A stretch of DNA of 64,000 nucleotides from a candidate division WOR-3 bacterium (GTDB lineage: Bacteria > Hydrothermota > Hydrothermia > LBFQ01): positions 245,613 through 309,612 of the forward strand of contig JBDRWW010000002.1 in NCBI GenBank assembly GCA_039802605.1, read 5' to 3'. Position numbers and translations under genes: made by a program. A model generated the notes under the pieces. The model worked only from the letters and a program-made list of their open reading frames with translations. It did no database searches and had not been told where the DNA came from. Of the stretch, positions 1 through 64,000 are shown piece by piece (within the stretch, counting starts at the first letter, position 1; each line of letters begins with the position of its first letter).

Positions 1-132
1 TATAATATCCGGGTGATGTCCGAGTCTTTCCGCCAAGATTCCCACCTTAACGACAAACGCCAAAGCCTCAATAAAATCCTTAAAAACAAACTCCCTTTCA
101 AGAAAATTTTCCCTCTCCAACCACATATTCAT
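1..132 (-). CDS. phhB: Pterin-4-alpha-carbinolamine dehydratase (5' part; runs off window start)
   Basis: Manual translation from ATG at 132 (ATGA overlap with the SCO stop): [44 protein letters not shown], with the F.F.DF..A..F and HHPDI motifs. Confidence 0.85.
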
Positions 133-869
133 TTCCTTATTAAAAAGATATAACCATAAACCGCGAGAATCATAAGGATGCTCAACACCCCAACCAGTTT
201 TACCAGCCTCCAAACAACAACCTCATACCTCTTGTTTGCAGAATCATATTCAAAGCAGTATAAGAGAAATTGATATACGAGCTTGTTTTCCCCTATATTT
301 CCCTTTGAAGCCTCTAAAAGGGATAACCTTACATCCATAGGGTTTATCTCACCCAGATCGTAAATAACTCCGGATGTTTTTCCGTCTGGGGTTAGCGTGA
401 ATATTGCAACCGGATGGGAATACAAGCCGTTTTTTAACATCTTGTATTTATATCCCAACTTTTGGGAGAGTTTTAGGATGTTTAAAGAATCCCCTACCGA
501 AAAAATGGCGGCATCTTTGAAGAAGAATTCATAAGTTTTAAACTTTTCAGAAGCATCCTTAACCGTATTTCTGTGGTTGAAGGAATATACGAGAACCCTG
601 TAATCCCTCCCCGGCTTCAAATCCTTTATCTTTGTCAAGGCCTCATATGTTTTTAAAAGCACAGTGGAGCATACTACGGGACAATCGTAATACATCGGCA
701 CGATTAAAACCGGCCTTTTACCATCAAAAATTTCGGCAATATTGAACCTCCTACCGTTTTGATCCGTAAGGAAAACATCATCCACTTTAACCCCACCTTT
801 AAAATCAACCCCCACGCCCTTAATATCGTTGGGAACATATGTACTAAATTCTGCGATAAAAATTATCAT
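129..869 (-). CDS. SCO family protein (cytochrome c oxidase Cu assembly)
   Basis: CPVVC (CxxxC) motif, downstream His (YSHP), C-terminal TM helix; lies in the cox operon. Confidence 0.85.
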
Positions 870-1177
870 CGCATACCAAAATACCCCGCCCTTGTTAGGA
901 CATCAATTATGGGTAATGCCAAGAGGATTAACAGAAGTAAAAGGGGTATTGTTATCATAAACCACAGCAGCTTACTCTCGTATTTTAAATGCATAAAGAA
1001 CAATGCCACCAATGACGCCTTTACGGATGCTATTGAAAGGGCTATTATGGTGTTCGTAATTTTACCCAAGTCTATCCCCGCCGCCCAAACGGTTATAAAG
1101 GTTAGAATGTAAAGGGCTATTGCAACCGCAAGATATACGGGCGGCGTAACTATGTGTTCCTTATGATTATCTTTCAT
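866..1177 (-). CDS. ctaF: Cytochrome c oxidase subunit IV
   Basis: Three TM helices, KASLVALFFMHLKYE motif; start moved to ATG 1177, which follows an AAGGAGGTGG SD. Confidence 0.85.
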   Translation of the reverse strand: MKDNHKEHIVTPPVYLAVAIALYILTFITVWAAGIDLGKITNTIIALSIASVKASLVALFFMHLKYESKLLWFMITIPLLLLLILLALPIIDVLTRAGYFGMR

Positions 1178-1188
1178 CCCCCACCTCC

Positions 1189-1827
1189 TTATTTTATCAA
1201 ATAGAAAAGCGGGAAAAGGTATATCCATATTAAATCCACGAGGTGCCAGTAAAGACCGGAAACTTCAACGGGTCCGTAATATTCGGATGAAAACTTCCCC
1301 CTTAAAGCCATAATGAGTATCCCAGTAAGGACCAACACACCCACCAACACATGCAATCCGTGTAATCCCGTAAGCATAAAGTATAGGGAGAAGAATAAGG
1401 CTTGACCCTTATGCCCCTCTTGTATGAAATGGTTGAACTCTTTACCTCCGGGGTATAAGCCCTCGTGAAACTTGACGGGCCATTCAACCGTCAATTTCAC
1501 AACCAAGAATGCTACTCCCAAAAGTATTGTCAATAAAAGGAAGAGGTTTAACAGATTCTTCCTGTTGGTTTGGGCGCTCCAAACACCCATAGCCATTGTA
1601 AAGGAACTCGTTATAAGTACAATGGTATTGATAAAACCTATTGTCCTGTTGAGGTGGTGGTGCGCTATTTCAAAATCCTTGGCATATACGGAATGGAAAA
1701 CGGCATACGCGGCAAACAGGCCACCGAACAGTAATAACTCCGTGAACAGGAAAAGCCACATCCCCATTTTTGCCCCTTCAAGGCCGGCATGCCTTTCTTC
1801 ATGATGTTTTTCAAGGGTTGCCTCCAT
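1189..1827 (-). CDS. ctaE: Cytochrome c oxidase subunit III
   Basis: GMWLFLFTE, TGLHGLHV and GLYWHLVDLIW motifs. Confidence 0.95.
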   Translation of the reverse strand: MEATLEKHHEERHAGLEGAKMGMWLFLFTELLLFGGLFAAYAVFHSVYAKDFEIAHHHLNRTIGFINTIVLITSSFTMAMGVWSAQTNRKNLLNLFLLLTILLGVAFLVVKLTVEWPVKFHEGLYPGGKEFNHFIQEGHKGQALFFSLYFMLTGLHGLHVLVGVLVLTGILIMALRGKFSSEYYGPVEVSGLYWHLVDLIWIYLFPLFYLIK

Positions 1828-1838
1828 ACCTAACCTCC

Positions 1839-3437
1839 TTAGTGTTTTACGAAATCGTAAGGACCCTCTTTAACCACGGGTATTTTTTCAAAGTTTTCCG
1901 TTGGAGGGGGTGAGGGTATTGTCCATTCAAGGGATTTACCACCCCAAGGGTTATCCGGAGCCTTCTTACCCTTCCATATGGCAAAGAGAAATACGCCGAG
2001 GGATATCAATATTCCCGCCGCTATGAAGTAAGAACCTATGGTTGATGTGAAGTGCAAAGGTTGAAATTCTACGGGGTAATCCCAATACCTTCTAGGCATA
2101 CCCCGAATGCCCAAGATAAATTGCGGGAAGAAAGTTAAGTTAAACCCTATGAAATTGAGCAGCCAACCCACCTTCGCCCACTTTTCGTTATACATCTTTC
2201 CAAACATTTTTGGAGTCCAGTGGAAGAGCGCCCCGAAAAAGGCGAAAACCGCCGCGCCAACCATAACGTAGTGAAAGTGCCCAACCACAAAATATGTGTC
2301 ATGCAGGTGTATATCCGTTCCGAGGTTTGCCAAAAATAAACCCGTTAAACCACCTATTAAGAATAGGGATATAAATCCTAAGGCGTAAAGCATGGGGGTT
2401 GTGAAAGAAATTTTACCTTTATACAATGTAGCCGTCCAGTTGAATATCTTTACGGCCGTGGGAACGGCAACAAAATATGTTAAAAATGAGAAAATTATAT
2501 CCGCAACCGGGGACATACCCGCAACGAACATGTGGTGCCCCCAAACCAAAAATCCTATAAAGGCTATTGCAAGGGAAGATGCCGCTATAAACCAATACCC
2601 AAATATGGGCTTCCTGCTATGGACGGATACCAATTCCGAGATAACCCCGAAAGCGGGCAGTATCATTATATAAACGGCCGGGTGGGAATAAAACCAGAAT
2701 AAGTGTTGGAACAAAACCGGATCACCACCCTTCGCAGGATTAAAGAAACCTATACCCAAAATGTTCTCCATGCCCAAGAGTAATAGGGTTATACCCAAAA
2801 CGGGTGTGGCTAGCAACTGCACTAAACTTGTGGCATACAATGCCCATACGAACAAAGGTAATTTACCCCATGTTAATCCGGGTGCCCTTAATTTATGAAT
2901 CGTAACTATGAAGTTCATACCCGTTAAAATGGAGGACATTCCGAGTGTGAAAATGGCTAAGGAAACGATAAAAACATTAAGTCCCTTGTTTGCGCTGTAA
3001 GGTGTGTAAAATGTCCAACCCGTATCTATTGGTCCAAATAGAAGGGAAGCCAAAAGCATCAAAGCGCCCAAAACGAAGATCCAATAGCTCAGAAGGTTTA
3101 TCCTCGGGAACGCAACATCCCTTGCACCGATCATTATGGGTAAAAAGAAGTTTCCCAAACCCGATGGTATTATGGGAATTATCACCAAAAAGATTAAAAT
3201 TGCACCGTGTAGGGTGAAGAGTATGTTGTGGGCTTCCGGTGATAAAAATTGCTTTCCGGGAAAGAGTAATTCGGTTCTGAATATTATTGCAAACAGTCCT
3301 CCAACGAGTAGGAATATGAGGCTTGTGAACATATACATTAGGCCTATTCTCTTGTGATCCAGGGTAAAAAGCCACGATTTTAAACCCTTTGCATCCAAAT
3401 AGCTATTATGCCTTTCAACCGCTTCCCTTACTTCCAT
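1839..3437 (-). CDS. ctaD: Cytochrome c oxidase subunit I (A2-type heme-copper oxidase)
   Basis: [42 protein letters not shown]. Confidence 0.97.
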
Positions 3438-3449
3438 TTTTCACCTCCT

Positions 3450-4538
3450 TTATTTAAGCGTTTTTATAAACTCAACAATGTCCGAAATTTGTTCCTCGGT
3501 CAATTGCCCCTGAAATGAGGGCATAACCGCCTGATAACCCTTAACTATTTTAGCCTTGGGTTCAAGGATGGATTCCCTTATGTAATTCTCGTCGGCAACA
3601 ACCCTTTTTCCATCGGATAACTCCACATCACGGCCGAATAAACCCTTCCAAGTTGGACCTATACCCGGAGAACCATCAAAAGAATGGCAACTTACACAGA
3701 GTTTTTGTGATATTATTTTACCCCTTTCCGCCGGGGATAAAGAGGCTAAGAGTTTTTCCTGTGCCCCGGACCACTCGTTAAACTCCTCATCCGAAAGGCT
3801 TAATATGGCATAAACGGAGTCTAAGGGCATGTTTGCCAAAGTGTTGTTAAACCTGTCGGCGGGTATGGACTTAAACCTTTCAAACAGTTTTGGTGGCAAT
3901 GCAACCACCTTTGCCGGCATCCTTGAATGCCAAGCCCCACAATATTCCGTACAGAAAACCTCGTATTCCCCTGGTTTTTTTGCCTCAAACCATATCTTTG
4001 TGAACCTGCCGGGAATCGCATCGTATTTTGCCCTAAACTCTGGAACATAAAAACTGTGTATAACATCTTGCGAGGTAAGGATTAACCGTACGGGTTCCCC
4101 CGCGGGTACAAAAATTACGGGTTGAAAATCCTTAGGCGTTATACCCTTATCGTCTTTTATGGTTCCCGTAATAATCTTTTTACCATCGGGATATTCCGCA
4201 GTCCAACCCCATTGCCTTGCGGTTATTCTGATTTCAAGGGAAGGCTGGTTTTCCGGCCATTTAACTTTGGCATAAGCCTTATACCCGAACCAGAATATGA
4301 CAAAAAGTAGGATTGTGGGTATAACCGTCCATACTATTTCCAAAGTGGTATTATGGCTTATGGGTGCTCCCACTCCTTCATCTCCCGGACTTCTGCGATA
4401 CTTTATTATAAAAACCAAGAGCGCTATGTTTATTATTGCAAAGAATACAAACGATAGCCAGAAGGTAATCCAAAATGCGGTATCGGTATTTACGGCGTAT
4501 GTGGATGCCCTTTCCGGCAAAAGTGTAATTATCCACAT
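3450..4538 (-). CDS. ctaC: Cytochrome c oxidase subunit II with fused cytochrome c (caa3 type)
   Basis: DVIHSF and CuA motif CTEYCGAWHSRM; C-terminal CVSCH heme-binding motif. Confidence 0.95.
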   Translation of the reverse strand: MWIITLLPERASTYAVNTDTAFWITFWLSFVFFAIINIALLVFIIKYRRSPGDEGVGAPISHNTTLEIVWTVIPTILLFVIFWFGYKAYAKVKWPENQPSLEIRITARQWGWTAEYPDGKKIITGTIKDDKGITPKDFQPVIFVPAGEPVRLILTSQDVIHSFYVPEFRAKYDAIPGRFTKIWFEAKKPGEYEVFCTEYCGAWHSRMPAKVVALPPKLFERFKSIPADRFNNTLANMPLDSVYAILSLSDEEFNEWSGAQEKLLASLSPAERGKIISQKLCVSCHSFDGSPGIGPTWKGLFGRDVELSDGKRVVADENYIRESILEPKAKIVKGYQAVMPSFQGQLTEEQISDIVEFIKTLK

Positions 4539-4564
4539 AGACTTGATATTATAAAGTGGTAAAG

Positions 4565-4581
4565 TTGCAAATGCATTGCAT
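4565..4581. promoter_or_regulatory. Imperfect palindrome TTGCAAATGCATTGCAT upstream of the cox promoter (candidate operator)
   Basis: Resembles the perfect palindrome at 54977-54993; lies just upstream of TATAAT (4553-4548). Confidence 0.35.
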
Positions 4582-4582
4582 T

Positions 4583-5554
4583 TTAACCGAAGAAGTGTTT
4601 GGCGTTCAGAAACTCATCCACGCTAACGGTTTTTAATCTACCAACGCAGGCATGCATATCCAAAGTCATAACATCGTATCCGTTGTACGCGGTTATATAA
4701 CCGAATTTTTTGTTTTTTAAAAGCTCATAGGCGAAGTTCCCCATTGTGTGTGCCATAAGTCTATCATAGGCGGATGGGGATCCACCCCTTAAAACATAAC
4801 CTATTTCAACAAACCTGGTTTCCAAGTTTAATATACTTGCGAGCTTCCTCTGTATGTGTATTCCAACATTTTGAACCTTTTGGTCGGAATATCTAACACC
4901 TTCCGCAACCACAACTATACTAAAACTTCTCCCTATCTTCTTCCTATTTTCAATAACTTCCGCTATCTCATCAATTGTTAAAGGATATTCGGGAATAACT
5001 ATTACATCCGCACCTGCCGATATTCCGGAGTAAAGGGCTATCCATCCCGTATGCCTCCCCATAACCTGAACCACAAAAACCCTTTTGTGGGATTCCGCCG
5101 TGGAATGGAGTCTGTCTATAAGGTTTGTTGCGACATTAACGGCGGTATCAAACCCTATGCTTTCCGTTCCCCATATATCGTTATCTATGGTTTTCGGAAT
5201 AAACACAACCCTACCCCAAACCCTCTGAAAGTGGTTTGCAATGTGTAAAGAACCGTTTCCGCCTATAACGATTAAACCATCAATACCTTCAAGGTTTTCA
5301 AGGGCTTTGTTCAAAAAATCCCCATCATCCAAGGGGTTAAACCTTGATGTTCCGAGAATGGTACCCCCTTGATAAATTATCCCGCTAACGCTTTCCCTAT
5401 TCAAGTTTATAAAATCCCCAAATGTCACACCCTTCCAACCATCCCTAAAACCTATAACCTCATCCCCTTCGTTTATAGCCCTTCTAACGATAGCCCTTAT
5501 CGCCGCATTGAGTCCGGGACAATCCCCACCGGAGGTTAGAACCCCCAATCTCAT
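4583..5554 (-). CDS. pfkA: 6-phosphofructokinase (PfkA family)
   Basis: LTSGGDCPGLN, GGTILGTSR, PKTIDND, VMGRHTGWIA. Confidence 0.93.
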   Translation of the reverse strand: MRLGVLTSGGDCPGLNAAIRAIVRRAINEGDEVIGFRDGWKGVTFGDFINLNRESVSGIIYQGGTILGTSRFNPLDDGDFLNKALENLEGIDGLIVIGGNGSLHIANHFQRVWGRVVFIPKTIDNDIWGTESIGFDTAVNVATNLIDRLHSTAESHKRVFVVQVMGRHTGWIALYSGISAGADVIVIPEYPLTIDEIAEVIENRKKIGRSFSIVVVAEGVRYSDQKVQNVGIHIQRKLASILNLETRFVEIGYVLRGGSPSAYDRLMAHTMGNFAYELLKNKKFGYITAYNGYDVMTLDMHACVGRLKTVSVDEFLNAKHFFG

Positions 5555-6780
5555 AAATATATTTTAAAGTAAAATTCCTTTTTGGCCTCCTCAACGAGTT
5601 TTTGCAGTTCCCCATCCACCTTTTTGTTTATAACAAGGTTCCTTATTTCCTCATATGTGGGTTCTTTCCCCTCCTTCTTATCCAAAACCTTGAAGATGTT
5701 TATTGATAAACCGTCTGGGGATTCCACTGGGCCTATGATGTCTCCAACCTTTGCCTTTTTCAAATCCTTTAAAAGATCCGGGGGTAAAATCCTTTCATTT
5801 ACCCAACCTATTTCCCCGTTGTTTTCCCTTGTTGTTGGATCTTCGGAGTACTGTTTAACCAGTTTTGAGAAATCGTATCCCGACTTTGCCATATTAACTA
5901 TCCTTTCGGCCCTTTTCATAACGGTGTTTTTTGCGGATGAAGATGGTTTTACCCTTATGAGTATATGGGCCAAAAGGTACGCATCTTCTTGCTTTCCCAA
6001 AACCTTAAAGATATGATAACCCTGAGGCCCCCTCAAAGGTTTTGTTATACCCCCTTCGGGTGTTTTATCCAATTCTTGTATAAAATCGGGTGGAAAGGCG
6101 CTCTTGGGAACTATTCCTATGTTTCCACCGTTTTTGGCACTTTCCCTATCATCCGAGAACTTTTCCGCCAAATTTTCAAAACTCTCCCCTTTCCTGAGCA
6201 TATTATAAATGCCTTTTGCCTTCTCGTAGTATTTTTGTTCTTCCGAAGCGGAGGGTTTAACCTGTAAGGATATCACCGCAAGTTTATACTCGTCGGGTTC
6301 TTTTAAGGAGTCCTTGTAAATCTTGTAAAATTGCATAACCTCATCATCCCCGATTTTTATCTTGGGTTTAATTTTAAACTCCACATACTTTTGAACATAA
6401 AGGTTCCTTTCTATCATCTTCCTGTAATAATCCCTTAGATAATCCAATGTTAAACCGGCCTCTTTTAACCTCTCTTCAAACTCCTCCCTGCTCATCTTAC
6501 CCATAAGGGCCTTTATCTGCTGATCCAAAACGGAGTTTATCTCGTTATCGCTAACGCTTATGGTGGTATCCTCTTTGATTTTTAGGTATAACAACTCCAT
6601 ATTTACTAGTTCGTTCAGTACATTTTTGCGAAACTCGTTTAACCTATCCGGTGTTATACCCATGGCACCGCCGTATATTAGGGTTATCTCATCAACCTCC
6701 GACATCCAAAAGGCCCTATCCCCAACTACGGCAACGATTTTGTCAAGCGTATCAAGTTGGGATAATAACATCAAAATCAT
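5551..6780 (-). CDS. surA: SurA-like periplasmic chaperone/peptidyl-prolyl isomerase
   Basis: N-terminal LDKIVAVVG and two parvulin domains (FENLAEKFSDD..GG.IG; FSKLVKQYSED..GEIGW). Confidence 0.85.
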   Translation of the reverse strand: MILMLLSQLDTLDKIVAVVGDRAFWMSEVDEITLIYGGAMGITPDRLNEFRKNVLNELVNMELLYLKIKEDTTISVSDNEINSVLDQQIKALMGKMSREEFEERLKEAGLTLDYLRDYYRKMIERNLYVQKYVEFKIKPKIKIGDDEVMQFYKIYKDSLKEPDEYKLAVISLQVKPSASEEQKYYEKAKGIYNMLRKGESFENLAEKFSDDRESAKNGGNIGIVPKSAFPPDFIQELDKTPEGGITKPLRGPQGYHIFKVLGKQEDAYLLAHILIRVKPSSSAKNTVMKRAERIVNMAKSGYDFSKLVKQYSEDPTTRENNGEIGWVNERILPPDLLKDLKKAKVGDIIGPVESPDGLSINIFKVLDKKEGKEPTYEEIRNLVINKKVDGELQKLVEEAKKEFYFKIYL

Positions 6781-7634
6781 CTTTCACCCCCTTTGTACTT
6801 GTTTAAAAGAACCGTAAAAACGGAGTCTTCCACTTGTTTCCTTCTCTGCTCCAAAAGGAACTGATAAACCGTCCCTTTAATCTGCGGATCAAGGTCTTTT
6901 ATATTAACATTCCTTATATCCACAACCTTGGCGAGCACATAGGCATTGGGACCCATAGCAAATGGACCTATAACATCGTCTTTTTTGGCGTTTTTTAAGG
7001 CTTCAAACTCCTTTTCGGATAGTGCAAACCTGCCAAGGCCAACATTTTGATAACCCGATGGTTGAACGCCTATCTTTCCGCTTTTCGCAAACTCTTCAAG
7101 CATGAGGTTTGCGGCATAACTACCGTCTTTTAAGAGTTTCTTTAAAGTATCGGTTAGTTTAACATCGCCATACGCAACGGTTAGCATGGCTATTTCCTTT
7201 GAAAACTCGTCTTTGTGGTTGTTAATAAACCTAATAACTTCGGATGTATCAACATTTATTTTGGGTAGGATATATTTTCTATAAAAGGCATCTGCCACAA
7301 CACTCTTTTCCGCCCAATACCTAAGCCTTTTCACAACGCTATCCGTATCCAAACCGAGGTTTTTACCCTCATTGTAAAATAGTGCCAATTTTAAAAGTCC
7401 CTTTTCAACATCCTCTTGCGATTGACTTAAACCGGGTACAGACTGGGCTATATCAAGATCTAAACGCGTAATATAAACATCACCCACCTTTTTATAAACA
7501 TCCTCTTGGGTTTCTTCAACTCTTGCATTGGAAGTTTTACCCGTCTTTTGAAGGTATAACACCCCAAAAGCCCCCACAAAAACACCCAAAGCCAGTGAAA
7601 CCAAGGAAAATGCCGCCACCAAGTACTTGTTCAT
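6777..7634 (-). CDS. Membrane-anchored PpiC/parvulin-like protein
   Basis: N-terminal TM helix, degenerate parvulin-like C-terminus (DVIGPF); adjacent to surA. Confidence 0.55.
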   Translation of the reverse strand: MNKYLVAAFSLVSLALGVFVGAFGVLYLQKTGKTSNARVEETQEDVYKKVGDVYITRLDLDIAQSVPGLSQSQEDVEKGLLKLALFYNEGKNLGLDTDSVVKRLRYWAEKSVVADAFYRKYILPKINVDTSEVIRFINNHKDEFSKEIAMLTVAYGDVKLTDTLKKLLKDGSYAANLMLEEFAKSGKIGVQPSGYQNVGLGRFALSEKEFEALKNAKKDDVIGPFAMGPNAYVLAKVVDIRNVNIKDLDPQIKGTVYQFLLEQRRKQVEDSVFTVLLNKYKGGER

Positions 7635-7727
7635 AAACCGTTAATACTAAGGGTGAAAACTTTAAATTTTTATTACCCCGATAACATTTGCAAGTTTTAA
7701 AAATTTCCACCTTATAATGCTTGAACT

Positions 7728-8048
7728 ATGACGGCAAAAGATATAAAGGATAAGGCAATATTGGTTCTAATATTAAACCTAATACTCCCGGGTTTGGGGC
7801 ACATTATAGCAAAGGAAGAGATAGCGGAAGCCCTTAAAAGGACTGGGAAAAATCCCAACGCGGATGCAAACGATATACAGAGAAATGGTATAATCCAACT
7901 AAGTCTTCTCGCTGTAGGATTTATCACTTGTGGTTTAACATCAGTGGTGGCATGGGTTTGGTCCTTCATAATAGATACCTTGGTTAATTACTACCCGGCT
8001 ATGAGTTCCGTAAAAGATGAAAATGTTGGGCCAATATCCGGAGGGTAA
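7728..8048 (+). CDS. Small membrane protein (TM2-like)
   Basis: LILNLILPGLGHI motif, two hydrophobic segments, TATAAT 9 nt upstream. Confidence 0.55.
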   Translation: MTAKDIKDKAILVLILNLILPGLGHIIAKEEIAEALKRTGKNPNADANDIQRNGIIQLSLLAVGFITCGLTSVVAWVWSFIIDTLVNYYPAMSSVKDENVGPISGG

Positions 8049-9120
8049 GAGGGAAAAGATAAAAAGAATACTCGCATACATAGAAAAAGAAAATTATAAG
8101 GGCTATGACCCTTATGATGGTTTGTTATCTCCATTTTCTAGGTTGAGTATTCCTTTATACAGGCTTTTGTTTCAACAATTTGTTAAAAGGCTTGGCCTTT
8201 GGACGAGAAAGGTTTTGTTTATCCCCAAGGGACATAACCCGAAAGCCTTAGCCCTGTTTTTATGGTCTTATGCGTTTTTAAGGGATGAAGGGAAAGCAAA
8301 AAATATTTGGGAACTTTTGAAGGTGTATTCAATAAAAACAAATAACGGAATTGCCTTTGGTTATAACTTTCCATGGCAAAGCAGCGTATTTTTCGTCCCT
8401 TACGGAACACCCAACATAATAGCCACAAGTTTTGTAGTTTTTGCCTTAAATTATGCCAAAAGGGTTTTCAAATGGGATGTGGATTTAAGGGTATTTCTTC
8501 CTTTCTATGAGAAAACTTTAAATATTTTTAGGGATGAAAACGGGTTTTTATGGATAAGTTATACCCCTTATGATAGGTTGAGGATTTTCAACAGTTCGGT
8601 TTTGGGCGCGTTGGCTTATATGATGTGCGGTGGTGATGGTAAATTTGCAAAAGAAATAGCGAAAACCTTGCAGAATTATCAAAGGGAGGACGGCAGTTGG
8701 ATATACGGGCTTGACAGGATGACTATGAAATATGTTGATAACATACATACCGCTTATAATCTGTGGGGACTTGTAGGTATAAGAAATATGCTAAAAATCG
8801 ACGATTTTGACGGGGTTATATTGAAGGGATACGAATTTTATAAATATAACCTGTTTGATAGATGGGGTTTCCCCATATCAAAGTTGGGGAAAAAGGGGTT
8901 TGATACCCACGATTTGGCAGCTTCTATCATAACCTTTAAGATTTTTGAGGATATGGATAGGGCAAGAAAACTTGAAGGTTGGGCGGTTGAGAGGCTCGTG
9001 GATAAGGATGGCAGGGTTTATAACGGCTTAAAGGATAAAAGGGTTTTTATAAGGTGGTCGGTCGCATGGCTTTTGTTATCCCTGGTTTTTGAACCTTATT
9101 ATCCTTTTAGGTTTTGTTAA
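8017..9120 (+). CDS. Hypothetical protein, probable (alpha/alpha)-barrel family
   Basis: GYDPYDGL N-terminal motif, GYNFPWQS, QREDGSW repeat-like motif; long ORF. Confidence 0.55.
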   Translation: MKMLGQYPEGKREKIKRILAYIEKENYKGYDPYDGLLSPFSRLSIPLYRLLFQQFVKRLGLWTRKVLFIPKGHNPKALALFLWSYAFLRDEGKAKNIWELLKVYSIKTNNGIAFGYNFPWQSSVFFVPYGTPNIIATSFVVFALNYAKRVFKWDVDLRVFLPFYEKTLNIFRDENGFLWISYTPYDRLRIFNSSVLGALAYMMCGGDGKFAKEIAKTLQNYQREDGSWIYGLDRMTMKYVDNIHTAYNLWGLVGIRNMLKIDDFDGVILKGYEFYKYNLFDRWGFPISKLGKKGFDTHDLAASIITFKIFEDMDRARKLEGWAVERLVDKDGRVYNGLKDKRVFIRWSVAWLLLSLVFEPYYPFRFC

Positions 9121-10040
9121 GTTTCTTTAAGGATTTTTATATAGTGCAAAGTGTGTTTGTGCCAATATTTTTGGGTGTATTTTTCTATTCTCTCATCGTT
9201 GGAATTCAAAAGGTATAGAGTCATAAGGGTATGATAAACATACCTGTTTTTTGAATAAAAGGCCAGATGTTTCTTAACCCTATCCCTTTCAAACCCTTTT
9301 AACGCCCATCCGTATATTTTAAACCATTCGTACATGTATGCGTTCTTACTGATTTCTGCGGTGTTAATCGCCAATTCAACCAATTGTGTTGCTTTTCCCC
9401 TTAAACCCATAAAAACCATATAAGGTATTAAGGGTTGGAGTAGCCTTAAAGCCGTGTGGTGGTATCCATCTTTTAACCCACTGTCCAAAACCCTTATAGC
9501 CTCTTCAAGTACTTCTCTGGATTCGGCGCCGTTTATTAAACAATACAGGATGCGAACATAAGCCCTCATAATAATTTGCGGGACAACATTTAAACCCCCT
9601 TCACCTTCGTAGATTTCCAATGAAAAAACCTCATCGTGGGGAACATCCTCACCTTTATAAATTTTAAAATATAAATTCTTCAAAGGCTTCCAGAACCTTT
9701 CAATTTCCGGGCTTTGTATACTTTCCGACAATTCTTTTAGCGAATAATAATAAGCCAAAGGGTTTATACCCAAGTATTCGTATAATATCCTTTTGTTTGG
9801 GATACTCTTGGCATATCTTTTAGCTTTATCATAGTTCATAACCGATATAGCGTATTTAACCTCCTTAAACCAGTCAAGTTCTTCATTCCCGAACCTTTCT
9901 TTATAAGCCTTCATAAACCAGTTAAGCCTATTAAACCAACCCATATGTGCAATAAAAACTCCCAAATTATAAGTCCTCTCCCTATCCCCCCTTTTTAGAC
10001 TTTCCTCTATCTCTTTCAAAAGATAAACCAATCCCGACAT
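9117..10040 (-). CDS. Hypothetical helical (TPR-like) protein; paralog of 10041-10946
   Basis: 307 aa ORF sharing MGW, GY.HTA, L..LIP motifs with its neighbour. Confidence 0.7.
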   Translation of the reverse strand: MSGLVYLLKEIEESLKRGDRERTYNLGVFIAHMGWFNRLNWFMKAYKERFGNEELDWFKEVKYAISVMNYDKAKRYAKSIPNKRILYEYLGINPLAYYYSLKELSESIQSPEIERFWKPLKNLYFKIYKGEDVPHDEVFSLEIYEGEGGLNVVPQIIMRAYVRILYCLINGAESREVLEEAIRVLDSGLKDGYHHTALRLLQPLIPYMVFMGLRGKATQLVELAINTAEISKNAYMYEWFKIYGWALKGFERDRVKKHLAFYSKNRYVYHTLMTLYLLNSNDERIEKYTQKYWHKHTLHYIKILKET

Positions 10041-10946
10041 TCAAGTTTCCAATCCGAAAAGCTCCAAAACCCTTAAATCATGCTCGTGGTGGTGTTCCTT
10101 AACTATATGGTTTATCCTACGGTGTTGGTTTTTACCCTTATAGTGCAGATACCCCCTTGCTATGAGTTCGTGTATCAGCGCCCATCTATCAACATATAAA
10201 CCGATTTTACTCTCCACATACTCTGGATAGATTTCATCCACAAAACACCTGTATATTTCGAAAAGTTCAAAGAACCACATGTTTGCGGTTTCGTTCGTGA
10301 TGTCAAACGCCAATTGTAATAAGGGTTTTGAGGCATCTTTACCTTGCAGGTTGTAAACCAAAGGGATTAAAAACCTGAGAACAAACATAGCCGTGTGGTC
10401 ATATCCGGTTTCAAGTACCCCTTGCAAGTTTTCGTATAGTATTCTTAAAGATTGTTCATAATTTCCCTTCATCATTTCCGCCATACCCTTTGCCAATTTC
10501 AAGTTATAAATCTCCATTTCGCTTTTAATCTCAACATTCTCATCTATCTCCGGAATCTCACCCTTAAACATTTTAAACATGTTATACCTAAACATATAGG
10601 ATGCCGGATAGGTATCCTTTGCATCCTTAAAGGTTTCTTCAAAATATTCGTAAGCCCTATCGTTTAGTCCTACCAGTTCAAGGATGTACCTACGTGTATC
10701 CTTGTATTTAGCCTTACGGTAGGCTTTCTTCATATTGAAAAAAATCATAGAGGTTATAACGCCCTTGGAAAAATCTATGCTTTCGTCGTATTCGTACCCC
10801 TTTTCAAGGTATTTTTTCACAATATAGTATGAGTACTTGTACCACCCCATTTTAATGGCTTCAATGGAGTAATATTTTAGTTCGTCTTTATCGGCCCTTT
10901 CAAGTATGTCCCTTAATTTTCTTTTAAACTCTTCCCTTTTATTCAC
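10041..10946 (-). CDS. Hypothetical helical (TPR-like) protein; paralog of 9117-10040
   Basis: 301 aa ORF, GTG start with TAAAAT 9 nt upstream; abuts the next gene with no gap. Confidence 0.7.
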   Translation of the reverse strand: MNKREEFKRKLRDILERADKDELKYYSIEAIKMGWYKYSYYIVKKYLEKGYEYDESIDFSKGVITSMIFFNMKKAYRKAKYKDTRRYILELVGLNDRAYEYFEETFKDAKDTYPASYMFRYNMFKMFKGEIPEIDENVEIKSEMEIYNLKLAKGMAEMMKGNYEQSLRILYENLQGVLETGYDHTAMFVLRFLIPLVYNLQGKDASKPLLQLAFDITNETANMWFFELFEIYRCFVDEIYPEYVESKIGLYVDRWALIHELIARGYLHYKGKNQHRRINHIVKEHHHEHDLRVLELFGLET

Positions 10947-11237
10947 AACCCGATTATTTTATGGGGGAAACATTACCGAGTATATCATAAGTGATGCAGG
11001 ACACATCAAACGAAGTCTTCCACAGAAAATAAATAAATATACCTACTTCCACGGGGTGAGGTAAATGGTCGGGTGAAATGGCCCAAGATAGACCGTAGGG
11101 TAAATCTTGCACGGATATGCTTACCATTATTTTCCCGTCTTTTACCGGCAATTTATGTTATCGGCATAGTAAAGCCCTTACCCCGCAAGGGGGCGAAACC
11201 CTTTATGAGAGCATTCTACAATCGGGCTATATATGGA

Positions 11238-12353
11238 CTATTTTATCCTAACTATACCCCCGATATAGGTTTGAAAACCGTATCTCGTATTATACACCAC
11301 AGCGGGTAAGTATCCGCCTAAAGAGGAAAATATTGGAACACCCAATCCTATGGAAATGCCCATAGTGGTATCAACACCCCCAAAATCCGTAAATACCGAA
11401 ATACCAAACCCGCCGCTTACAAACCTTCCGATTATATCCGGAAACTCTTTTGCCAAAACCTTCCTCATCTCAAAAGAAACCAAGTACCTTGTTTTTCCCA
11501 CCACCCTACGCTTGGGTATTCCCCCCCTTAAAGCGTCATCCGTACCCATGAAGTTGGGTAAAAGGTATAAGGGTGGATATCCGAAAAGGTGGGTATATCC
11601 TCCGAAAATCACAAATGTTAAATCGTTCAAAGATTTAAAACCCTCATAGTAAAACTCAAACTTCCTCGCAACAAAATTTCCAAAATACTCATAAATCCCG
11701 CTTTTTAAGGTATAACCCCTTTGGGGATATAAAATCCAATCACGGGTATCTTTAAAAACGATTACGGAATTTTCGGAAAAAATATCCTCTATACCAAAGC
11801 TATCACTCTTAACCGAAACCCCCCTTATTTTCAACTGCATACGAAGATTTTCGGATAATTTCGTGTTATATACACCCTCTACCCATGTCTTGTGAATGGG
11901 TATTTGGTATATAAGACTATAATACCCAGAGGAACCTATGCCAAAGCCTACTGAGTTTTTAAAAAAACGGTAATTCGGAGTGTTCCACATTATTTCCCAA
12001 CTCCTCCGGGCCCCCATCATAAAGTATCCCGATAGGTTTTCACCATTGCCCCGAAAGTTTGTATGAATAACACCCAAGCCCAAGCTCAAACCCACATCAA
12101 AACTGTAATCTATTACCGGATAAGGCCATATATACCAAAACTCTTTGAGGAAAATATAGACGGTATCGTTTATAAGATCTACCTTTACATCCCTAAAAAG
12201 TTGGGTTTCCTCTATTCTCTTTTTTATCAAATCAAGGGGAACATCATTAACGCATTTACATGTATCGGCACCTATGACCCTTAACACAAAAGATTCCTTG
12301 GTGCGGACATTTCCCAAAACTTCAACATAATACGCGAAAATAACGGTTATCAT
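11238..12353 (-). CDS. Omp85/BamA-TamA family outer membrane protein (single POTRA + beta-barrel)
   Basis: POTRA-like start (VLGNVRTKESFV...LFRDV), NFRGNGE barrel motif, LRG loop, aromatic alternating strands. Confidence 0.7.
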   Translation of the reverse strand: MITVIFAYYVEVLGNVRTKESFVLRVIGADTCKCVNDVPLDLIKKRIEETQLFRDVKVDLINDTVYIFLKEFWYIWPYPVIDYSFDVGLSLGLGVIHTNFRGNGENLSGYFMMGARRSWEIMWNTPNYRFFKNSVGFGIGSSGYYSLIYQIPIHKTWVEGVYNTKLSENLRMQLKIRGVSVKSDSFGIEDIFSENSVIVFKDTRDWILYPQRGYTLKSGIYEYFGNFVARKFEFYYEGFKSLNDLTFVIFGGYTHLFGYPPLYLLPNFMGTDDALRGGIPKRRVVGKTRYLVSFEMRKVLAKEFPDIIGRFVSGGFGISVFTDFGGVDTTMGISIGLGVPIFSSLGGYLPAVVYNTRYGFQTYIGGIVRIK

Positions 12354-13075
12354 AGCGGGTTTATGTAATTAATTACAACTTCACAGGGGAAGTTTAGCCT
12401 TTTTATAATCCCATCGTACCCTTCCCTATTTAATGTAAAGAAGATTTCAACTTTTCCACCACCGGAGTTTTTCAGTTTTTTGGAAAAGAAATCGGCAAAA
12501 ATTTGTGAAATATCAATTATCTCTACATTTGGGCGGATCCTTTTTATAGTTTCCTTCAAAGCGGTATAGTGGGTACATGCTAAAAGGAGTGTGTATTCAT
12601 CCCTTGGGAGAAGGGAATTTATATAATTTTCAACGATTTCCCCCTCCCAAATTCCGCCTTCAACGAATTCGGCCAGCTTTGGTGTGGATATTCCTCTGGC
12701 ATTCAAAATTTGCTGATAATAACCGGATTTAATTGTGGCCTCTGTGCCTATTACGATTAGGTTATCCCTATATATGTTTAATTCCCCAATCCATTCGGTT
12801 ATTAGAAATGTTGGGACATTTGATATGGCTTTTAAATCGTTTCCAACAACCGTTGAAAGGGTATTACAGGCAACAACTATCATATCAGCGCCTTTGCTTA
12901 TAAGAAATTTTATCCCCTTTCTCCCGATAACGAGTAATTCCTCTTTACTCTTATTACCATATGGAAAGTTGGCCAAATCACCGAGATACACCACATCAAA
13001 ACACCCCTTTATCCTAAAAACCTCCCTCAAAACCATTAAACCACCTACGCCGGAATCGTAAAAACCTATTTTCAC
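12350..13075 (-). CDS. murI: Glutamate racemase
   Basis: DSGVGG, PYG, ACNT, ACTHY motifs. Confidence 0.93.
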   Translation of the reverse strand: MKIGFYDSGVGGLMVLREVFRIKGCFDVVYLGDLANFPYGNKSKEELLVIGRKGIKFLISKGADMIVVACNTLSTVVGNDLKAISNVPTFLITEWIGELNIYRDNLIVIGTEATIKSGYYQQILNARGISTPKLAEFVEGGIWEGEIVENYINSLLPRDEYTLLLACTHYTALKETIKRIRPNVEIIDISQIFADFFSKKLKNSGGGKVEIFFTLNREGYDGIIKRLNFPCEVVINYINPL

Positions 13076-13506
13076 AGTTTAATAATTATATTAACCGGCC
13101 CATCGTTTTCGGATTGGATTATCATATGATCCCTAAAAACCCCCGTTTTCAAGGGTATTTCCCCTTTTAACATCTCGTATAGTTTATCAAAAAGTTTGGA
13201 CGCCTCTTCCGGATTCAACGCGTTATCAAAAGAGGGTCTGTTTCCCTTCTGGGCATTCCCCGCCAAGGTGAAGTTTGGTACAAGCATAATTTCACCCCCT
13301 ATATCCTTTACGGATAGGTTCATTTTCCCATTTTCATCCTCAAATATGCGTAAGTTCAAAATTTTCCTTATACCTTTTTCCAAAACCCCTTCATTATCCC
13401 CCCTTTCAAAACCCACATAAACCAATATACCCTTACCGATACCCTCTTCTTTTCCGGAAGAACAACTAACCCTCGCCCAATTCACCCTTTGAACCAAAAT
13501 AGTCAT
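13072..13506 (-). CDS. dtd: D-aminoacyl-tRNA deacylase
   Basis: VQRV, LRIFED..GKMN, GNRPSF, NDGPV. Confidence 0.95.
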   Translation of the reverse strand: MTILVQRVNWARVSCSSGKEEGIGKGILVYVGFERGDNEGVLEKGIRKILNLRIFEDENGKMNLSVKDIGGEIMLVPNFTLAGNAQKGNRPSFDNALNPEEASKLFDKLYEMLKGEIPLKTGVFRDHMIIQSENDGPVNIIIKL

Positions 13507-14003
13507 TTATTCCCCTTGGGTTTCAATATAAAATAAACCCTTTTGTCTTCAACAACCGGATCCCTTTCGGGTGTTGATATATCCCCTAACATATCTATAA
13601 CCCTTTTTGCCAAGTCTTCCGCTAAATGCGAATAAAGCGCCTGCCTTCCCTTCATACGGATTTCAATTAGGACCTTGTTTCCTTTTTCTAAAAATTCCCG
13701 AATTTTTTTAACCTTGACCATTAGGTCGTGTTCCCCTATGTTCGGAGACATCTCTATTTCCCTCATAGTAGGGGTTTTAGACTTTTGCTTTTCCTTCTTC
13801 TTTTGCTGATATAGGAACTTTCCGTAATCCATTATCCTTACAACTGGGGGTGATGCGTTTGGGGCTACCTCTACAAGGTCCAAACCATACTCATCCGCAA
13901 GGGATAAGGCCTCTTTTATGCCCATAACCCCCAAATTCCTACCATCCGGACCTATCACCTGAACCCTCGGCGCTTTAATCTGCTCGTTAACCCTGTAATT
14001 CAT
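13503..14003 (-). CDS. infC: Translation initiation factor IF-3
   Basis: NEQI...LDLVEVAPNASPPVVRIMDYGKF; ATG start with GGAGG SD. Confidence 0.95.
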   Translation of the reverse strand: MNYRVNEQIKAPRVQVIGPDGRNLGVMGIKEALSLADEYGLDLVEVAPNASPPVVRIMDYGKFLYQQKKKEKQKSKTPTMREIEMSPNIGEHDLMVKVKKIREFLEKGNKVLIEIRMKGRQALYSHLAEDLAKRVIDMLGDISTPERDPVVEDKRVYFILKPKGNK

Positions 14004-14004
14004 C

Positions 14005-15258
14005 TTACCTCCCCTTTTCCTTATCCAAAAACTCCCTTATACCTTCCGCGATCGCCTTTGCTATCCTTTTTTGATAGTCTTTACTTGCCAATTTTTCCAC
14101 CTCCTTTTTATTGGTTATAAAGCCAATTTCTATTAAAACCGATGGCATACCTACCCATTTTAAAACATAAAAACCCGCCTGTTTTAACCCCCTATCCTTT
14201 GACAGCTTATACTCAATGGCTTTTCCGTGTATATATCCGGCGAGTTTATAGGATTGTTCCAAAAGTAGGGTTTGTATTAAATCCCCGACAATTATTCCCA
14301 CCTCATCCGTAGGGTTCAGATTACCCAAATCGTATTTAACAGCCGAGTTTTCGAGCAAAGCCACCGCCCTTTCCTCGGATGTTCTGCTCTCGGATAAGAA
14401 ATATGTTTCCAATCCATCCGCCCCATTGTCTATACTGGCATTACAATGGATACTTACAAATAAATCCGCACCGCTTCTATTTGCAATCCTCGCCCTTTTT
14501 GATAGGGGTACATATTCATCCCCTTCACGGGTTAGTATAACCTTATACCCATAACCTTTTAGGATATTTGCCAGTTCCAAAGCGACGGCCAAGTTTATAT
14601 CCTTTTCCTTATAACCGTTGGCCACGGCTCCGGCATCCTTTCCCCCATGTCCCGGGTCTATAACGATTACGGGCAATCCCCCTGTTTTCAAAGTTTTTAT
14701 GGGATATATGGTAATGGTGATACCGTCATCCCCTTTATACACGGAAGATTTACCCGCCCCAAATCCCAAATGTATTATAAATTTCGTGTTTGTCTTCGTA
14801 TGCAATATATCAACTACGCTTACAAACTTTCCATCACCGAGTACCTTTCTGTATTTCCCGTAAAGCCCATTAACATTCACAACTATGCTATCTTCATATA
14901 AATTAACATCAAAATCCTTGCCCCCTTTTATGGTAATACGGTAAGTGGTATCAACTGCCCCCATAAGGAGATTCTTTATTGTGGGTTCTGCGATAAAAAG
15001 CCTTTCACCCTCTACATCCCAAAAAACATTTAACCCCATATTGAAAAGCACGGGGGCCAATTCATCACCCTTAAATCTGATCACATTTGAAGTATCAATA
15101 CTTAGGGGGAAAACCTTTTTGCCTATAAACGCCAATCCGCTATCCGTTATAATGGCAGAAGAACCTTTATAAACTATTCTGTTTTTTTCAACCCTTACGC
15201 CAAACCCCTTTAACTCCTCAATGCCAACCCAAACATCCGTCAAAACCATCAAAATCAT
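14005..15258 (-). CDS. N-acetylmuramoyl-L-alanine amidase (Amidase_3, AmiC-like)
   Basis: IDPGHGGKD, EK, FVSIHCN, PSVLIEIGF. Confidence 0.9.
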   Translation of the reverse strand: MILMVLTDVWVGIEELKGFGVRVEKNRIVYKGSSAIITDSGLAFIGKKVFPLSIDTSNVIRFKGDELAPVLFNMGLNVFWDVEGERLFIAEPTIKNLLMGAVDTTYRITIKGGKDFDVNLYEDSIVVNVNGLYGKYRKVLGDGKFVSVVDILHTKTNTKFIIHLGFGAGKSSVYKGDDGITITIYPIKTLKTGGLPVIVIDPGHGGKDAGAVANGYKEKDINLAVALELANILKGYGYKVILTREGDEYVPLSKRARIANRSGADLFVSIHCNASIDNGADGLETYFLSESRTSEERAVALLENSAVKYDLGNLNPTDEVGIIVGDLIQTLLLEQSYKLAGYIHGKAIEYKLSKDRGLKQAGFYVLKWVGMPSVLIEIGFITNKKEVEKLASKDYQKRIAKAIAEGIREFLDKEKGR

Positions 15259-16142
15259 ATCTCGTAATATACCCTCTTTTCTATGAAAATTTTTTGTACC
15301 AATGTTAATATTCCAACTACGAATAATAGGGCAATTGCCACGGCAGAGGCATATCCTATGTTAAAATCCTCAACGCCCTTTTGGTAAAGGTAATACACCA
15401 AAACATTTGTGGTTCCAAGGGGTCCCCCGGGTGGCGGTCCGGTCATAACCCAGATGGGCGCAAAAACCTGAAAGGATGTTATGAAACTCGTGATATATAC
15501 ATAGAACAACGAGGGGGATAAAAGGGGTAAGGTTATATCTTTAAAAACCCTCCAAGAATTCGCCCCGTCTATCTCGGCGGCCTCATAAACGCTTTTGTCT
15601 ATGGATTTTAGGCCGGCGTAAAGTATTAGCGTATTATATCCAAAGCTCTTCCATATTGACATGATTACAACGGATAACAGGGCCAAAGATGGGCCATATC
15701 CAAAAAATATACCGCGATGTTCCTGCAGCCATTTTAGGGGCTCTAATCCAAAGACCATAAGCAAATAGTTTAAAAAGCCCGATGAAGGGTTATATATCCA
15801 CTTCCAAACTATGGACGCCGGAATCAGGGATATTACAACCGGTATAAAAACAACAAACTTTATGACCCCACCTATCCTTGAATTGAGCATAATTGATGCC
15901 ACACCAAGTGATAGGATTATACTTATGGAGATGCTGAGCAAAGAGTACCAGAAGGTATTAACCAGAGCATTCCAAAAGAAGGGATCGTTAATGAGCTTTA
16001 AGTAGTTTTCAAAACCCACCCATTTCTCAAACCCTATTAAGCCCCATTTTTGAAAAGAGTTTATAAAAACCATAAAGGATGGTATAAACCGGAAAATACC
16101 CAAAACGAGTAATGCGGGCAATAGGAACAAAACTACTGCCAT
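15255..16142 (-). CDS. Carbohydrate ABC transporter permease (MalF/UgpA-like)
   Basis: [14 protein letters not shown] (EAA loop), ITLPLL. Confidence 0.88.
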
Positions 16143-16975
16143 CTGAACTTACCGTATTTCGACCTCAAATAAATGGCCAATAAGTTTAGGGCGAATGTTA
16201 GACAGAGCAGGACAACAATTCCCGCTGCGGCGTTTATTGCGAATTCTTTTTGAGGTCTGGATACCCAATTAAAGATCTGAATGGGTAAAACCGTGAAGGG
16301 ATCAAAAATACTTCCGGGTATGAATGCTATAAAGGTTAGGGCACCTATGGTAATTAAGGGTGCGGTTTCACCCAACGCCCGAGAAATTGCCAAAATCGTA
16401 CCCGTTAATATTCCGGGTAATGCCGCTGGTAAAACTTGGTAAAATACCGTTTGCCATTTTGCGGCACCCAACGCATAAGAGGCTTCCTTTATGCTTTCGG
16501 GAACCGTTCTTATCGCCTCACGGGAGGATATAACTATTATGGGTAGAACCAACAAGGATAGCGTTAAAGCTCCTGCTATTATACTCCTTCCAAGTCCCAT
16601 TAATCTAACAAAAATTTCCAAACCCAAAAGGCCATAGATTATTGAAGGGACCCCGGCAAGGTTTGATATGTTGATTTCCAAAATTTCCGTAAATAAATTC
16701 TTTGGGGCGTACTCTTCAAGATACACTGCGGTTAAAACTCCTAGGGGGAAAGATATAGCGGCCGTTAATATACCTATCCATATAGAGCCAACCAAAGCGG
16801 GTAAAATACCCGCATGTTCGGGAAACCTTGATGGGTAAGATGTTAAAAACTTTATACCCAAACGGGGTAAAGCGTCTATAAATACATCTACAATTAAAAC
16901 CACCAAAACCCCCAACGCAAAATATGTTAAAAATAAACCCGCTAACATTAAAAAGGTATCACCCCACTTTCTCAA
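16133..16975 (-). CDS. pstA: Phosphate ABC transporter permease PstA
   Basis: [36 protein letters not shown]. Confidence 0.92.
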
Positions 16976-17044
16976 AGGAGGATATTATAAACTTGAAAAC
17001 TTTTCTAGAAAGCAATGGATAACACCCTTAGAATTCACACCTCA

Positions 17045-18517
17045 ATGGAAGTTTTGTTATACGCCTATTTTGCCCTTTTGATGGTTTTCACATTAATATC
17101 AATGCGTTATTTGTATATTATCGTTGGGTATTTCGTAAATAGACACTCTTGGGTGCTAAAACCCCAACCTTTAAAAAGGTTTCCCAAAGTATGCGTGCAA
17201 CTTCCCGTATTTAACGAACCCTTCGTTGTGGAGAGGATAATAAGGGCCTCAACCCGTATAAAATGGCCAAAGGACAAGCTGGAAATACAGGTTTTGGACG
17301 ATTCAACCGATGAAACCCCGGTTATTGCCGCTAAGGTAGTAGAAGAGTTGAGAAGGGAGGGATTTAATATAAAACACATTAGGAGGGAAAATAGGGAAGG
17401 TTTTAAGGCGGGCGCTTTAAAATACGGTATGGAATTGACGGATGCAGAGTACTTCGCAATATTTGATGCAGACTTTTTGCCTCCGGAAAATTTCCTCCTG
17501 AAGACCATCCCATTTCTTGAAAACGACCCAAAATTGGGAGCGGTTCAAACCAGATGGGAGTTTATAAACGGTGATGAAAACTTATTTACAAGGGCTCAAA
17601 GGTTTATGTTGAACTTGCATTTTATACTCGAACAATTCGTTAGGAGTAGGGAGGGGTTATGGCTAACATTTAACGGGACGGCGGGGGTTTTGAAGAGGTC
17701 GGCCTTGGAATGGGTGGGGAATTGGGAAACAGACACCCTTACGGAAGATGCGGATCTCTCTTTCAGGCTTTATAAGAAGGGTTATAAAATCCTTTACCTT
17801 CCCGATATAGTTTGTTTCTCCGAATTGCCGAATTCCCCCTTGGCCTTTAAGGCACAGCAGAAGAGGTGGGCAAAGGGTGGAGTCCAGGTTTTCAAAAAGT
17901 TTTATAAGGACATCTTTATGGGTAATATACCCTTTGCTTGGAAAATAGAATTCCTCTTCCAAACCGTAGGTAATTTGGGTTATCCATTGGGTATGTTCTT
18001 GGTAGGTTTGCTTCCAAGCATTTTATACTTAAAATTTAAGGGATATGCACCGGAGCTGTTCTTCTTTATGGGAATATTGTCGGTAATCGACTTGTCAATA
18101 GTTTGGGGGGCATTCTCGTTGGCAAACTATCATTATAGGAAATATTGGGGAGATGTGTTATTTGCACCCTTGGGCATGGCCTTAATAGGCGCTTTGACCA
18201 TAAACAACACTATGGCTATAATAGAGGGTTTATTCGGTAAAGAAAATGTCTTTGAGAGAACGCCAAAAGCGGGGGATAAGGGGATACCGGTGAACAGGGA
18301 TATAAGCAAAAAGGTTTCGGTATCAAAACCTGAAATCTTTTGGGGCCTTTATTTGATTTTCATTTCAATACTTTCGGTGTTTATAAACCAGTTAATACTG
18401 GGCGTAACCCTAGGTGTTTCGGGATTTGGCCTTTTGTGGCTTGGAACTTCCAGTTATCTTGAAATCCTTGGATATGAATTGCCCGATGTGGTCCTTAACG
18501 AGCAAGCCGAGACTTGA
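17045..18517 (+). CDS. Processive GT2 glycosyltransferase (cellulose synthase-like)
   Basis: QLPVFNE, DDS, GFKAGAL, DAD, TED and QQKRW (QxxRW); start put at ATG 17045, 10 nt after TAGAAT. Confidence 0.88.
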   Translation: MEVLLYAYFALLMVFTLISMRYLYIIVGYFVNRHSWVLKPQPLKRFPKVCVQLPVFNEPFVVERIIRASTRIKWPKDKLEIQVLDDSTDETPVIAAKVVEELRREGFNIKHIRRENREGFKAGALKYGMELTDAEYFAIFDADFLPPENFLLKTIPFLENDPKLGAVQTRWEFINGDENLFTRAQRFMLNLHFILEQFVRSREGLWLTFNGTAGVLKRSALEWVGNWETDTLTEDADLSFRLYKKGYKILYLPDIVCFSELPNSPLAFKAQQKRWAKGGVQVFKKFYKDIFMGNIPFAWKIEFLFQTVGNLGYPLGMFLVGLLPSILYLKFKGYAPELFFFMGILSVIDLSIVWGAFSLANYHYRKYWGDVLFAPLGMALIGALTINNTMAIIEGLFGKENVFERTPKAGDKGIPVNRDISKKVSVSKPEIFWGLYLIFISILSVFINQLILGVTLGVSGFGLLWLGTSSYLEILGYELPDVVLNEQAET

Positions 18518-19711
18518 CATGACAAACCATTGAAAGTTCGGGTATAGGAAGGAACTCGTTGTTAAACCACCAACATAGGAAAACACCACGGCCGATGTAA
18601 GATAAAATATTTTCTCGCTTTTTGACCTAAACAACAAATAAATAACAAATGCGCTCCAAATGGAAAACACTATTGCCCCCAATATCCCGTAATCAAAAAG
18701 GAATACCAAAAACAGGTTATGCAAAAATAAACCCATAGGCTTACCAACTATGCTAACACCAAAAAACCTTTGTATGGGATCCAAAGCCATAAACCTTTGC
18801 AAACCAATAGTCCATAACTGTATTCTCCCGTTTAGGGATTCCGGATCCGTTCCCAATCCCCTTTCAGAAAACCTTAGGACTATCTCATCCATGTTCCTAA
18901 GGATAAATATCGCGGAGCCCAACAAAACCCACCTTGAAAAATTACCACCCCTTATTGCCGTTATTAACAATACCAAAAAGGCGCTTGTCCATAACGCCCT
19001 CGTATAAGTCTTGTACAAAAGGTATGTGGATAATACAAATAAAACGAGTTCGGGTATAGATATCCTTTTGTTCAACCTGTAAATTAATATTGACCACATG
19101 GGAACGAGTTCAAAGCCAAACGCCGTAGCATCGTAATAAACCGCCTTTAACCTTCTCAACTCCTCTTCGTGAAAGGCATCTTGAATGAAACCCATTAAGG
19201 CTAAAATTCCGGTAATTGTTGGGTATATTCCCGATAGTATGAAGGCGGTTTCAATTGCTTTTTCCTCACTTTGGTTGGATTCCCTAGCCAACCAATAAAA
19301 GCCCCATCCAGATAAGAGCCTAAATACGGATTCAAATGTAGGCATTCCCGGTGCAAAAATTAAAGGGGCGGGAATGAGGATTAACATTAGGATATTTATG
19401 TAATCAAATGCCGTTATGGGTTTGGTTAATCTCCTGTTGACAAATATATAAAAAAACCAGACCAATGTGGCATATACGGAAGTGATTTGGGTTATTTTTA
19501 AAGGGCCTATGTAAAGTTCGTAGTATGCATCAATTACGGGTTTCAATATGTTTAAAACCAAAAAGGCGTAAAAGGGATAGGATATAGTAAGAAAAACTAT
19601 TGTGGCAAAGGCCAAAGGTGCAACGCTTTTTACAATTCCAAAATTTATAACTATTATTGTAAAAACCGCCGCCAAGATTGCCGGAAATATTATCCAGAAC
19701 CAACCTTCCAA
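18410..19711 (-). CDS. O-antigen ligase/polymerase-like membrane protein
   Basis: Multi-TM; TYTR, GRIQLW, HNLFL...GILG (Wzy_C-like motifs). Confidence 0.7.
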   Translation of the reverse strand: MEGWFWIIFPAILAAVFTIIVINFGIVKSVAPLAFATIVFLTISYPFYAFLVLNILKPVIDAYYELYIGPLKITQITSVYATLVWFFYIFVNRRLTKPITAFDYINILMLILIPAPLIFAPGMPTFESVFRLLSGWGFYWLARESNQSEEKAIETAFILSGIYPTITGILALMGFIQDAFHEEELRRLKAVYYDATAFGFELVPMWSILIYRLNKRISIPELVLFVLSTYLLYKTYTRALWTSAFLVLLITAIRGGNFSRWVLLGSAIFILRNMDEIVLRFSERGLGTDPESLNGRIQLWTIGLQRFMALDPIQRFFGVSIVGKPMGLFLHNLFLVFLFDYGILGAIVFSIWSAFVIYLLFRSKSEKIFYLTSAVVFSYVGGLTTSSFLYPNFQWFVMSSLGLLVKDHIGQFISKDFKITGSSKPQKAKSRNT

Positions 19712-20616
19712 ATTCCCCTCTCCGAGATTATAAAATCTACCAAATCCGGAGGCGTTATATCAAACGCAAAGTATAAGTAATCCTCCCTCGGTATATCCCC
19801 CCTCCTCTCCACCTCCATATCCTCTGAGAATTTTCTTTCATCAAAGGTTGTTGATGGAGCGGCTACAACAAATGGAATACCAAACCTTTTGCACGCCAGC
19901 GCTATACTCAGTGTCCCTATTTTATTGAAGATATAAAAATCTTTGGTTATCCTATCCGCACCAACTATGGCCAGATCAACATAACCCCTTGAAATTAAAA
20001 ACGGCATGTGGTTATCCGGGACAACTTTGTAGGGAATGCCCTCCATTTTCAACTCATAAGCGGTTAGTCTTGCCCCTTGCATATAAGGGGATGTTTCACC
20101 GACGAAAACCTCTTTTACAAGGCCTTTTCTATAAGCGAGTTTTATTATTCCCAAGGCCGTACCCAATCCAACCGTGGCCAATGAACCCGTATTACAATAG
20201 GTTAATACCCTTTTGGGTTTTTCAAAAAGTAATAGTCCGTATTCCGCTATTCTTTCGTTTATCTCCCTTTCCCTGTTTTCAACCTTTTTCGCAAACCCGT
20301 AAAGTTCTTGGGGTTTTGCACCGTTTTTTAGTAATTCTCTTGCCTCTTCCAAAACATTGTGGAGGTTTACACCCGTTGGCCTCGATTCCTTTAAAACTTT
20401 CCAAGCCTCTTGAATCGTATCCGGGGAACGCAGGGAATGTATATACAAGCAGTATGCGGCAAAAACTGCTATTATAGGGGCTCCCCTAATCGCCATATCC
20501 TTTATAACCCTGGCGCCCTCAAAGGCATCACAAACCTCTATCCAAACCTCCCTATCCGGTAAGAGCCTTTGATCTAAAACCTCTAAGCGATCACCCTTTA
20601 ACCTAAAAGGCTCCAT
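19690..20616 (-). CDS. mtnA: Methylthioribose-1-phosphate isomerase
   Basis: LDQRLLP, IRGAP, SRPT.VNL, CNTGSLAT, QGARLTA.EL, GADRI, NKIGT. Confidence 0.92.
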   Translation of the reverse strand: MEPFRLKGDRLEVLDQRLLPDREVWIEVCDAFEGARVIKDMAIRGAPIIAVFAAYCLYIHSLRSPDTIQEAWKVLKESRPTGVNLHNVLEEARELLKNGAKPQELYGFAKKVENREREINERIAEYGLLLFEKPKRVLTYCNTGSLATVGLGTALGIIKLAYRKGLVKEVFVGETSPYMQGARLTAYELKMEGIPYKVVPDNHMPFLISRGYVDLAIVGADRITKDFYIFNKIGTLSIALACKRFGIPFVVAAPSTTFDERKFSEDMEVERRGDIPREDYLYFAFDITPPDLVDFIISERGIWKVGSG

Positions 20617-20970
20617 TTACATGATTTCAACATCCGATAGTATTAGGGATTTATTCCCGGGTTTTACATTTATTATTGTGGGCTTTCTTCCAATACCCCG
20701 TGTTGGAAGCATTTCCGCATCTTCTATGCGGTTTATGTCAATCACTATTGTGTGTTTCCCGGGTTCGTATGTAAAGGTCTTCTCCCAGTACTCCCCATCC
20801 TTCCAGAACCTAACCTTTACGGTGAATTTACCCTCGGATTGGGCTGAAAACCTAAAAACCCTATAATCTGCGGGGATTTCTTTATAAACCTCTTCGTTTG
20901 CAACAAACATATTACCCCTGCCTTCAAGGGGTGCTCCGTTTAAAGAAATCCATCCTATTAACCAAAACAT
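20617..20970 (-). CDS. Hypothetical secreted beta-rich protein
   Basis: 117 aa ORF tightly packed in the operon; short hydrophobic N-terminus. Confidence 0.6.
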   Translation of the reverse strand: MFWLIGWISLNGAPLEGRGNMFVANEEVYKEIPADYRVFRFSAQSEGKFTVKVRFWKDGEYWEKTFTYEPGKHTIVIDINRIEDAEMLPTRGIGRKPTIINVKPGNKSLILSDVEIM

Positions 20971-20973
20971 ACT

Positions 20974-22296
20974 TCACCTCCTTATAACCTTATAAACCCT
21001 ATTCCCGCGCTTAACCATATAAACCCCCTTTGGAAGATTGCTAATATCTTTACCAACCAGCCTACCCTCAACATTATAAACCTCGGCTTCTTCTCCTTTT
21101 ACACTAAGATTTTCCGAAACCTTTAAATATGGTATTGGGGCGTAGGCAAACCATATATGCCAGTAGTTCCTACCTCCGGAGACTATCCTATTATCCGACC
21201 AAACCACATAAACATTGTTGCCATCCGCCCAAGCGTCTATGTAGTGCCCCGGCCAACAGTCGTTTGTGTAATCAACACCGCTAACGCCACCGCATCCGCT
21301 CCTATCGACAAATGGAAAATATGTATCCGAAACCCTTATTGGAGAAGACCAAGAGTTGCCGCCATCGGTTGAGTATGAGTAGTACAAGCCCCATAAACCG
21401 GTTCCCGCACTGTTATCGTACCAAAATGCGTGCAAACCTCCATAAGGATCTGCCGCCAGAGCGGGCATATATTCCGCAACGGAAGGGGGATTTGATGTTA
21501 TCCTTACGGGGGATGACCAGGTTGCGCCTCCGTTTGTTGATTTAACGAACTCAACCTTCAAGTTGCTCAAAGAACCCGCCATATAGATTATACCTATGTT
21601 TCCCTTACCCCACCCAACGGGTTGATAACCAGCGGGATAGGGGTTTGGGGCTATATCGGGGGTCATACACGCGGCATTTGTTGGGGAAGACCATGTGGCA
21701 CCGTTTGTGCTCCTTGAAACATAGAGGTATATGCAAGAACCGCTTGATCTCCACCAAACGGCATAAAACAGGGAGTCGTCGGATGCCGCCATGGGAACAC
21801 CCCCGGTTGAATAAACCGCAGCCCTGCTCCAAGTGGCACCGTTATTATAAGAGTAAGCGGAATAAATCGTAGAAGATGTGCAATAGTTGGAGTAAATTAT
21901 AACCGCTGTATCGTTCCTTACGGCTATCCAGGGGTGATCCGTTGATGAGCAGTTTCCGGCATTTATGGCGGAGCTCCAAGTTAGGCCTCCATCCGTGGAA
22001 CGCATATAATATGTGTAATAATTACCCAACCAAACGAGATGAACGGTATTACCCCAAATCCTAACAACGGGGTCGCAACAGGCCGGTCCGGGATCGCCGA
22101 AGTGTGCCCCCCATGTTAGTCCTCCATCGTGCGTTATGGAGAAGGCGTTTTCTCCCGTTATATCCATATCTATCCACCCCGAACCGCCGAGGCTATACAT
22201 AACCGCACCCGAAACCTCGGCATGGCTTGTGTTATCGGGGTAATCATCCACGCGCACATTGACAAAAGGGTAATCGTTTAAAATTATTAAGAACAT
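20974..22296 (-). CDS. BNR/Asp-box beta-propeller (sialidase-like) secreted protein with T9SS-type C-terminal domain
   Basis: Six Asp-boxes (THDGGLTW, STDGGLTW, SYNNGATW, STNGATW, STNGGATW, STDGGNSW); C-terminal VYNVEGRLV...LPKGVYMVK; start at ATG 22296, 7 nt after TATAAT. Confidence 0.8.
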   Translation of the reverse strand: MFLIILNDYPFVNVRVDDYPDNTSHAEVSGAVMYSLGGSGWIDMDITGENAFSITHDGGLTWGAHFGDPGPACCDPVVRIWGNTVHLVWLGNYYTYYMRSTDGGLTWSSAINAGNCSSTDHPWIAVRNDTAVIIYSNYCTSSTIYSAYSYNNGATWSRAAVYSTGGVPMAASDDSLFYAVWWRSSGSCIYLYVSRSTNGATWSSPTNAACMTPDIAPNPYPAGYQPVGWGKGNIGIIYMAGSLSNLKVEFVKSTNGGATWSSPVRITSNPPSVAEYMPALAADPYGGLHAFWYDNSAGTGLWGLYYSYSTDGGNSWSSPIRVSDTYFPFVDRSGCGGVSGVDYTNDCWPGHYIDAWADGNNVYVVWSDNRIVSGGRNYWHIWFAYAPIPYLKVSENLSVKGEEAEVYNVEGRLVGKDISNLPKGVYMVKRGNRVYKVIRR

Positions 22297-22349
22297 ATTG
22301 GGTATTATAAGGCTGAGAAACAAAACTCTGGCAACCTTAAAATAGCGGT

Positions 22350-23456
22350 TTGAAACGATGGGCGTTTTTGATAATTTTTCTTGGATGTTCTGCAAATTTT
22401 AACACCTTGGAGGGGCCCGAAAACCAAAGGGATATAAGGGTGGAATTTAAAGACATTGTGGTGAAAAAGGGCGATGTTTTTGGAGAAATTGTCAATAATT
22501 TGGATTTCCTACCACAAAAGGGCGAAATTGTAAAGTGGTTCTCCGATAGCGTAAGGATTTTAAACATATACGACACGATAAGGTTTGTTTTCATAAACGA
22601 CACCCTAAGCAGGTTGGAAATAAGGAAGTTAAAGGGAATATACGAGTATGACTTTTCTACGGGCAGCGGGCGGTTTATAAAAAGGTTTAAGGAATACATT
22701 CCAAAAACCGTCCAATTGGTTATAAATACGAGTTTGTGGGATGCTTTCCTAAACGAAAACCTACCCCTGGAATTGTTTGTTGAGATTACCGATATATTCG
22801 CTTGGGATATTGACTTCTCATCCGAAACCCAAAGCGGTGATACTTTGAGGATGGTTTATTCGGATGCGGGAATAGTGTATTATGCCGAGTATATAGGGAA
22901 AACAACGGGTAGAAGGGTGGCCGTTAGGTTTAGGGGGGAGTATTACGACGATAAGGGCAACAATATACGCAGGATGTTCTTAAAATCACCATTAAAATCC
23001 TATGTTATAACATCCGGTTTTGGCATAAGATTTCACCCCATTTTGAGGGAATACAGGCCCCATCATGGCGTTGATTACGCCGCACCTTATGGTTCTCCGG
23101 TTCATACCGTGGCAAGCGGTAGGGTTGTGTTTGCCGGTTGGAAGGGCGGGTATGGTAAGACGGTTATAATAAAACATACAAATGGATATCAAACCCTTTA
23201 CGGCCACCTGTCAAGGATATATGTCAAAACCGGGCAAGTCGTGGAGCAAGGGGATGTAATAGGTGCCGTGGGTTCAACTGGGCTATCAACAGGCCCACAT
23301 CTACATTTTGAAATAAGACAACACGGGAAACTCATGAACCCCCTACGGATAAAATCCGAGCCTTTAAAACCCCTTCCGGAAGAATTAAAACCCGAGTTCT
23401 TTGCCCTATTGAGGGAATACCAAGATATGATAAATGGCTACATCGTATCAAGATAA
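22350..23456 (+). CDS. M23 family metallopeptidase (MepM-like), lipoprotein
   Basis: HHGVDYAA, YGHLS, STGPHLHFE; lipobox-like FLGC. Confidence 0.9.
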   Translation: MKRWAFLIIFLGCSANFNTLEGPENQRDIRVEFKDIVVKKGDVFGEIVNNLDFLPQKGEIVKWFSDSVRILNIYDTIRFVFINDTLSRLEIRKLKGIYEYDFSTGSGRFIKRFKEYIPKTVQLVINTSLWDAFLNENLPLELFVEITDIFAWDIDFSSETQSGDTLRMVYSDAGIVYYAEYIGKTTGRRVAVRFRGEYYDDKGNNIRRMFLKSPLKSYVITSGFGIRFHPILREYRPHHGVDYAAPYGSPVHTVASGRVVFAGWKGGYGKTVIIKHTNGYQTLYGHLSRIYVKTGQVVEQGDVIGAVGSTGLSTGPHLHFEIRQHGKLMNPLRIKSEPLKPLPEELKPEFFALLREYQDMINGYIVSR

Positions 23457-24024
23457 ACACAGAAAAATTTTAAAACCCTTTGCAATTTTCTTGGCAAAAA
23501 CCGGAATACATCCCAACTTTATAACCCTGCTCTCCTTTATGCTTACATCAAGCGGAATCGTATGGATAATTTTAAAAAAACCCCTTATAGCCTTTCTTTG
23601 GTTTTTAATAACCGCACCCTTAGATGCGGTTGATGGCTATGTTGCGAGGATATCGGGGAAAACAAGCAAGTTTGGCGCATTTTTGGATTCAACCCTTGAC
23701 AGGGTAAGCGATTCCTTAATATTTTTATCCCTGATGTACGTTTTCAGAGGGGACAAAATTCTTTTCCCTTTATTGTCTATTTCCCTAATATCTTCGTATT
23801 TGATAAGTTATACCCGCGCGAGGGTTGAAGGTCTTGGGGGGGAATTAAAAGAGGGCCTTATGAGTAGGTATCCGAGGTTCTTCGGTTTCTTGATTTTGAT
23901 TTTGATCTGGGAATTTCTCGGAATTTTGTGGTTTAAATATACCCTTTCAATATACGCTTTGCTTTTGATTTTTACGGTTCTACAAAGGATATTCTTGGCT
24001 TATAGAAAACTTCAATACAAATAA
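23434..24024 (+). CDS. CDP-alcohol phosphatidyltransferase
   Basis: PNFIT; DAVDGYVAR...FGAFLDSTLDR; SYTRAR. Confidence 0.9.
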   Translation: MATSYQDKHRKILKPFAIFLAKTGIHPNFITLLSFMLTSSGIVWIILKKPLIAFLWFLITAPLDAVDGYVARISGKTSKFGAFLDSTLDRVSDSLIFLSLMYVFRGDKILFPLLSISLISSYLISYTRARVEGLGGELKEGLMSRYPRFFGFLILILIWEFLGILWFKYTLSIYALLLIFTVLQRIFLAYRKLQYK

Positions 24025-24052
24025 TCTCTTCCGGCTTTAAAATATCCAAACT

Positions 24053-25879
24053 ATGGTGGGGATAATTTTGTCCGCGGTTCAAAGTTTGAGCTTTAAAGCG
24101 GTTGGGGATATTTCCCCAAAGAGTATATACGGTCCAGACCCCTACGGGTACATAGCCATCACATCCGATGACACATCCTCAATGCGCCCCACATGGAATT
24201 GGGTTGATAAATCCTCCGATCCCTCAACGGTATATCTAACAATGTCCGATGACGACATACAGGGGCCTTTCCCGATAGGATTTACTTTCCCCTATTACTG
24301 GTATTCGGTTTCCCAGTTTTACATACACTCAAACGGTGCAATAGGTTTTCGTTCCGGTCCTTTCTGGACGCCTCACGACAATTTTATACCCAATGCCGCA
24401 TTACCCAACGATATAGTAGTAGGCCTTGGCGCGGACTTAAACCCCTCTTGTGGGGGAAGAATATACTACTGGACAAACGGCACGGACTCCCTAGTCGTTA
24501 CATTTGATAGCGTTCCCACATGGTGGAGCGGTACGGATTGCAACGGTGCCCACACATTCCAGATAATCCTTACGGCGGATGGAAATATCACATTTAACTA
24601 CGGACCGCAAATAGGCGGATACGATTACGGTATAGGTCAGGTCGGAATATCCATAGGAATTGAATCCGTTTTGGGTAATCCGGGATTGAGCGTTCATGAG
24701 GATGGAACCCCTACAACTTCGCAACCGAGGGATTCCTTTGCAATAAAGATTTACAGGCCGGATTCGACGACTTTCAGGATTGCGGATGCTTCGGCTCACT
24801 CCATATTCGGGAACGAAACTAACCATGTGTTAAACGCCGGAATATTCATAGCGTATAACAGGGAAACCGCCTTTATTCCGGAAATAAAAGTTGAAAATGT
24901 GGGAACGGACACTCTTTACAATACTTGGGCAAAGCTTGTAATACGCAGGAGATTTTCGGGATCCATCTCATACAGGGATTCCGTATTGATACCCACAATT
25001 TCACCGGGTTCCGTTGTATCTCAAACCCTAACACCTATAAACTTCTCCACATTTGCAAGGGACTTTTATACTGCAATTCTAACCGTTTCCAACTCCTCGG
25101 ATGCTAATACCACAAACAACACGCAAAGGGTTGAAATCAGGCTATACCATTGGACAAATCCCGATACACTTTATTGGTTTAACTGGAACAATTTGGCAAC
25201 TGGTAATCTCGTTTTCACGAGGTGGCTTGGAGCCGGTGGTGGATGGGCACAAAGATTTGATCCAAGGCATTACCCCTTCCAAATTGACTCCGCCTGGTTG
25301 GTGGTTGCCGGATGTTTATCCGCAGATCCCGCATGTACGGGTCCAATAAACACACCGATGTTTATAGCATCCGATACCAACGGGACCGTTGGAACATGGT
25401 TATACGCCGATACATTACCCGTTTCAAGGGATTCTGCAAAGATATACACCTTAATACCGCCCACCCCATTGGTTGTTAATAGGCCCTTCTTCGTGGGTTA
25501 CATTCAGCCCGATAGCCTTGGCCCTTCTGTTGGTATGGATACATCAAAACCCGTTTCAAGGCAAACCTTTGAATCAACCGACGGTGTAAGTTGGGCACCT
25601 TATAGGGATATGGAAACCTCGGATTTTGCATTTGTTGTATGGGGTAAATCCCTAGAATCCACATCTATAAGCGAAGGGAAATCCACAAAACCCACAGATA
25701 TACACATATCCAAGGATGGTGTAATAACCCTCTCCGGTAAGACCCATGTTAAGGTTTATAGCGTATCCGGGAGGGTTGTGTTTGAAGGCGAAACCGAAAA
25801 GGTCTCATTAAAGGGTTATCCGCGGGGTTTGTATTTTGTAAAGGTCGGAAATAGGCTTATAAGGTTTGTTAAAAAATAA
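24053..25879 (+). CDS. Secreted protein with T9SS-type C-terminal sorting domain
   Basis: GPDPYGY and PIGFTFPYY (nidogen-like) region, CARDB-like segment, C-terminal VYSVSGRVV...RGLYFVKV. Confidence 0.75.
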   Translation: MVGIILSAVQSLSFKAVGDISPKSIYGPDPYGYIAITSDDTSSMRPTWNWVDKSSDPSTVYLTMSDDDIQGPFPIGFTFPYYWYSVSQFYIHSNGAIGFRSGPFWTPHDNFIPNAALPNDIVVGLGADLNPSCGGRIYYWTNGTDSLVVTFDSVPTWWSGTDCNGAHTFQIILTADGNITFNYGPQIGGYDYGIGQVGISIGIESVLGNPGLSVHEDGTPTTSQPRDSFAIKIYRPDSTTFRIADASAHSIFGNETNHVLNAGIFIAYNRETAFIPEIKVENVGTDTLYNTWAKLVIRRRFSGSISYRDSVLIPTISPGSVVSQTLTPINFSTFARDFYTAILTVSNSSDANTTNNTQRVEIRLYHWTNPDTLYWFNWNNLATGNLVFTRWLGAGGGWAQRFDPRHYPFQIDSAWLVVAGCLSADPACTGPINTPMFIASDTNGTVGTWLYADTLPVSRDSAKIYTLIPPTPLVVNRPFFVGYIQPDSLGPSVGMDTSKPVSRQTFESTDGVSWAPYRDMETSDFAFVVWGKSLESTSISEGKSTKPTDIHISKDGVITLSGKTHVKVYSVSGRVVFEGETEKVSLKGYPRGLYFVKVGNRLIRFVKK

Positions 25880-25884
25880 ACCGT

Positions 25885-25906
25885 AGGGGGCCTTGCGCCC
25901 CCTTTT
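25885..25906 (+). terminator. Probable intrinsic terminator
   Basis: AGGGGGC-CTTGC-GCCCCCT hairpin followed by TTT, just after the 24053-25879 stop. Confidence 0.55.
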
Positions 25907-25910
25907 CCCC

Positions 25911-26735
25911 ATGAAAAGGTTCTTAGTTTTAGTGTTTTTTATTACCTGCAAGGACATAAGTTTTCCCAACGATTTAAAGCCATTATACATAAGCGCCCAA
26001 TTGGTTGTAGGGGATACCGTTCAGTATGTTTTCGTTGATATGCCAAGAAAACCCGAGGAGCCCCGGGGTAAGGGGTTTAACGATGCATATGTTGAGGTTT
26101 CGGATGGTGAAACCACATATGTTTTTACACCCGAACTAACCGTAATAGATATTATCTGGGAATTCCAATCGGGAAGGGGAAAGGACACCATATGGCTTTA
26201 CAAAGCCAAGTTTTCGCCAAAACCACTTAAAACTTATTATCTAACCGTTATAAGGGGTAAAGATACGGCAAGAGCCCAAACAACAACGCCGGATACATTT
26301 TCCTTTGTTCTAATTAAGATAAACCCCGACAGCACGTTTACATTTATAAACGATACCGTCAGATTACCGCAAGACTCCTCCGTCTTGGCAATATGGAAAA
26401 AAGTAAATGGGGCATATTTTTACTATTCATATGTTTATAACTACGATAAGAGGGATAGCCTCTTGGACTACAACCCAAATAGGTATATCTTTGTACCGGT
26501 GCTTGACAGCGCCTTAATAGGAGGTATAGCCGATAGTTTAAGGGGGTTTCCACCTTTTGCCTTTTATAAAGATCCCACATTTGATTGGGGAAATGGTAAT
26601 TATGCAATAAAGGTTTGGGCTTTAAACCGCGATAGGCATTTATGGGGTTTTTATGGGGAGGGGAATATTAACAACGCGGAGGGTGTATTCGGTGCGGTTT
26701 CCCAGTATATGAAGGTTGTGTATGTCAGGTTTTAA
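25911..26735 (+). CDS. Lipoprotein, DUF4249-like
   Basis: MKRFLVLVFFITC lipoprotein signal; C-terminal GNINNAEGVFGA. Confidence 0.7.
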   Translation: MKRFLVLVFFITCKDISFPNDLKPLYISAQLVVGDTVQYVFVDMPRKPEEPRGKGFNDAYVEVSDGETTYVFTPELTVIDIIWEFQSGRGKDTIWLYKAKFSPKPLKTYYLTVIRGKDTARAQTTTPDTFSFVLIKINPDSTFTFINDTVRLPQDSSVLAIWKKVNGAYFYYSYVYNYDKRDSLLDYNPNRYIFVPVLDSALIGGIADSLRGFPPFAFYKDPTFDWGNGNYAIKVWALNRDRHLWGFYGEGNINNAEGVFGAVSQYMKVVYVRF

Positions 26736-27846
26736 CTTAAATGTAGAGATAAACCGATTGAAGAAAAGGATAAGGGAAAAGCCGGATGTGGAAAGTTTAA
26801 AAACCCTCCTCAGGTACTTGGCGGCCGAGGGTTTAATAAGGGAAATTCCAAAGTATTTGAAAATATGGAGGGAAAGCCTTCCATTGGACGAAATTTTTTA
26901 TACCTTTTTGGGATTGTACTATGCAAGGACTTTAAAGGTAGGGAAACTTAAAGGGATTTGGAAAAAGATACCTAATGAATACAAAGCGGTAATCTTGATG
27001 TCCTACGGATATCCGGAAAAGGCTTTGAAATTAACTTCCGACGAATACACAAAGGCCAGCTGCTATTACCTTATGGGTAAAGATTATGAATTGGATAAAC
27101 CGTTGGATGATGCGAACAGGGTTATATACAACAACATATTGGGTGCGAAATATACATTATCCGGTGAGTTTGAGAAGGCAATAAATGTTTCGGAGGAAAA
27201 CTTCCATTTAGCGGTATCCATGGGAATGTACGGTCCCGCCATAAATTCTTACATTTCAAAGGGTATTGTTGAGTGCGATACCGTGCCCCTTATATTTGCG
27301 AGTTTGGTGTCAAAACACCTCGGGGATAGGTACAACTACATAAAGACTGGAATATATATCAGGTTTTTTAAAGGGCTTAGGGTAAGGCTAAAGGGTGATA
27401 CGGCTAAAATAAGATATTTCCGAGTTTTGAATGATTTGGCCTCCGGAAAGGATGGGGTTTATTCCTTAATAGGATTGAAGAACCTCTTTTGGTATTTGAA
27501 TAAGCGTAAAACCGGGGAAATGTATTTAAGTTTTGCCGGAAAGTTGAAGTTAATGAAAGGGAAAGGGGAAATGAAGGAAAGGAAAAAAACGCTTATAGTT
27601 TTGGCGTTTATGAAGGCTTTTAATAACGACGCCGATAAGGTTAAAAAATACGCGCACCTTATATTTCCGGAAAGTTTTTCCCCAAAAAGGAGGTTAGGCG
27701 AGTATATTTCAAGGGCAAGGGCGTATATTGGCGTTGATACGGATGCCTTCATAACTTTAAGATTCGGAAACTTTTTAAGGGATGAGGTTGGTGAATGGAA
27801 AAACATAATCCTCCATAGAATGAAAACCTATGTTGGAGAACATTAA
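26722..27846 (+). CDS. TPR-like protein with C-terminal SARP/OmpR-type winged-helix-like domain
   Basis: Helical repeats; C-terminal LSFAGKLKL...KKTLIVLAFM...LIFPE...LGEYISRAR pattern. Confidence 0.55.
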   Translation: MSGFNLNVEINRLKKRIREKPDVESLKTLLRYLAAEGLIREIPKYLKIWRESLPLDEIFYTFLGLYYARTLKVGKLKGIWKKIPNEYKAVILMSYGYPEKALKLTSDEYTKASCYYLMGKDYELDKPLDDANRVIYNNILGAKYTLSGEFEKAINVSEENFHLAVSMGMYGPAINSYISKGIVECDTVPLIFASLVSKHLGDRYNYIKTGIYIRFFKGLRVRLKGDTAKIRYFRVLNDLASGKDGVYSLIGLKNLFWYLNKRKTGEMYLSFAGKLKLMKGKGEMKERKKTLIVLAFMKAFNNDADKVKKYAHLIFPESFSPKRRLGEYISRARAYIGVDTDAFITLRFGNFLRDEVGEWKNIILHRMKTYVGEH

Positions 27847-28804
27847 AAAATTTCCCGACCAATTAAGATACGATCCGCAAATTGAAGGGGATTTGTTTGA
27901 ATATACTTATGGTAAGGTGTTTGTTGCGGGTATGGGCGGTTCGGGTGCGGTGGCGGATTTCTTAGTCGATTGGTTGGATAAAGAGATAATACCCGTAAAG
28001 GGGTACAATTTGCCGGGTTTTGCCGTTGAGGGGGATTTGGTAATACTCATAAGTTATTCCGGGAATACAGAGGAAACCGTTTCCGTTTTTGAGGAGGTTT
28101 TAAAGAAGGGTTTGAAGTGTATATGCATATCATCGGGCGGTAAATTGATGGAATTGTCCTTAAACGAGGGATTTCCCTTTTTAAAGGTTCCCGAAGGGTA
28201 TCAACCAAGGGAGGCTTACGGATTTTTAATATCGGCATCCGTAAAGGCTTTGAAATCCGTAGGGTATATAGATGAGAAAGGCTATAAAGAATTCTTGGAA
28301 TCCCGTGAAAGGTTAGGCGGATACATTTCGGAGTTATCCTATGAAAATTCCGAAACATACGAAATTGCATCAAAGATATACAAGAGGCTACCCTTTATAT
28401 ATTCGCAGTTTCAATCCGTAGCGGTTAGGTGGAAAAATCAGATAAACGAAAACGCCAATAACTTTGCACATGTTTCCCTTTTTCCGGAACACAACCACAA
28501 CGAGATTGAGGGGTTTGATTTCCCCGAATTTATTAAGGATAAATCTTGGATAATATTTCTGAGGACGGACTACGATCATCCGAGGGTGAAGCTGAGAATG
28601 GATATAGTTAAGGAGATTTTAAGGGATAATGTTGTGGGGTTCTCGGAGATATGGGCAAAGGGGGAAAGCAAGGTGGAACAACTGCTTTATCTAATTTGGT
28701 ATGGGGATTTTGTCAGTTATTGGCTCGCATTACAAAATTCAACCGACCCCTATAGGATAGATAGGATTAAAACCCTTAAAAACGCATTGGGGGATAACCG
28801 ATAA
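27830..28804 (+). CDS. Bifunctional phosphoglucose/phosphomannose isomerase
   Basis: GMGGSG, SYSGNTEET, QPR, RWKNQINENA, PEHNHNEIEG. Confidence 0.92.
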   Translation: MLENIKKFPDQLRYDPQIEGDLFEYTYGKVFVAGMGGSGAVADFLVDWLDKEIIPVKGYNLPGFAVEGDLVILISYSGNTEETVSVFEEVLKKGLKCICISSGGKLMELSLNEGFPFLKVPEGYQPREAYGFLISASVKALKSVGYIDEKGYKEFLESRERLGGYISELSYENSETYEIASKIYKRLPFIYSQFQSVAVRWKNQINENANNFAHVSLFPEHNHNEIEGFDFPEFIKDKSWIIFLRTDYDHPRVKLRMDIVKEILRDNVVGFSEIWAKGESKVEQLLYLIWYGDFVSYWLALQNSTDPYRIDRIKTLKNALGDNR

Positions 28805-28830
28805 ATTAAACCCCAGTAAAATATCCACTC

Positions 28831-28903
28831 GGGCGGTTAGCTCAGCGGTGAGAGCACCGGTCTTACAAACCGGGGGTCGGAGGTTCGAATCCTCCACCGC
28901 CCA
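28831..28903 (+). tRNA. tRNA-Val (anticodon TAC), CCA not encoded
   Basis: GGGCGGT/ACCGCCC acceptor stem, CCGGT-CT TAC AA-ACCGG anticodon arm, GGTTCGAATCC T-arm. Confidence 0.96.
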
Positions 28904-28904
28904 T

Positions 28905-29186
28905 TTGGTAGGCGATATTGTAATAAAAATTGACGAGAAAGCGGTAGAATTTATAAAAGAAAAGGGTGGAAGGGTTTGGGTTAAAATCGTTTGCATAAGT
29001 GGATGTTGCGGATTGGAGGGGTTTGAACCCCAATTCTCGTTTAATGAGGAAAGTGGGGATTGGGTTGAGTACGATTACGATGGTATAAAGGTCTATCTGC
29101 ATCCGAGCATTTTAAGGTTTAGGAAATTGGTTATAGGGCTTCAAAAGGTTTTTGGGTTTAAGAGTTTAATGGGATATGTCGCTTAG
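28905..29186 (+). CDS. HesB-like CC/Se-motif family small protein
   Basis: IKIDEKAVEFIKEKGG...CISGCCG...DGIKVY; the first in-frame start outside the tRNA is TTG 28905. Confidence 0.65.
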   Translation: MVGDIVIKIDEKAVEFIKEKGGRVWVKIVCISGCCGLEGFEPQFSFNEESGDWVEYDYDGIKVYLHPSILRFRKLVIGLQKVFGFKSLMGYVA

Positions 29187-30365
29187 CCTTTTTGCCACAA
29201 TGCCCACGCATATCATTAAGGGTGCTATGTGGATGTAGTATATAAGGATTGTTGTTGTCAGGGAAGTTATTAAAAAGGATGTAAAGAGCAGTAATGTGAA
29301 AAAGGCAAAATCATCCTTCCTGAGAACCCCTTTTAAAACAATCGCAAAGGAGTATATTAAAAGGGCAAGATATATAGTAAAACCAAAAATGCCCATTTTC
29401 CAAAGCACGGTAATAAAAGAGCTATCAACAAAATTCACGATTTTTCCTTCTATCCACCTCGTCAGCATATCAAATTCCGTTTGCCCAAAAAAGGGACTTA
29501 GATAAAACCTTTGGAAAGCCAAAGAGTAGTCGTAAATCCTTATTTGCGCCGCGGGGTCGTATATGGTTTCGGAAGGGGTAAAAAGCGTTGAGATTCTCAA
29601 AAAAACATATATTAAAAACGCATATCCAAACATCGCGTATCCCATACCCAAACCCAACAAACCGGTTATGGAAAGGGTTCCAAATGCGTTTATGATATAA
29701 CTTTTAATACTTTTACCCTTAAAAGCCGCATATATAAAAATTAAAGCGGTTAAAACGCCTAAGGATATATAGTTTGTCCTATTTCCGAACAAAACAATGC
29801 AAACCAACGAAATAAACGCCGCAAGAAAATACAAAATCTTCCTTATCCCACTTTTTTCCTCGGACATCAAATAAACGGAAATCGCAAATATGAAGGGCGT
29901 ATAGAACACATTCCTATAACCAAACCGAAATGTGGGGTTATACTCTTTGAAAATATCAACTATGATTTCTAAAAGTATAAACACGCTTGAAGCCATAAAA
30001 ATAAAGGGTAAAACTTTGGGAACCTCCCTTTTATCCGCAAATATTCCGAGGAAATAGGAAGCAAACAAAAAAGGTATAAACCTGTGCTCGTCCAATCTTA
30101 GGGTTTTTTCCAAACCAAGGGCGCTTATGATGGAAAGTATATATGTCATCAGGAACGCGATTACCAAATAATTTAAAATGTTATCCCCCTTGGGTAAAGG
30201 TAAAAATGCCAAGTTCCAAAAAATGCCAAAAAATACGATAAATATAATAAAATAAACCACCAAAACCGCTCTATATCCGAAAACCTCGGAGGGATGGGGG
30301 TTTATTAAGGCCAAAAATAATACGGTTAAGGGTATTAAGTTTTCAATTCGTCGTAAGTTCCCCAT
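29166..30365 (-). CDS. O-antigen ligase/polymerase-like membrane protein
   Basis: Multi-TM; GNRT, IR...SPFFG, DSSF..LWKMGIFG; start inferred at ATG 30365. Confidence 0.65.
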   Translation of the reverse strand: MGNLRRIENLIPLTVLFLALINPHPSEVFGYRAVLVVYFIIFIVFFGIFWNLAFLPLPKGDNILNYLVIAFLMTYILSIISALGLEKTLRLDEHRFIPFLFASYFLGIFADKREVPKVLPFIFMASSVFILLEIIVDIFKEYNPTFRFGYRNVFYTPFIFAISVYLMSEEKSGIRKILYFLAAFISLVCIVLFGNRTNYISLGVLTALIFIYAAFKGKSIKSYIINAFGTLSITGLLGLGMGYAMFGYAFLIYVFLRISTLFTPSETIYDPAAQIRIYDYSLAFQRFYLSPFFGQTEFDMLTRWIEGKIVNFVDSSFITVLWKMGIFGFTIYLALLIYSFAIVLKGVLRKDDFAFFTLLLFTSFLITSLTTTILIYYIHIAPLMICVGIVAKRLSDISH

Positions 30366-31921
30366 ACTTCCCTCAAAGCATCGGATATCTCCCCCAGCGT
30401 TGCCCCCTCTTTTGCGCATTCAAAAATATAAGGCATAAGGTTTTCGGAGGTTTTTGCCTTTTGTTTTAAAGTTTTAAGGGCTTCTAAGAAGCCCCTACCC
30501 CTTCTGGATTTATATTCCTTTACCCTTCTCCTCTGCTCCTCTTGAACCTCTTCGGGTAGGGTAAAGATCTCTATTTTTTGCTCCTCAAATTTATCGGATT
30601 TAAAGGCATTTACACCAACCACCACCCTTTCCCCACTTTCCACTTCCATTTGATATTTGTACGCGCTTTCCTCTATTTCCTTTTGGAAAAACCCCATTTT
30701 TACGGCCTCTACTGCTCCCCCAAGGGAATCAATCTTATCCAAATATTCCCAAACCCGGTTTTCTATTTCGTTTGTAAGGCTCTCTATGAAATATGAACCG
30801 GCTAATGGATCCACCGTATCGGGTATATCCGTTTCATATGCTATTATTTGCTGCGTTCTTAGGGCCAACAACACGGATTGTTCCGTTGGTAGAGAAAGGG
30901 CTTCATCGTAGGAATTGGTATGTAGGGACTGGGTTCCCCCGAGAACGGCGGCCAGGGCTTCAATTGTCGTTCTTATGATATTGTTTAAGGGTTCCTGGGC
31001 AACCAAGGATGAACCGGCGGTTTGCGTATGAAACCTTAACATCATACTATTCGGGTTTTTGGCTTTAAAGCGCTCTTTCATTATCTTGTACCAAATCCTC
31101 CTCGCCGCTCTAAACTTTGCAATCTCTTCAAAAAAGTTTATCTGGGCGTTGAAGAAAAAGGAAAGTCTTGGTGCAAACTCATCAACATCCATTCCCCTCT
31201 TTAAAACCTCTTCAACATACGCGATGGCATCCGCAAATGTAAATGCCAATTCCTGTACGGAATTCGCCCCCGCCTCCCTATAATGATACCCCGATATTGA
31301 TATGGAATTCCACTTTGGCATGTGCTTTGCCGCAAATTCTATTATATCACCCACGAGTCTCATCGACGGCTCTACTGGATAAATGTAATTCCCCCTTGCC
31401 GCAAACTCTTTTAGTATATCGTTTTGAACCGTTCCCGATAGGTTTTTTCTGTTTGCACCTTTACCCTCCGCAACGAGAGTGTAAAAGGCCAATATTATAC
31501 CCGCCGTAGCGTTTATGGTCATAGATGTTGAAACCTTTTCCTGATCTATAAACTCAAACACCTCTGCCATATCCTCAATTGTTGAAATTGAAACCCCCGT
31601 CCTCCCTATTTCCCCTTCCGCCATTGGATGGTCGGCGTCGTATCCCAGTTGAGTGGGTAGATCAAAGGCTAAGGAAAGTCCGGTTTGCCCTTGGGATAAG
31701 AGATATTTAAACCTTTCGTTTGTCTGTTTTGCCGTACCAAAACCCGCATACTGCCTCATCGTCCAAACCTTTCCCCTATACATATTGGGATATACCCCCC
31801 TCGTGAAGGGTGGTTGTCCGGGGAGTCCAAGGGCTTCTTTGGGATTAAAATCCTTTAAATCCTCTTCGGTATAAACCTCTTTAAATTTGTATCCAAATGT
31901 GGTTTCAAACTTCTTTTTCAT
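30335..31921 (-). CDS. Methylmalonyl-CoA mutase, large (substrate-binding) subunit
   Basis: PGQPPFTRG, WTMRQYAGFG, AFDLPTQ, QNDILKE, SISGYH, GGTQSLHTN; no DxHxxG B12 domain. Confidence 0.93.
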   Translation of the reverse strand: MKKKFETTFGYKFKEVYTEEDLKDFNPKEALGLPGQPPFTRGVYPNMYRGKVWTMRQYAGFGTAKQTNERFKYLLSQGQTGLSLAFDLPTQLGYDADHPMAEGEIGRTGVSISTIEDMAEVFEFIDQEKVSTSMTINATAGIILAFYTLVAEGKGANRKNLSGTVQNDILKEFAARGNYIYPVEPSMRLVGDIIEFAAKHMPKWNSISISGYHYREAGANSVQELAFTFADAIAYVEEVLKRGMDVDEFAPRLSFFFNAQINFFEEIAKFRAARRIWYKIMKERFKAKNPNSMMLRFHTQTAGSSLVAQEPLNNIIRTTIEALAAVLGGTQSLHTNSYDEALSLPTEQSVLLALRTQQIIAYETDIPDTVDPLAGSYFIESLTNEIENRVWEYLDKIDSLGGAVEAVKMGFFQKEIEESAYKYQMEVESGERVVVGVNAFKSDKFEEQKIEIFTLPEEVQEEQRRRVKEYKSRRGRGFLEALKTLKQKAKTSENLMPYIFECAKEGATLGEISDALREVWGTYDELKT

Positions 31922-32862
31922 AGGAATAGTTGGCTTACAGAGCCACCTTTATGTATCCTCTTTATAGCCTCGGCCAAGAGCTGTGATATGTCAAGGGTTA
32001 TGATTTTGCTGGGTAATTCTTTGTTATGGTTAATGGTATTTGTTATAACCACGCTTTCCGCCGGGCAGTTTGCTAACTTTTCAAGGGCATCGCCGGAGAA
32101 CAATCCGTGGGTTGCCATTATTATAATCCTGTTTGCACCCTCGTTTTTTAAAGCAAATGTGGCGTTTGAAATGGTTGTAGCGGTATCAATTATATCGTCT
32201 ATGAGCAAAACATTTTTCTCCTTAACATCCCCTATAACCCTTACAACTTCGGCAACATTGGGTTTTGGTCTCCTCTTATCAATTAATGCAATGGGTAAAT
32301 TCCAAAGTTTTTCGGCAATGGTCCTTGCCCTCTTTATTCCCCCAACATCCGGAGAAACTATTATCCATTCATCCGGATTTAAACCCAATGGAAACTCGGA
32401 TTGTAAATACCTTTTAAATATTGGGGTGGCATAGAGGTTATCCACGGGTATATCAAAAAAACCCTGGATTTGATCCGCGTGTAAATCAACGGTTAAAACC
32501 CTGTCAAAACCCGAAGATTCAACGAGTTTTGCGATGAGTTTGGCGGATATCGGAACCCTCGGTTTATCCTTTCTATCCTGACGGGCATATCCAAAATACG
32601 GAATCACGGCGGTTATTCGGGCGGCAGATGCCCTCCTCGCCGCATCCGCCAAAAGCAAAAGTTCCAATATGTTTTCCGCCGGTGGATTTGTCGATTGAAT
32701 TATAAAAACATCATCCCCCCTAACGCTTTCCTCAATTTGTACGAAGATTTCCCCATCCGCAAACCTGCTAACCGTATGCTTTGTCGGTTCTATACCCAAC
32801 TCTTCGCATATACCAAGCATTAAATTCCTATTTGAATTACCCCCAAGTATTTTGATTTCCAA
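31918..32862 (-). CDS. prs: Ribose-phosphate pyrophosphokinase
   Basis: FADGE, PYFGYARQDRK, DLHADQIQGFF, VSPDVGG, IDDIIDT; TTG start. Confidence 0.96.
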   Translation of the reverse strand: MEIKILGGNSNRNLMLGICEELGIEPTKHTVSRFADGEIFVQIEESVRGDDVFIIQSTNPPAENILELLLLADAARRASAARITAVIPYFGYARQDRKDKPRVPISAKLIAKLVESSGFDRVLTVDLHADQIQGFFDIPVDNLYATPIFKRYLQSEFPLGLNPDEWIIVSPDVGGIKRARTIAEKLWNLPIALIDKRRPKPNVAEVVRVIGDVKEKNVLLIDDIIDTATTISNATFALKNEGANRIIIMATHGLFSGDALEKLANCPAESVVITNTINHNKELPSKIITLDISQLLAEAIKRIHKGGSVSQLFL

Positions 32863-32863
32863 A

Positions 32864-32950
32864 CGGAGAGGGTGGGATTTGAACCCACGAGGGGCTTACG
32901 CCCCTACGCGATTTCGAATCGCGCCCCTTCGGCCGCTCGGGCACCTCTCC
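32864..32950 (-). tRNA. tRNA-Ser (anticodon CGA), long variable arm, CCA not encoded
   Basis: Reverse complement GGAGAGGTGCCCGAGCGGCCGAAGGGGCGCGATTCGAAATCGCGTAGGGGCGTAAGCCCCTCGTGGGTTCAAATCCCACCCTCTCCG. Confidence 0.96.
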
Positions 32951-33010
32951 GTAAAGCGAATATTTTAAAGTCGTAAATATTAATGCCATCACCCCCTTAA
33001 AATTCCCGTC

Positions 33011-34006
33011 TTGCCGGTATCCGTAATAATTCCCGTTAGAAACGAAAGGGATAACATAATGGGTGTAATTGACAGCGTAAAGGGGGCGCTAAAAAATTCC
33101 CAATTGAATTTTGAAATCGTTATTGTTGATGATAACTCTACGGATGGGACATATGAAATTTTAAAGGGGTTGGAAGACATTAAACTTATCAGGATTACCG
33201 AAAAACCCCAAACGGCCGTTGGGAAAAATTTCGCTTTATGGAAGGGTTTTAAGGTATCAAAAGGGGATGTGTTGCTCTTTTTGGATGCGGATGTTAAACT
33301 TGAACAAAGTTCATTGGAAAGAATACTTCCATTTTTAAGGGATTACGACTTGGTTTCCGTAAGTCCAAGACAAGAAACGGGTTCTCCCTTTGAGGCTTCT
33401 TTACAACCCTTTGTTTTTAAATTTTTATCTTCAATTTATCCCCTTGAAAGGATTAAAGACCCCAAGAGTTCGGTGGCGGCGGCAAACGGACAGTTTATAC
33501 TCATTAAAAGGGGGGTTTATGAGAAGGTTTGCGGGCATAAGGCGGTTATATCGCAAATATTGGAAGATGTGGAATTCGCGAGGAATGTTAAATTATCGGG
33601 TTTTAGGATACTACTTTTAAACGGGAAGGATTACGGGGTAAGGTGTAGGATGTATAAGGGTTTTAAAGATCTGATAAACGGATGGTCAAAAAACCTGTTT
33701 CTTCTATCTTACAAAAAACTCTATTTACCTTTGACCTTTGGATTTATGCACCTGTTTGAAGCCTTGGCAATAGTGTTTTTAACGGTTTATTTTGCATTTG
33801 TGGGTGAATACGGCTTAGCCTCCGGGGTTTTTCTTTTGGGTAATTTGTACACATTTTACGCATTCCGAAACCATTACCAGTTCTATACGGTTATACACTT
33901 ATTGGTGGGCTCATTGTTGTTTATATTTGTCTCTCTGAGGTCATACTATTGGATTAAGTTTAAAGGTGCGGTCTATTGGAAGGGTAGATGGGTAAAAATA
34001 CATTAA
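33011..34006 (+). CDS. GT2 glycosyltransferase (CrtQ/HpnB-like)
   Basis: SVIIPVRNE, DDNSTDGT, GK..AL, FLDAD, ANGQF, ED, RMY, WKGR C-terminus. Confidence 0.85.
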   Translation: MPVSVIIPVRNERDNIMGVIDSVKGALKNSQLNFEIVIVDDNSTDGTYEILKGLEDIKLIRITEKPQTAVGKNFALWKGFKVSKGDVLLFLDADVKLEQSSLERILPFLRDYDLVSVSPRQETGSPFEASLQPFVFKFLSSIYPLERIKDPKSSVAAANGQFILIKRGVYEKVCGHKAVISQILEDVEFARNVKLSGFRILLLNGKDYGVRCRMYKGFKDLINGWSKNLFLLSYKKLYLPLTFGFMHLFEALAIVFLTVYFAFVGEYGLASGVFLLGNLYTFYAFRNHYQFYTVIHLLVGSLLFIFVSLRSYYWIKFKGAVYWKGRWVKIH

Positions 34007-34041
34007 TTGTTTTCCCCCTTATAATACATACCTTTTGCATT

Positions 34042-34767
34042 ATGGAAAACATCGGTTTCACCGTTGGAGGTATGGCTATTTCCTTTACAGCCGGGGTGCT
34101 ATCGTTTTTATCTCCCTGTGTTTTGCCGTTAGTTCCGGCATATTTGGGCTATGTTTCCGGTTTAAGCGTTGCTGAATTGAAGTCTGGTAAAGGTGGTGGG
34201 AGACTGTTGGCGGGTATAATATCCTTTGTATTGGGGTTTTCCGTTGTATTTACACTCATGGGATTAACCGCATCCGCGGTTGGCGTATTCTTGGCAAAAA
34301 ACAAAAGCGTAATAGGGTTATTGGCCGGTATCCTCCTTATTATTTTCGGCGTTCATCTTATTGGAATAATAAGGATTCCTATACTTGATTACGAGAGAAG
34401 GGCGGAATTTCAGGCAAAAACTGCCAATATATTTGTATCATTCCTTATGGGTGCCGCCTTTGCATTCGGTTGGACGCCCTGTATAGGCCCTACCCTTTCG
34501 GGGATATTGGCACTTGCCGCCGTTTCGGATACCATATGGCAAGGAGGGGTTCTGCTTTTCATATATTCCCTGGGTTTGGGGATACCCTTTATACTTTCGG
34601 GGATATTTGCCGGAAAAATATTTGGATTCATATCAAGAACCAGAAGGGCTTTGAGGTGGTTTGAGATAATTTCGGGAATACTTTTGATTATCCTCGGAAT
34701 CCTCCTAATTACGGGTTGGATACAGTATATATCTTACATTATGCCGCAATGGGAGTTGCCGCTATGA
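34042..34767 (+). CDS. ccdA: Cytochrome c biogenesis protein CcdA
   Basis: SFLSPCVLPLVPAY and GWTPCIGP motifs. Confidence 0.92.
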   Translation: MENIGFTVGGMAISFTAGVLSFLSPCVLPLVPAYLGYVSGLSVAELKSGKGGGRLLAGIISFVLGFSVVFTLMGLTASAVGVFLAKNKSVIGLLAGILLIIFGVHLIGIIRIPILDYERRAEFQAKTANIFVSFLMGAAFAFGWTPCIGPTLSGILALAAVSDTIWQGGVLLFIYSLGLGIPFILSGIFAGKIFGFISRTRRALRWFEIISGILLIILGILLITGWIQYISYIMPQWELPL

Positions 34768-35036
34768 AAAGGGTTAGCGATGCCCTTTTGGGCGTATTAA
34801 AACACTTAAAGGCCGAAGGCGTTTTGAATTCCATAAGGATAATAAAGGTTGCCAAAAGGGTTTTAAAGCCCTATGAATGCGATGTTTTATCATATGATAG
34901 GGGTATATTATTCGTTTGGACGGCAAAACCCGAAAGGAGGTTTGAAATACAGGCGAAAAAAACGGAAATCGTTGGGGTAATAAACGCGTTTTTAGGTGAA
35001 AATGTCGTTAAAGATATAAAGTTTAGGAAGAAATGA
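34764..35036 (+). CDS. DciA/DUF721-like protein
   Basis: ATGA overlap with ccdA; C-terminal [13 protein letters not shown] pattern. Confidence 0.55.
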
Positions 35037-36052
35037 AGTTCATAGACCTTAGAAGCGATACGGTAACCAAACCCACGCCGGAGATGAGAAAGGCAATGTT
35101 TGAGGCGGAAGTGGGCGATGATGTTTTGGGCGAAGACCCAACGGTGAAGGAATTGGAAAGGTTGGCCGCTGATATGTTTGGTAAAGAGGAGGCGTTATTT
35201 TTCCCGTCGGGATCAATGGCAAACGCAACGGCCGTAAAGGTCCATACAAATGAGGGGGATGAGGTGATAGTTGAAGAGAGGAGCCATATATACCTTATGG
35301 AAATGGGGCATTTGGCCTTTATTTCAAGGGTTATTCCGAGACCCGTTGGGTCTTATAGGGGAAATATGGATTTGGATGAAATAAAGAAGGCTATAAGGGG
35401 AAACAGGCCCTATGTTCCAAAAACTTCCCTTATATGTATTGAAAATACGCATAACTATTGGGGTGGTGCCGTTGTAGATATTGATAACATAAAAAGTATT
35501 TGGGGGTTGGCCAAGGAAAACGGTTTAAAGGTTCATATCGACGGTGCGAGGATATTCAACGCTTCCGCCCATTCCGGAATATCCGTTAAGGAATACGCCA
35601 AGTATTGTGATTCCTTAATGTTCAGTTTATCAAAGGGGTTATGCGCCCCAATAGGTTCAATGCTGGTGGGTTCTAAGGACTTTATAGAAAAGGCGAGGAG
35701 GATAAGGAAGTTGCTGGGTGGTGGTATGAGGCAGGTGGGCGTTATTGCGGCAGCCGGAATAGTGGCATTAACAAAAATGGTTGATAGGATTAAAGAGGAT
35801 CACGAAAAGGCCAAAATGTTCTGTGAGGTTTTGAGGGATGCGGGTTGTGAAATAAACCCGGAGGATTTCCCAACGAATATAGTGATTTTAAAGGTGGACG
35901 ATGCCCAAAGGTTCGTTGAAAGGTTAAAGGGAAACGGTGTCTTGGCCTTACCTATAAGTCCCACAGAGGTTAGATTTGTATTCCATAACGATGTTAGTTT
36001 TGAAGATGTTAAAAAAGGAGGTGAAATATGCGCGAAGTTGTTGAAGAGCTAG
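35033..36052 (+). CDS. ltaE: Low-specificity L-threonine aldolase
   Basis: [43 protein letters not shown]. Confidence 0.94.
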
Positions 36053-36945
36053 GAACAAAAACGGGGCTTGTGATTTTAAAGAGGGAAGTTTTTGAGGATC
36101 CGGTTATGTATTCATACTTTTACAATGGTCAGAGAGTATTCTCGCAGAGTTTTCTATATAAGCCCAAGTGGTGGGAAGGGATCTTAACGGAAGAAGAGGT
36201 TGATCTGAATTTCGGTAAAAATCTATTCAGGGTTGCGGCGGATAAAATTGGTTTTGAAAAACTTATGGAACACCTGAAAGATTATAGTAAAAAAGTTGAA
36301 GAAACCGTTAAAAAGGAGATTAGTGTGAACGGTTGGAAGGTAAAAGCGGAGTTTGTAGAATACGATGAGGAATACATTGAAAGCATGTTCGGAATATCTG
36401 CAAAAAGACTACCCGATGAATTGGTTAAACTCAGAAATGCCGGTATTATGTATCATGAAATTACGGAACCACCCGTAAAAAAGCCCAATCCCTTAATTTT
36501 GGTGTGTCCCTACAATATTGAAATCTATGTTTATTCAAAATCGGAAAATAGATATTGCAAGGCAATAATCCAAGATCCCGAGAAAATGGAAAGATTGCTG
36601 GAATCTTGGGAGTTTGTTGAGGACTTGGATTTGAGTTTCGTAAAAAATTTGAGTATAGAGCAACCCTATCTGATTTACCCTATAAACGCAAGGGACGGAA
36701 TAATTGCGAGGTACAGGAAAGGAAAGCTCTTAGATTACGAGATTATAACCCTAAAAGAAATCGTTTTCTATATTAAGCAGTACGTTCAGACCTTTTCAGA
36801 ATTGATGGGCAGGGCGCTTGAAAAACTTCCCGTATATCTTCCTAAAAACGCCAAAATGGATATTATTAAGAAGTTTTTCTTAGAACATCCGGAACCCGAA
36901 GAATTTAAACGGGCTATTCTTATCGAATACGGGGTTGAAATATGA
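36028..36945 (+). CDS. Hypothetical protein
   Basis: 305 aa ORF with AGGAGG SD, coupled to the next gene. Confidence 0.65.
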
Positions 36946-38138
36946 AAAAGCCTTTTGGACCTTTTGATTATACGGAATACGACCCCGAAACCGGGGTCAT
37001 AAAAGCCTTTGGGGTACCATCAACCTTTCACTGCAATGTATTTAATTATTTCTTTCGCTTAGGCGTGGTTAACCTCTTGGGTGAAAGGGGAAGGGATCTC
37101 GTGTATGAATCATCTGAAATCGCACATTATAGGCTGTTCAAATCAACGGGACTTAAGGGGCAAGAACTACTCGATTTTGGCAAGGAATACTTTAAAAGTA
37201 GGGGTTTGGGTGTTCTTTCTTTTAAGAGCAAAAACGAAATTATTCTCTATAATTCAACGCACGGTCATACATCCATAATAATAGAAAAGAGGCATTCCGA
37301 AAAGCCATCCTGCGATGTTGAAAGGGGTTTCTTATCAGGCTTATTACACGCCGCCCTTGATGTGCCACTTGGAACCCTTCAAGTTGAGGAGTATGAGTGC
37401 ATGGCAATGGGAAATCCCGCATGTAAGATGGAAGTAAAGGTTATAAACAAACCCAAAAGGTTTGAAGAACCCAACTATACGGATGAAATATTTATAAGAT
37501 TGGATGGTAAAATCCAAAAGGAAAAGATTGAAAAAATAAAACAAATTATGCCCGTCCCCGACGAATCGGGTGTATTGGCAATACCTTCAAGGTTCGCGGA
37601 TATTAGAAAGGTTTGGGTAACACTCCTCCCCACGGAATATTACTCTAGGGTTAATTTAAAAATGTTTGAGCTTCTTGACGAAGAAAAAGCAAGGTATTAT
37701 ACAACTTTGGCGGGTTTTAATTGCGTTTCCTTTACATATATAAGTTTGTATCACACCCCTTTTGGAGAAATAGTTTGTGGCAACCTTGGAGAAAAAGATG
37801 AAATGGAAGCCCTAAGGTGTTTTATAGAGTTAAGTGATTATTTGGGTTTTGGAAGGGTTAAAACATCCTTTGAAAAGGTAAAAATAACGCTTGATATATA
37901 TAACTTTTATGACAACAATTATGCGTTAGCCTTAAAATCAAAGCCCAGATCCTACTTTGCAGCCGGCGCAATGCTGGCTTCAAAATTTGCCATATTAGAT
38001 TTAAAAGCATATAAGGAAGACTTTAAGATGTCAGCCCTTGGTATATTCAACAAGTTTGATAATATTTATTACAATGCGGATTGGAAAACGGAGTTTGATG
38101 AGAATAAGAGCCATCAAAGGGTAATAATAAATGTATGA
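36942..38138 (+). CDS. V4R (4-vinyl reductase) domain protein
   Basis: GLG, CDVERGFLSG, EEYECMAMGNPAC; second degenerate V4R-like half. Confidence 0.7.
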   Translation: MKKPFGPFDYTEYDPETGVIKAFGVPSTFHCNVFNYFFRLGVVNLLGERGRDLVYESSEIAHYRLFKSTGLKGQELLDFGKEYFKSRGLGVLSFKSKNEIILYNSTHGHTSIIIEKRHSEKPSCDVERGFLSGLLHAALDVPLGTLQVEEYECMAMGNPACKMEVKVINKPKRFEEPNYTDEIFIRLDGKIQKEKIEKIKQIMPVPDESGVLAIPSRFADIRKVWVTLLPTEYYSRVNLKMFELLDEEKARYYTTLAGFNCVSFTYISLYHTPFGEIVCGNLGEKDEMEALRCFIELSDYLGFGRVKTSFEKVKITLDIYNFYDNNYALALKSKPRSYFAAGAMLASKFAILDLKAYKEDFKMSALGIFNKFDNIYYNADWKTEFDENKSHQRVIINV

Positions 38139-39238
38139 GGCTTTTAATTTACGGGTATGCGCCGAAGGAGTTCGGTGGGGAAATCAGCGGAGGGGTTGCA
38201 ACATATATAGGTTATCTTCTGAAAAATTTAAAGGGTTTTAAAATAGGGCTTTTGGCGGAAAATGTAAGGTTTTTTAAAAGGGAATACGGCAACGTTTTTG
38301 TTTATGGTCCTCCGAGTAAGCGTTGGTTTTTTAGGGAAATCCTTTATACAAAAACATTTAAACCCAATTCAAAATGGCTTTGGAATTCAAGGCTAAAAAT
38401 AATAATAGACGACTTAAAACCCGAAATATTCTACTCGCATATACCCCACTCGCCCGCAAACAGGATGGAGGTCTTAAAAGGGTTAAGGTTCATAGTTGAA
38501 TTTCCATCAATACACGCTTACATGTTTGAAAGAAACGCCGATTTAAAAAAACGATTTTACGATAATATGCTTTACTCCTATAAAAATGCCCTTTGGGTTG
38601 TATTTTTATCTTCAAAAGTTGAGAAGCAGGTTAAGGAATTGTTTGGTGATAGGGATAAAACCTTTGTTATTCCGCCGGTTGTAAAGGTTCCAAATTGGAA
38701 TTATACAAAGGAGGAAAGCCGCAAGGTTTTGAGTTTGGAAGGTGATTTAATTGTGGGGTTTGCGGGTATGCTTACGGGTAGAAAGGGGGAAGATTTGTTA
38801 ATAAAAGCATCGGTTAATAAGCCTTGGAAGTTGGTAATTGCGGGTGGTGGCTCCGGCTTTAACGATGCGGTTAAATTGGCAAGGGATTTAAATATTAATG
38901 CGGTTTTTCTCGGTGATATTTCCGGTGATAAACTATGGCACTTTTACAATTCTTTGGATGTTTTCTGTTTGCCTTCCAGGAGCGAAACCTTTGGAATAGC
39001 GGTTGTTGAGGCCATGCTCTTTGGTAAAAATGTGGTGGTTTCTAAGGAAATACCCGAAGAGGTTGCGCCGGAAGGTTTGACAATAAGGGTGGATTTGGAT
39101 GTTGAAAGCGTTGCGTATGGAATAGAAAAGGCTTTGAATTCAAACATTAAAGGGGATGATATTAGGAACTATGCTTTAAGGTTTTCGGATGAAGAGGCTT
39201 TTATATCAAAGCATTTGGAGGTTTTTAGGAATTCTTAG
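38135..39238 (+). CDS. GT4 glycosyltransferase
   Basis: GGVA, RKGED, PSRSETFGIAVVEAM. Confidence 0.88.
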   Translation: MRLLIYGYAPKEFGGEISGGVATYIGYLLKNLKGFKIGLLAENVRFFKREYGNVFVYGPPSKRWFFREILYTKTFKPNSKWLWNSRLKIIIDDLKPEIFYSHIPHSPANRMEVLKGLRFIVEFPSIHAYMFERNADLKKRFYDNMLYSYKNALWVVFLSSKVEKQVKELFGDRDKTFVIPPVVKVPNWNYTKEESRKVLSLEGDLIVGFAGMLTGRKGEDLLIKASVNKPWKLVIAGGGSGFNDAVKLARDLNINAVFLGDISGDKLWHFYNSLDVFCLPSRSETFGIAVVEAMLFGKNVVVSKEIPEEVAPEGLTIRVDLDVESVAYGIEKALNSNIKGDDIRNYALRFSDEEAFISKHLEVFRNS

Positions 39239-40628
39239 TTTGCACTTTTACGCAGATTTTGTATATGTCTCGGAAACTCTTGGCTTCTTCTTCCTTGCAC
39301 CCCTTGTCATTTTTTGTTAAAGGATAGATTATATAAACTTTTGGTTCCTTGTCCCTGTTCTTAATTTCTACATTCTCATGGAATTTCTCCTTTATCCACT
39401 TTTCTATTTCTTCCCCCTTTATCCTACCGTAAAGGGACAACTGGGCTAAATCCTCCTTGAAATCCTCCTTGTCCCATCCGGTATTATAACCATCTTTATA
39501 CTTTGCATCGGCGATGATGTATTCACTGCGGTCTTTTTTCACCAATACGAAATCGGGTCTTAACTTCCCAACTTCTGTTTTTATATTCCTGTCTTTATAC
39601 CCCGGATAAACATCGTAATCTTTGAAAATGAAAATCTCCCCGTTCCTTATTTTAACTTCAACATACCTTTCAAATAGTTCGTTCATATTTATCCAATGAG
39701 GCATTACCGTGTTTATTTTTTTCTCTTGGGTTTCAACTTCTGGATCATAACCCAAATGCCTTAATATGATTTCCGCAACCTTTAAGGCTTCCTTGTAATC
39801 TCTCCTTATCCTCTGAACATTGGTAATCCTAAAATCTTGGGGATATATGCGGGTTGTTGAAACCATTTCAAAAGAAAGGCTGATATACCTTATCTTCTCT
39901 CCCAATTCAATATTATGCCTTTTCAAAAACCCTATACCCTTTAAGAATGCGGCCTTTAATATCCTGTTTTCCAATATATCCTCCGTCCATTCGTTGTATT
40001 CACAATATGCGTAATGCTTTTTCCCCCTCGGCCAATTTTCAACAGCAGTAGCCCCCACCAAAACCCTACCCCTTATCCTACCCCTCAAATTCTCCATATG
40101 TTTCTTATAACCCCTTTGCAATCCCCTGTGCAGGAGTTTATAAAGGGTATCCATATAATACAAAATGACGAAAATCATAAAATCGCTAAAATCCTCCTCC
40201 AACCTTATAATTTCCCCCGTAATTATATCCCAATCTTCTCCTCTCTTAAAGTGTGCCCCTGCATAAGGGTTTTTCATTACCTCTAAGAACATCCTTGAAA
40301 AACTCAGGTTTATCTTTGGCTCTATGAGGAATATAACTTCCTCGTCATTACCGTTAATTTTTCCGTTTAACTTCAAAAGGCCTACAAACCAGTGGGCTTT
40401 TAGTTTGTTATTTTCATCCAAATGAAGGCCGAGGTATTTGCTTTTTTGGGTTTGTTGTTTTTCATCATCTTCATCGGGTGGTGGTTTTTGAATGGCTTCA
40501 ATGAATTCTTTATCGGTTATTTCAATCTCTTGGTTATTAAATTTTAGAATAACCTTATCTTCTTCCTTTTTTAACTCCAATAATTCAACCCCTAAGTCTC
40601 CATACTCCCTACCCTTAACCCTCTCCAT
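39225..40628 (-). CDS. mcrC: McrC-family restriction endonuclease subunit
   Basis: FVGL...IEPK, GRIRGR, ENRILK, NMNELFERYV, LRPDF...IADAKYK (PD-DxK), QL..Y. Confidence 0.85.
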   Translation of the reverse strand: MERVKGREYGDLGVELLELKKEEDKVILKFNNQEIEITDKEFIEAIQKPPPDEDDEKQQTQKSKYLGLHLDENNKLKAHWFVGLLKLNGKINGNDEEVIFLIEPKINLSFSRMFLEVMKNPYAGAHFKRGEDWDIITGEIIRLEEDFSDFMIFVILYYMDTLYKLLHRGLQRGYKKHMENLRGRIRGRVLVGATAVENWPRGKKHYAYCEYNEWTEDILENRILKAAFLKGIGFLKRHNIELGEKIRYISLSFEMVSTTRIYPQDFRITNVQRIRRDYKEALKVAEIILRHLGYDPEVETQEKKINTVMPHWINMNELFERYVEVKIRNGEIFIFKDYDVYPGYKDRNIKTEVGKLRPDFVLVKKDRSEYIIADAKYKDGYNTGWDKEDFKEDLAQLSLYGRIKGEEIEKWIKEKFHENVEIKNRDKEPKVYIIYPLTKNDKGCKEEEAKSFRDIYKICVKVQTKNS

Positions 40629-40638
40629 AACTGGTATT

Positions 40639-41442
40639 TTACCCCGGATTCAAAAGGTTCTCCAAAACTTTAATTATGGTGGAATACTCATCACCCATAA
40701 CGCTTATGGCCGTGTAAAACCTTTTTGTTGTCCGTAAAAACTCGTTTATTATCTGGACATCGAGGTTAAATCCCACCTTAGCATCTTCCGGGCTTTCAAA
40801 TGTGGAAGAAAACACTTTAATTCCTTCAATTTCAACATAATGCCCATAGTCGTTATATCCCGGAGGAAAAGAGAAGTTATAACCGTTTTTTATCTTAGCC
40901 AACATAAATGTGTGAGACCCGTTAAACTTTGGAACCAATACTATATCGCCGGGATTCGCCAAAATCATAACCTTTAAAATGTTAAACCTCTTTTCAATTT
41001 CTTCGTTTGAAACATTGGGATTTAACTTTTTCCAAGCATCGGCAAAGTTTATAATTCCCTTCCTCAAATCGCACCACCCCCAGCCCTGCCTTAACCTTCC
41101 TTTTAGGGCTTCATTTTTCAAAAATTCAAAATCGCTCTCGTAATTTAACCTCCAAGTAAATACCCAGCGAAAAGATTTGCTTTTATCCTTTATCCTGTAA
41201 AGTGTTGCCCTTGAAATCCCATATTGGGATAATATTTCGTTTTCACTTTTTCCGAGTTTCAGATCCGCCAATATCTTGGCTATTTCAAGGGAGGATAATC
41301 TCTTAGCCTGCCCTTCATGGTTTATTGATGGGATGTTAAGGGAAAATGTGTTGTGGCACAATTTACACTTAAACCTTAAAGGGTTCTCCGAATGTTTCTT
41401 TACCATATAACTTTTGCATTCCGGACATTTTATTACGAACAT
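40639..41442 (-). CDS. Zn-ribbon + HTH + PUA-like/Mrr-N-type domain protein
   Basis: CPEC...CKLC; resolvase-type HTH (YGISRATLYRI); RLRQGWG...GDIVLVP domain. Confidence 0.6.
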   Translation of the reverse strand: MFVIKCPECKSYMVKKHSENPLRFKCKLCHNTFSLNIPSINHEGQAKRLSSLEIAKILADLKLGKSENEILSQYGISRATLYRIKDKSKSFRWVFTWRLNYESDFEFLKNEALKGRLRQGWGWCDLRKGIINFADAWKKLNPNVSNEEIEKRFNILKVMILANPGDIVLVPKFNGSHTFMLAKIKNGYNFSFPPGYNDYGHYVEIEGIKVFSSTFESPEDAKVGFNLDVQIINEFLRTTKRFYTAISVMGDEYSTIIKVLENLLNPG

Positions 41443-41468
41443 AAGATGACGATTTTAACACTGAGGTT

Positions 41469-41483
41469 TGTCTCACTGTGTGG
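41469..41483 (-). promoter_or_regulatory. Conserved promoter motif, copy 1 (CCACACAGTGAGACA-N11-TAAAAT)
   Basis: Identical 15-mer at 48134-48148; same spacing to -10 in all four copies. Confidence 0.65.
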
Positions 41484-41532
41484 CTGAAAATGGTTTTTAA
41501 GTTTTACCAAATCAACCTTATAATATCGGTTA

Positions 41533-42438
41533 ATGCCAAATATCGGAGAAATTTACAAGGAATTGGAGGAAGCATTGGGAACAAAAGGTGCAAGCGCTGT
41601 TTTAAAATACCTTGAAGCGTTTAGGGAGGAAGTGTTTAAGGCTTACCAAAACGAGATAAGGGCAACACTTAACTACATAACCGAGAAGTTGGAACTTTAT
41701 AACAGGGAAGCAAATACGAGGATAGAAACCTTAAACCAGAAAATAGACACTAAGATAGACGCCGTAAATCAAAAAATAGACGCTATTTACAAAGAGTTAA
41801 ACGGAAAAATAGAGGCGTATTATTTGGAGTTAAGCGCCAAAATTGGGGCTTTGGATGAGAAAATTGAAGCCTTCAAAAGGGAAACAAATACAAGATTTGA
41901 AGCCTTGGATGAAAAGTTAGAGGCTTTCAAGAGGGAAACTAATACAAGGTTTGAGGCTTTGGATGAGAAAATAGAGGCTTACTATAAAGAGTTGGGTACC
42001 AGAATAAACGCCTTGGATGAAAAACTTGTAGCATACCATCGGGAAACAAATGCAAGGTTTGAGGCCATTAATCAAAGGATAGACGCGTTGAATGAAAAAG
42101 TTGAGGCTTATTATAAAGAGTTAAATGATAAAATTGGGGCTTTGAATGAAAAATTAGAGGCTTTCAAGAGGGAAACAAATGCAAAGTTTGAGGCCTTAGA
42201 TGAGAAAATAGAGGCCTATTATAAGGAGTTAAACGGGAAAATCGGGGCTTTGAATGAAAAATTGGAAGCCTATCACAGGGAAACGGATACCAAAATAGAG
42301 GCTCTTAGAAAGGAACTAAGTGCAAAAATTGATAGGATAAACCTTATACTTTACTTTGTGATAATTTTAATCGTATTGGCGATGACGATTTTTAACCCTT
42401 CTTTTGTTGAAATAATAAAGATGATTTTCAAAATGTAG
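41533..42438 (+). CDS. Coiled-coil repeat protein with C-terminal TM anchor
   Basis: 18-aa repeats (ALDEKIEAFKRETNTRFE); hydrophobic C-terminus. Confidence 0.8.
   Translation: MPNIGEIYKELEEALGTKGASAVLKYLEAFREEVFKAYQNEIRATLNYITEKLELYNREANTRIETLNQKIDTKIDAVNQKIDAIYKELNGKIEAYYLELSAKIGALDEKIEAFKRETNTRFEALDEKLEAFKRETNTRFEALDEKIEAYYKELGTRINALDEKLVAYHRETNARFEAINQRIDALNEKVEAYYKELNDKIGALNEKLEAFKRETNAKFEALDEKIEAYYKELNGKIGALNEKLEAYHRETDTKIEALRKELSAKIDRINLILYFVIILIVLAMTIFNPSFVEIIKMIFKM
41848..42300 (+). repeat. Intragenic ~54-bp degenerate tandem repeats
   Basis: About 8 copies of AL[DN]EK[ILV]EA[FY]..E. Confidence 0.8.
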
Positions 42439-42457
42439 TTGTTCGGATTTCAATCAG

Positions 42458-42472
42458 CCACAGAGTGAAAAT
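42458..42472 (+). promoter_or_regulatory. Conserved promoter motif, copy 2 (CCACAGAGTGAAAAT-N11-CATTAT)
   Basis: TCAGCCACAGAGTGA matches copy 1 at 14/15; TTG start 6 nt after the -10-like hexamer. Confidence 0.5.
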
Positions 42473-42495
42473 TAAAACGGCATCATTATAAGCGT

Positions 42496-43284
42496 TTGGA
42501 TATGAAAAGGTCGTATTTACCCCAAAAGGTTGAGGAAATGCTGGAAAAATTGGGTGATGGCGAAAAGGAGATATTATTACTATCCTCTTACATTACCCCT
42601 ATAATAATTTTGCCTGTGCTTGGGATTATTTGGGGATGCTCGGGTTCGGAAAAGGTAGAACTGTCAAAGGAGGGAAAACTCGTAGAAAAGATGGCGGAAG
42701 CCACATACGAGGTTATAAACTCGTGGGAACAACTCCTTAAAACGATGGAGATGAGTACCGTTTGGGATTTGGGGTATGGTTTAAAGGATATGATAGAATA
42801 CCAGATTAAAAACGGCGGTTCGGGAGAAAAGTTATTTAAGGAACTTTCGGATAGCACAACACCCATAGGCTCAACTTATAGGATGGCCGTTGATAATATG
42901 GCTCGGGGGTTTTTGGCAAGCGATGTTTTTACGGAGGAATATATGAAAAACTTTTTCTATTGCTCGTGGTCAAGGTTTTACGGCAATGAGGTTATGGATT
43001 CCTTGCGGAAATGGAGTAATAATAACAGGTATGAGGCCATATCGTTGGTTTTTAAGGGTTTGAAGAATTACATTCAATATGTAATCGCCAATGGGGACTC
43101 GTTGGCTTACGATAAAGCGGAAAGCGCCTTGCTTGCAACGGGTTGTTTGTTAGTTCATATTGATAAAAGAGGCTTGGATTATAATATATTTGACCATTAT
43201 GCAAAACTCGTGCTCGTAATTCCTATGTCTAACGAAGCCTTAAAATTAGCCGCCAAAAAATTAAAAGAAGGGGGTGAAAAATGA
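42496..43284 (+). CDS. Hypothetical protein, possible lipoprotein
   Basis: Hydrophobic stretch ending IIWGC; 262 aa ORF; true start uncertain. Confidence 0.6.
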   Translation: MDMKRSYLPQKVEEMLEKLGDGEKEILLLSSYITPIIILPVLGIIWGCSGSEKVELSKEGKLVEKMAEATYEVINSWEQLLKTMEMSTVWDLGYGLKDMIEYQIKNGGSGEKLFKELSDSTTPIGSTYRMAVDNMARGFLASDVFTEEYMKNFFYCSWSRFYGNEVMDSLRKWSNNNRYEAISLVFKGLKNYIQYVIANGDSLAYDKAESALLATGCLLVHIDKRGLDYNIFDHYAKLVLVIPMSNEALKLAAKKLKEGGEK

Positions 43285-43816
43285 TTTGGGTTTTGGGTAT
43301 AGTTTTTGAAAAGGATATAAAGGTTGGAAATGCCCTTAATGATACCACGACAATCCTCGGAAAATGTTTTTCGTCTTGGTCGCTCTCAAAGGATGGGGGT
43401 TTTAGAATGTCTTTAATGGGTGATGATTATTTACCGGGAGTTAGGGATATTCTAAGGATACCATAAAGGCGGTTTTGGGAATAAGGTGGGCTTTTTGCAT
43501 AGTTAGAAAAAAAATACATTTTCTGCAAAACAAGTATGACTGGTTTAATGCTTATCCGGGAACGGAGTTAAAAACCTGTGCAGAAATGGTTTCGGATTAT
43601 TTTAGGAAAAACTACCCTGATGTTTTTGGTTCAAAGATATACGATATTCATAAGGCGAGGATGACAATCTTTAACGATGTTTATGATTATATAAAGAGAA
43701 ACAAGGACAGCCTTTGGCTTGACGGATACCAAAATTTGGCCGTTGTGGTGGCACTTTACGAGGCCTTTTATCTATATATTGAGGAATATAAAGAATTACC
43801 GGGAGGTGGGAAATGA
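43281..43816 (+). pseudogene. Frameshifted hypothetical secreted protein
   Basis: ORF 43281-43466 and frame-shifted ORF 43475-43816 (open from 43445); SD and ATGA coupling only at the outer ends. Confidence 0.55.
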
Positions 43817-44231
43817 TTTTATTGTTTGCATTTGCAGACCCCGAATGCCTTTACGATGATTATACAAACAATCCGAAAATGGAAGGTATTAGGGCAACTT
43901 TGGTTAAGCATTTAAAGGAAAGGGGTACGGATGCCGTTCCGGAACTTATGGATTATACGATGAAAAGACTTTCGGAATATAACCCCACAAACTGGTTAAA
44001 GGTATGTGGAATATACCTCTGGATGGAAATAGTTTTCAGGTATCCCGATAGGATATTAAACGGTTCTCCGGACGACAATTATTCCGATTTAATAGATTCC
44101 GCAAGGGTAATATTTTAAGCCCCCAAGAGGTCGCTATGGATATATTTGCCACATCCTCATTTTTAAGGGTTTTAATGGATATTGGGGTTAATGAGTTTAG
44201 AATGGAATACACCTGCGGTTATTGGTAGGGT
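43813..44231 (+). pseudogene. Hypothetical secreted protein, probably frameshifted near 44115
   Basis: ORF 43813-44118; one extra T in ATATTTTAAG would continue it as LSPQEVAMDIFATSS...GYW*. Confidence 0.45.
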
Positions 44232-44241
44232 TTAAAGGGTG

Positions 44242-44667
44242 TTAAGTTTGGGGTTGCTCAGGGTTTTCCTGTTTTTCGTTTAATTCTTCGTTTTTTGGGG
44301 GTTTTTCTTGGGATTTGTCCTTGGGAGAATTTCTCAGAAATTCTAAGAATTCGGAAATATTGCTAATGCTTTGTAATTTTTTTTGCGGGTTTTTTTGATT
44401 TTTGTTTTCTTTATCTTTATATTCTGCGTGTAAGTATATTTTCCCATTTTCTTTAAGGAGTTTCAAGGTAAATCTGTTGCCTTTGCCCTCATATTTTAAT
44501 TGTACCTCTTTGTTGTCTTCTATATAACCTGAAAATTTCTCTAAAACCTTTAAGAACTCTTCTAAAACCTTATTTTCATCATCGAGCGACTTTAAGTATT
44601 TAACCGCCGAATCTTTTAAAGCCTCTAACTTCCTTTTTTCCCATCCGTCTTTATTATCTTGCACCAT
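44242..44667 (-). CDS. Hypothetical protein in frame with mcrB, beyond a single TGA
   Basis: 15 sense codons separate the mcrB TGA (44715-44713) from ATG 44667. Confidence 0.55.
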   Translation of the reverse strand: MVQDNKDGWEKRKLEALKDSAVKYLKSLDDENKVLEEFLKVLEKFSGYIEDNKEVQLKYEGKGNRFTLKLLKENGKIYLHAEYKDKENKNQKNPQKKLQSISNISEFLEFLRNSPKDKSQEKPPKNEELNEKQENPEQPQT

Positions 44668-44712
44668 GAAGGATTTCTCTATTAGGTCTGCAAGGGCATA
44701 AGAGAGTTTAGT

Positions 44713-45996
44713 TCATTCACCCATTAGGAAGTTTTTGAATTCTTCTATATCCACATCTTGGCCATTTTTAACCAACTTACCCCCCTTGATTTCAAATTCA
44801 TTGTTGTCCTTTTTAATCTTTATAACCTTATTTTCCACAACTATATGTATGTCGTCTTGTTTATTAGGGTTATTTGGGCTTTTATTCAAATCTATGAGGC
44901 CATCCTGAACATATTCATTTATCAAAGGCACAACTTGATAGATAAACTTATAGGCGATCTTGTCTATATCACCTATAAAATAAGTATGCCCAATCTTTAC
45001 ATCTTCGGGGTCGTATTCGGGTGAAATATGCTCTTCTATAAATTTATTAACCGCTTCCATTAATTTTTGGCTGTATGTGTTTTCGGCATAATCTTGATCC
45101 GCATGCATCGGATAAAATGTAAATCTCCTCCTTATAGCGTAATCAATCCTACCAGCCGACCTATCCGCCGTGTTCATTGTGCCTATGATATAAAGGTTTT
45201 CGGGTATTCTTACGGTTTTTCCGTAAAGGGTATTAACCTCTTTACCCCTATATTCAAGGGCGTATATCAATTCACCCAAAACCGCCGGCAAATTAGCCCT
45301 GTTTATCTCATCTATAATTAGAATATATTCCTTATTGGGGTTTTCTTCCGCCAACTTTGATATCTGAACGAGAACCCTTTCCACCGTGTTGTACTGTATA
45401 TTATTTCCTTCCGCTTTCGCCTCAATGCCATATATGAAATCGTCATAGTTGTATGCAGGGTGGAACTGGACAATAGCCCAACGAAAAATATCATGGGGTT
45501 TTAGTTTTATATCCTCAACACCTTCATAATCATAAGGCACAACACCCGAGGGTTTTACGACAAGCCAGATGTTATTGTTTGAGTTGTTTAACTTCTCTAA
45601 CTTCTCTTTTATGTCTTCGCTGTGAATGGTTATTTCCTTTTCTATTTTTACTACCCCCTCCCTATCCCCATTTATCTTTAATTTCCCTATATTGGCGTTT
45701 CCATTCCCTTTATACACAAGAACAAAATCATCTTGTGCAAAATTATCCTTAGCCCCCTCAGGTATAAAGATTTTATTAACATCCTTTACAACTATATGCA
45801 ACCTTTCCCTAAGTTTGTAAATCTCTAATTCGTCTTCCCATTTATTGTTAGAGGGTATATCTGTTATAACAAAATATGCAAAACTTTTGGCCATATATGT
45901 TTTACTCGTTCCCGGCGGGCCGTAAAGAATGATATTGGGGTTGTGGCTGAGTAAATCCCTTATCTCTTTAAGCATCTTCCTTATCTCTTTAAGCAT
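44713..45996 (-). CDS. mcrB: McrB-family AAA+ GTPase lacking an N-terminal DNA-binding domain
   Basis: NIILYGPPGTSKT, VQFHPAYNYDDF, IIDEINRAN, GTMNTADRS (McrB NxxD signature), AIRRRF, IGHTYF. Confidence 0.9.
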   Translation of the reverse strand: MLKEIRKMLKEIRDLLSHNPNIILYGPPGTSKTYMAKSFAYFVITDIPSNNKWEDELEIYKLRERLHIVVKDVNKIFIPEGAKDNFAQDDFVLVYKGNGNANIGKLKINGDREGVVKIEKEITIHSEDIKEKLEKLNNSNNNIWLVVKPSGVVPYDYEGVEDIKLKPHDIFRWAIVQFHPAYNYDDFIYGIEAKAEGNNIQYNTVERVLVQISKLAEENPNKEYILIIDEINRANLPAVLGELIYALEYRGKEVNTLYGKTVRIPENLYIIGTMNTADRSAGRIDYAIRRRFTFYPMHADQDYAENTYSQKLMEAVNKFIEEHISPEYDPEDVKIGHTYFIGDIDKIAYKFIYQVVPLINEYVQDGLIDLNKSPNNPNKQDDIHIVVENKVIKIKKDNNEFEIKGGKLVKNGQDVDIEEFKNFLMGE

Positions 45997-45999
45997 CTT
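45957..45999 (-). repeat. 21-bp tandem duplication AAGATGCTTAAAGAGATAAGG x2 at the mcrB start
   Basis: Seen directly; encodes MLKEIRK/MLKEIRD. Confidence 0.8.
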
Positions 46000-46549
46000 T
46001 ACGAAATTTTTGGGTATTAATCATCTCCTCTAATTCTGGGACCACATCTTTTAATATAGAACCCAATTTAAAGATATCTTCATCCTTTAATGGATACATG
46101 TTATCTTGCAAACCCTTAGTGTTTATATGGGTTTCAAAAGGCTTTTCTATCTTCTTTATTTTAGTCACTTTAAAAAGGATTTTTGGGCGCTTCTTTTCAT
46201 TTTCATATTCTTTATTTTTCCAATAATCATATTCTTCACACTGCGACCATTCATCGGGAATAACTTCTTTCTGAACATTTAAAAAACCTTCAACTCTAAA
46301 TATAGCTTCAAGTTTGTTATGAGAAAATGCAAGAACCGGGAAACCTTTATATCGTTTAAGAACTTCTTTCAGTTGTCTCAAAGTTTCGTCTGTGCCTACA
46401 GGATTTTGATGCCACCAGAAATATAAAGTACAGGGCTTACCGGACTCATTAAAACGCTTAATCATTTCTTCGAGCCACCCTTTAAGCCCTGTATCCGAAA
46501 AATAAAGCCCATATACTTTTATTTGATTTGTATTGTTGCTTCTATCCAT
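45989..46549 (-). CDS. Hypothetical protein, candidate detached McrB recognition domain
   Basis: ATG 46549 with AGGAGGAGG SD; aromatic-rich (YFWWHQ); overlaps the mcrB start by 8 nt. Confidence 0.65.
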   Translation of the reverse strand: MDRSNNTNQIKVYGLYFSDTGLKGWLEEMIKRFNESGKPCTLYFWWHQNPVGTDETLRQLKEVLKRYKGFPVLAFSHNKLEAIFRVEGFLNVQKEVIPDEWSQCEEYDYWKNKEYENEKKRPKILFKVTKIKKIEKPFETHINTKGLQDNMYPLKDEDIFKLGSILKDVVPELEEMINTQKFRKDA

Positions 46550-46632
46550 TTCCTCCTCCTTTTTTTCTCCCCCACCCCCGGCACCAAGGGGTGGGAACCT
46601 ACCATCCAAGGCCGGTGCCGCCCGAAGTGGGT
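46550..46632 (-). promoter_or_regulatory. GC-rich structured 5' leader of the mcrB operon
   Basis: TATAAT at 46638-46633; hairpin CCCACCCC/GGGGTGGG whose loop GGTGCCG is complementary to upstream CGGCACC. Confidence 0.5.
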
Positions 46633-46664
46633 ATTATACATATGAATCGTTCGTTATGTTATCA

Positions 46665-47369
46665 CTAAACAAAAGCGCTTCTTTCGCCCTTTTTATCCCA
46701 AGAAATGCGGATATTCGCGATTTCCTCGTCAATCTCTTGCCAGTGTTTAAAGGTTTTGTCCATATTTCTCGGGAGGTTTAGGGTTTCCAAAGCCTTGCTA
46801 ATCAGGTCTTGATTTTCCATATCTACCCCGAAGTATAAACTTCCGAAGCTAATTTCAAAAAATACCTTTTTTTCTTTAATCACCTTGGGGGCATATGAAA
46901 ACTCTACCTTTAAGAGATCGCAGTTTAAGGTTCCTCTGAGTGTTGGATATAGGGATTCTAAGGCTTTAAAGATTTCCCTCATATCAACGGGTAAATCAAT
47001 AATATCTAAGATCTTATCCCTTAGGCCCTCGGATTGTTTGAGTTCGTGTAAATATTTCATTCCCATAAGCCCATCCCCCACCTTTAACAAATAATCGTTT
47101 GTGATTATGAACATCCTCGCAATATCCCAAGGGATGAAATAAACGAACTGTAAAACGCCCTCTTTAAAACCTTCTTCAAACCTTTGTAAAAGATCAATCA
47201 ACTCGCCAACCTTATCGCTATTCAAATTAAAGGTGCTTAAAACATTTAAAGCGGTTGCGGATAGACGGTTTTGAGATATTGAACTGACCTCCAAATCCTC
47301 TAAAATCTTACCCTCAAACAATCTAACGGCCATAATTCCAAAATACGATTTAAATTCTAAAATCATCAT
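46665..47369 (-). CDS. Hypothetical protein; paralog of 47350-48108
   Basis: Shared motifs LP....EI...L......L..TLN and LI.KAL..LN. Confidence 0.65.
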   Translation of the reverse strand: MMILEFKSYFGIMAVRLFEGKILEDLEVSSISQNRLSATALNVLSTFNLNSDKVGELIDLLQRFEEGFKEGVLQFVYFIPWDIARMFIITNDYLLKVGDGLMGMKYLHELKQSEGLRDKILDIIDLPVDMREIFKALESLYPTLRGTLNCDLLKVEFSYAPKVIKEKKVFFEISFGSLYFGVDMENQDLISKALETLNLPRNMDKTFKHWQEIDEEIANIRISWDKKGERSAFV

Positions 47370-48108
47370 ATTCCACCTCCCTATTACCTAACAAAATCAA
47401 TTCGTTGATAAGTATAGCCTTTAGATCTTTTATCGTTGTTATTGTAAATGAAACTTCGTCCTCAAACGGATATAGTAATTTGAAGGTTTTAGGCAAATTT
47501 TTAGCCTCCGGGTCAATGTTTAAAACGCTTAAAGCCTTATCCACGAGCGTCTCGTCCTTTATACCGAGTTCAAACATATGCGCAAAATTGCCAAAAAAAT
47601 GGAAAATTATATAAAATCCATCTTTAAGATCGCTACCCGAAGAGAGTTCAAACTTAACATACCTCCTGTTAAGGGTGTTTGCCAAATCCTTTTCCAAGTC
47701 TTTTAGGGTTTCAATTATTTCCAATATGGGTATGGGTAGGTTAAACCCTTCAAGAAGATTAACCAATATCCTTAAATACACATCTAAGGATGAATTTCCG
47801 GCTTTTTTGAAATAACAACGCACCGAAAAACCGTCGGCACCTATGAACAAGTCCAGATCGTTAAGATATGGGAAATATTTAATCCGTATCAACCGTCCCC
47901 TTAAAATCTCCTCCATATTTGATATTAAACCCAAGAGTTTTTCGGTTTTCCTATTCTTTATACCCGCAAGTTTTATCACATCGGCAACCAAAAGCCTAAT
48001 TCCTTCATCCGAAGCCAACCCCAAGGTTATCCTGTTGCTTTCCTCATCCTTGGGGTCGTTAAATGCTGTAATGTTGAATAGGTTTTGAGTTGCTTTAAAC
48101 CTCACCAT
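47350..48108 (-). CDS. Hypothetical protein; paralog of 46665-47369
   Basis: Start moved to ATG 48108, 8 nt after TAGAAT. Confidence 0.65.
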   Translation of the reverse strand: MVRFKATQNLFNITAFNDPKDEESNRITLGLASDEGIRLLVADVIKLAGIKNRKTEKLLGLISNMEEILRGRLIRIKYFPYLNDLDLFIGADGFSVRCYFKKAGNSSLDVYLRILVNLLEGFNLPIPILEIIETLKDLEKDLANTLNRRYVKFELSSGSDLKDGFYIIFHFFGNFAHMFELGIKDETLVDKALSVLNIDPEAKNLPKTFKLLYPFEDEVSFTITTIKDLKAILINELILLGNREVEYDDFRI

Positions 48109-48133
48109 ACGCCTGTATTCTAATATGAATCCC

Positions 48134-48148
48134 TGTCTCACTGTGTGG
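48134..48148 (-). promoter_or_regulatory. Conserved promoter motif, copy 3 (CCACACAGTGAGACA-N11-TAGAAT)
   Basis: Identical to copy 1. Confidence 0.65.
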
Positions 48149-48157
48149 TTATATAAA

Positions 48158-48172
48158 GCACGGAGTGATACA
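48158..48172 (+). promoter_or_regulatory. Conserved promoter motif, copy 4 (GCACGGAGTGATACA-N11-TAGACT)
   Basis: 11/15 match and the same spacing to -10; ATG 48200 follows 10 nt later. Confidence 0.55.
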
Positions 48173-48199
48173 TAAAAATTCCTTAGACTTATCAGCCTT

Positions 48200-48424
48200 A
48201 TGAAAGGCGTAACATGCGCAAGGTGTGGGATGAGGAACTTAAGGCCTATACCTTCCCGTTGCGCGGGAACAAAATTACCACACGAATGGATACCCTACGA
48301 CCCAAGTGTTAAGAAATATGTGTGTAGGTATTGCGGGATGACGAATTTAAAGCCTGTAAGGGGTAAATGTAAGGCGAGGAGGGGGTATATAGACGAATAT
48401 CACATCTTTGTCCCTTGGGAATAA
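48200..48424 (+). CDS. Small tandem zinc-finger-like protein
   Basis: Two repeats: CARCGMRNLRP...C...H and CRYCGMTNLKP...C...H. Confidence 0.7.
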   Translation: MKGVTCARCGMRNLRPIPSRCAGTKLPHEWIPYDPSVKKYVCRYCGMTNLKPVRGKCKARRGYIDEYHIFVPWE

Positions 48425-48499
48425 ACCCCTTTACCTATACTCCTTGTTAGTCAATACTCTGCTATGAATCTCCTCATAACCCCACCCGGATAAATTTCG

Positions 48500-48939
48500 T
48501 TATAGAGGCTTATGCCGGCAACAGCCGGAGAAATACGGGTTAGCGGAAATCCCGTACCTCCCAAGAAAATATTGAGAAAATCCCAACGCCGATCCCCCGA
48601 CCATACGCATTTTACCGTTATACCAAGGTCTTGAACTTATCCAGTTTGCCACATCAAGCCCGTCGTGTAAGGGACCCCAACCATCTGACATAAACGACAA
48701 CCTTATACCCGTACTTCCCCAATAACCCCTAAAAGTACTAACAACATATGCATAACCCAAAGAGGTTATAATGGGTATATACGAGGAACTTAACCCCAAA
48801 GTGTCGTAATTACGGGTAATGGAAGGGTATCCGGGCCGGATACGGCACTATCGGGCAACCATACATAAACCTTTAATGTTTCACCATCAACGGCCAAAAC
48901 ATTAGCGTTAAAGTGTATTACGCTTAGAACCCATACCAT
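48500..48939 (-). pseudogene. CocE/NonD (S15) hydrolase pseudogene fragment
   Basis: ATG 48939 gives ..DGETLKVYVWLP..PVI then a stop; another frame gives GYAYVV..FRG..GS.G, DG.DV.NWI..RPW.NGK...GGSALG; truncated before the catalytic Asp/His. Confidence 0.75.
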
Positions 48940-49271
48940 TATATGTTTATACTCTCGGCTATACTCCCAACTATGGGAACTTCTTTAACATTTCCCGTTA
49001 TCGCGTATATAAACCCTATAACCCTTAGGGCAAATAAACCGAGCCTTAATAGCCACGAGATGAACCCCCACATGGGTATCAGATTTTCGAGAACGAAGCC
49101 GGCTACAAAAAGAACAATATCACCCCCGAATATCACCAAGGACTGCTTTGCGTGGAATTTAACGAATTGACTATCAACCAACCAATAAAGTATAAAGAGT
49201 ATCCACAGATAACTCAAAGCCGCCACCAGCTTATTCTTTTCAATGTCCTCTTGTGTGATGTTTTCTTTCAT
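48939..49271 (-). CDS. DUF4870 family membrane protein
   Basis: AALSYL, FVKFHAKQS, G....VPIVG; start ATG 49271. Confidence 0.8.
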   Translation of the reverse strand: MKENITQEDIEKNKLVAALSYLWILFILYWLVDSQFVKFHAKQSLVIFGGDIVLFVAGFVLENLIPMWGFISWLLRLGLFALRVIGFIYAITGNVKEVPIVGSIAESINI

Positions 49272-49319
49272 AATGCAGGGATTATAAAGGTGATTTGTAA
49301 ACACCCTTAAAATTCCAAT

Positions 49320-50534
49320 ATGTTTTTGGCAATAACATCTTATATCCTAATTCCTATGGATGAAACCCAAACAGACCATTTAAGGGCCTATGGGGTTGTT
49401 TATTGGGTTATATCAAGGGGAGTTGAGATTGAGTGGCTTTTGAATTTTAGGGGGGGTTCATTTCTGATATACTCAAATTCTCCCGAGATAAAGAAAAGGT
49501 TGGTTGATAAAGGGGTGTATTACGAAAGTATTGGGGAAAGCGATAAATTGGAAATTGATGGGATAATTGAAAGGAGTAATATGTCAAAGGTTAAACTCCT
49601 GAGCCTTCCAAAATTGGCCGTTTATGCGCCAAAGTACGCGGAGCCTTGGGATGATGCGGTTAGGATGGCTTTGGATTATGCGGAAATACCATACGATCTA
49701 ATATGGGATGAGGAAATTTTGCAGGGGAAATTAAAAAATTATGATTGGGTTCATTTGCATCACGAGGACTTTACGGGGATGTTTGGAAAATTCTGGGCTG
49801 GATACTCCCATGCGGATTGGTATATAAATATGGTTAAAACATCCGAAGCGATTGCTAAAAAATACGGTTTCAAAAGCGTTAAGGAGGAAAAGTTGGCCGT
49901 TGCGAAAAAAATAAAGGAATTCGTTTCAAACGGAGGTTATCTGTTTGCCATGTGTTCTGCACCGATAACATTGGATTTGGCCTTGGCATCAGAAGGGGTT
50001 GATATACTTGATGTACCGTTTGATGGAACACCACCAGACCCAGACTATCAGCAAAAGTTGGATTTTTCAAAAACGCTTTTCTTGAAAAGTGCAAATATTA
50101 TAGCCAACCCTTACATATACGAACATTCGGATGCGGATGCCACAAAGGACATAGCGGCATTGGGGCCAAACTCTTACTTTTACCTTTACGAGTTTTCGGC
50201 AAAGGTTGATGAAATTCCCACAATGCTAACGCAAAACCATACGAGGGCTATAAGGGAGTTTTTGGGACAGGATTCGGGGATTTATAGGGACAAGTTGAAG
50301 GAAAATGTCATCGTTCTTGCGGAAAATACAAGGGTCCAAGCGGCAAAGTATATATTCTCGCAATACGGAAAGGGGTTTTTCAGTTTCTACTTTGGGCATG
50401 ACCCGGAGGATTACCAGCATTTCGTCGGAGAACCCCCAACGGACCTAAGCAAACACAAAAACTCCCCCGGTTATAGGATAATCTTAAACAACATTTTCTT
50501 ACCATCCGCCCAGAAGAAGAAGCTCAAAACATAA
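49320..50534 (+). CDS. Conserved FCB-type protein (class I GATase-like fold; often labelled asparagine synthetase B)
   Basis: LIPMDE, HLRAYG, WDDAV, HLHHEDFTG, FAMCSA, GHDPEDYQH, SPGYR. Confidence 0.7.
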   Translation: MFLAITSYILIPMDETQTDHLRAYGVVYWVISRGVEIEWLLNFRGGSFLIYSNSPEIKKRLVDKGVYYESIGESDKLEIDGIIERSNMSKVKLLSLPKLAVYAPKYAEPWDDAVRMALDYAEIPYDLIWDEEILQGKLKNYDWVHLHHEDFTGMFGKFWAGYSHADWYINMVKTSEAIAKKYGFKSVKEEKLAVAKKIKEFVSNGGYLFAMCSAPITLDLALASEGVDILDVPFDGTPPDPDYQQKLDFSKTLFLKSANIIANPYIYEHSDADATKDIAALGPNSYFYLYEFSAKVDEIPTMLTQNHTRAIREFLGQDSGIYRDKLKENVIVLAENTRVQAAKYIFSQYGKGFFSFYFGHDPEDYQHFVGEPPTDLSKHKNSPGYRIILNNIFLPSAQKKKLKT

Positions 50535-50587
50535 GTTTATCACCCTTATAATACCCGCAAAATTATGTAGGGGGATAAAAGGGTTAA

Positions 50588-51187
50588 ATGGTTAAAAGGG
50601 CGTCTTTCAAGTGGAAGGTATCCTATGTGGTTGCATACCCCTTTTTTAGGTTTGTTTTTGGTGTTAGGGGTTTTGGTCGTGAGAATGTACCCCTTGAAGG
50701 TCCGGTTATAATAGCATCAAATCATAGGAGTGGATGGGACCCCCCGGTTTTGGGATTCGCATCGCCCAGGGAGGTGCATTTCATAGCAAAGAGGGAATTG
50801 TTTAATCCGTTTCTATCCCCAATTATCAGGTTTTATAACGCACATCCCATTATAAGGTCTGCCGGCGCAAAGGGGGCATTATTGACCGCTTTAAATTTGC
50901 TTAAAAGTGGGCTTGCCATAATAATTTTCCCCGAGGGTACGAGGAACAGGACAAATGAACCCCTTCTCCCCCTTAGGAGGGGAATAGAATGGTTGGCCTA
51001 CAATGAGGAGATTTATGATAGGGTTGCGGTTGTTCCCACTTGGATAGAACATAAGAAAAGGGGGTTTGATGTGTTTTTCGGAAAACCCTTATATCCCAGA
51101 GAAATTGAAAGGGATGCCTTTTTAAACCTGTTAGGGGAAAAAATTTTAACCTTAAAGGAAAAAAAGGAGGTAGGGTATGGAGCTTGA
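50588..51187 (+). CDS. plsC: 1-acyl-sn-glycerol-3-phosphate acyltransferase
   Basis: NHRSGWD (HxxxxD), FPEGTR. Confidence 0.9.
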   Translation: MVKRASFKWKVSYVVAYPFFRFVFGVRGFGRENVPLEGPVIIASNHRSGWDPPVLGFASPREVHFIAKRELFNPFLSPIIRFYNAHPIIRSAGAKGALLTALNLLKSGLAIIIFPEGTRNRTNEPLLPLRRGIEWLAYNEEIYDRVAVVPTWIEHKKRGFDVFFGKPLYPREIERDAFLNLLGEKILTLKEKKEVGYGA

Positions 51188-52886
51188 AATTTTTAAGGAA
51201 GTGGAAAGTTTGCCGCAAGAGGTGTTAAAGGAGGGGGTAGAGAATTTGGATCTACCCCAAGAGGGAGAACTCGTAGAGGGTGTGGTAATGGCAATACAGG
51301 GGGATGAGGTCTTCATAGACATAGGCGGAAAGGCGGAAGGAAGCGTCCATATCTCCGAGTTCAAGGGTCAAATCCCCAAAATAGGCGAAAAGATCTTGGT
51401 GTATGTTGAAAAGGCCGATGGGGTAAGGGGTATAAAACTATCAAAATACAAAGCCGATTTTGAGAGGGCTTGGGACCAGATAAACGAGGCCTTCCAAAGC
51501 GGCGCCCTCGTAGAGGGTAAAATCACAAAAAGGAGTAGAGCCGGGTATATGGTGGATATTTTCGGAGTTGAAGCCTTTATGCCAAAATCCCTTTCCGGAG
51601 ATGTTAGTAAAATTAAAACCCTTCACAGTGGTAAAACCATTAGGGTGAAGATAGTAAAGGCGGATAAGGAGAGGAAATCCATAGTCGTATCCCGCAAGGA
51701 TGCCCTCGAAGAAGAGGAGATAATGGCCAAACAAAAATTATCCGAACTAAAACCCGGTATGGTTGTTAAGGGTGTGGTTAGCCACACCATAGAATCCGGT
51801 GTTTTTGTGGATATAGGTGGTGTTGAGGGTTTTGTTCATATAAGCGAACTGGCTTGGCATAGGCCAAGAAGGATAGAGGATGTGGTTAGGATAGGTGAGG
51901 AAATAACGGCCAAAGTTTTGGATGTGGATCCCGAAAAGAAAAAACTATCACTATCAATAAAACAGTTATTGCCCCATCCATGGGAGACCGTTGCGGAAAA
52001 ATATCCCGTTGGTTCAAAGGTTAAGGGTAGGATTACAAAACTGGTAGATTTCGGGGCGTTTGTTGAATTGGAACCCGGAGTTGAGGGCTTGGTTTATATA
52101 AGCGAGATAAGGTGGGGTAGGCCCCCTTCACATCCCTCCGAAGTCTTAAAAGTGGGGCAGGAGGTTGAGGCAATCGTACTAAATGTTGATGTTGAAAGGC
52201 AGAGGATTTCTTTGGGGATTAAGCAAACCCAACCCGACCCATGGACAACAGTTAGGGAAAGGTATAAGGTTGGGGATAGGGTTTCGGGAAGGATATACGA
52301 CTTTGATCAGTATGGGGCTTTTGTTGAACTGGACGATGGACTTGTAGGATACTTGCACATATCAAACATCTCTTGGACCAAAAAGTTTAGGCATCCATCC
52401 GAGGCGTTAAAGAAGGGTAAGTTATATGACTTCTATGTCCTCGGAATAAACGAAAAGGGGCATTTTGTAGAACTATCATTAAAGCACCTATATCCCAATC
52501 CTTGGGATAAAATCCGGAAAGAAATGGGAGAGGGCACACCCGTTGAGGTTGTGGTTAGGGGCGCTTCAAGTAAGGGCCTGATGGTTGAGTTACCGGAATA
52601 TCAAATAGAAGGGTTTATACCGGTATCCCAACTCGTTAAGAAGTCGCCCTTCGATTACGAAAAGGGTCAAAGGATAAATGTGACCATACTATCTTTGGAG
52701 CCGGATAAGAAGAGAATAGTCTTTTCGGAGAAGGGATACCAGAAGATAAAGGAGGCCGAAGAAAAGGAAAGGATGAAGGAAGAAATGGCAAAACAGGAAA
52801 AGAAGATAGCGGAAGGAAAACCCACCCTGAGCCTCGGAGACATATTAAAGCAGGAAATGGAAAGGTTGAAGAAGTTGAAGGAGTAA
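51177..52886 (+). CDS. rpsA: 30S ribosomal protein S1
   Basis: Six S1 repeats (GVFVDIGG.EGFVHISEL, FGAFVELEPGVEGL). Confidence 0.95.
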   Translation: MELEIFKEVESLPQEVLKEGVENLDLPQEGELVEGVVMAIQGDEVFIDIGGKAEGSVHISEFKGQIPKIGEKILVYVEKADGVRGIKLSKYKADFERAWDQINEAFQSGALVEGKITKRSRAGYMVDIFGVEAFMPKSLSGDVSKIKTLHSGKTIRVKIVKADKERKSIVVSRKDALEEEEIMAKQKLSELKPGMVVKGVVSHTIESGVFVDIGGVEGFVHISELAWHRPRRIEDVVRIGEEITAKVLDVDPEKKKLSLSIKQLLPHPWETVAEKYPVGSKVKGRITKLVDFGAFVELEPGVEGLVYISEIRWGRPPSHPSEVLKVGQEVEAIVLNVDVERQRISLGIKQTQPDPWTTVRERYKVGDRVSGRIYDFDQYGAFVELDDGLVGYLHISNISWTKKFRHPSEALKKGKLYDFYVLGINEKGHFVELSLKHLYPNPWDKIRKEMGEGTPVEVVVRGASSKGLMVELPEYQIEGFIPVSQLVKKSPFDYEKGQRINVTILSLEPDKKRIVFSEKGYQKIKEAEEKERMKEEMAKQEKKIAEGKPTLSLGDILKQEMERLKKLKE

Positions 52887-52889
52887 AAA

Positions 52890-53906
52890 TTGTTCGGGCG
52901 GGGGTTTATATTTGCCGTATTTCAGATATATTATCCGGAGAGCACATTGGTTTATGCAAAGATGACGGCCCCCGCCCGCATATTCATATCCAAAAGGGAT
53001 ACGATAAGGTGGAAGATATCTTTGGATGTATCGGGTTTGTGCACAAAGGTTGAGTATAGGGAATCGGTAATTACGGATGAGGGGAGGATAATATCGGATA
53101 GCGTAATTTGTGTTTTAAAAGGCGAAAGGGTATTTAAAATATATGCCGAAATTGTGGATTACAATTCGGGGAAGGTTTTAAGGAATTTAAAAACGGGAAA
53201 CCTCAAAAACCCCAAAGATATGTTTGTATCTTCACTGATATACGATTATGTTGAAAACGGCGTTAAGTTAAAATTGAGGGTTTTTTCCGAAAGGGAAAGG
53301 GATGTAAAAGTCAAGTTTGGCATAAAAAACCAATGGGAGGCGTGGAAGTATTTTGACGAGATTAAAGCCCATATTGGCGGTGAAACCCTTGTTGAATACC
53401 TTATACCCAAGAAGTATTTGGCCTTTGGCGAGGTTAGGTTTTGGGCTAACATAGACGGTGTAATTAGGGAAACGGAAGTTTTGTTTAACGAGTTCAACAT
53501 TGAAAACGATCGGGATTTTGATGTTTTGCTTTCCGTTTTGGACTTCGTTTATGGCAAGAAAACGGATATATTAAAGGGAAAGAAGGGGGAGGAGAGGTTA
53601 AGGGCTTGGGAGGAATTTTGGGAAACCGTTGGGGGGCAAAAGGCAAAGGAGGAGTTTTTGGATAGGTTATATGTGGGTATGCAGTTGTATCCGAGCAATA
53701 TGAGGAACAAAATATCCGATAGGGCATTGGTATATACCAAGTTTGGCCCCCCGGATGAAATAGTTTCCGAACCTTTTAGGTTGGAAGGCAAACCCTATGA
53801 AGTTTGGTATTACCATAGGTTGGGTTTGAGGTTCGTTTTTGTTGATTTTGATGGAACGGGGGATTATAGACTTGTCCCGGAAGGGTATTTGGATATATTG
53901 AGGTGA
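52890..53906 (+). CDS. GWxTD-domain-like protein
   Basis: EFW...EF..R, SDRALVYTKFGPPDEI, YEVWYY, FVFVD..GTGDYRL; the GWxT motif itself is degenerate. Confidence 0.65.
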   Translation: MFGRGFIFAVFQIYYPESTLVYAKMTAPARIFISKRDTIRWKISLDVSGLCTKVEYRESVITDEGRIISDSVICVLKGERVFKIYAEIVDYNSGKVLRNLKTGNLKNPKDMFVSSLIYDYVENGVKLKLRVFSERERDVKVKFGIKNQWEAWKYFDEIKAHIGGETLVEYLIPKKYLAFGEVRFWANIDGVIRETEVLFNEFNIENDRDFDVLLSVLDFVYGKKTDILKGKKGEERLRAWEEFWETVGGQKAKEEFLDRLYVGMQLYPSNMRNKISDRALVYTKFGPPDEIVSEPFRLEGKPYEVWYYHRLGLRFVFVDFDGTGDYRLVPEGYLDILR

Positions 53907-55000
53907 AGGTAGGTATAATATCGTACTTTTTCCCACCGAACAATTCCTCGGGGGCACAAAGGTGGTCAAAGCTCGCGGAATATCTGAAAGATAAGGGTGT
54001 TGATGTGTTTGTTATTTCTTCAATAGGGGATAGGTTTGGTGGTGAGGATTATGAGAGGTTTGGGCTTTTGAAAAGGGTTATAAGGATATATCCCCTGAGG
54101 TATTCCCAACCTTACAGGTTTCCCGTGCACGGAAAATTAAACCTTTTAAAGTTCTTTATAGTTCTGGATAGCAGGGTTTTGTTCTTCGTAAAGTATTACA
54201 GAGAAATTTCTGCCATTTTGAAAAGGGAAATGCCGGATGTTGTAATAATTTCCGTTCCTCCCTTCTCGTCGGTTTTAACGGTTCGCACATTGCTAAAACT
54301 TAAAATCCCCTATATAGTGGATTTAAGGGATGTTTGGTTTTATGATCCAAGAAGGCCTAACAAATTGGCGGATTTTACAATTGAAATGTGGGCTTTAAAA
54401 AATGCGAGGGGTGTTTTTTGCATAAACGACTATTCCTTAAAGGAGGTGAAAATGTTCAACAAAAACGCCTTTTTGATACCGCATTTTTACAACCCGAAAG
54501 AGTATGAGGTTGAACCCATTAACCATTCAGACATATGGGTTTCCCATATAGGCAGCCTTTTTAACGAGAGGGATATAAATCCCCTTATAAATGCCCTTAG
54601 GGATATGGGTTTAACTTTAAGGTTGGTGGGTCCGGGTTCGGAAAGGTTTGGTGGGTTGGGACCCGTTGAAAGGCGCGTGGCTATAAGGGAAATGGTTTCC
54701 GCGGATATATTGGTTGCCATATTCGGAGAAGGTGAAGATCAGAAATACGTTTCATCCGTAAAACTGTTTGAATATTTGGGTGCGAAAAAGCCTATAATAG
54801 TTATATCTCCAAAGGGATATATCAAAAGGGTTGCGGAAGAATTGGGCTTGGGCATATGTAAGAATTCGGAAGATGATATCAAAAGGTGTATAGGAGAGGC
54901 TTTAAAGGGGAAGTACAAACCCAAAAATTCCGACAAATATACCCTTGAAAGGGTTGGGGATGAAATTCTGACCTTATTGCAAATGATTTGCAAAACCTGA
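53903..55000 (+). CDS. GT4 glycosyltransferase
   Basis: YFFPP..SGAQR, DLRDVW, KLFEYL...KPI. Confidence 0.82.
   Translation: MKVGIISYFFPPNNSSGAQRWSKLAEYLKDKGVDVFVISSIGDRFGGEDYERFGLLKRVIRIYPLRYSQPYRFPVHGKLNLLKFFIVLDSRVLFFVKYYREISAILKREMPDVVIISVPPFSSVLTVRTLLKLKIPYIVDLRDVWFYDPRRPNKLADFTIEMWALKNARGVFCINDYSLKEVKMFNKNAFLIPHFYNPKEYEVEPINHSDIWVSHIGSLFNERDINPLINALRDMGLTLRLVGPGSERFGGLGPVERRVAIREMVSADILVAIFGEGEDQKYVSSVKLFEYLGAKKPIIVISPKGYIKRVAEELGLGICKNSEDDIKRCIGEALKGKYKPKNSDKYTLERVGDEILTLLQMICKT
54977..54993. promoter_or_regulatory. Perfect 8-1-8 palindrome TTGCAAATGATTTGCAA (Fur/Mur-like operator candidate)
   Basis: About 45 nt upstream of the FTR1 iron permease start. Confidence 0.55.
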
Positions 55001-55036
55001 CCTTTTTGGTAAGGATTACAATCCGAGAATTATCGG

Positions 55037-57004
55037 TTGATTATGCTTTGGCTATTTGTAGGAATATCAACGGAAAGGGCTATAAGCATTTTGGATTATA
55101 TTGCAAGGGATTATAGGGATGTTGTTTCAAATGGTGAGGTTGTGGATACCACCGAGTGGGAAGAGATAACGGGTTTTGCAAAGGAGTTAAAGGGTGCGGG
55201 TTATACATTTGCGGATACGCTCTTAAAGCTTATGGAAAGAAAAGTTCCTTACGACTCCTTGGTTTCATATATAAAATCCGTAAAAACCTCATTGGGAACG
55301 AGGTTAAAGGTATCCCCGCCAATTCCAGACCTTTTGAGGGGTAAGCAGTTGTATATAAAACATTGCTCCTCTTGCCACGGGGAGGATGGCAGATCAAATA
55401 CGCCATTGGCTCAAAATATGGATCCAAAACCGAGGATACTTTATAAAAACGAGGATTTAAGCCTTATAGGGGTTTTTCAGGTTATAACTTATGGGGTTGA
55501 GGGGACGCCTATGCCGTCCTTTTCAAATTTGAGCGAAAAGGAAAGATGGGATATAGCCTTTTATGTGATGTCTTTGGGTAGAAAAAGTGGTGATATGGTT
55601 TTCCCCCTAAGCATATCGGATATGGTTATGCTTAGCGATGCGGAACTCTATGAAAAAATGAAATCCTTAGGAATTGAAAACCCGGAAGATTATATAAACG
55701 CTTTGAGGACAAGACCCGATTTATACCTATCCCAAAAGCCAAAGGACAAGTTGTTAAAATACCTAAACTTGGCCCTTGTGCTTACAAAAGGTGGAAATTT
55801 TGATAAGGCCAAGGAGGTATTACTTGATGCGTATTTTGAAGGTTTTGAACCCTTGGAAGGTATATTAAGTCCGCAAAAGGTTAAGGAGGTAGAATTAAAA
55901 TTCAATAACATCAGGGAAATGCTTGATAAAGGGGATTTTAGGGCATACGATGAAATATTATCGCTAAAAGAGGAGGTTTTAAAACTCAACGGTTTTAACC
56001 CCTGGTTTGCCTTTATAGGTTCCTTTGGAATCATTTTCAGGGAGGGTTTGGAGGCAATACTTATAATTGCTGCCATCTTGGCCGTTTTATACTCATTGGG
56101 ATATAGAAGGGAAGGTGTATATGTCCATATTGGTTGGATTTCCGCAATACTCATAGGTGTTATACTCTGGGTTGTTGCCCAAGTGGCCGTTAAAATATCG
56201 GGAGCCAGTAGGGAATTGGTTGAAGGTATATCCGCACTTTTGGCCTCCGTTGTCTTATTCCAAGTGGGGCATTGGATGTTGGCAAATTCGGATGCACAAA
56301 AATGGAAGAATTATATAAAGTCATCGGTTAAAAAGAGTTTGCAAAAAACCCAAACCTTTGGTTTGTTTGCGCTTTCCTTTATAGCGACTTTTAGGGAGGT
56401 TTTTGAGACGATTTTGTTCTATCAGGCCTTGTATATGCAAACGGGTGAAAGGTTGGCGCTTGTAGGGGGTTTTGTTTTGGGAGTGATTTCCCTAGTCCTC
56501 ATCGCCTGGAGTATCTTCTTTTTGAAAAAGAGGCTTCCCCTCTCGCAATTCTTTGCGATAAGCGGGGGTTTGCTTTTGATCCTATCCTTCACATTGGTGG
56601 GTAAGGGTGTAAAGGCATTCCAGGAAGCGACACTGTTACCTATAACCCATATACCTTGGATGCCTTCTTTCGAACTTTTGGGGATTTATCCCACGGTTGA
56701 AACTATAACCGCCCAATTCCTTATAATACTCGGGATTTCATTGGTGTTCTCGATTAAACTTTATCAGGAAAACACCCGCAGAAAGGAAATACTCAACAGG
56801 GTTTTTGAATTGGAGAGGGAGATAAGGGATATATCCGCATCCATTGAGAACATAAGGTGTAGCATAGGGACATGTATATTGGAAAGCCAAATGGACAAGG
56901 TTAGGGAGGCTTTGAGGGGTATGGAGAGGGAACTGGTTAGCATTGAGGAAAAACTAACCACATTTGAGGAGGTTATACAGGGTTATAATTCCCACCATGT
57001 TTGA
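55037..57004 (+). CDS. Cytochrome c / FTR1 family iron permease
   Basis: [18 protein letters not shown] and REVFE (RExxE) motifs. Confidence 0.9.
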
Positions 57005-57869
57005 CAGAAAACCGCAATGGTTGAAAATAAAACTCAAAACGGATGGTAAATTTTTAGATGTTAAATCCACATTAAAAAGCCACAACCTATATACGGTTTG
57101 CGAAGAGGCGAGATGTCCGAACATTTATGAGTGCTGGGGGCATGGGACGGCTACGATTATGATTTTGGGGGATGTATGCACAAGGGGTTGCAGGTTTTGT
57201 GCGGTTAAAACCGGAAATCCGAGGGGGTGGGTTGATAGGGATGAACCTATGAATGTCGCCAAGGCCATAAGCAGATTAAACCTTAGGTATATAGTTTTAA
57301 CCATGGTTGATAGGGATGATCTGCCCGATGGGGGGGCTTCCCATGTTGCAAAAACGATATTTTACATAAAAATGCTGAGGCCGGATGTTAAGGTTGAGGC
57401 CCTTGTGGGGGATTTTCAGGGAAATACCCAAAGCATAGAAACGGTTGTGAATTCACCCTTGGATGTTTTTGCCCATAATGTTGAAACCGTTAGGAGGCTA
57501 ACCCCAAAGGTTAGGGATAGGAGGGCATCTTATGAGCAATCCCTCTTTGTTCTTGAATACGCAAAGAGTATAAGGCCGGAGATATATACAAAATCAAGCA
57601 TAATGGTGGGCTTGGGGGAAAGGGAAGAAGAGGTTTTGGAAACGCTTAGGGATTTGAGGAATGTGGGTGTGGATATAGTAACCATAGGCCAATACCTCCA
57701 ACCAACACCAAAACACTTACCGGTGGCGGAATATGTACCACCGGAAAGGTTTAGGTTTTACAGGGAAGAGGCTCTGAAAATGGGATTTAAGGAGGTGTTC
57801 TCAGGGCCCTTGGTAAGGTCATCTTACAGGGCGGATAAGGTTTTCTTTGAGGCAACTCAAAAGGTATAA
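56997..57869 (+). CDS. lipA: Lipoyl synthase
   Basis: [24 protein letters not shown]. Confidence 0.96.
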
Positions 57870-58586
57870 CTTTAAACTATCAATCAAGGGGAATATTTTT
57901 AAGCCTGGCGACAGATAATCTTCGGGAATTTGTATTACACATTTGTTTTCAAAACCCAACCTGTTTTTGAAGCCGTAAGGCACGATTAAAATATCAAATC
58001 CCTTTCCCAAAACATCCTCGGTTGATACGGGTTTATATCCCCTTAAATAACCAAAGGCGTTCTTCCCACCAAAGAGTTCCAGAATCTCCGAAATGTATGT
58101 ATCATCACCCGCTACATATACGGGGGATTCGGAAATCTGAACGGCAAATGTGAAATCCGGCAAAGGGTTTATACCCTTAACGAATTCCTTAATACTGTCC
58201 GCCAATGCCCTCGCCCTTTTTTCCCTACCGAGAATGTTGCCGAGTTCAACTATATCCTTTGTAAGTTCCTCAACGCTTTCGGGTGAAAAGTCGTAGGTTT
58301 TTATACCGAGATTTTCCAAATTCCTTTTGACATTTGCCTGCATTGGCAATGTTATTATAACCAAAGAGGGTTTTATCGTTTTTATCATTTCGTAATCCGG
58401 GTTTAAAAGGTCTCCAACAACCGGTTTTTCACCTTTATATGGGCTGTAAGTGGAAACACCGACGAGTTTATCCTTAGTGTCCAAGGCGTATATAATTTCA
58501 TCGGCAGAGGGAACCAAAGATACTATACCCCCCCTACCCTGCGGGATGCAGGAAAGGATTAAAAGCACCAAACTAAACCTTTTCAT
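57819..58586 (-). CDS. Helical-backbone metal receptor lipoprotein (BtuF-like)
   Basis: [24 protein letters not shown]....PD.E.I. Confidence 0.75.
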
Positions 58587-59931
58587 AGATCTTATAAACA
58601 TCACCCGCTCCCTGCAACAAAACTATATCCCCTTCCCTTACAACCTTCCTTAAAGTATCCACAGCTTCGTCAAAATCTCCAACCATTACCACATTTTCAT
58701 AACCCAATGACTTTAAGGCTTTGTATATCAACTCGGAAGAAACGCCGCTTATAGGCCTTTCACCTGCGGGATATATCGGTAGGAGTATTACGAAATCCGC
58801 CTCCTTTAATACATTGGCAAATTCCCCGTGTAAGTCCATAGTTCTGGTATATCTGTGGGGCTGGAATACCATTACAACCCTTTTCCCCATTCCCTTAGCC
58901 ACCTCTATAACACCCATTATTTCCGTTGGGTGATGCCCGTAATCGTCCACAAAGGTGGCCCCCAACTTTTCCCCCTTTATCTCAAACCTTCTACCTACAC
59001 CTTTAAAATCCACAAGGTATTCCAAAGATTCCCTTAAGCTTATACCCAATTCCCAAGCGGCGATTATGGAAGCCATTGCATTTAAAACATTGTATTTACC
59101 GGGTACATTGAGTTTTCCCAAAACCCTTTCACCAAAACCCTTAACCACGAATTCGCTACCCAACCCCTCAACCTTTAAATCTTCGACGAATATATCGTTT
59201 TCGCCTGAAAACCCGTATGTAAAAAACCTCTTTTCAATAAAGGGTATTATATCCCGGGTGTTTTTATCGTCCCCGCATAGTATAACCGACCCATAAAAGG
59301 GAACCTTATTAGCAAACTCAATAAAGGCCATCTTCAAAGAGGCCATACTCCCATAGGTATCCATATGCTCCCTGTCTATGTTTGTAATGATCGCTATTGA
59401 TGGTAGGAGTTTTAAAAAAGACCTATCGGATTCGTCGGCCTCAACGACTAAATACTCCCCACTACCCATTAAACTACCTGAACCCCTATCCCTCAATATA
59501 CCGCCCACTATTACCGTTGGGTTTTTGTTTGCCCTTTGCAGTATATGACCTATCATAGATGTTGTTGTGCTCTTGCCGTGGGCACCCGAAACGGCGATGG
59601 AAAACTTAACCCTCATGAGCTCCGCCAACATTTCGGCCCTTTGAATAACGGGTATCCCCAATTCCTTTGCCCTTATAAGTTCCGGGTTATCGGGGGTAAT
59701 GGCCGAGGAATATACAACTATATCCGCACCCTCGACATTTTCCGCCTTATGCCCGTAGAAAACCTTAACACCCAATTTTTCCAACCTTTCCGTGGTTTCC
59801 TTTTTGGAAGTATCGGACCCCCTAACATTAAAACCGAGATTGTGTAAAATCTCCGCTATTCCGCTCATCCCGGAGCCGCCTATACCTATCATGTGGATGT
59901 TGGAAAACCTCGTTTTGGGAATTAAAACCAT
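58573..59931 (-). CDS. murC: UDP-N-acetylmuramate--L-alanine ligase
   Basis: GIGGSGMSG, GAHGKSTTT, EADESD, DDYGHHPTE, FQPHRYTRT. Confidence 0.96.
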   Translation of the reverse strand: MVLIPKTRFSNIHMIGIGGSGMSGIAEILHNLGFNVRGSDTSKKETTERLEKLGVKVFYGHKAENVEGADIVVYSSAITPDNPELIRAKELGIPVIQRAEMLAELMRVKFSIAVSGAHGKSTTTSMIGHILQRANKNPTVIVGGILRDRGSGSLMGSGEYLVVEADESDRSFLKLLPSIAIITNIDREHMDTYGSMASLKMAFIEFANKVPFYGSVILCGDDKNTRDIIPFIEKRFFTYGFSGENDIFVEDLKVEGLGSEFVVKGFGERVLGKLNVPGKYNVLNAMASIIAAWELGISLRESLEYLVDFKGVGRRFEIKGEKLGATFVDDYGHHPTEIMGVIEVAKGMGKRVVMVFQPHRYTRTMDLHGEFANVLKEADFVILLPIYPAGERPISGVSSELIYKALKSLGYENVVMVGDFDEAVDTLRKVVREGDIVLLQGAGDVYKIYEKV

Positions 59932-59985
59932 GAAGGTGAGAATTATAGGGTTGCCGACATCTTATGCAACCTTATAATACTTAGC

Positions 59986-60594
59986 GTGGAAAGGTTTATA
60001 GAACTCGCTACGGAATATGTTAAGAAAAATAGGGATACGGTGATGTGGGGGGGCTTGCTTTTTTTAGTCTTAATAGCAGGGGGTATATATTATTGGTATA
60101 ACACGAATAAAACGAAAATGGAAAGGGGAGAAATTGGATATTTGAGGGCATTGTTTATGGGTTTAAGGGATACGAGGCTATTGGAAGATGTTGCCAAAAA
60201 CTCCAAGGGTACCGTATGGTCGGATATGGCATTGCTTGACCTTGCAAACTTATCGTATTCAAAGGGTGACCTGAAAAAAACCCGTGAGTATGTTGAGGGT
60301 ATGGATAGGAAAAACCCAATAACAAAGTATGCATACCACTCCTATATGTATGCCATAAAGATGGACTTAAAGGAGAAGGACGCCTTGGATGACCTTAAAA
60401 AGGGTTCATCGGTTAAAGATTACAAAACCATTTCCCAACTCTTTGCGATAAAGTTGGCGGAAAACCTCATAGAAATGCAAAGGTTTGAAGAGGCAAGAGA
60501 TGTCTTAAAACCCATTGTCGAGGACATGTTTTCGCCTTATAATAGTAGGGCGAAGGCGCTTATGAGGGTTGCCGAAGCGTTTGGGAGGAGGTAA
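59986..60594 (+). CDS. Membrane-anchored TPR protein (YfgM-like)
   Basis: Single N-terminal TM helix followed by helical repeats. Confidence 0.55.
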   Translation: MERFIELATEYVKKNRDTVMWGGLLFLVLIAGGIYYWYNTNKTKMERGEIGYLRALFMGLRDTRLLEDVAKNSKGTVWSDMALLDLANLSYSKGDLKKTREYVEGMDRKNPITKYAYHSYMYAIKMDLKEKDALDDLKKGSSVKDYKTISQLFAIKLAENLIEMQRFEEARDVLKPIVEDMFSPYNSRAKALMRVAEAFGRR

Positions 60595-60597
60595 AAT

Positions 60598-63108
60598 ATG
60601 TTCATGGGGACACCAAATTTTACGGATAAGGCGAGAAGGGTTTTGATGTCCGCAAGGCGCGAGGCTATGGAGTTCGGCCATGACTATATAAGTGCAGAAC
60701 ATTTGATTTTAGCAATGACGCAGGTTTCTGATAGTATGGCCGTACTCATTCTAACCAACCTCGGCGTGGATATTATGGATTTAAGAACGGAAATAGAGAA
60801 GGGTTTATCCCGTGGTCCTATGAGGAGGACATACGCGCAGGATATTCCCCTATCGGCATCGGCTAAGAGGGCCTTACAAAACGCCATAGACGAGGCTAAG
60901 AGGATGGGTCATTCATCCGTTGGCACTGAGCATATTTTGTTGGGAATACTGCTTGAAAGTAAATCTATGGCTTCCCAGATTTTGGAAAACAGGTTTGGCA
61001 TAAACCCTTCAGTAGTTAGGGAAGAGATAAAGAGGTTGAGGGAAAACGGTAGGACGGATGATACATTCTCACCATTCACGCCAACCTTTGAGCCCCCGAG
61101 ATTTTCATCCTCTTCTCAGAGACAGGAACAGAGAAGGAGCAGTAAGGGTAGCACAAGGACACTTGACCAATTCTCAACGGATTTAACGGAGCTTGCAAGA
61201 CTCGGAAAACTCGACCCCGTTGTTGGTAGGGAAAGGGAAATAGAGAGGGTTATACACATACTTTCAAGGAGGAAAAAGAATAATCCCGTCCTCTTAGGGG
61301 AACCGGGTGTTGGTAAAACGGCAATAGTTGAGGGCTTGGCCCAAAGGATAGTGAAGGGAGAAGTTCCGGACGAGTTAAAGGATAAGAGGATTTTAGCCCT
61401 TGATTTGGCCGGTATAGTTGCCGGTACAAAGTATAGGGGACAGTTTGAGGAAAGGATAAAAGCCATAATTCAAGAGGCGACAAATGCCCCGGATGTTATC
61501 CTGTTTATTGACGAGCTACATACCCTTGTTGGCGCGGGTGCCGCCGAGGGTGCCCTTGATGCCGCAAATATACTAAAACCCGCATTGGCGAGGGGAGAAA
61601 TTCAGATAATAGGGGCAACGACGGTTGAGGAATACAAAAAACATATAGAACACGATGGGGCTTTGGAAAGGAGGTTTCAACCCGTATATGTTGAACCGCC
61701 AACCGTAGAGGAAACCATTGAGATATTAAAGAACCTAAAGCCAAGGTATGAGGAATTTCACGGGGTAATATATACGGATGAGGCCATTGAGGCCGCGGCC
61801 AAACTGTCAGATAGGTATATAACGGACAGGAATTTACCCGACAAGGCCATAGATCTTTTGGATGAAGCGGGAGCCGCGGTAAAGCTTTCGGCGGAAATAC
61901 CTCCCGAGGTAAAGAAGCTTGAAGATGACCTTGAAAGGATTAGAAAGCTTTTGGAGTTTTCGAGGAGTAGGGGTGATGTAGAATCTATGAGGAGAATGGA
62001 GATAAAGGAGAGGGAATTGATTCAGAAGATAGAGGAAATCAAGAGAAAGCACAAACCCGTTGTTACCGCGGAAGATATAGCAAAGGTTGTTGCGAGATGG
62101 ACGGGGATACCCGTATCGCAGATAACATACGATGAATCCAAGAAACTTTTAAAACTTGAAGAAGAACTCAAAAAGAGGGTTGTGGGACAGGATGATGCCA
62201 TTAGTGCATTGGCCAAGGCCATAAGGAGGGCGAGGTCGGGAATAAAGGATGTAAAAAGACCTATTGGGAGTTTTATCTTCTTAGGTCCAACCGGGGTTGG
62301 CAAGACCGAACTCGCAAAGGCATTGGCTGAATTCATGTTTGGAAGCGAAAGGGCGCTTATAAGGATAGATATGTCCGAGTATATGGAGAGGCACAGCGTT
62401 TCAAGGCTGATAGGTGCCCCTCCGGGATATGTGGGATACGAAGAAGGCGGGCAATTAACGGAAGCGGTTAAAAGGAGACCATATTCCGTTGTGCTATTTG
62501 ACGAGATTGAAAAGGCCCATCCCGAGGTTTTAAATGTTCTACTACAGGTTCTTGAAGATGGGATACTTACGGATGGTCTTGGGAGAACCGTCAGTTTCAG
62601 GAACGCAATAATTATTATGACATCAAACATTGGGGTTAGGAGGTTAAAAGAGGCGAGGAAAATGGGGTTTGCAATCGGCGATGAGAGAGAAGAAGAGTTT
62701 GATTTTGAAAGGATGAGGGAATTTCTCATAAACGAACTCAAAAAGACGCTTCCACCGGAGTTTTTAAATAGGGTTGATGAGGTCATCATATTCAGGCCTT
62801 TGAACAAAGAAGATCTCGTGCAAATCGTTGAAATTATGCTCAACGATCTCAGAAAGAGGCTTGCGGAGAGGAAGATAACCCTTGAACTGACGGATGAGTT
62901 GAAGAGGTGGTTGGTTGAGAAGGGATATGACCCAGAATACGGCGCAAGGCCGTTGAGGAGGGTTATAAGGAAGTATATTGAGGAACCCCTTTCGGAAGTC
63001 TTAATAGCCGGGGAAATAACGGACAATTCTCATATAATAGCGGACATTGATAAAGAGAAGGAAAAGGTAATCTTTAAAAAGAGCGAGGAGTTGGCCGGGG
63101 CGAAGTGA
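60598..63108 (+). CDS. clpC: ATP-dependent Clp protease ATP-binding subunit ClpC
   Basis: Clp-N repeats, GEPGVGKT and GPTGVGKT Walker A motifs, short middle domain, MGF ClpP-binding loop, YGARPL. Confidence 0.94.
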
Positions 63109-63205
63109 GTTGAATAAAAAAGAACGCGACGATAAATTAAATAATTAAACGGTCGGTTTAAAAGACTTTAAATATGGGACTTTTCAAGCGTATAATTCCC
63201 ATTGT

Positions 63206-63946
63206 ATGGAGAATGCAAGAGAAATATGGGAAATACTAAAAGAGGTAGGCAAAAGGCTTGATAGGTTGGCAAAGAGCCAAGAGGAAACGGATAAGATGTT
63301 AAAGGAAACGAGGAAATTGGTTGAAAGCCTTGCAAAAAGACAGGAGGAGACGGATAGGCAAATAAAAGAGTTGAGAAAAGCCCAAGAGGAAACCGATAAA
63401 AAACTAAAAGAACTTGCAGAAAAACATGCGGAAACCGAAGAGCAGATAAAGAAGTTAAGCGTTCAAATAAGTAAAGTTTCCGAAGAGGTTAGGAACACAA
63501 CCAGAGCGGTAGCAGATTTGAACGGCATTTGGAAAGACTACACGGAAGATACAATAAGGGAGGGTTTGGAGTATGCATTGAAAGAATTAGGGTTTGAGGG
63601 TTTTAGGGTTAGAGAAAATTTAAAGAGTAAAATGGACGGTGATATTATGGAAATAGACGGGCTTGTTTTAGGTGATGATTATGTTATAGTTTTGGAGGTG
63701 AAAACCACATTAAGGGTTGATGATGTTGATGAGTTTGTTGAAGAGCTGGAAAAGAGGTTTTTAAGGTTTTTCCCCGAGTACAAAGGTTATAAGTTGTACG
63801 GTGCGGTTGCGGGGATGAAGTTCCATCAGTTTGCGGATAGGTATGCGAGTAAGAAGGGTTTTATCGTTTTAAAGCACAAAGATGGCAAAGATGTTAAGGT
63901 TTTAAATCCAAAAAACTTTAAGCCAAAGGACTTTTCAGGTGTGTAA
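63206..63946 (+). CDS. Coiled-coil + PD-(D/E)XK nuclease-like protein (DUF3782-like)
   Basis: QEETD coiled-coil repeats; EIDG...VLEVKT; LYGAVAG. Confidence 0.7.
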   Translation: MENAREIWEILKEVGKRLDRLAKSQEETDKMLKETRKLVESLAKRQEETDRQIKELRKAQEETDKKLKELAEKHAETEEQIKKLSVQISKVSEEVRNTTRAVADLNGIWKDYTEDTIREGLEYALKELGFEGFRVRENLKSKMDGDIMEIDGLVLGDDYVIVLEVKTTLRVDDVDEFVEELEKRFLRFFPEYKGYKLYGAVAGMKFHQFADRYASKKGFIVLKHKDGKDVKVLNPKNFKPKDFSGV

Positions 63947-64000
63947 GGATAAACTTTTAAACCAAAAAACTTTTCACCTTTATAATATTCACCTTAACTG

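Follow-up and report, generated by a model that had tools for sequence, protein, structure and literature searches.

Short, uncharged N-terminal leaders on exported-type proteins of a WOR-3 bacterium: candidate minimal signal peptides

The window, i.e. the whole 64,000-nucleotide stretch of WOR-3 bacterial DNA analysed here, encodes a series of proteins that begin with only a few hydrophobic residues, together with three lipoproteins (Table 1). A sequence-only reading had quoted thirteen such N-termini, and every one of these peptides was found where that reading had placed it. Profile searches returned SCO1 (marginally), COX2, SurA/rotamase, Amidase_3, BNR, FTR1 with cytochrome c and Por_Secre_tail, as it had proposed, while its Omp85 label is weak and the ORFs starting at 20970, 43281 and 43813 have no family. 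CtaC, the ORFs at 43281 and 43813 and the CocE remnant are weak examples. The CtaC tail is just as short in 16 of 16 relatives inspected, so that it may represent a translocated N-tail instead of a signal. An intact Peptidase_S15 paralogue of the CocE remnant elsewhere in the genome starts MLWIVLPT.

Table 1. Genes of the window with short N-termini or lipoprotein signals.
Feature	Position	Strand	N-terminus	Family match	Start context
SCO1/SenC-like protein	129..869	-	MIIFIAE	SCO1-SenC, 23.3 bits, marginal (cut-off 22.8)	ATGA overlap; TGA 12 codons upstream
Cytochrome oxidase subunit II with cytochrome c (CtaC)	3450..4538	-	MWIITLLPERAS, tail preceding TM1	Pfam COX2, COX2_TM, Cytochrom_C	TATAAT 9 nt before ATG
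SurA-like chaperone	5551..6780	-	MILMLLSQ, codons 1-8 (6757-6780)	Pfam rotamase, SurA_N	GGGGGTGA ahead of ATG; TGA in frame 2 codons upstream; ATGA overlap with upstream gene
Possible small Omp85-like protein	11238..12353	-	MITVIFAY	NCBIfam Omp85_fam, only 19.7 bits; no Pfam match	ATGA overlap; stop 5 codons upstream
N-acetylmuramoyl-L-alanine amidase	14005..15258	-	MILMVLTD	Amidase_3, 203 bits	TATATT 8 nt before ATG
117-aa protein	20617..20970	-	MFWLIGWIS	None (Pfam, NCBIfam)	AGGAGGTGA ahead of ATG; TGA 2 codons upstream
BNR-repeat protein, weak T9SS tail	20974..22296	-	MFLIILND	Pfam BNR_2, BNR	TATAAT 7 nt before ATG 22296; upstream frame open 34 codons
M23 peptidase lipoprotein	22350..23456	+	MKRWAFLIIFLGC, (TTG)KRWAFLIIFLG-C13	Peptidase_M23, 132 bits	TTG start
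Type IX secretion cargo protein	24053..25879	+	MVGIILSAVQ	TIGR04183 (Por_Secre_tail), 23.2 bits (cut-off 23); PF18962 in genome search	TAAAAT 9 nt before ATG; stop 4 codons upstream
DUF4249-like lipoprotein	25911..26735	+	MKRFLVLVFFITC, signal MKRFLVLVFFIT-C13		
61-codon candidate ORF	43281..43466	+	MIWVLGIV	None (Pfam)	GGGGGTGA before ATG; stop 1 codon upstream
101-aa ORF	43813..44118	+	MILLFAFAD	None (Pfam, NCBIfam)	GGGAGGTGG before ATG
49-codon fragment ('CocE remnant')	48792..48939	-	MVWVLSVI	No Pfam match	Frame ends after 49 codons
Conserved exported-type protein	49320..50534	+	MFLAITS(Y)	No family	TAAAAT 7 nt before ATG; stop 3 codons upstream
FTR1 iron permease with N-terminal cytochrome c domain	55037..57004	+		Pfam FTR1, Cytochrom_C	Candidate starts TTG 55037 or ATG 55043; stop 9 codons upstream of IMLWLFV
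Periplasmic binding protein lipoprotein	57819..58586	-	Cys13	Peripla_BP_2, 78.7 bits	

The starts of the short-leader genes are fixed by close in-frame stops, by strong Shine-Dalgarno (SD) sites or by a -10 box located 7-9 nt before the ATG. The quoted starts have an in-frame stop 1 to 34 codons ahead of them, within 1-11 codons for most of the genes, and TAA, TAG and TGA are all represented, so that the frames are not extendable by a recoded stop. The ATGA overlaps noticed earlier at 869, 6780, 12353 and 15258 match both the ORF coordinates and the DNA, and the accompanying view that longer leaders are unlikely agrees with the nearby stops, SD sites and -10 boxes. For the BNR gene, an alternative TTG start at 22395 would give a long canonical-looking signal; in the relative G021, its orthologue begins MFLLIILSQ and has a stop 8 codons upstream.

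Genome-wide, among 810 first ATGs without an SD site, the end of a TANNNT hexamer is 8 nt ahead of the ATG in 160 cases and 9 nt ahead in 129, compared to about 10-35 at other spacings. A -10 box, mostly TAAAAT, TATAAT or TAGAAT, is found 5-10 nt upstream in 633 genes, 481 of which have it 7-9 nt ahead of the ATG; it carries an upstream CCT extension and is accompanied by only a weak -35 element. From two raw metatranscriptome runs, no read mapped to the 64-kb stretch. The arrangement resembles that of Deinococcus deserti, whose genome is described as rich in leaderless mRNA (PMC4007540), in that the spacing between -10 box and ATG is short and fixed, here for about 40% of the genes. It differs in the CCT-extended -10 box and weak -35 element, and the leaderless mRNAs of the WOR-3 bacterium are putative, being predicted from the sequence.

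Could the starts simply be misassigned, with an upstream or unusual codon, or a recoded stop, yielding normal signal peptides? An upstream TTG, in the BNR gene and in a T9SS gene at C3:130203, would indeed produce a long signal with basic residues. This reading is nevertheless opposed by the stops of three kinds 1-11 codons upstream in most cases, by the strong SD sites or -10 boxes at fixed spacing, by equally short frames in relatives ranging from 30 to 57% GC, and by the normal signals encoded under the same code in sister lineages and in the lipoproteins of this very genome. We consider it very improbable, and already largely refuted.

These lipoproteins were also thought to carry minimal signals. 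Cys13 does hold for the three cases of the window, and the orthologue of the M23 lipoprotein in the relative G005 starts (TTG)RKWLILGLSVLGC; the minimality was overstated, however, as the basic n-region is kept and the Cys lies at residues 13-25 among the 36 candidates of the genome, 13 being the short end. Fourteen of the 36 start MKR. With a basic n-region, a hydrophobic core and a lipobox Cys, they have the features of signal peptidase II substrates, and LspA is present.

We then considered the whole 1.65-Mb genome. A Met and an uncharged hydrophobic stretch no longer than 12 residues open 132 of 1442 proteins (9.2%), while 2.9% of the internal Met positions used as control match the same pattern; the short-leader pattern thus exceeds the chance expectation. 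Note that these counts are approximate, because the gene and start caller was home-made and mis-started several genes. The uncharged run, Met included, mostly spans 6-11 residues (21, 26, 29, 24, 14 and 12 cases for lengths 6, 7, 8, 9, 10 and 11), for a total leader of ~7-10 residues and a hydrophobic run of 5-8, which is at or under the usual lower limit for a hydrophobic core, roughly 7-15 residues in textbooks. None of the 132 has Lys, Arg, Asp, Glu or His at residues 2-6, as the class definition entails, and a basic n-region is lacking. Compared to internal look-alikes, the short leaders are enriched in Trp at position 3 (36/132 versus 7/186) and in Gln at the end of the run (34/132 versus 5/186). 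Ser, Ala, Gly or Thr stands ahead of the polar break in about 61 of the 132, and a uniform -1 rule is therefore not evident.

The leaders are found on proteins of exported families. Of the 26 short-leader proteins of contig C1, 15 have a Pfam family and 11 have none; 11 of the 15 are typical periplasmic, outer-membrane or secreted proteins (SodC, PCuAC, OEP, two S8 proteases, BamB-like, BamD-like, BNR, CarboxypepD_reg, LVIVD and Big_5 with a T9SS tail), three are ambiguous and one belongs to the inner membrane, with no cytoplasmic housekeeping protein among them. By comparison, a random set of 26 proteins that lack a hydrophobic start includes 22 with a family, of which 19 are cytoplasmic, the short-leader and control sets having been searched at different E-value limits (1e-5 and 1e-12). 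Among 19 ORFs with a Por_Secre_tail, 14 carry minimal leaders, two are ambiguous, two have canonical signals and the remaining one is unclassified. This family content largely refutes the proposal that the short N-termini are a side effect of sequence composition or leaderless translation, e.g. of U-rich 5' ends, on proteins that stay in the cytoplasm. Short leaders are somewhat commoner on -10-box genes (83/601) than on SD genes (54/734), as such a side effect would have it, yet SD-led genes such as SurA carry them too, the proteins of most putatively leaderless genes start otherwise, and the trait persists at 30%, 41% and 57% GC. We find this reading very improbable as well.

Orthologues of these proteins provide a direct comparison between short leaders and canonical signals. 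In the family of the WOR-3 bacterium, SurA has an uncharged leader of 8-9 residues preceded by an SD site at 12 of 12 loci, without a charged residue in any; the upstream stop is 1-2 codons away at 11 of these loci and 8 codons away at the other. Leader sequences differ across the family, while the mature start LDTLDRI is kept. A 10-residue uncharged leader is present at both SurA loci of family f5, whereas in other families canonical 17-23 residue signals end with AQ, SQ or GQ at the aligned place (6/6 loci). The same replacement was observed for the amidase, for several orthologue pairs with the relative G020 and for protein 49320, whose orthologues (59% identity) start with MKRIFGVFGLLGAVALAWSQ (canonical, G030), MIIIILSF (G013) and MNFLFYAFFSYY (G020). 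Amidase orthologues of family f1 start MIFMVLTD, MISLLLAG, MLLLLLSQ and MLALVLSQ, and that of the Omp85-like protein in G005 starts MFSLFISY. Aligning homologues, a check put forward with the initial observation, thus shows that the short N-termini recur in close relatives and that sister-family orthologues bear canonical signals at the same place. That hydrophobicity is kept while the leader sequence drifts points to selection on the leader itself.

Short leaders exceed the internal-Met control in G005 (13.6% versus 1.5%, at 57% GC), G013 (12.0% versus 1.2%, at 30% GC), G021 (8.6% versus 2.7%), G020 (3.6% versus 2.0%) and G030 (1.9% versus 0.5%), and do not in two genomes that possess the signal recognition particle (SRP), G121 (2.5% versus 2.8%) and G105 (1.2% versus 1.9%). 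Two families of one order show the trait strongly, from 30 to 57% GC, and distant members of the phylum lack it.

SecA, SecY, YidC, LepB, LspA, Def and Fmt are all present in the genome, SecA being scored for presence only. The single LepB is an ordinary one-helix signal peptidase I in which the Ser and Lys regions are retained. In an alignment of 30 SecY sequences, only a single column sets the short-leader families, where it is invariant, apart from the others, by a conservative exchange of Leu versus Val, Ala or Ile. The adapted SecA or signal peptidase that had been suggested finds no support in this inventory: LepB looks ordinary, and SecY offers just that one column.

The inventory has a further unusual feature, which the sequence-only reading did not foresee. 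The M domain of Ffh (PF02978) was detected in none of 31 relatives, nor in any of the 40 phylum-sample genomes that belong to families f1-f5 and f7-f12 (80/151 overall), and SRP RNA (RF00169) in no genome of the same families (80/141 overall). In the genome itself, neither tblastn nor an HMM built from real Ffh proteins of the phylum recovered an Ffh. The best match to the SRP54 GTPase domain (PF00448) reached 28.5 bits; the matches inspected are RadA, MeaB-like and ExeA-like proteins and were rejected as Ffh or FtsY. The SRP (Ffh, FtsY and SRP RNA) appears to be missing from every sampled genome of the class. In other bacteria, signal peptides have 18 to 25 residues, and the SRP usually figures in lists of genes universal to life; here, export seems to depart from the textbook rules.

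The short leaders are probably genuine minimal signal peptides of the Sec/signal peptidase I class, specific to this lineage. The evidence directly obtained for this comprises the starts, their conservation, the replacement of canonical signals, the enrichment in exported families and the machinery inventory. The claim that the lineage uses a minimal export signal, with which the analysis began, is well supported by comparison, i.e. by the conserved hydrophobicity, the presumably exported families and the place of canonical signals in orthologues. In this order of the WOR-3 (Caldipriscus-like) phylum, an ancestral signal of 17-23 residues, with a basic start, a hydrophobic core and a small residue followed by Gln, would have been trimmed from its N-terminus. 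What is left would be the Met and 5-9 uncharged, very hydrophobic residues, often with the Trp3 frequent in the family, while the former cleavage region, [S/A/G] followed by Q, D, E, N or P, would have been retained. Without SRP, the nascent chain may be brought to SecYEG by SecA alone, the short hydrophobic stretch may open the SecY lateral gate, perhaps with the help of Met1, through its free amino group, and of Trp3 at the membrane interface, and LepB may cut at the conserved small-residue/Gln boundary with the entire leader in its binding groove. Lipoproteins need to remain membrane-anchored while Lgt and LspA act, and they retain their basic MKR. Against this scheme, the run of 5-8 residues is below the textbook requirement, a small residue stands ahead of the polar break in only about 61 of the 132 leaders, and LepB and SecY are without any adaptation that we could see.

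The same proteins might instead be exported with a short N-terminus that is a remnant and not the (sole) signal, targeting relying on mature domains or on another route adopted after SRP loss; the leader might also escape cleavage, being of insufficient length to keep the protein in the membrane. Every functional Sec signal described is much longer than these leaders, SRP was not found in the class, a small -1 residue is present in under half of the cases, and LepB and SecY look unadapted, all of which would fit such a remnant. A remnant does not readily fit a hydrophobicity that is conserved despite sequence drift, the enrichment of Trp3 and of the Gln boundary, or the alignment of this boundary with the cleavage region of canonical orthologues, and we regard this alternative as unlikely.

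Minimal Sec signals, if this is what the leaders are, have consequences beyond the window. We see the chances as evenly poised for the broader proposition that a whole order of free-living thermophiles, in a class without SRP, exports most of its periplasmic, outer-membrane and T9SS proteins via uncharged leaders of 7-10 residues. If true, Sec translocation and signal peptidase I processing would work on signals well under the accepted minimum, SecA and YidC alone would carry membrane-protein and secretory targeting in a normal diderm cell, and the lineage would be a natural testing ground for the minimal requirements of a Sec signal. The absence of SRP, if confirmed on closed genomes, would raise the question of how inner-membrane proteins are targeted. 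Every secretome predictor, and a large part of secretion engineering, is built on the rules of signal peptides. Predictors would miss uncharged leaders of 7-10 residues, and the secretomes of these hot-spring bacteria would consequently be badly underestimated. As strain sy37, a member of the phylum, is in culture (PMC12285271), the question may be testable.

Several known systems offer points of comparison. In E. coli, prl suppressors in SecY or SecE export signal-defective or signal-less preproteins, and mature domains can hold targeting signals. The likeness is that Sec can move proteins with crippled signals if the channel opens more easily; no prl-like change was recognised among the 30 SecY sequences, and the prl strains are laboratory mutants, unlike what would here be the wild-type state of a whole order.

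A second comparison is with the Q-rule of Bacteroidetes, by which cleavage exposes a Gln that becomes pyroglutamate and which is described as Bacteroidetes-specific (PMC5837995; also PMC10653852). The Gln right after the run in 34 of the 132 leaders, the canonical signals of relatives, which often end in FAQ, LSQ or LGQ, and the presence of type IX secretion are all alike. Of the glutaminyl cyclases, the Glu_cyclase_2 family (PF05096) was the one searched for, and it was not found in the genome. The differences are the host, here WOR-3, and the leaders, which are less than half as long.

With canonical Sec/signal peptidase I signals, for which the reviews describe a positive n-region and a minimal h-region length as important (PMC5875014, PMC9360617), the short leaders share an N-terminal position on exported families and a hydrophobic core with a polar break that often follows a small residue; SecA, SecY and LepB are at hand, and orthologues bear ordinary signals at that very place. 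They differ from them in having no Lys or Arg, a length of ~7-10 residues versus 17-23 in sister lineages, a run of 5-8 residues and a frequent Trp3.

The proteins under study begin with a short leader, i.e. Met followed by an uncharged hydrophobic run of at most 12 residues, in place of a canonical signal peptide. All 13 such N-termini quoted in a sequence-only reading of the window were recovered at their coordinates in the WOR-3 assembly (G000; 1.65 Mb, 23 contigs, 41% GC), and the observation of short uncharged leaders is confirmed; the three lipoprotein starts with Cys13 were located likewise, and the four ATGA overlaps taken to pin starts are all consistent with the ORF table. The family labels attached to these proteins mostly hold, with Pfam support for SCO1 (marginal), COX2, SurA/rotamase, Amidase_3, BNR and FTR1 with cytochrome c, and with the type IX secretion (T9SS) tail scoring above the NCBIfam cut-off; the “Omp85” label corresponds to a 19.7-bit match only. 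ORFs 20970, 43281 and 43813, named by coordinate, matched no family in the Pfam and NCBIfam searches.

In-frame stops lie 1–34 codons upstream of the 13 ATGs, at most 9 codons away in eight cases. As TAA, TAG and TGA alike close the upstream frames, a recoded stop cannot lengthen these proteins, and stop-codon recoding is ruled out as the source of longer forms. A frameshifted upstream MKK-type start was also considered and rejected, nothing consistent being found in three-frame translations of 70 upstream regions. Strong Shine–Dalgarno (SD) sites of the GGAGGTGA type precede SurA, 20970, 43281 and 43813, and a −10 box ending 7–9 nt before the ATG precedes CtaC, the amidase, the BNR protein, the T9SS cargo, protein 49320 and the “CocE remnant” (48939).

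The position of these −10 boxes is a property of the whole genome. Of 810 first ATGs without SD, 160 have a TANNNT ending 8 nt before them and 129 have one ending 9 nt before them, versus about 10–35 at each of the other spacings. With our home-made caller, 633 genes carry a −10 box 5–10 nt from the start, 384 of these boxes being TAAAAT, TATAAT or TAGAAT; CCT usually precedes the box, and the −35 element is weakly enriched (at least 5 of 6 matches in 27 genes versus 8 at a wrong spacing). Given a −10 box at a fixed short distance from the ATG and no SD, about 40% of the genes are probably leaderless. G005 and G013, two related genomes, show the same arrangement; in G020, G021, G030, G105 and G121 it is much less common. 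From eight RNA runs found, two raw metatranscriptome runs gave no read on the window at 90% likeness, and two contig-only runs cover it in part; the end of one contig falls at 22292, 4 nt inside the ATG at 22296, a contig end not being equivalent to a transcript end. In a metatranscriptome contig (run X1), 27 bases of the window are missing at ~20991, close to the 3′ end of the BNR gene (20974–22296); this 9-codon indel probably reflects a difference between strains.

Coordinates of individual features in the window and on contig C1 of G000
Feature	Location	Sequence or remark
−10 box before ctaC	window 4547-4552	TATAAT
−10 box before gene 24053	window 24038-24043	TAAAAT
Longer canonical-looking signal, BNR gene	window 22294-22395	RYFKVARVLFLSLIIPN; precedes MFLIILND, frame still open
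RadA, best “SRP54” match	G000:C1:111437-112738	

Short leaders occur genome-wide and beyond chance. Scoring proteins of at least 100 residues for Met plus an uncharged, mostly LIVFMW run ending within 12 residues, we found the pattern in 132 of 1442 proteins (9.2%) versus 2.9% of internal Met, these counts being approximate and probably low, since the home-made ORF and start caller mis-started several genes and overlooked one or more short leaders, among them MIYLLAYY of a TonB-receptor-like protein. Typical examples are MIWVIFAQ, MMWIIAVD, MLLLISQ and MVLIVSQ, which resemble the last third of such canonical signals as MKRLYLIPVLICLWVWGLFAQ, also present in this genome. Two residues are characteristic. 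Gln ends the run in 34 of the 132 short leaders versus 5 of 186 internal look-alikes, and Trp occupies position 3 in 36 versus 7, for 59 of all 1442 proteins and a proteome Trp frequency of 1.3%; 4538 (MWI), 20970 (MFW), 43281 (MIW) and 48939 (MVW) exemplify this Trp in the window. Trp3 is confined to f1, the family of G000, as Trp at position 2 or 3 was found in 0 of 20 (G013), 0 of 13 (G021) and 1 of 23 (G020) sampled short leaders. Over the ten residues that follow the leader, K+R and D+E amount to 0.116 and 0.151, versus 0.160 and 0.149 in non-exported proteins, a weak effect.

Judged by family membership, the carriers are proteins of exported type. Of the 19 ORFs of G000 that match PF18962, the type IX secretion tail, 14 have a short uncharged leader (three of them on TTG or otherwise unsupported starts), two are ambiguous between short and long (C3:130203 and the window BNR gene), two have canonical basic signals and one is unassignable. 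On contig C1, a Pfam family was assigned (E ≤ 1e-5) to 15 of the 26 short-leader proteins that do not cross a locus border. Eleven belong to typical periplasmic, outer-membrane or secreted families, namely Cu/Zn superoxide dismutase, PCuAC, OEP, two subtilases, BamB-like, BamD-like, BNR/sortilin, CarboxypepD_reg, LVIVD and Big_5 with a T9SS tail; three are ambiguous (TPR, VWA, Peptidase_S15), one is a membrane protein (Wzy_C), and none of the 15 is a cytoplasmic housekeeping enzyme. As a control, 26 random C1 proteins without hydrophobic start were searched at E ≤ 1e-12, a stricter threshold than for the short-leader set: 22 had a family, 19 of them cytoplasmic (e.g. tRNA synthetases, GyrB, UvrA), the three exceptions being two mis-started genes and the overlooked TonB-receptor-like protein.

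The lipoprotein signals had been described as minimal and uniform, which is true of the three with Cys13 in the window; Cys13 is the short end of a range extending over residues 13–25 among the 36 lipobox candidates of G000. The basic start is kept in these candidates, 14 of which begin with MKR. The n-region is lost only in the signal peptidase I class.

To trace the short form, orthologues were compared. All 31 genomes contain SurA, which was inspected at 20 loci. In the two genera of f1, 12 of 12 loci start with 8–9 uncharged residues ending in Gln (MILMLLSQ, MFLSFVMQ, MFFLLISQ, MMLLLLSQ, MIILLAAQ, MLLMLVAQ, MLLILTVQ, MFVLFLTAQ and others); a GGAGG-type site stands just before each leader, the upstream stop is 1–2 codons away in 11 loci and 8 codons away in one, and LDTLDRI(V/A)AVV, the mature start, is kept behind leaders whose sequence varies. 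The f5 leaders have 10 uncharged residues (MTWFLALLSQ, MSWLMMLFAQ). Because SurA at six loci in other families of the class carries ordinary signals at the aligned place, including MKKAIFLMFLAVLPLLGQ, the alignment identifies the short form as derived, by loss of the n-region together with the front half of the h-region. Several G000/G020 orthologue pairs behave in the same way, as does protein 49320, which starts with MFLAITSY in G000, MIIIILSF in G013 and MKRIFGVFGLLGAVALAWSQ in G030 (59% identity). For the amidase, short uncharged starts are found in f1, f2, f4 and f8. CtaC is the exception: as the tail before TM1 is equally short in every relative inspected, its short N-terminus may be a mere translocated N-tail.

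The BNR gene has its −10 box, TATAAT, within the CTT ATA ATA codons (Leu-Ile-Ile) of the longer, canonical-looking signal, whose frame is still open. This suggests that Ile/Leu codons of old h-regions could turn into promoters and start transcripts inside the signal, and the BNR gene may be a frozen intermediate of signal shortening.

The gene directly upstream of surA (window 6777–7634) encodes a second, weakly rotamase-like protein that begins normally, with MNK, and has a hydrophobic anchor of 25 residues, MNKYLVAAFSLVSLALGVFVGAFGVLYLQK. Long anchors with a basic start at the N-terminus thus still occur beside short leaders.

The distribution of the trait was assessed with one pipeline for all genomes, G000 being analyzed whole and the others as samples. 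The trait is strong in one order and intermediate in f5, is absent at greater distance and does not depend on base composition; canonical signals are found on 15–17% of proteins in G121 and G105.

Short leaders and SRP parts in G000 and seven related genomes
Genome	Family	Sequence analyzed	SRP parts	Short leader	Same pattern after internal Met
G000	f1	whole genome	no	9.2%	2.9%
G005	f1, other genus, 57% GC	200 kb	no	13.6%	1.5%
G013	f2, same order, 30% GC	200 kb	no	12.0%	1.2%
G021	f5	200 kb	no	8.6%	2.7%
G020	f4	800 kb	no	3.6%	2.0%
G030	f8	88 kb	no	1.9%	0.5%
G121	f14	200 kb	yes	2.5%	2.8%
G105	f17	200 kb	yes	1.2%	1.9%

The Ffh M domain (PF02978) was found in 0 of 31 class genomes versus 14 of 14 controls. 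For the SRP54-type GTPase domain (PF00448), which should detect both Ffh and FtsY, the best match in the class is a 28.5-bit partial P-loop, and those matches that were inspected turned out to be RadA, a MeaB/ArgK-like GTPase and an ExeA-like ATPase. In G000, no SRP RNA (RF00169) was detected, the SRP GTPase motifs DTAGR, TKxDG and DxxRxAA are absent from the six-frame translation, and tblastn with real Ffh proteins of the phylum returned nothing (best E 0.096). An HMM built from two of the phylum's Ffh proteins likewise found nothing in G000 or in 800 kb of G020; the same HMM finds FtsY in the G121 sample (3.5e-41). The controls gave 14 of 14 for both protein domains and 12 of 14 for SRP RNA in both searches. 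In a phylum sample, PF02978 is present in 80 of 151 genomes, strong PF00448 matches, usually two in a genome, in 95 of 151, and SRP RNA in 80 of 141. None of the three was found in f1–f5 and f7–f12 (none of 40 genomes in the case of the protein domains), nor in f24, f25 and f27, and SRP parts are found in nearly all genomes of f13–f17, f19–f21, f23 and f28–f36. Although G000 is rated only 90% complete, five class genomes are rated 100%, which makes a clade-wide loss of the SRP system probable. This loss is wider than the short-leader trait, and thus at most made short leaders possible.

SecY, SecA, YidC, LspA, Def and Fmt are present, as is one LepB that has one helix and the catalytic Ser and Lys regions. 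The proposal of minimal export signals is retained without its second half: LepB is ordinary, and an adapted SecA or LepB finds no support. SecY adaptation was rejected, an alignment of 30 sequences revealing no striking change linked to the short-leader families and no plug deletion. Six SecY columns separate f1 and f2 from f3, f4 and f6–f9; only one is uniform in f1 and f2, a conservative change (Leu versus Val, Ala or Ile), and relatedness alone could explain all six. Loss of Fmt as the cause of a charged Met1 is ruled out, since Fmt and Def are both present.

From these data, we infer that the chains would be delivered to SecYEG by SecA alone, with the very hydrophobic stretch of 5–8 residues engaging the lateral gate. 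The sole possible positive charge would be the amino group of Met1 after deformylation, and Trp3 in f1 may act as an interface anchor. The signal peptidase I groove binds a stretch at least as long as a whole short leader. LepB would cleave at the retained boundary, the whole leader being no longer than the groove-bound stretch.

Short uncharged leaders would be surprising as signals, because efficient export, according to two reviews, requires a positive n-region and a minimal h-region (PMC5875014, PMC9360617). The literature searched, which lies outside most subscription journals, describes no such short bacterial Sec signals and, WOR-3 papers included, holds no report of SRP absence in WOR-3; the probable SRP loss gives the short-leader finding further weight.

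An exposed Gln would cyclise readily without enzyme at about 80 °C; no glutaminyl cyclase of the Glu_cyclase_2 type (PF05096) was found in G000. The Gln rule (Q-rule) has been presented as Bacteroidetes-specific (PMC5837995). Gln is also frequent at the boundary of the WOR-3 leaders: directly after the signal (…FAQ, …LSQ, …LGQ), it is common in this WOR-3 class, on canonical signals and short leaders alike (G020, G021, G023–G030 and G000).

Follow-up and report, generated by a model that had tools for sequence, protein, structure and literature searches.

The closest described arrangement is the tRNA punctuation of animal mitochondria, reportedly set out by Ojala, Montoya and Attardi in 1981. 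There, tRNAs without an encoded CCA are said to abut coding sequences at 0 to a few nucleotides, and their excision from one genome-length transcript by RNase P and RNase Z/ELAC2 defines the 5' ends of mRNAs that are leaderless and use non-AUG starts; tRNAs mark 3' ends as well, and the stop codons are completed by polyadenylation. In the thrU-tyrU-glyT-thrT-tufB operon of Escherichia coli, the tRNA promoter drives a transcript that carries both the tRNAs and a protein gene downstream of them, and that gene has a leader with an SD. In the Bacillus subtilis type of pathway, CCA-less tRNAs are matured by RNase Z. Leaderless mRNAs made directly by promoters, with a -10 box a few nucleotides upstream and no SD, account for a large share of genes in Deinococcus-Thermus and Actinobacteria, according to the cited excerpts (PMC4007540, PMC12340547, PMC3160421). 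Excerpts of two further reports describe, for Thermococcus kodakarensis, a tRNA-Lys located in the TK0306 5' UTR and a transcript shared by a tRNA and a snoRNA (PMC4247193), and, for Haloferax, tRNA-like elements that, cut by RNase P and tRNase Z, release the RNA they flank (PMC4946936). These cases resemble the one proposed here in that tRNA-processing enzymes free a functional RNA that lies next to the tRNA on a common transcript, but they are isolated loci or constructs, neither genome-wide nor flush with a start codon. We found no description in the literature of a genome-wide layout with start codons flush with tRNAs in a free-living bacterium.

The two focal junctions lie in a window of 64,000 nucleotides (GCA_039802605.1 JBDRWW010000002.1:245613-309612) from a WOR-3 genome. 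The source is an uncultured, free-living hot-spring bacterium of the genus Candidatus Caldipriscus, with a genome of about 1.65 Mb. ARAGORN places tRNA-Val(tac) at 28831-28903 on the plus strand, with all seven acceptor-stem pairs formed (7/7), and tRNA-Ser(cga) at 32863-32951 on the minus strand. The latter call is shifted by one base, since a C32951-G32864 pair is possible; with the T-loop and the 7-bp acceptor stem taken as anchors, tRNA-Ser spans 32950..32864. The discriminators are A28903 and G32864, and CCA is encoded at neither junction. After tRNA-Val, a single T (28904), the first base of a Y-T-T trailer that here overlaps the start codon, separates the discriminator from TTG(28905) GTA GGC, which opens a gene for a CC/Se-motif family protein of 93 aa (28905..29186, plus strand; NF041239, 54.8 bits with the cut-off at 40, profile position 2 falling on residue 6). 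After tRNA-Ser, a single T (32863, minus strand) is followed by TTG(32862) GAA ATC AAA, the beginning of prs, encoding a ribose-phosphate diphosphokinase of 314 aa (31918..32862, minus strand; start codon 32862-32860), residue 3 of which aligns with position 1 of both TIGR01251 and the Pfam family Pribosyltran_N. Both junctions read N|TTTGG.A. The original prediction, that at two CCA-less tRNAs sharing this pattern a TTG one base beyond the discriminator (32864 in tRNA-Ser) opens prs with its normal N-terminus and a CC-motif gene, is borne out in each of these respects by the sequence and the profile matches.

Each tRNA has a TAAAAT -10 box upstream, read from the sequence at 28817..28822 on the plus strand, 8 nt from the first base of tRNA-Val, and at 32962..32967 on the minus strand, 11 nt from that of tRNA-Ser. 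At both focal genes the whole tRNA lies between the -10 box and the start codon, unlike the layout of promoter-made leaderless genes. Downstream of prs, the ATG of a methylmalonyl-CoA mutase large subunit gene (30335..31921, minus strand; PF01642, 741 bits) overlaps the prs stop codon by 4 nt, which places the two genes in the same operon. On the same strand follows an ORF for a polytopic membrane protein (29166..30419, start uncertain), which matches no Pfam family at E <= 1e-4. Of the labels originally given to this operon, prs-mutase-ligase, the mutase holds and the ligase is not confirmed. The ORFs have complete stop codons and the operons end at convergent genes rather than at tRNAs; tRNAs mark only the 5' side of operons, unlike in mitochondria, where they also mark 3' ends.

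The flush layout is a genome-wide architecture. When the first ATG, GTG or TTG of ORFs of at least 60 aa was taken as the start, it lay within 5 nt of 26 of the 46 tRNA genes (22 TTG, 4 ATG) and within 12 nt of 32, compared with 5.9% and 11.5%, respectively, of 20000 random positions (binomial p ~2e-20 for 26/46). The 60-aa cut-off missed two short ribosomal-protein ORFs, rpmB, which starts CTT-ATG after tRNA-Gly(tcc), and rpmG, which starts TTT-ATG after tRNA-Trp. With these added, a start codon follows within 5 nt of 28/46 CCA-less tRNA genes (22 TTG, 6 ATG) and within 12 nt of 34/46; it stands at +1 for 11 tRNAs and at 0 for one. The tabulation of tRNA-to-start distances that had been proposed as a check thus extends the original observation, which was understated, to most tRNAs of this genome and to related genomes. 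Genes flush with tRNAs include the essential murA, asd, prs, purB, nuoA and nuoH. As judged from the protein sequences, the flush starts are genuine: 19 of the 20 typed N-termini of tRNA-adjacent ORFs match NCBIfam families, with an offset (protein minus profile position) of -15 to +7, and the alignment begins by residue 8 in 15 of the 19 (first protein and profile positions 3/3 in murA, 2/1 in asd, 3/1 in Prs, 3/2 in Rrf2, 3/2 in ahcY and 2/1 in PdxT). Nor is there room for an SD at these genes, the spacer being 0-5 nt and the sequence upstream of it the tRNA acceptor strand. This sets the 28 tRNAs, among them the two ahead of prs and the CC/Se gene with their 1-nt spacers, apart from the E. 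coli tufB operon.

The trailers are uniform whether or not an ORF lies downstream: +1 is a pyrimidine at 46/46 tRNAs, +2 is T at 44/46 and +3 is T at 42/46, and none of the 46 trailers begins with CCA. TTG accounts for 22 of the 28 tRNA-adjacent starts and for 27 of the 189 promoter-adjacent ones (Fisher p ~1e-11), a bias of the flush starts that follows from the Y-T-T with which trailers begin.

Most tRNAs have a promoter of their own, in contrast to the single genome-length transcript of mitochondria. At 41 of the 46 tRNAs, a -10 box (C)CTTA[T/A]AATA, searched as TA[TA]AAT, stands 8-16 nt ahead of the gene; the tRNAs without one are four internal members of a single tRNA cluster and tRNA-Gln(ttg). 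Boxes of this type also precede protein genes directly. TTA[TA]AATA occurs 726 times in the genome, and in 174 of these cases an ORF of at least 80 aa has its first start within the next 40 nt; for 126 of the 174, the distance from hexamer to start is 6-10 nt. At least 189 ordinary ORFs begin 5-11 nt past the box (140 ATG, 27 TTG and 22 GTG), much as in the leaderless genes of Deinococcus-Thermus and Actinobacteria. There are clear errors among the "TTG" calls next to promoters; in TTATAATAtTTGGCTATGATG, for instance, it is an ATG that sits at the usual distance. The organism, a free-living bacterium that, unlike mitochondria, also uses SD-led genes, appears on this evidence to make mainly leaderless mRNAs. 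The genuine promoters of the genome are near-perfect copies of (C)CTTATAATA; by comparison, not one of the 46 tRNAs has a -10-like box (TAnnnT) in its final 25 nt.

The tRNA-Ser(cga)-TTG-prs junction is conserved in all 12 genomes of the family, which cover two genera, with the TTG at +1 or +2 and the -10 box upstream of the tRNA kept; the TTG is invariant, and codons 2-5 vary synonymously. In the sister family, tRNA-Ala(tgc) precedes prs in 7/7 genomes, with TTG at 3-9 nt in five and ATG at 31 nt in two. The CC/Se gene lies behind tRNA-Val(tac), with TTG at +1, in four of the five genomes of the genus, and the TTG stays at +1 in the two of these four in which the protein N-terminus is 4 residues shorter. 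In the fifth, G003, the gene instead starts with ATG, 7 nt past a CTTAAAATA box, a natural swap between the two arrangements. A start lies within 5 nt at 11 of 30 sampled tRNAs in the sister-genus genome G007 and at 11 of 29 in the order-level genome G017. At least eight tRNA-gene pairs are common to G000 and G007, with spacing or start codon slightly shifted; for example, the purB junction is |TTG in G000 and |TTTTTTT-ATG in G007. The flush spacing is not class-wide: it is seen at 0 of 35 sampled tRNAs in G020 (<=4 nt), and at 0 of 31 in G019 and 0 of 32 in G024 (<=5 nt), and in these three genomes ORFs tend to start 9-16 nt downstream of the tRNA.

These observations are best accounted for by a mitochondria-like arrangement, in which tRNA excision probably creates a translatable mRNA end. 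Each tRNA would head a transcription unit as its first cistron, under a strong -10 promoter of its own, in the order promoter, leader of about 1-6 nt, tRNA, 0-5 nt, and start codon of the protein operon. Since the tRNAs lack CCA and most are single-copy, their 3' maturation must occur; it would cut the transcript at the discriminator or within a base or two of it and leave the downstream RNA with a 5' end at the start codon or 1-4 nt ahead of it. Because the organism already seems to translate mostly leaderless mRNAs, we infer that ribosomes initiate on this processed end. The Y-U-U at the start of the trailer is presumably a determinant of 3' processing, and, as all trailers begin in this way, no start codon other than a UUG that overlaps the U's could lie nearest the processed 5' end. 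This would explain the TTG at 22/28 flush starts, against the ATG that prevails among promoter-made leaderless genes. The tRNA-adjacent 5' ends would thus come from RNA processing rather than, as in promoter-made leaderless mRNAs, from transcription initiation, and would carry a monophosphate or hydroxyl instead of a triphosphate. We assign this whole explanation, from the tRNA-first unit through the 3' cut to initiation on the processed end, a probability of about 0.68. The prevalence of UUG among flush starts counts against it: promoter-made leaderless mRNAs characteristically begin with a 5'-terminal AUG, with GUG tolerated, UUG does not support leaderless translation in the systems so far tested, E. 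coli and Haloferax, in the cited excerpt (PMC4007540), and TTG makes up 0.3% of the starts of leaderless genes in Deinococcus deserti.

The punctuation model that had been proposed for the two junctions is well supported by comparative sequence, but the enzyme named in it, RNase Z, is not. Searched with the RNase Z profile TIGR02651, this genome, a 90% complete MAG, gave nothing at E <= 0.001, and 0/41 genomes of the class scored above the cut-off; weak RNase Z-like MBL proteins of G003, G006 and G036 have no homologue here. The same 90%-complete MAG also yielded no RNase E/G, RNase J or RNase PH. RNase P RNA is present (211.6 bits), as in the mitochondrial system RNase P is, whereas no homologue of RNase Z or ELAC2, the mitochondrial 3' enzyme, was found. 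The presence of rnz and cca genes had been suggested as a check, and of these only cca-like genes were detected, namely, two class II tRNA nucleotidyltransferase homologues with a PolyA_pol domain (385 aa, and 456 aa with an HD domain), both over the Pfam cut-off and below the NCBIfam equivalog cut-offs, which may represent either a CC-/A-adding pair or a full CCA enzyme. Thus, CCA is not encoded and genes of the CCA-adding type are present, but, unlike in the B. subtilis pathway, rnz was not found. Whatever makes the predicted 3' cut, it is not a recognisable RNase Z. The genome's MBL proteins are a PRK00685 hydrolase, a beta-CASP RNase, and GloB-like and YtnP-like proteins. Candidates for the cut are a 434-aa beta-CASP metallo-beta-lactamase RNase, a 220-aa UPF0173-type MBL hydrolase and RNase Y (635 bits), which was the sole canonical endonuclease of the mRNA or tRNA-trailer type to be detected.

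The detection of RNase Y, with RNase Z, E/G and J not found, is also what would be expected if a general endonuclease such as RNase Y cut imprecisely in the U-rich trailer and 3' exonucleases then trimmed the tRNA. At genes spaced 0-2 nt from the tRNA, such processing would often damage the start codon, expression would come from a minority of upstream cuts or from uncut read-through, and the close packing would be chiefly a result of genome compaction behind strong promoters. The U/A-rich spacers of 9-16 nt in other families of the class would suit such a less precise cut. Yet 11 starts stand at +1 and one at 0, essential genes are among the flush ones, and the TTG is kept in 12/12 prs loci and stays at +1 behind tRNA-Val despite the change in length of the CC/Se N-terminus. 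Such a fixed position relative to the tRNA end speaks for a defined cut, and we consider imprecise cleavage unlikely. Still less probable is transcription initiation within the tRNA gene or at its end, with tRNA processing playing no part. Such primary transcripts would conform to the normal mode of this genome, a -10 box 5-11 nt ahead of the start, and the T-loop TTCRAAT weakly resembles a -10 hexamer; however, that box lies 13 nt from the discriminator and lacks the conserved A at position 2, the 5-11 nt upstream of flush starts are G+C-rich acceptor strand, and TAnnnT is absent from the last 25 nt of all 46 tRNAs, in a genome where real promoters are near-perfect.

Two further explanations concern translation itself. 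The uncut precursor might be partly translated, with the tRNA body serving as a 5' handle that places the start codon in a tmRNA-like or viral tRNA-like-structure manner. We know of no precedent for a tRNA body acting as a translation handle for an adjacent start. The circumstantial points in its favour are the very short, tightly spread spacing (0-4 nt) and a bias to non-AUG starts that, in the cited excerpt, classical leaderless initiation does not tolerate (PMC4007540). Nevertheless, 30 different tRNA bodies would all need to serve, the spacing at orthologous junctions varies between 0 and 12 nt, more in keeping with a free 5' end than with a fixed geometry, and the CC/Se ORF family works in G003 with a plain promoter and ATG, so that we regard a handle as very improbable. 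Least probable of all, in our estimate, is that the flush TTGs are not real starts and that translation begins at downstream codons, the frame being open up to the tRNA incidentally. TTG does arise easily where a T-rich trailer is followed by G, and the rule of taking the first ATG, GTG or TTG produced the wrong calls behind promoters noted above. But profiles align from residues 1-8 in 15/19 tRNA-adjacent proteins and no N-terminal extension exceeds 7 residues; the next in-frame start of prs is codon 15, use of which would delete the conserved first strand; the CC/Se gene has no other canonical start ahead of the CC motif; and the prs TTG is invariant over 12 genomes in which neighbouring codons change synonymously.

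In two metatranscriptome runs, searched as assembled contigs, no piece bridges or stops at a tRNA junction, and perfect-match pieces, for which DNA carry-over is possible in those libraries, map within the CC/Se ORF, the mutase gene and prs. The combination of tRNA, leader and SD was found in this genome only at tuf, which is SD-led and starts 19 nt after tRNA-Gln(ctg), with AAAGGAGG, a unit that resembles the thrU-tufB operon of E. coli.

The two tRNA genes of the window each run directly into an open reading frame (ORF) that opens with TTG. tRNA-Val(tac), placed by ARAGORN at 28831-28903 on the plus strand, ends at discriminator A28903, and the junction reads A28903, T, TTG GTA GGC GAT..., the TTG opening a CC/Se-motif family gene (28905-29186, plus strand, 93 aa). 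tRNA-Ser(cga), at 32950..32864 on the minus strand when anchored on its T-loop and 7-bp acceptor stem, ends at discriminator G32864 and is followed by T, TTG GAA ATC AAA ATA CTT GGG GGT AAT..., the start of prs (32862-31918, minus strand, 314 aa); ARAGORN places this tRNA one base off (32951..32863), owing to possible pairing of C32951 with G32864. Both tRNAs lack an encoded CCA, and the motif N/TTTGG.A (here and below, the slash marks the end of the tRNA) is common to both junctions. The CC/Se protein matches NF041239 over the cut-off, with residue 6 aligned to profile position 2, whereas in Prs the Pribosyltran_N and TIGR01251 alignments both start at residue 3, the next in-frame start being codon 15. 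In all these respects the original prediction, which had described both junctions, the missing CCA and the shared motif, read the sequence correctly. The third gene on the prs strand, which it labeled a ligase, encodes a polytopic membrane protein without a match to any Pfam family at E <= 1e-4 (29166-30419, minus strand). The start of this ORF is uncertain, since its longest frame extends 85 nt into the mutase gene; it is convergent with the CC/Se ORF, with a 21-nt overlap at the end of the latter.

Such junctions are the rule in the Candidatus Caldipriscus genome that contains the window (denoted G000; 1.65 Mb, 23 contigs, 41% G+C, estimated 90% complete, with the window on contig C2). It has 46 tRNA genes, none of which encodes CCA. 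Taking, after each discriminator, the first start that opens an ORF of 60 aa or more, with 20000 random positions as the null, we found a start within 5 nt of the discriminator for 26 of the 46 tRNAs (22 TTG, 4 ATG; binomial p ~2e-20) and within 12 nt for 32, compared to 5.9% and 11.5% of the random positions, respectively; one extra match at 20 nt was dropped as an artefact, a frame reading through the next tRNA of a cluster. Two short ORFs under the 60-aa cut, which begin with CTT-ATG after tRNA-Gly(tcc) and TTT-ATG after tRNA-Trp and reappear in G007, a genome of the sister genus, as ORFs of 60 aa and 55 aa, are presumably rpmB and rpmG, judged by their N-termini. With these included, 28/46 tRNAs have a flush start, that is, one at 0-5 nt from the discriminator, and 34/46 have one within 12 nt; the genome-wide tabulation of distances that had been proposed as a check thus came out well above the random expectation. 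In the Ile-Pro-Pro-Pro-Val cluster, four tRNAs are each followed by another tRNA and the last member by ahcY at +1. The tuf gene lies 19 nt after tRNA-Gln(ctg), with AAAGGAGG within this spacer, and therefore the organism also uses Shine-Dalgarno (SD)-led initiation. Among the other stable RNAs of G000, neither tmRNA nor RNase P RNA has an ORF starting at its 3' end.

The N-termini (first 93-130 residues) of 20 tRNA-adjacent ORFs were scanned against NCBIfam, and 19 of these matched a family at E <= 1e-5, with the best alignment starting at residue 8 or earlier in 15 of the 19. The first aligned positions in protein and profile are 3/3 for murA, 4/2 for a GalE-like protein, 5/4 for purB, 2/1 for asd, 3/1 for Prs, 3/2 for both Rrf2 and ahcY, 2/1 for PdxT and 1/3 for a FadD-like protein, and none of the scanned proteins has an N-terminal extension of more than 7 residues past the profile. 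Judged from these alignments, the flush starts behind tRNAs are genuine. The possibility that the tRNA-adjacent genes are integrated mobile DNA was ruled out, as most of these are core housekeeping genes.

The tRNA genes share a promoter with much of the genome. In 41 of the 46 cases, a box of almost constant sequence, (C)CTTATAATA or CTTTAAAATA, precedes the tRNA +1 and ends 8-16 nt (mostly 9-13 nt) from it, the remaining five being four internal cluster members and tRNA-Gln(ttg); the tRNA units of the window carry examples of this near-invariant extended -10 element at 28817-28822 and 32962-32967, and the tmRNA and RNase P RNA genes have the same box. No -35 element is evident with the promoter boxes of G000. 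The pattern TTA[TA]AATA occurs 726 times in the genome, and in 174 cases an ORF of at least 80 aa starts within 40 nt after it, 126 of these at 6-10 nt from the hexamer. Altogether, 189 ORF starts (140 ATG, 27 TTG, 22 GTG) lie 5-11 nt from a box, with a peak at 8 nt, which argues that leaderless mRNAs are dominant in this organism. A box just upstream of the start is the known signature of promoter-made leaderless mRNAs in Deinococcus-Thermus and Actinobacteria (PMC4007540, PMC12340547, PMC3160421). In the tRNA-led units, the tRNA occupies the exact place where the start codon would otherwise stand. A promoter inside the tRNA would offer the ORFs a conventional leaderless start, but TAnnnT is found in the last 25 nt of none of the 46 tRNAs, and the ORFs behind therefore have no promoter at the usual distance for this genome. 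The G000 assembly does not contain the 16S 3'-end pattern GGATCACCTCC, and the rRNA operon is probably absent from this MAG.

The bases directly 3' of the discriminator are nearly invariant, with or without a following ORF: the first is a pyrimidine in 46/46 tRNAs (T in 28, C in 18), the second is T in 44/46, and the third is T in 42/46. Start codons either overlap this Y-T-T trailer or follow it, as /TTG (spacing 0), /YTTG, /YTTTG or /TTTTTG, the commonest flush class being /YTTG with a spacing of 1 (11 cases), and ATG starts come no nearer to the discriminator than /YTT-ATG. Accordingly, TTG opens 22 of the 28 flush ORFs versus 27 of the 189 promoter-adjacent ones (Fisher p ~1e-11). We infer that tRNA 3' processing depends on Y-U-U and that starts are kept by selection at the shortest possible distance from the new 5' end, which within Y-U-U only UUG permits. 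The RNase Z of Bacillus, in the work of Pellegrini et al. from 2003, is reportedly favoured by U after the discriminator and blocked by CCA.

The CC/Se gene, detected in 5 of the 21 genomes searched, all of the one genus, follows tRNA-Val(tac) with TTG at +1 in four of the five; in two of these four, the N-terminus is 4 residues shorter with TTG still at +1, and the start therefore appears to be tied to the end of the tRNA. In the fifth genome, G003 (contig C16, locus L210), the gene is not tRNA-adjacent and has an ATG start 7 nt behind a CTTAAAATA box, so that the comparison of G003 with its congeners is a natural swap between two predicted ways of making a leaderless 5' end. The Prs protein is 88% identical to that of the MAG Candidatus Caldipriscus sp. 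T1.2, the nearest labeled relative, and the other relatives found in the Prs search of related loci belong mostly to distant phyla; the relationship to Caldipriscus puts the genome in the WOR-3/'Pyropristinus' hot-spring lineage as outlined in parts of PMC4791363 and PMC12285271. The order tRNA-Ser(cga)-TTG-prs is kept in 12/12 genomes of the family (two genera), with TTG at +1 or +2 depending on the genus, synonymous variation in codons 2-5, and a TAAAAT box retained upstream. In the sister family of the order, prs stands behind tRNA-Ala(tgc) in 7/7 genomes, with TTG at 3-9 nt in five and ATG at 31 nt in two, and in a third family (genome G024) prs follows tRNA-Val(tac) after 26 nt; in G019 and G020, from other families of the class, no tRNA precedes prs. 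That prs stands directly behind a tRNA in three families, but the tRNA differs among them (Ser(cga), Ala(tgc) and Val(tac)), suggests either repeated capture or a retained tRNA-led prs unit with tRNA replacement.

The original prediction held that RNase Z cleavage at the discriminator releases an almost leaderless mRNA, as in tRNA punctuation. The outline of this interpretation is supported by the unit anatomy, the lack of an internal -10 element, the leaderless background and the conservation among relatives, but its nuclease is not. A search for RNase Z (TIGR02651) gave no match at E <= 0.001 in the 90%-complete G000 MAG; at E <= 0.01, matches over the cut-off were found in 0/41 genomes of the class (G000 and 40 relatives), and partial matches, up to 130 bits, are confined to other families of the class. 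No rnz was identified among all Lactamase_B_2 proteins of G000, and tblastn found no homologue there of the weak RNase Z-like metallo-beta-lactamase (MBL) proteins of the relatives G003, G006 and G036. The MBL proteins that G000 does encode are a PRK00685/UPF0173-type hydrolase (220 aa, C11:31147-31809), a beta-CASP RNase (434 aa, C8:20125-21429) most similar to aCPSF1/'Cas14' models and below their cut-offs, and GloB-like and YtnP-like proteins. Because a spacing of 0-1 nt demands a precise, structure-guided cut, we would rank an MBL-type enzyme above RNase Y (C4:112817-114328, 635 bits) as the candidate tRNA 3' nuclease. The RNase repertoire of G000 looks unusual, with RNase Y and the beta-CASP RNase present while RNase E/G, RNase J and RNase PH, like RNase Z, were not found in this 90%-complete MAG. 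RNase P RNA was detected (211.6 bits), and two class II tRNA nucleotidyltransferase homologues (385 aa, C2:23817-24974, and 456 aa with an HD domain, C1:44181-45551), both below every CCA-enzyme equivalog cut-off, may be a split pair of CC-adding and A-adding enzymes; in Aquifex, these activities are split over two enzymes.

A tRNA-led unit thus has a promoter and a short leader ahead of the tRNA, and a start codon 0-5 nt behind it. Most of these tRNA genes have no second copy with the same anticodon, and none encodes CCA; therefore, every functional tRNA molecule must be cut at its 3' end, which places an RNA end at or beside the start codon. We infer that the message read by the ribosomes, which would be adapted to leaderless initiation, is this processed RNA and not a separate transcript. 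A 5' phosphate is said to suffice for leaderless translation in E. coli (work of Giliberti et al. in 2012), and the processed RNAs may persist given the apparent lack of the 5'-monophosphate-sensing RNases E/G and J. Counting against this model, a leaderless UUG start fails in E. coli and Haloferax according to sections of PMC4007540, and the share of UUG among leaderless starts is put at 0.3% in D. deserti in the same source and at 3% in P. acnes in an excerpt of PMC3848588; in G000, UUG would predominate at processed ends and account for ~14% of promoter-made ones. The stretch was found in 20 sequencing runs, only two of which are RNA libraries, with small shares and as assembled contigs. 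On 28600-33100, the contigs of the RNA runs yield perfect pieces at 28988-29217, 29479-29645, 31051-31197 and 32013-32339, which fall inside the CC/Se ORF, the membrane-protein ORF, the mutase gene and prs, as well as tRNA-Ser-like pieces from other organisms at 32864-32897; among these assembled contigs from two libraries, no piece bridges or ends at a tRNA-ORF junction. To a more far-reaching, tentative reading we assign a probability of roughly one in three (0.35): tRNA 3' maturation in the Caldipriscus lineage would be an obligatory step of mRNA biogenesis for ~35 operons, including those of murA, asd, purB, prs, nuoA, nuoH, ahcY, rpmB and rpmG; an endonuclease other than RNase Z would measure the tRNA body and cut at N73/Y74 of the invariant Y-U-U trailer; the ribosome would initiate efficiently on a triphosphate-free (U)UUG 5' end; and this bacterial tRNA punctuation would have evolved independently of mitochondria, with looser spacers of 9-16 nt across the WOR-3 class.

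The closest known system is tRNA punctuation in animal mitochondria, which shares flush tRNA-ORF junctions, leaderless mRNAs and non-AUG starts; unlike mitochondria, G000 has a promoter per tRNA, no 3' punctuation and no detected RNase Z. Co-transcription of tRNAs with an ORF is classical in the tufB operon, but with a leader and an SD sequence, and in Haloferax a tRNA-like element reportedly yields a leaderless transposase mRNA (Hoelzle and colleagues, in 2012). Single archaeal cases, a tRNA in a 5' UTR and a tRNA-snoRNA precursor, appear in a portion of PMC4247193. Literature outside subscription journals, as far as its searchable text extends, describes no bacterial genome-wide or flush tRNA-to-start-codon arrangement, and sections of two papers on Caldipriscus/WOR-3 do not mention leaderless mRNAs. 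The new element here, supported in outline by the genomic evidence, would be the combination of tRNA punctuation with leaderless translation, at genome scale and with UUG starts, in a free-living bacterium. Should the processed RNAs prove to be the mRNAs that are translated, tRNA punctuation is not peculiar to shrunken organelle genomes, and any free-living bacterium that already translates leaderless mRNAs could evolve it. These units would then be a natural test both of whether a triphosphate-free processed 5' end can initiate and of UUG as a leaderless start; they would point to a new endonuclease for tRNA 3' ends in a lineage that apparently lacks RNase Z, E/G and J, and would couple tRNA supply to core biosynthetic and respiratory gene expression via the same strong promoters. 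Gene callers that expect a ribosome-binding site or forbid tRNA-touching genes will misplace such starts in the genomes of WOR-3 and, probably, of further lineages rich in leaderless genes.

Spacing in related genomes, the other comparison proposed with the original prediction, was sampled at ~30 tRNAs per genome, and kinship among the genomes makes the following counts non-independent. Flush starts recur in G007 (11/30, with 16/30 within 12 nt) and in G017 of the sister family (11/29, often as /T-ATG, with 13/29 within 12 nt). In genomes from other families of the class, a start within 5 nt was found for 1/35 tRNAs in G020 (0/35 within 4 nt), 0/31 in G019 and 0/32 in G024, and one within 12 nt for 6/31 in G019 and 13/32 in G024. 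An ORF starts 10-16 nt downstream of 16/31 tRNAs in G019, behind an A/U-rich spacer lacking an SD sequence, and 7-12 nt downstream of 13/32 tRNAs in G024, behind a U-rich spacer; in G024, 12/32 tRNAs encode CCA. Very short spacers in tRNA-led operons seem, from these samples, to be a trait of the class, and the flush form a trait of the order. Contig C46 of G007 (L155 region) carries three tRNA-Pro(tgg)-like copies close together, one of which is followed at spacing 0 by an 82-aa ORF with the N-terminus LAKWYVYVLRS...YIGYT, which we take to be GIY-YIG-like. In G020, ARAGORN predicts a tRNA with the anticodon TTA ('tRNA-Stop') at C2:225836-225909, the weakest RF00005 match in that genome (34.3 bits); this may be a suppressor-like tRNA or a pseudogene, or else a miscall.
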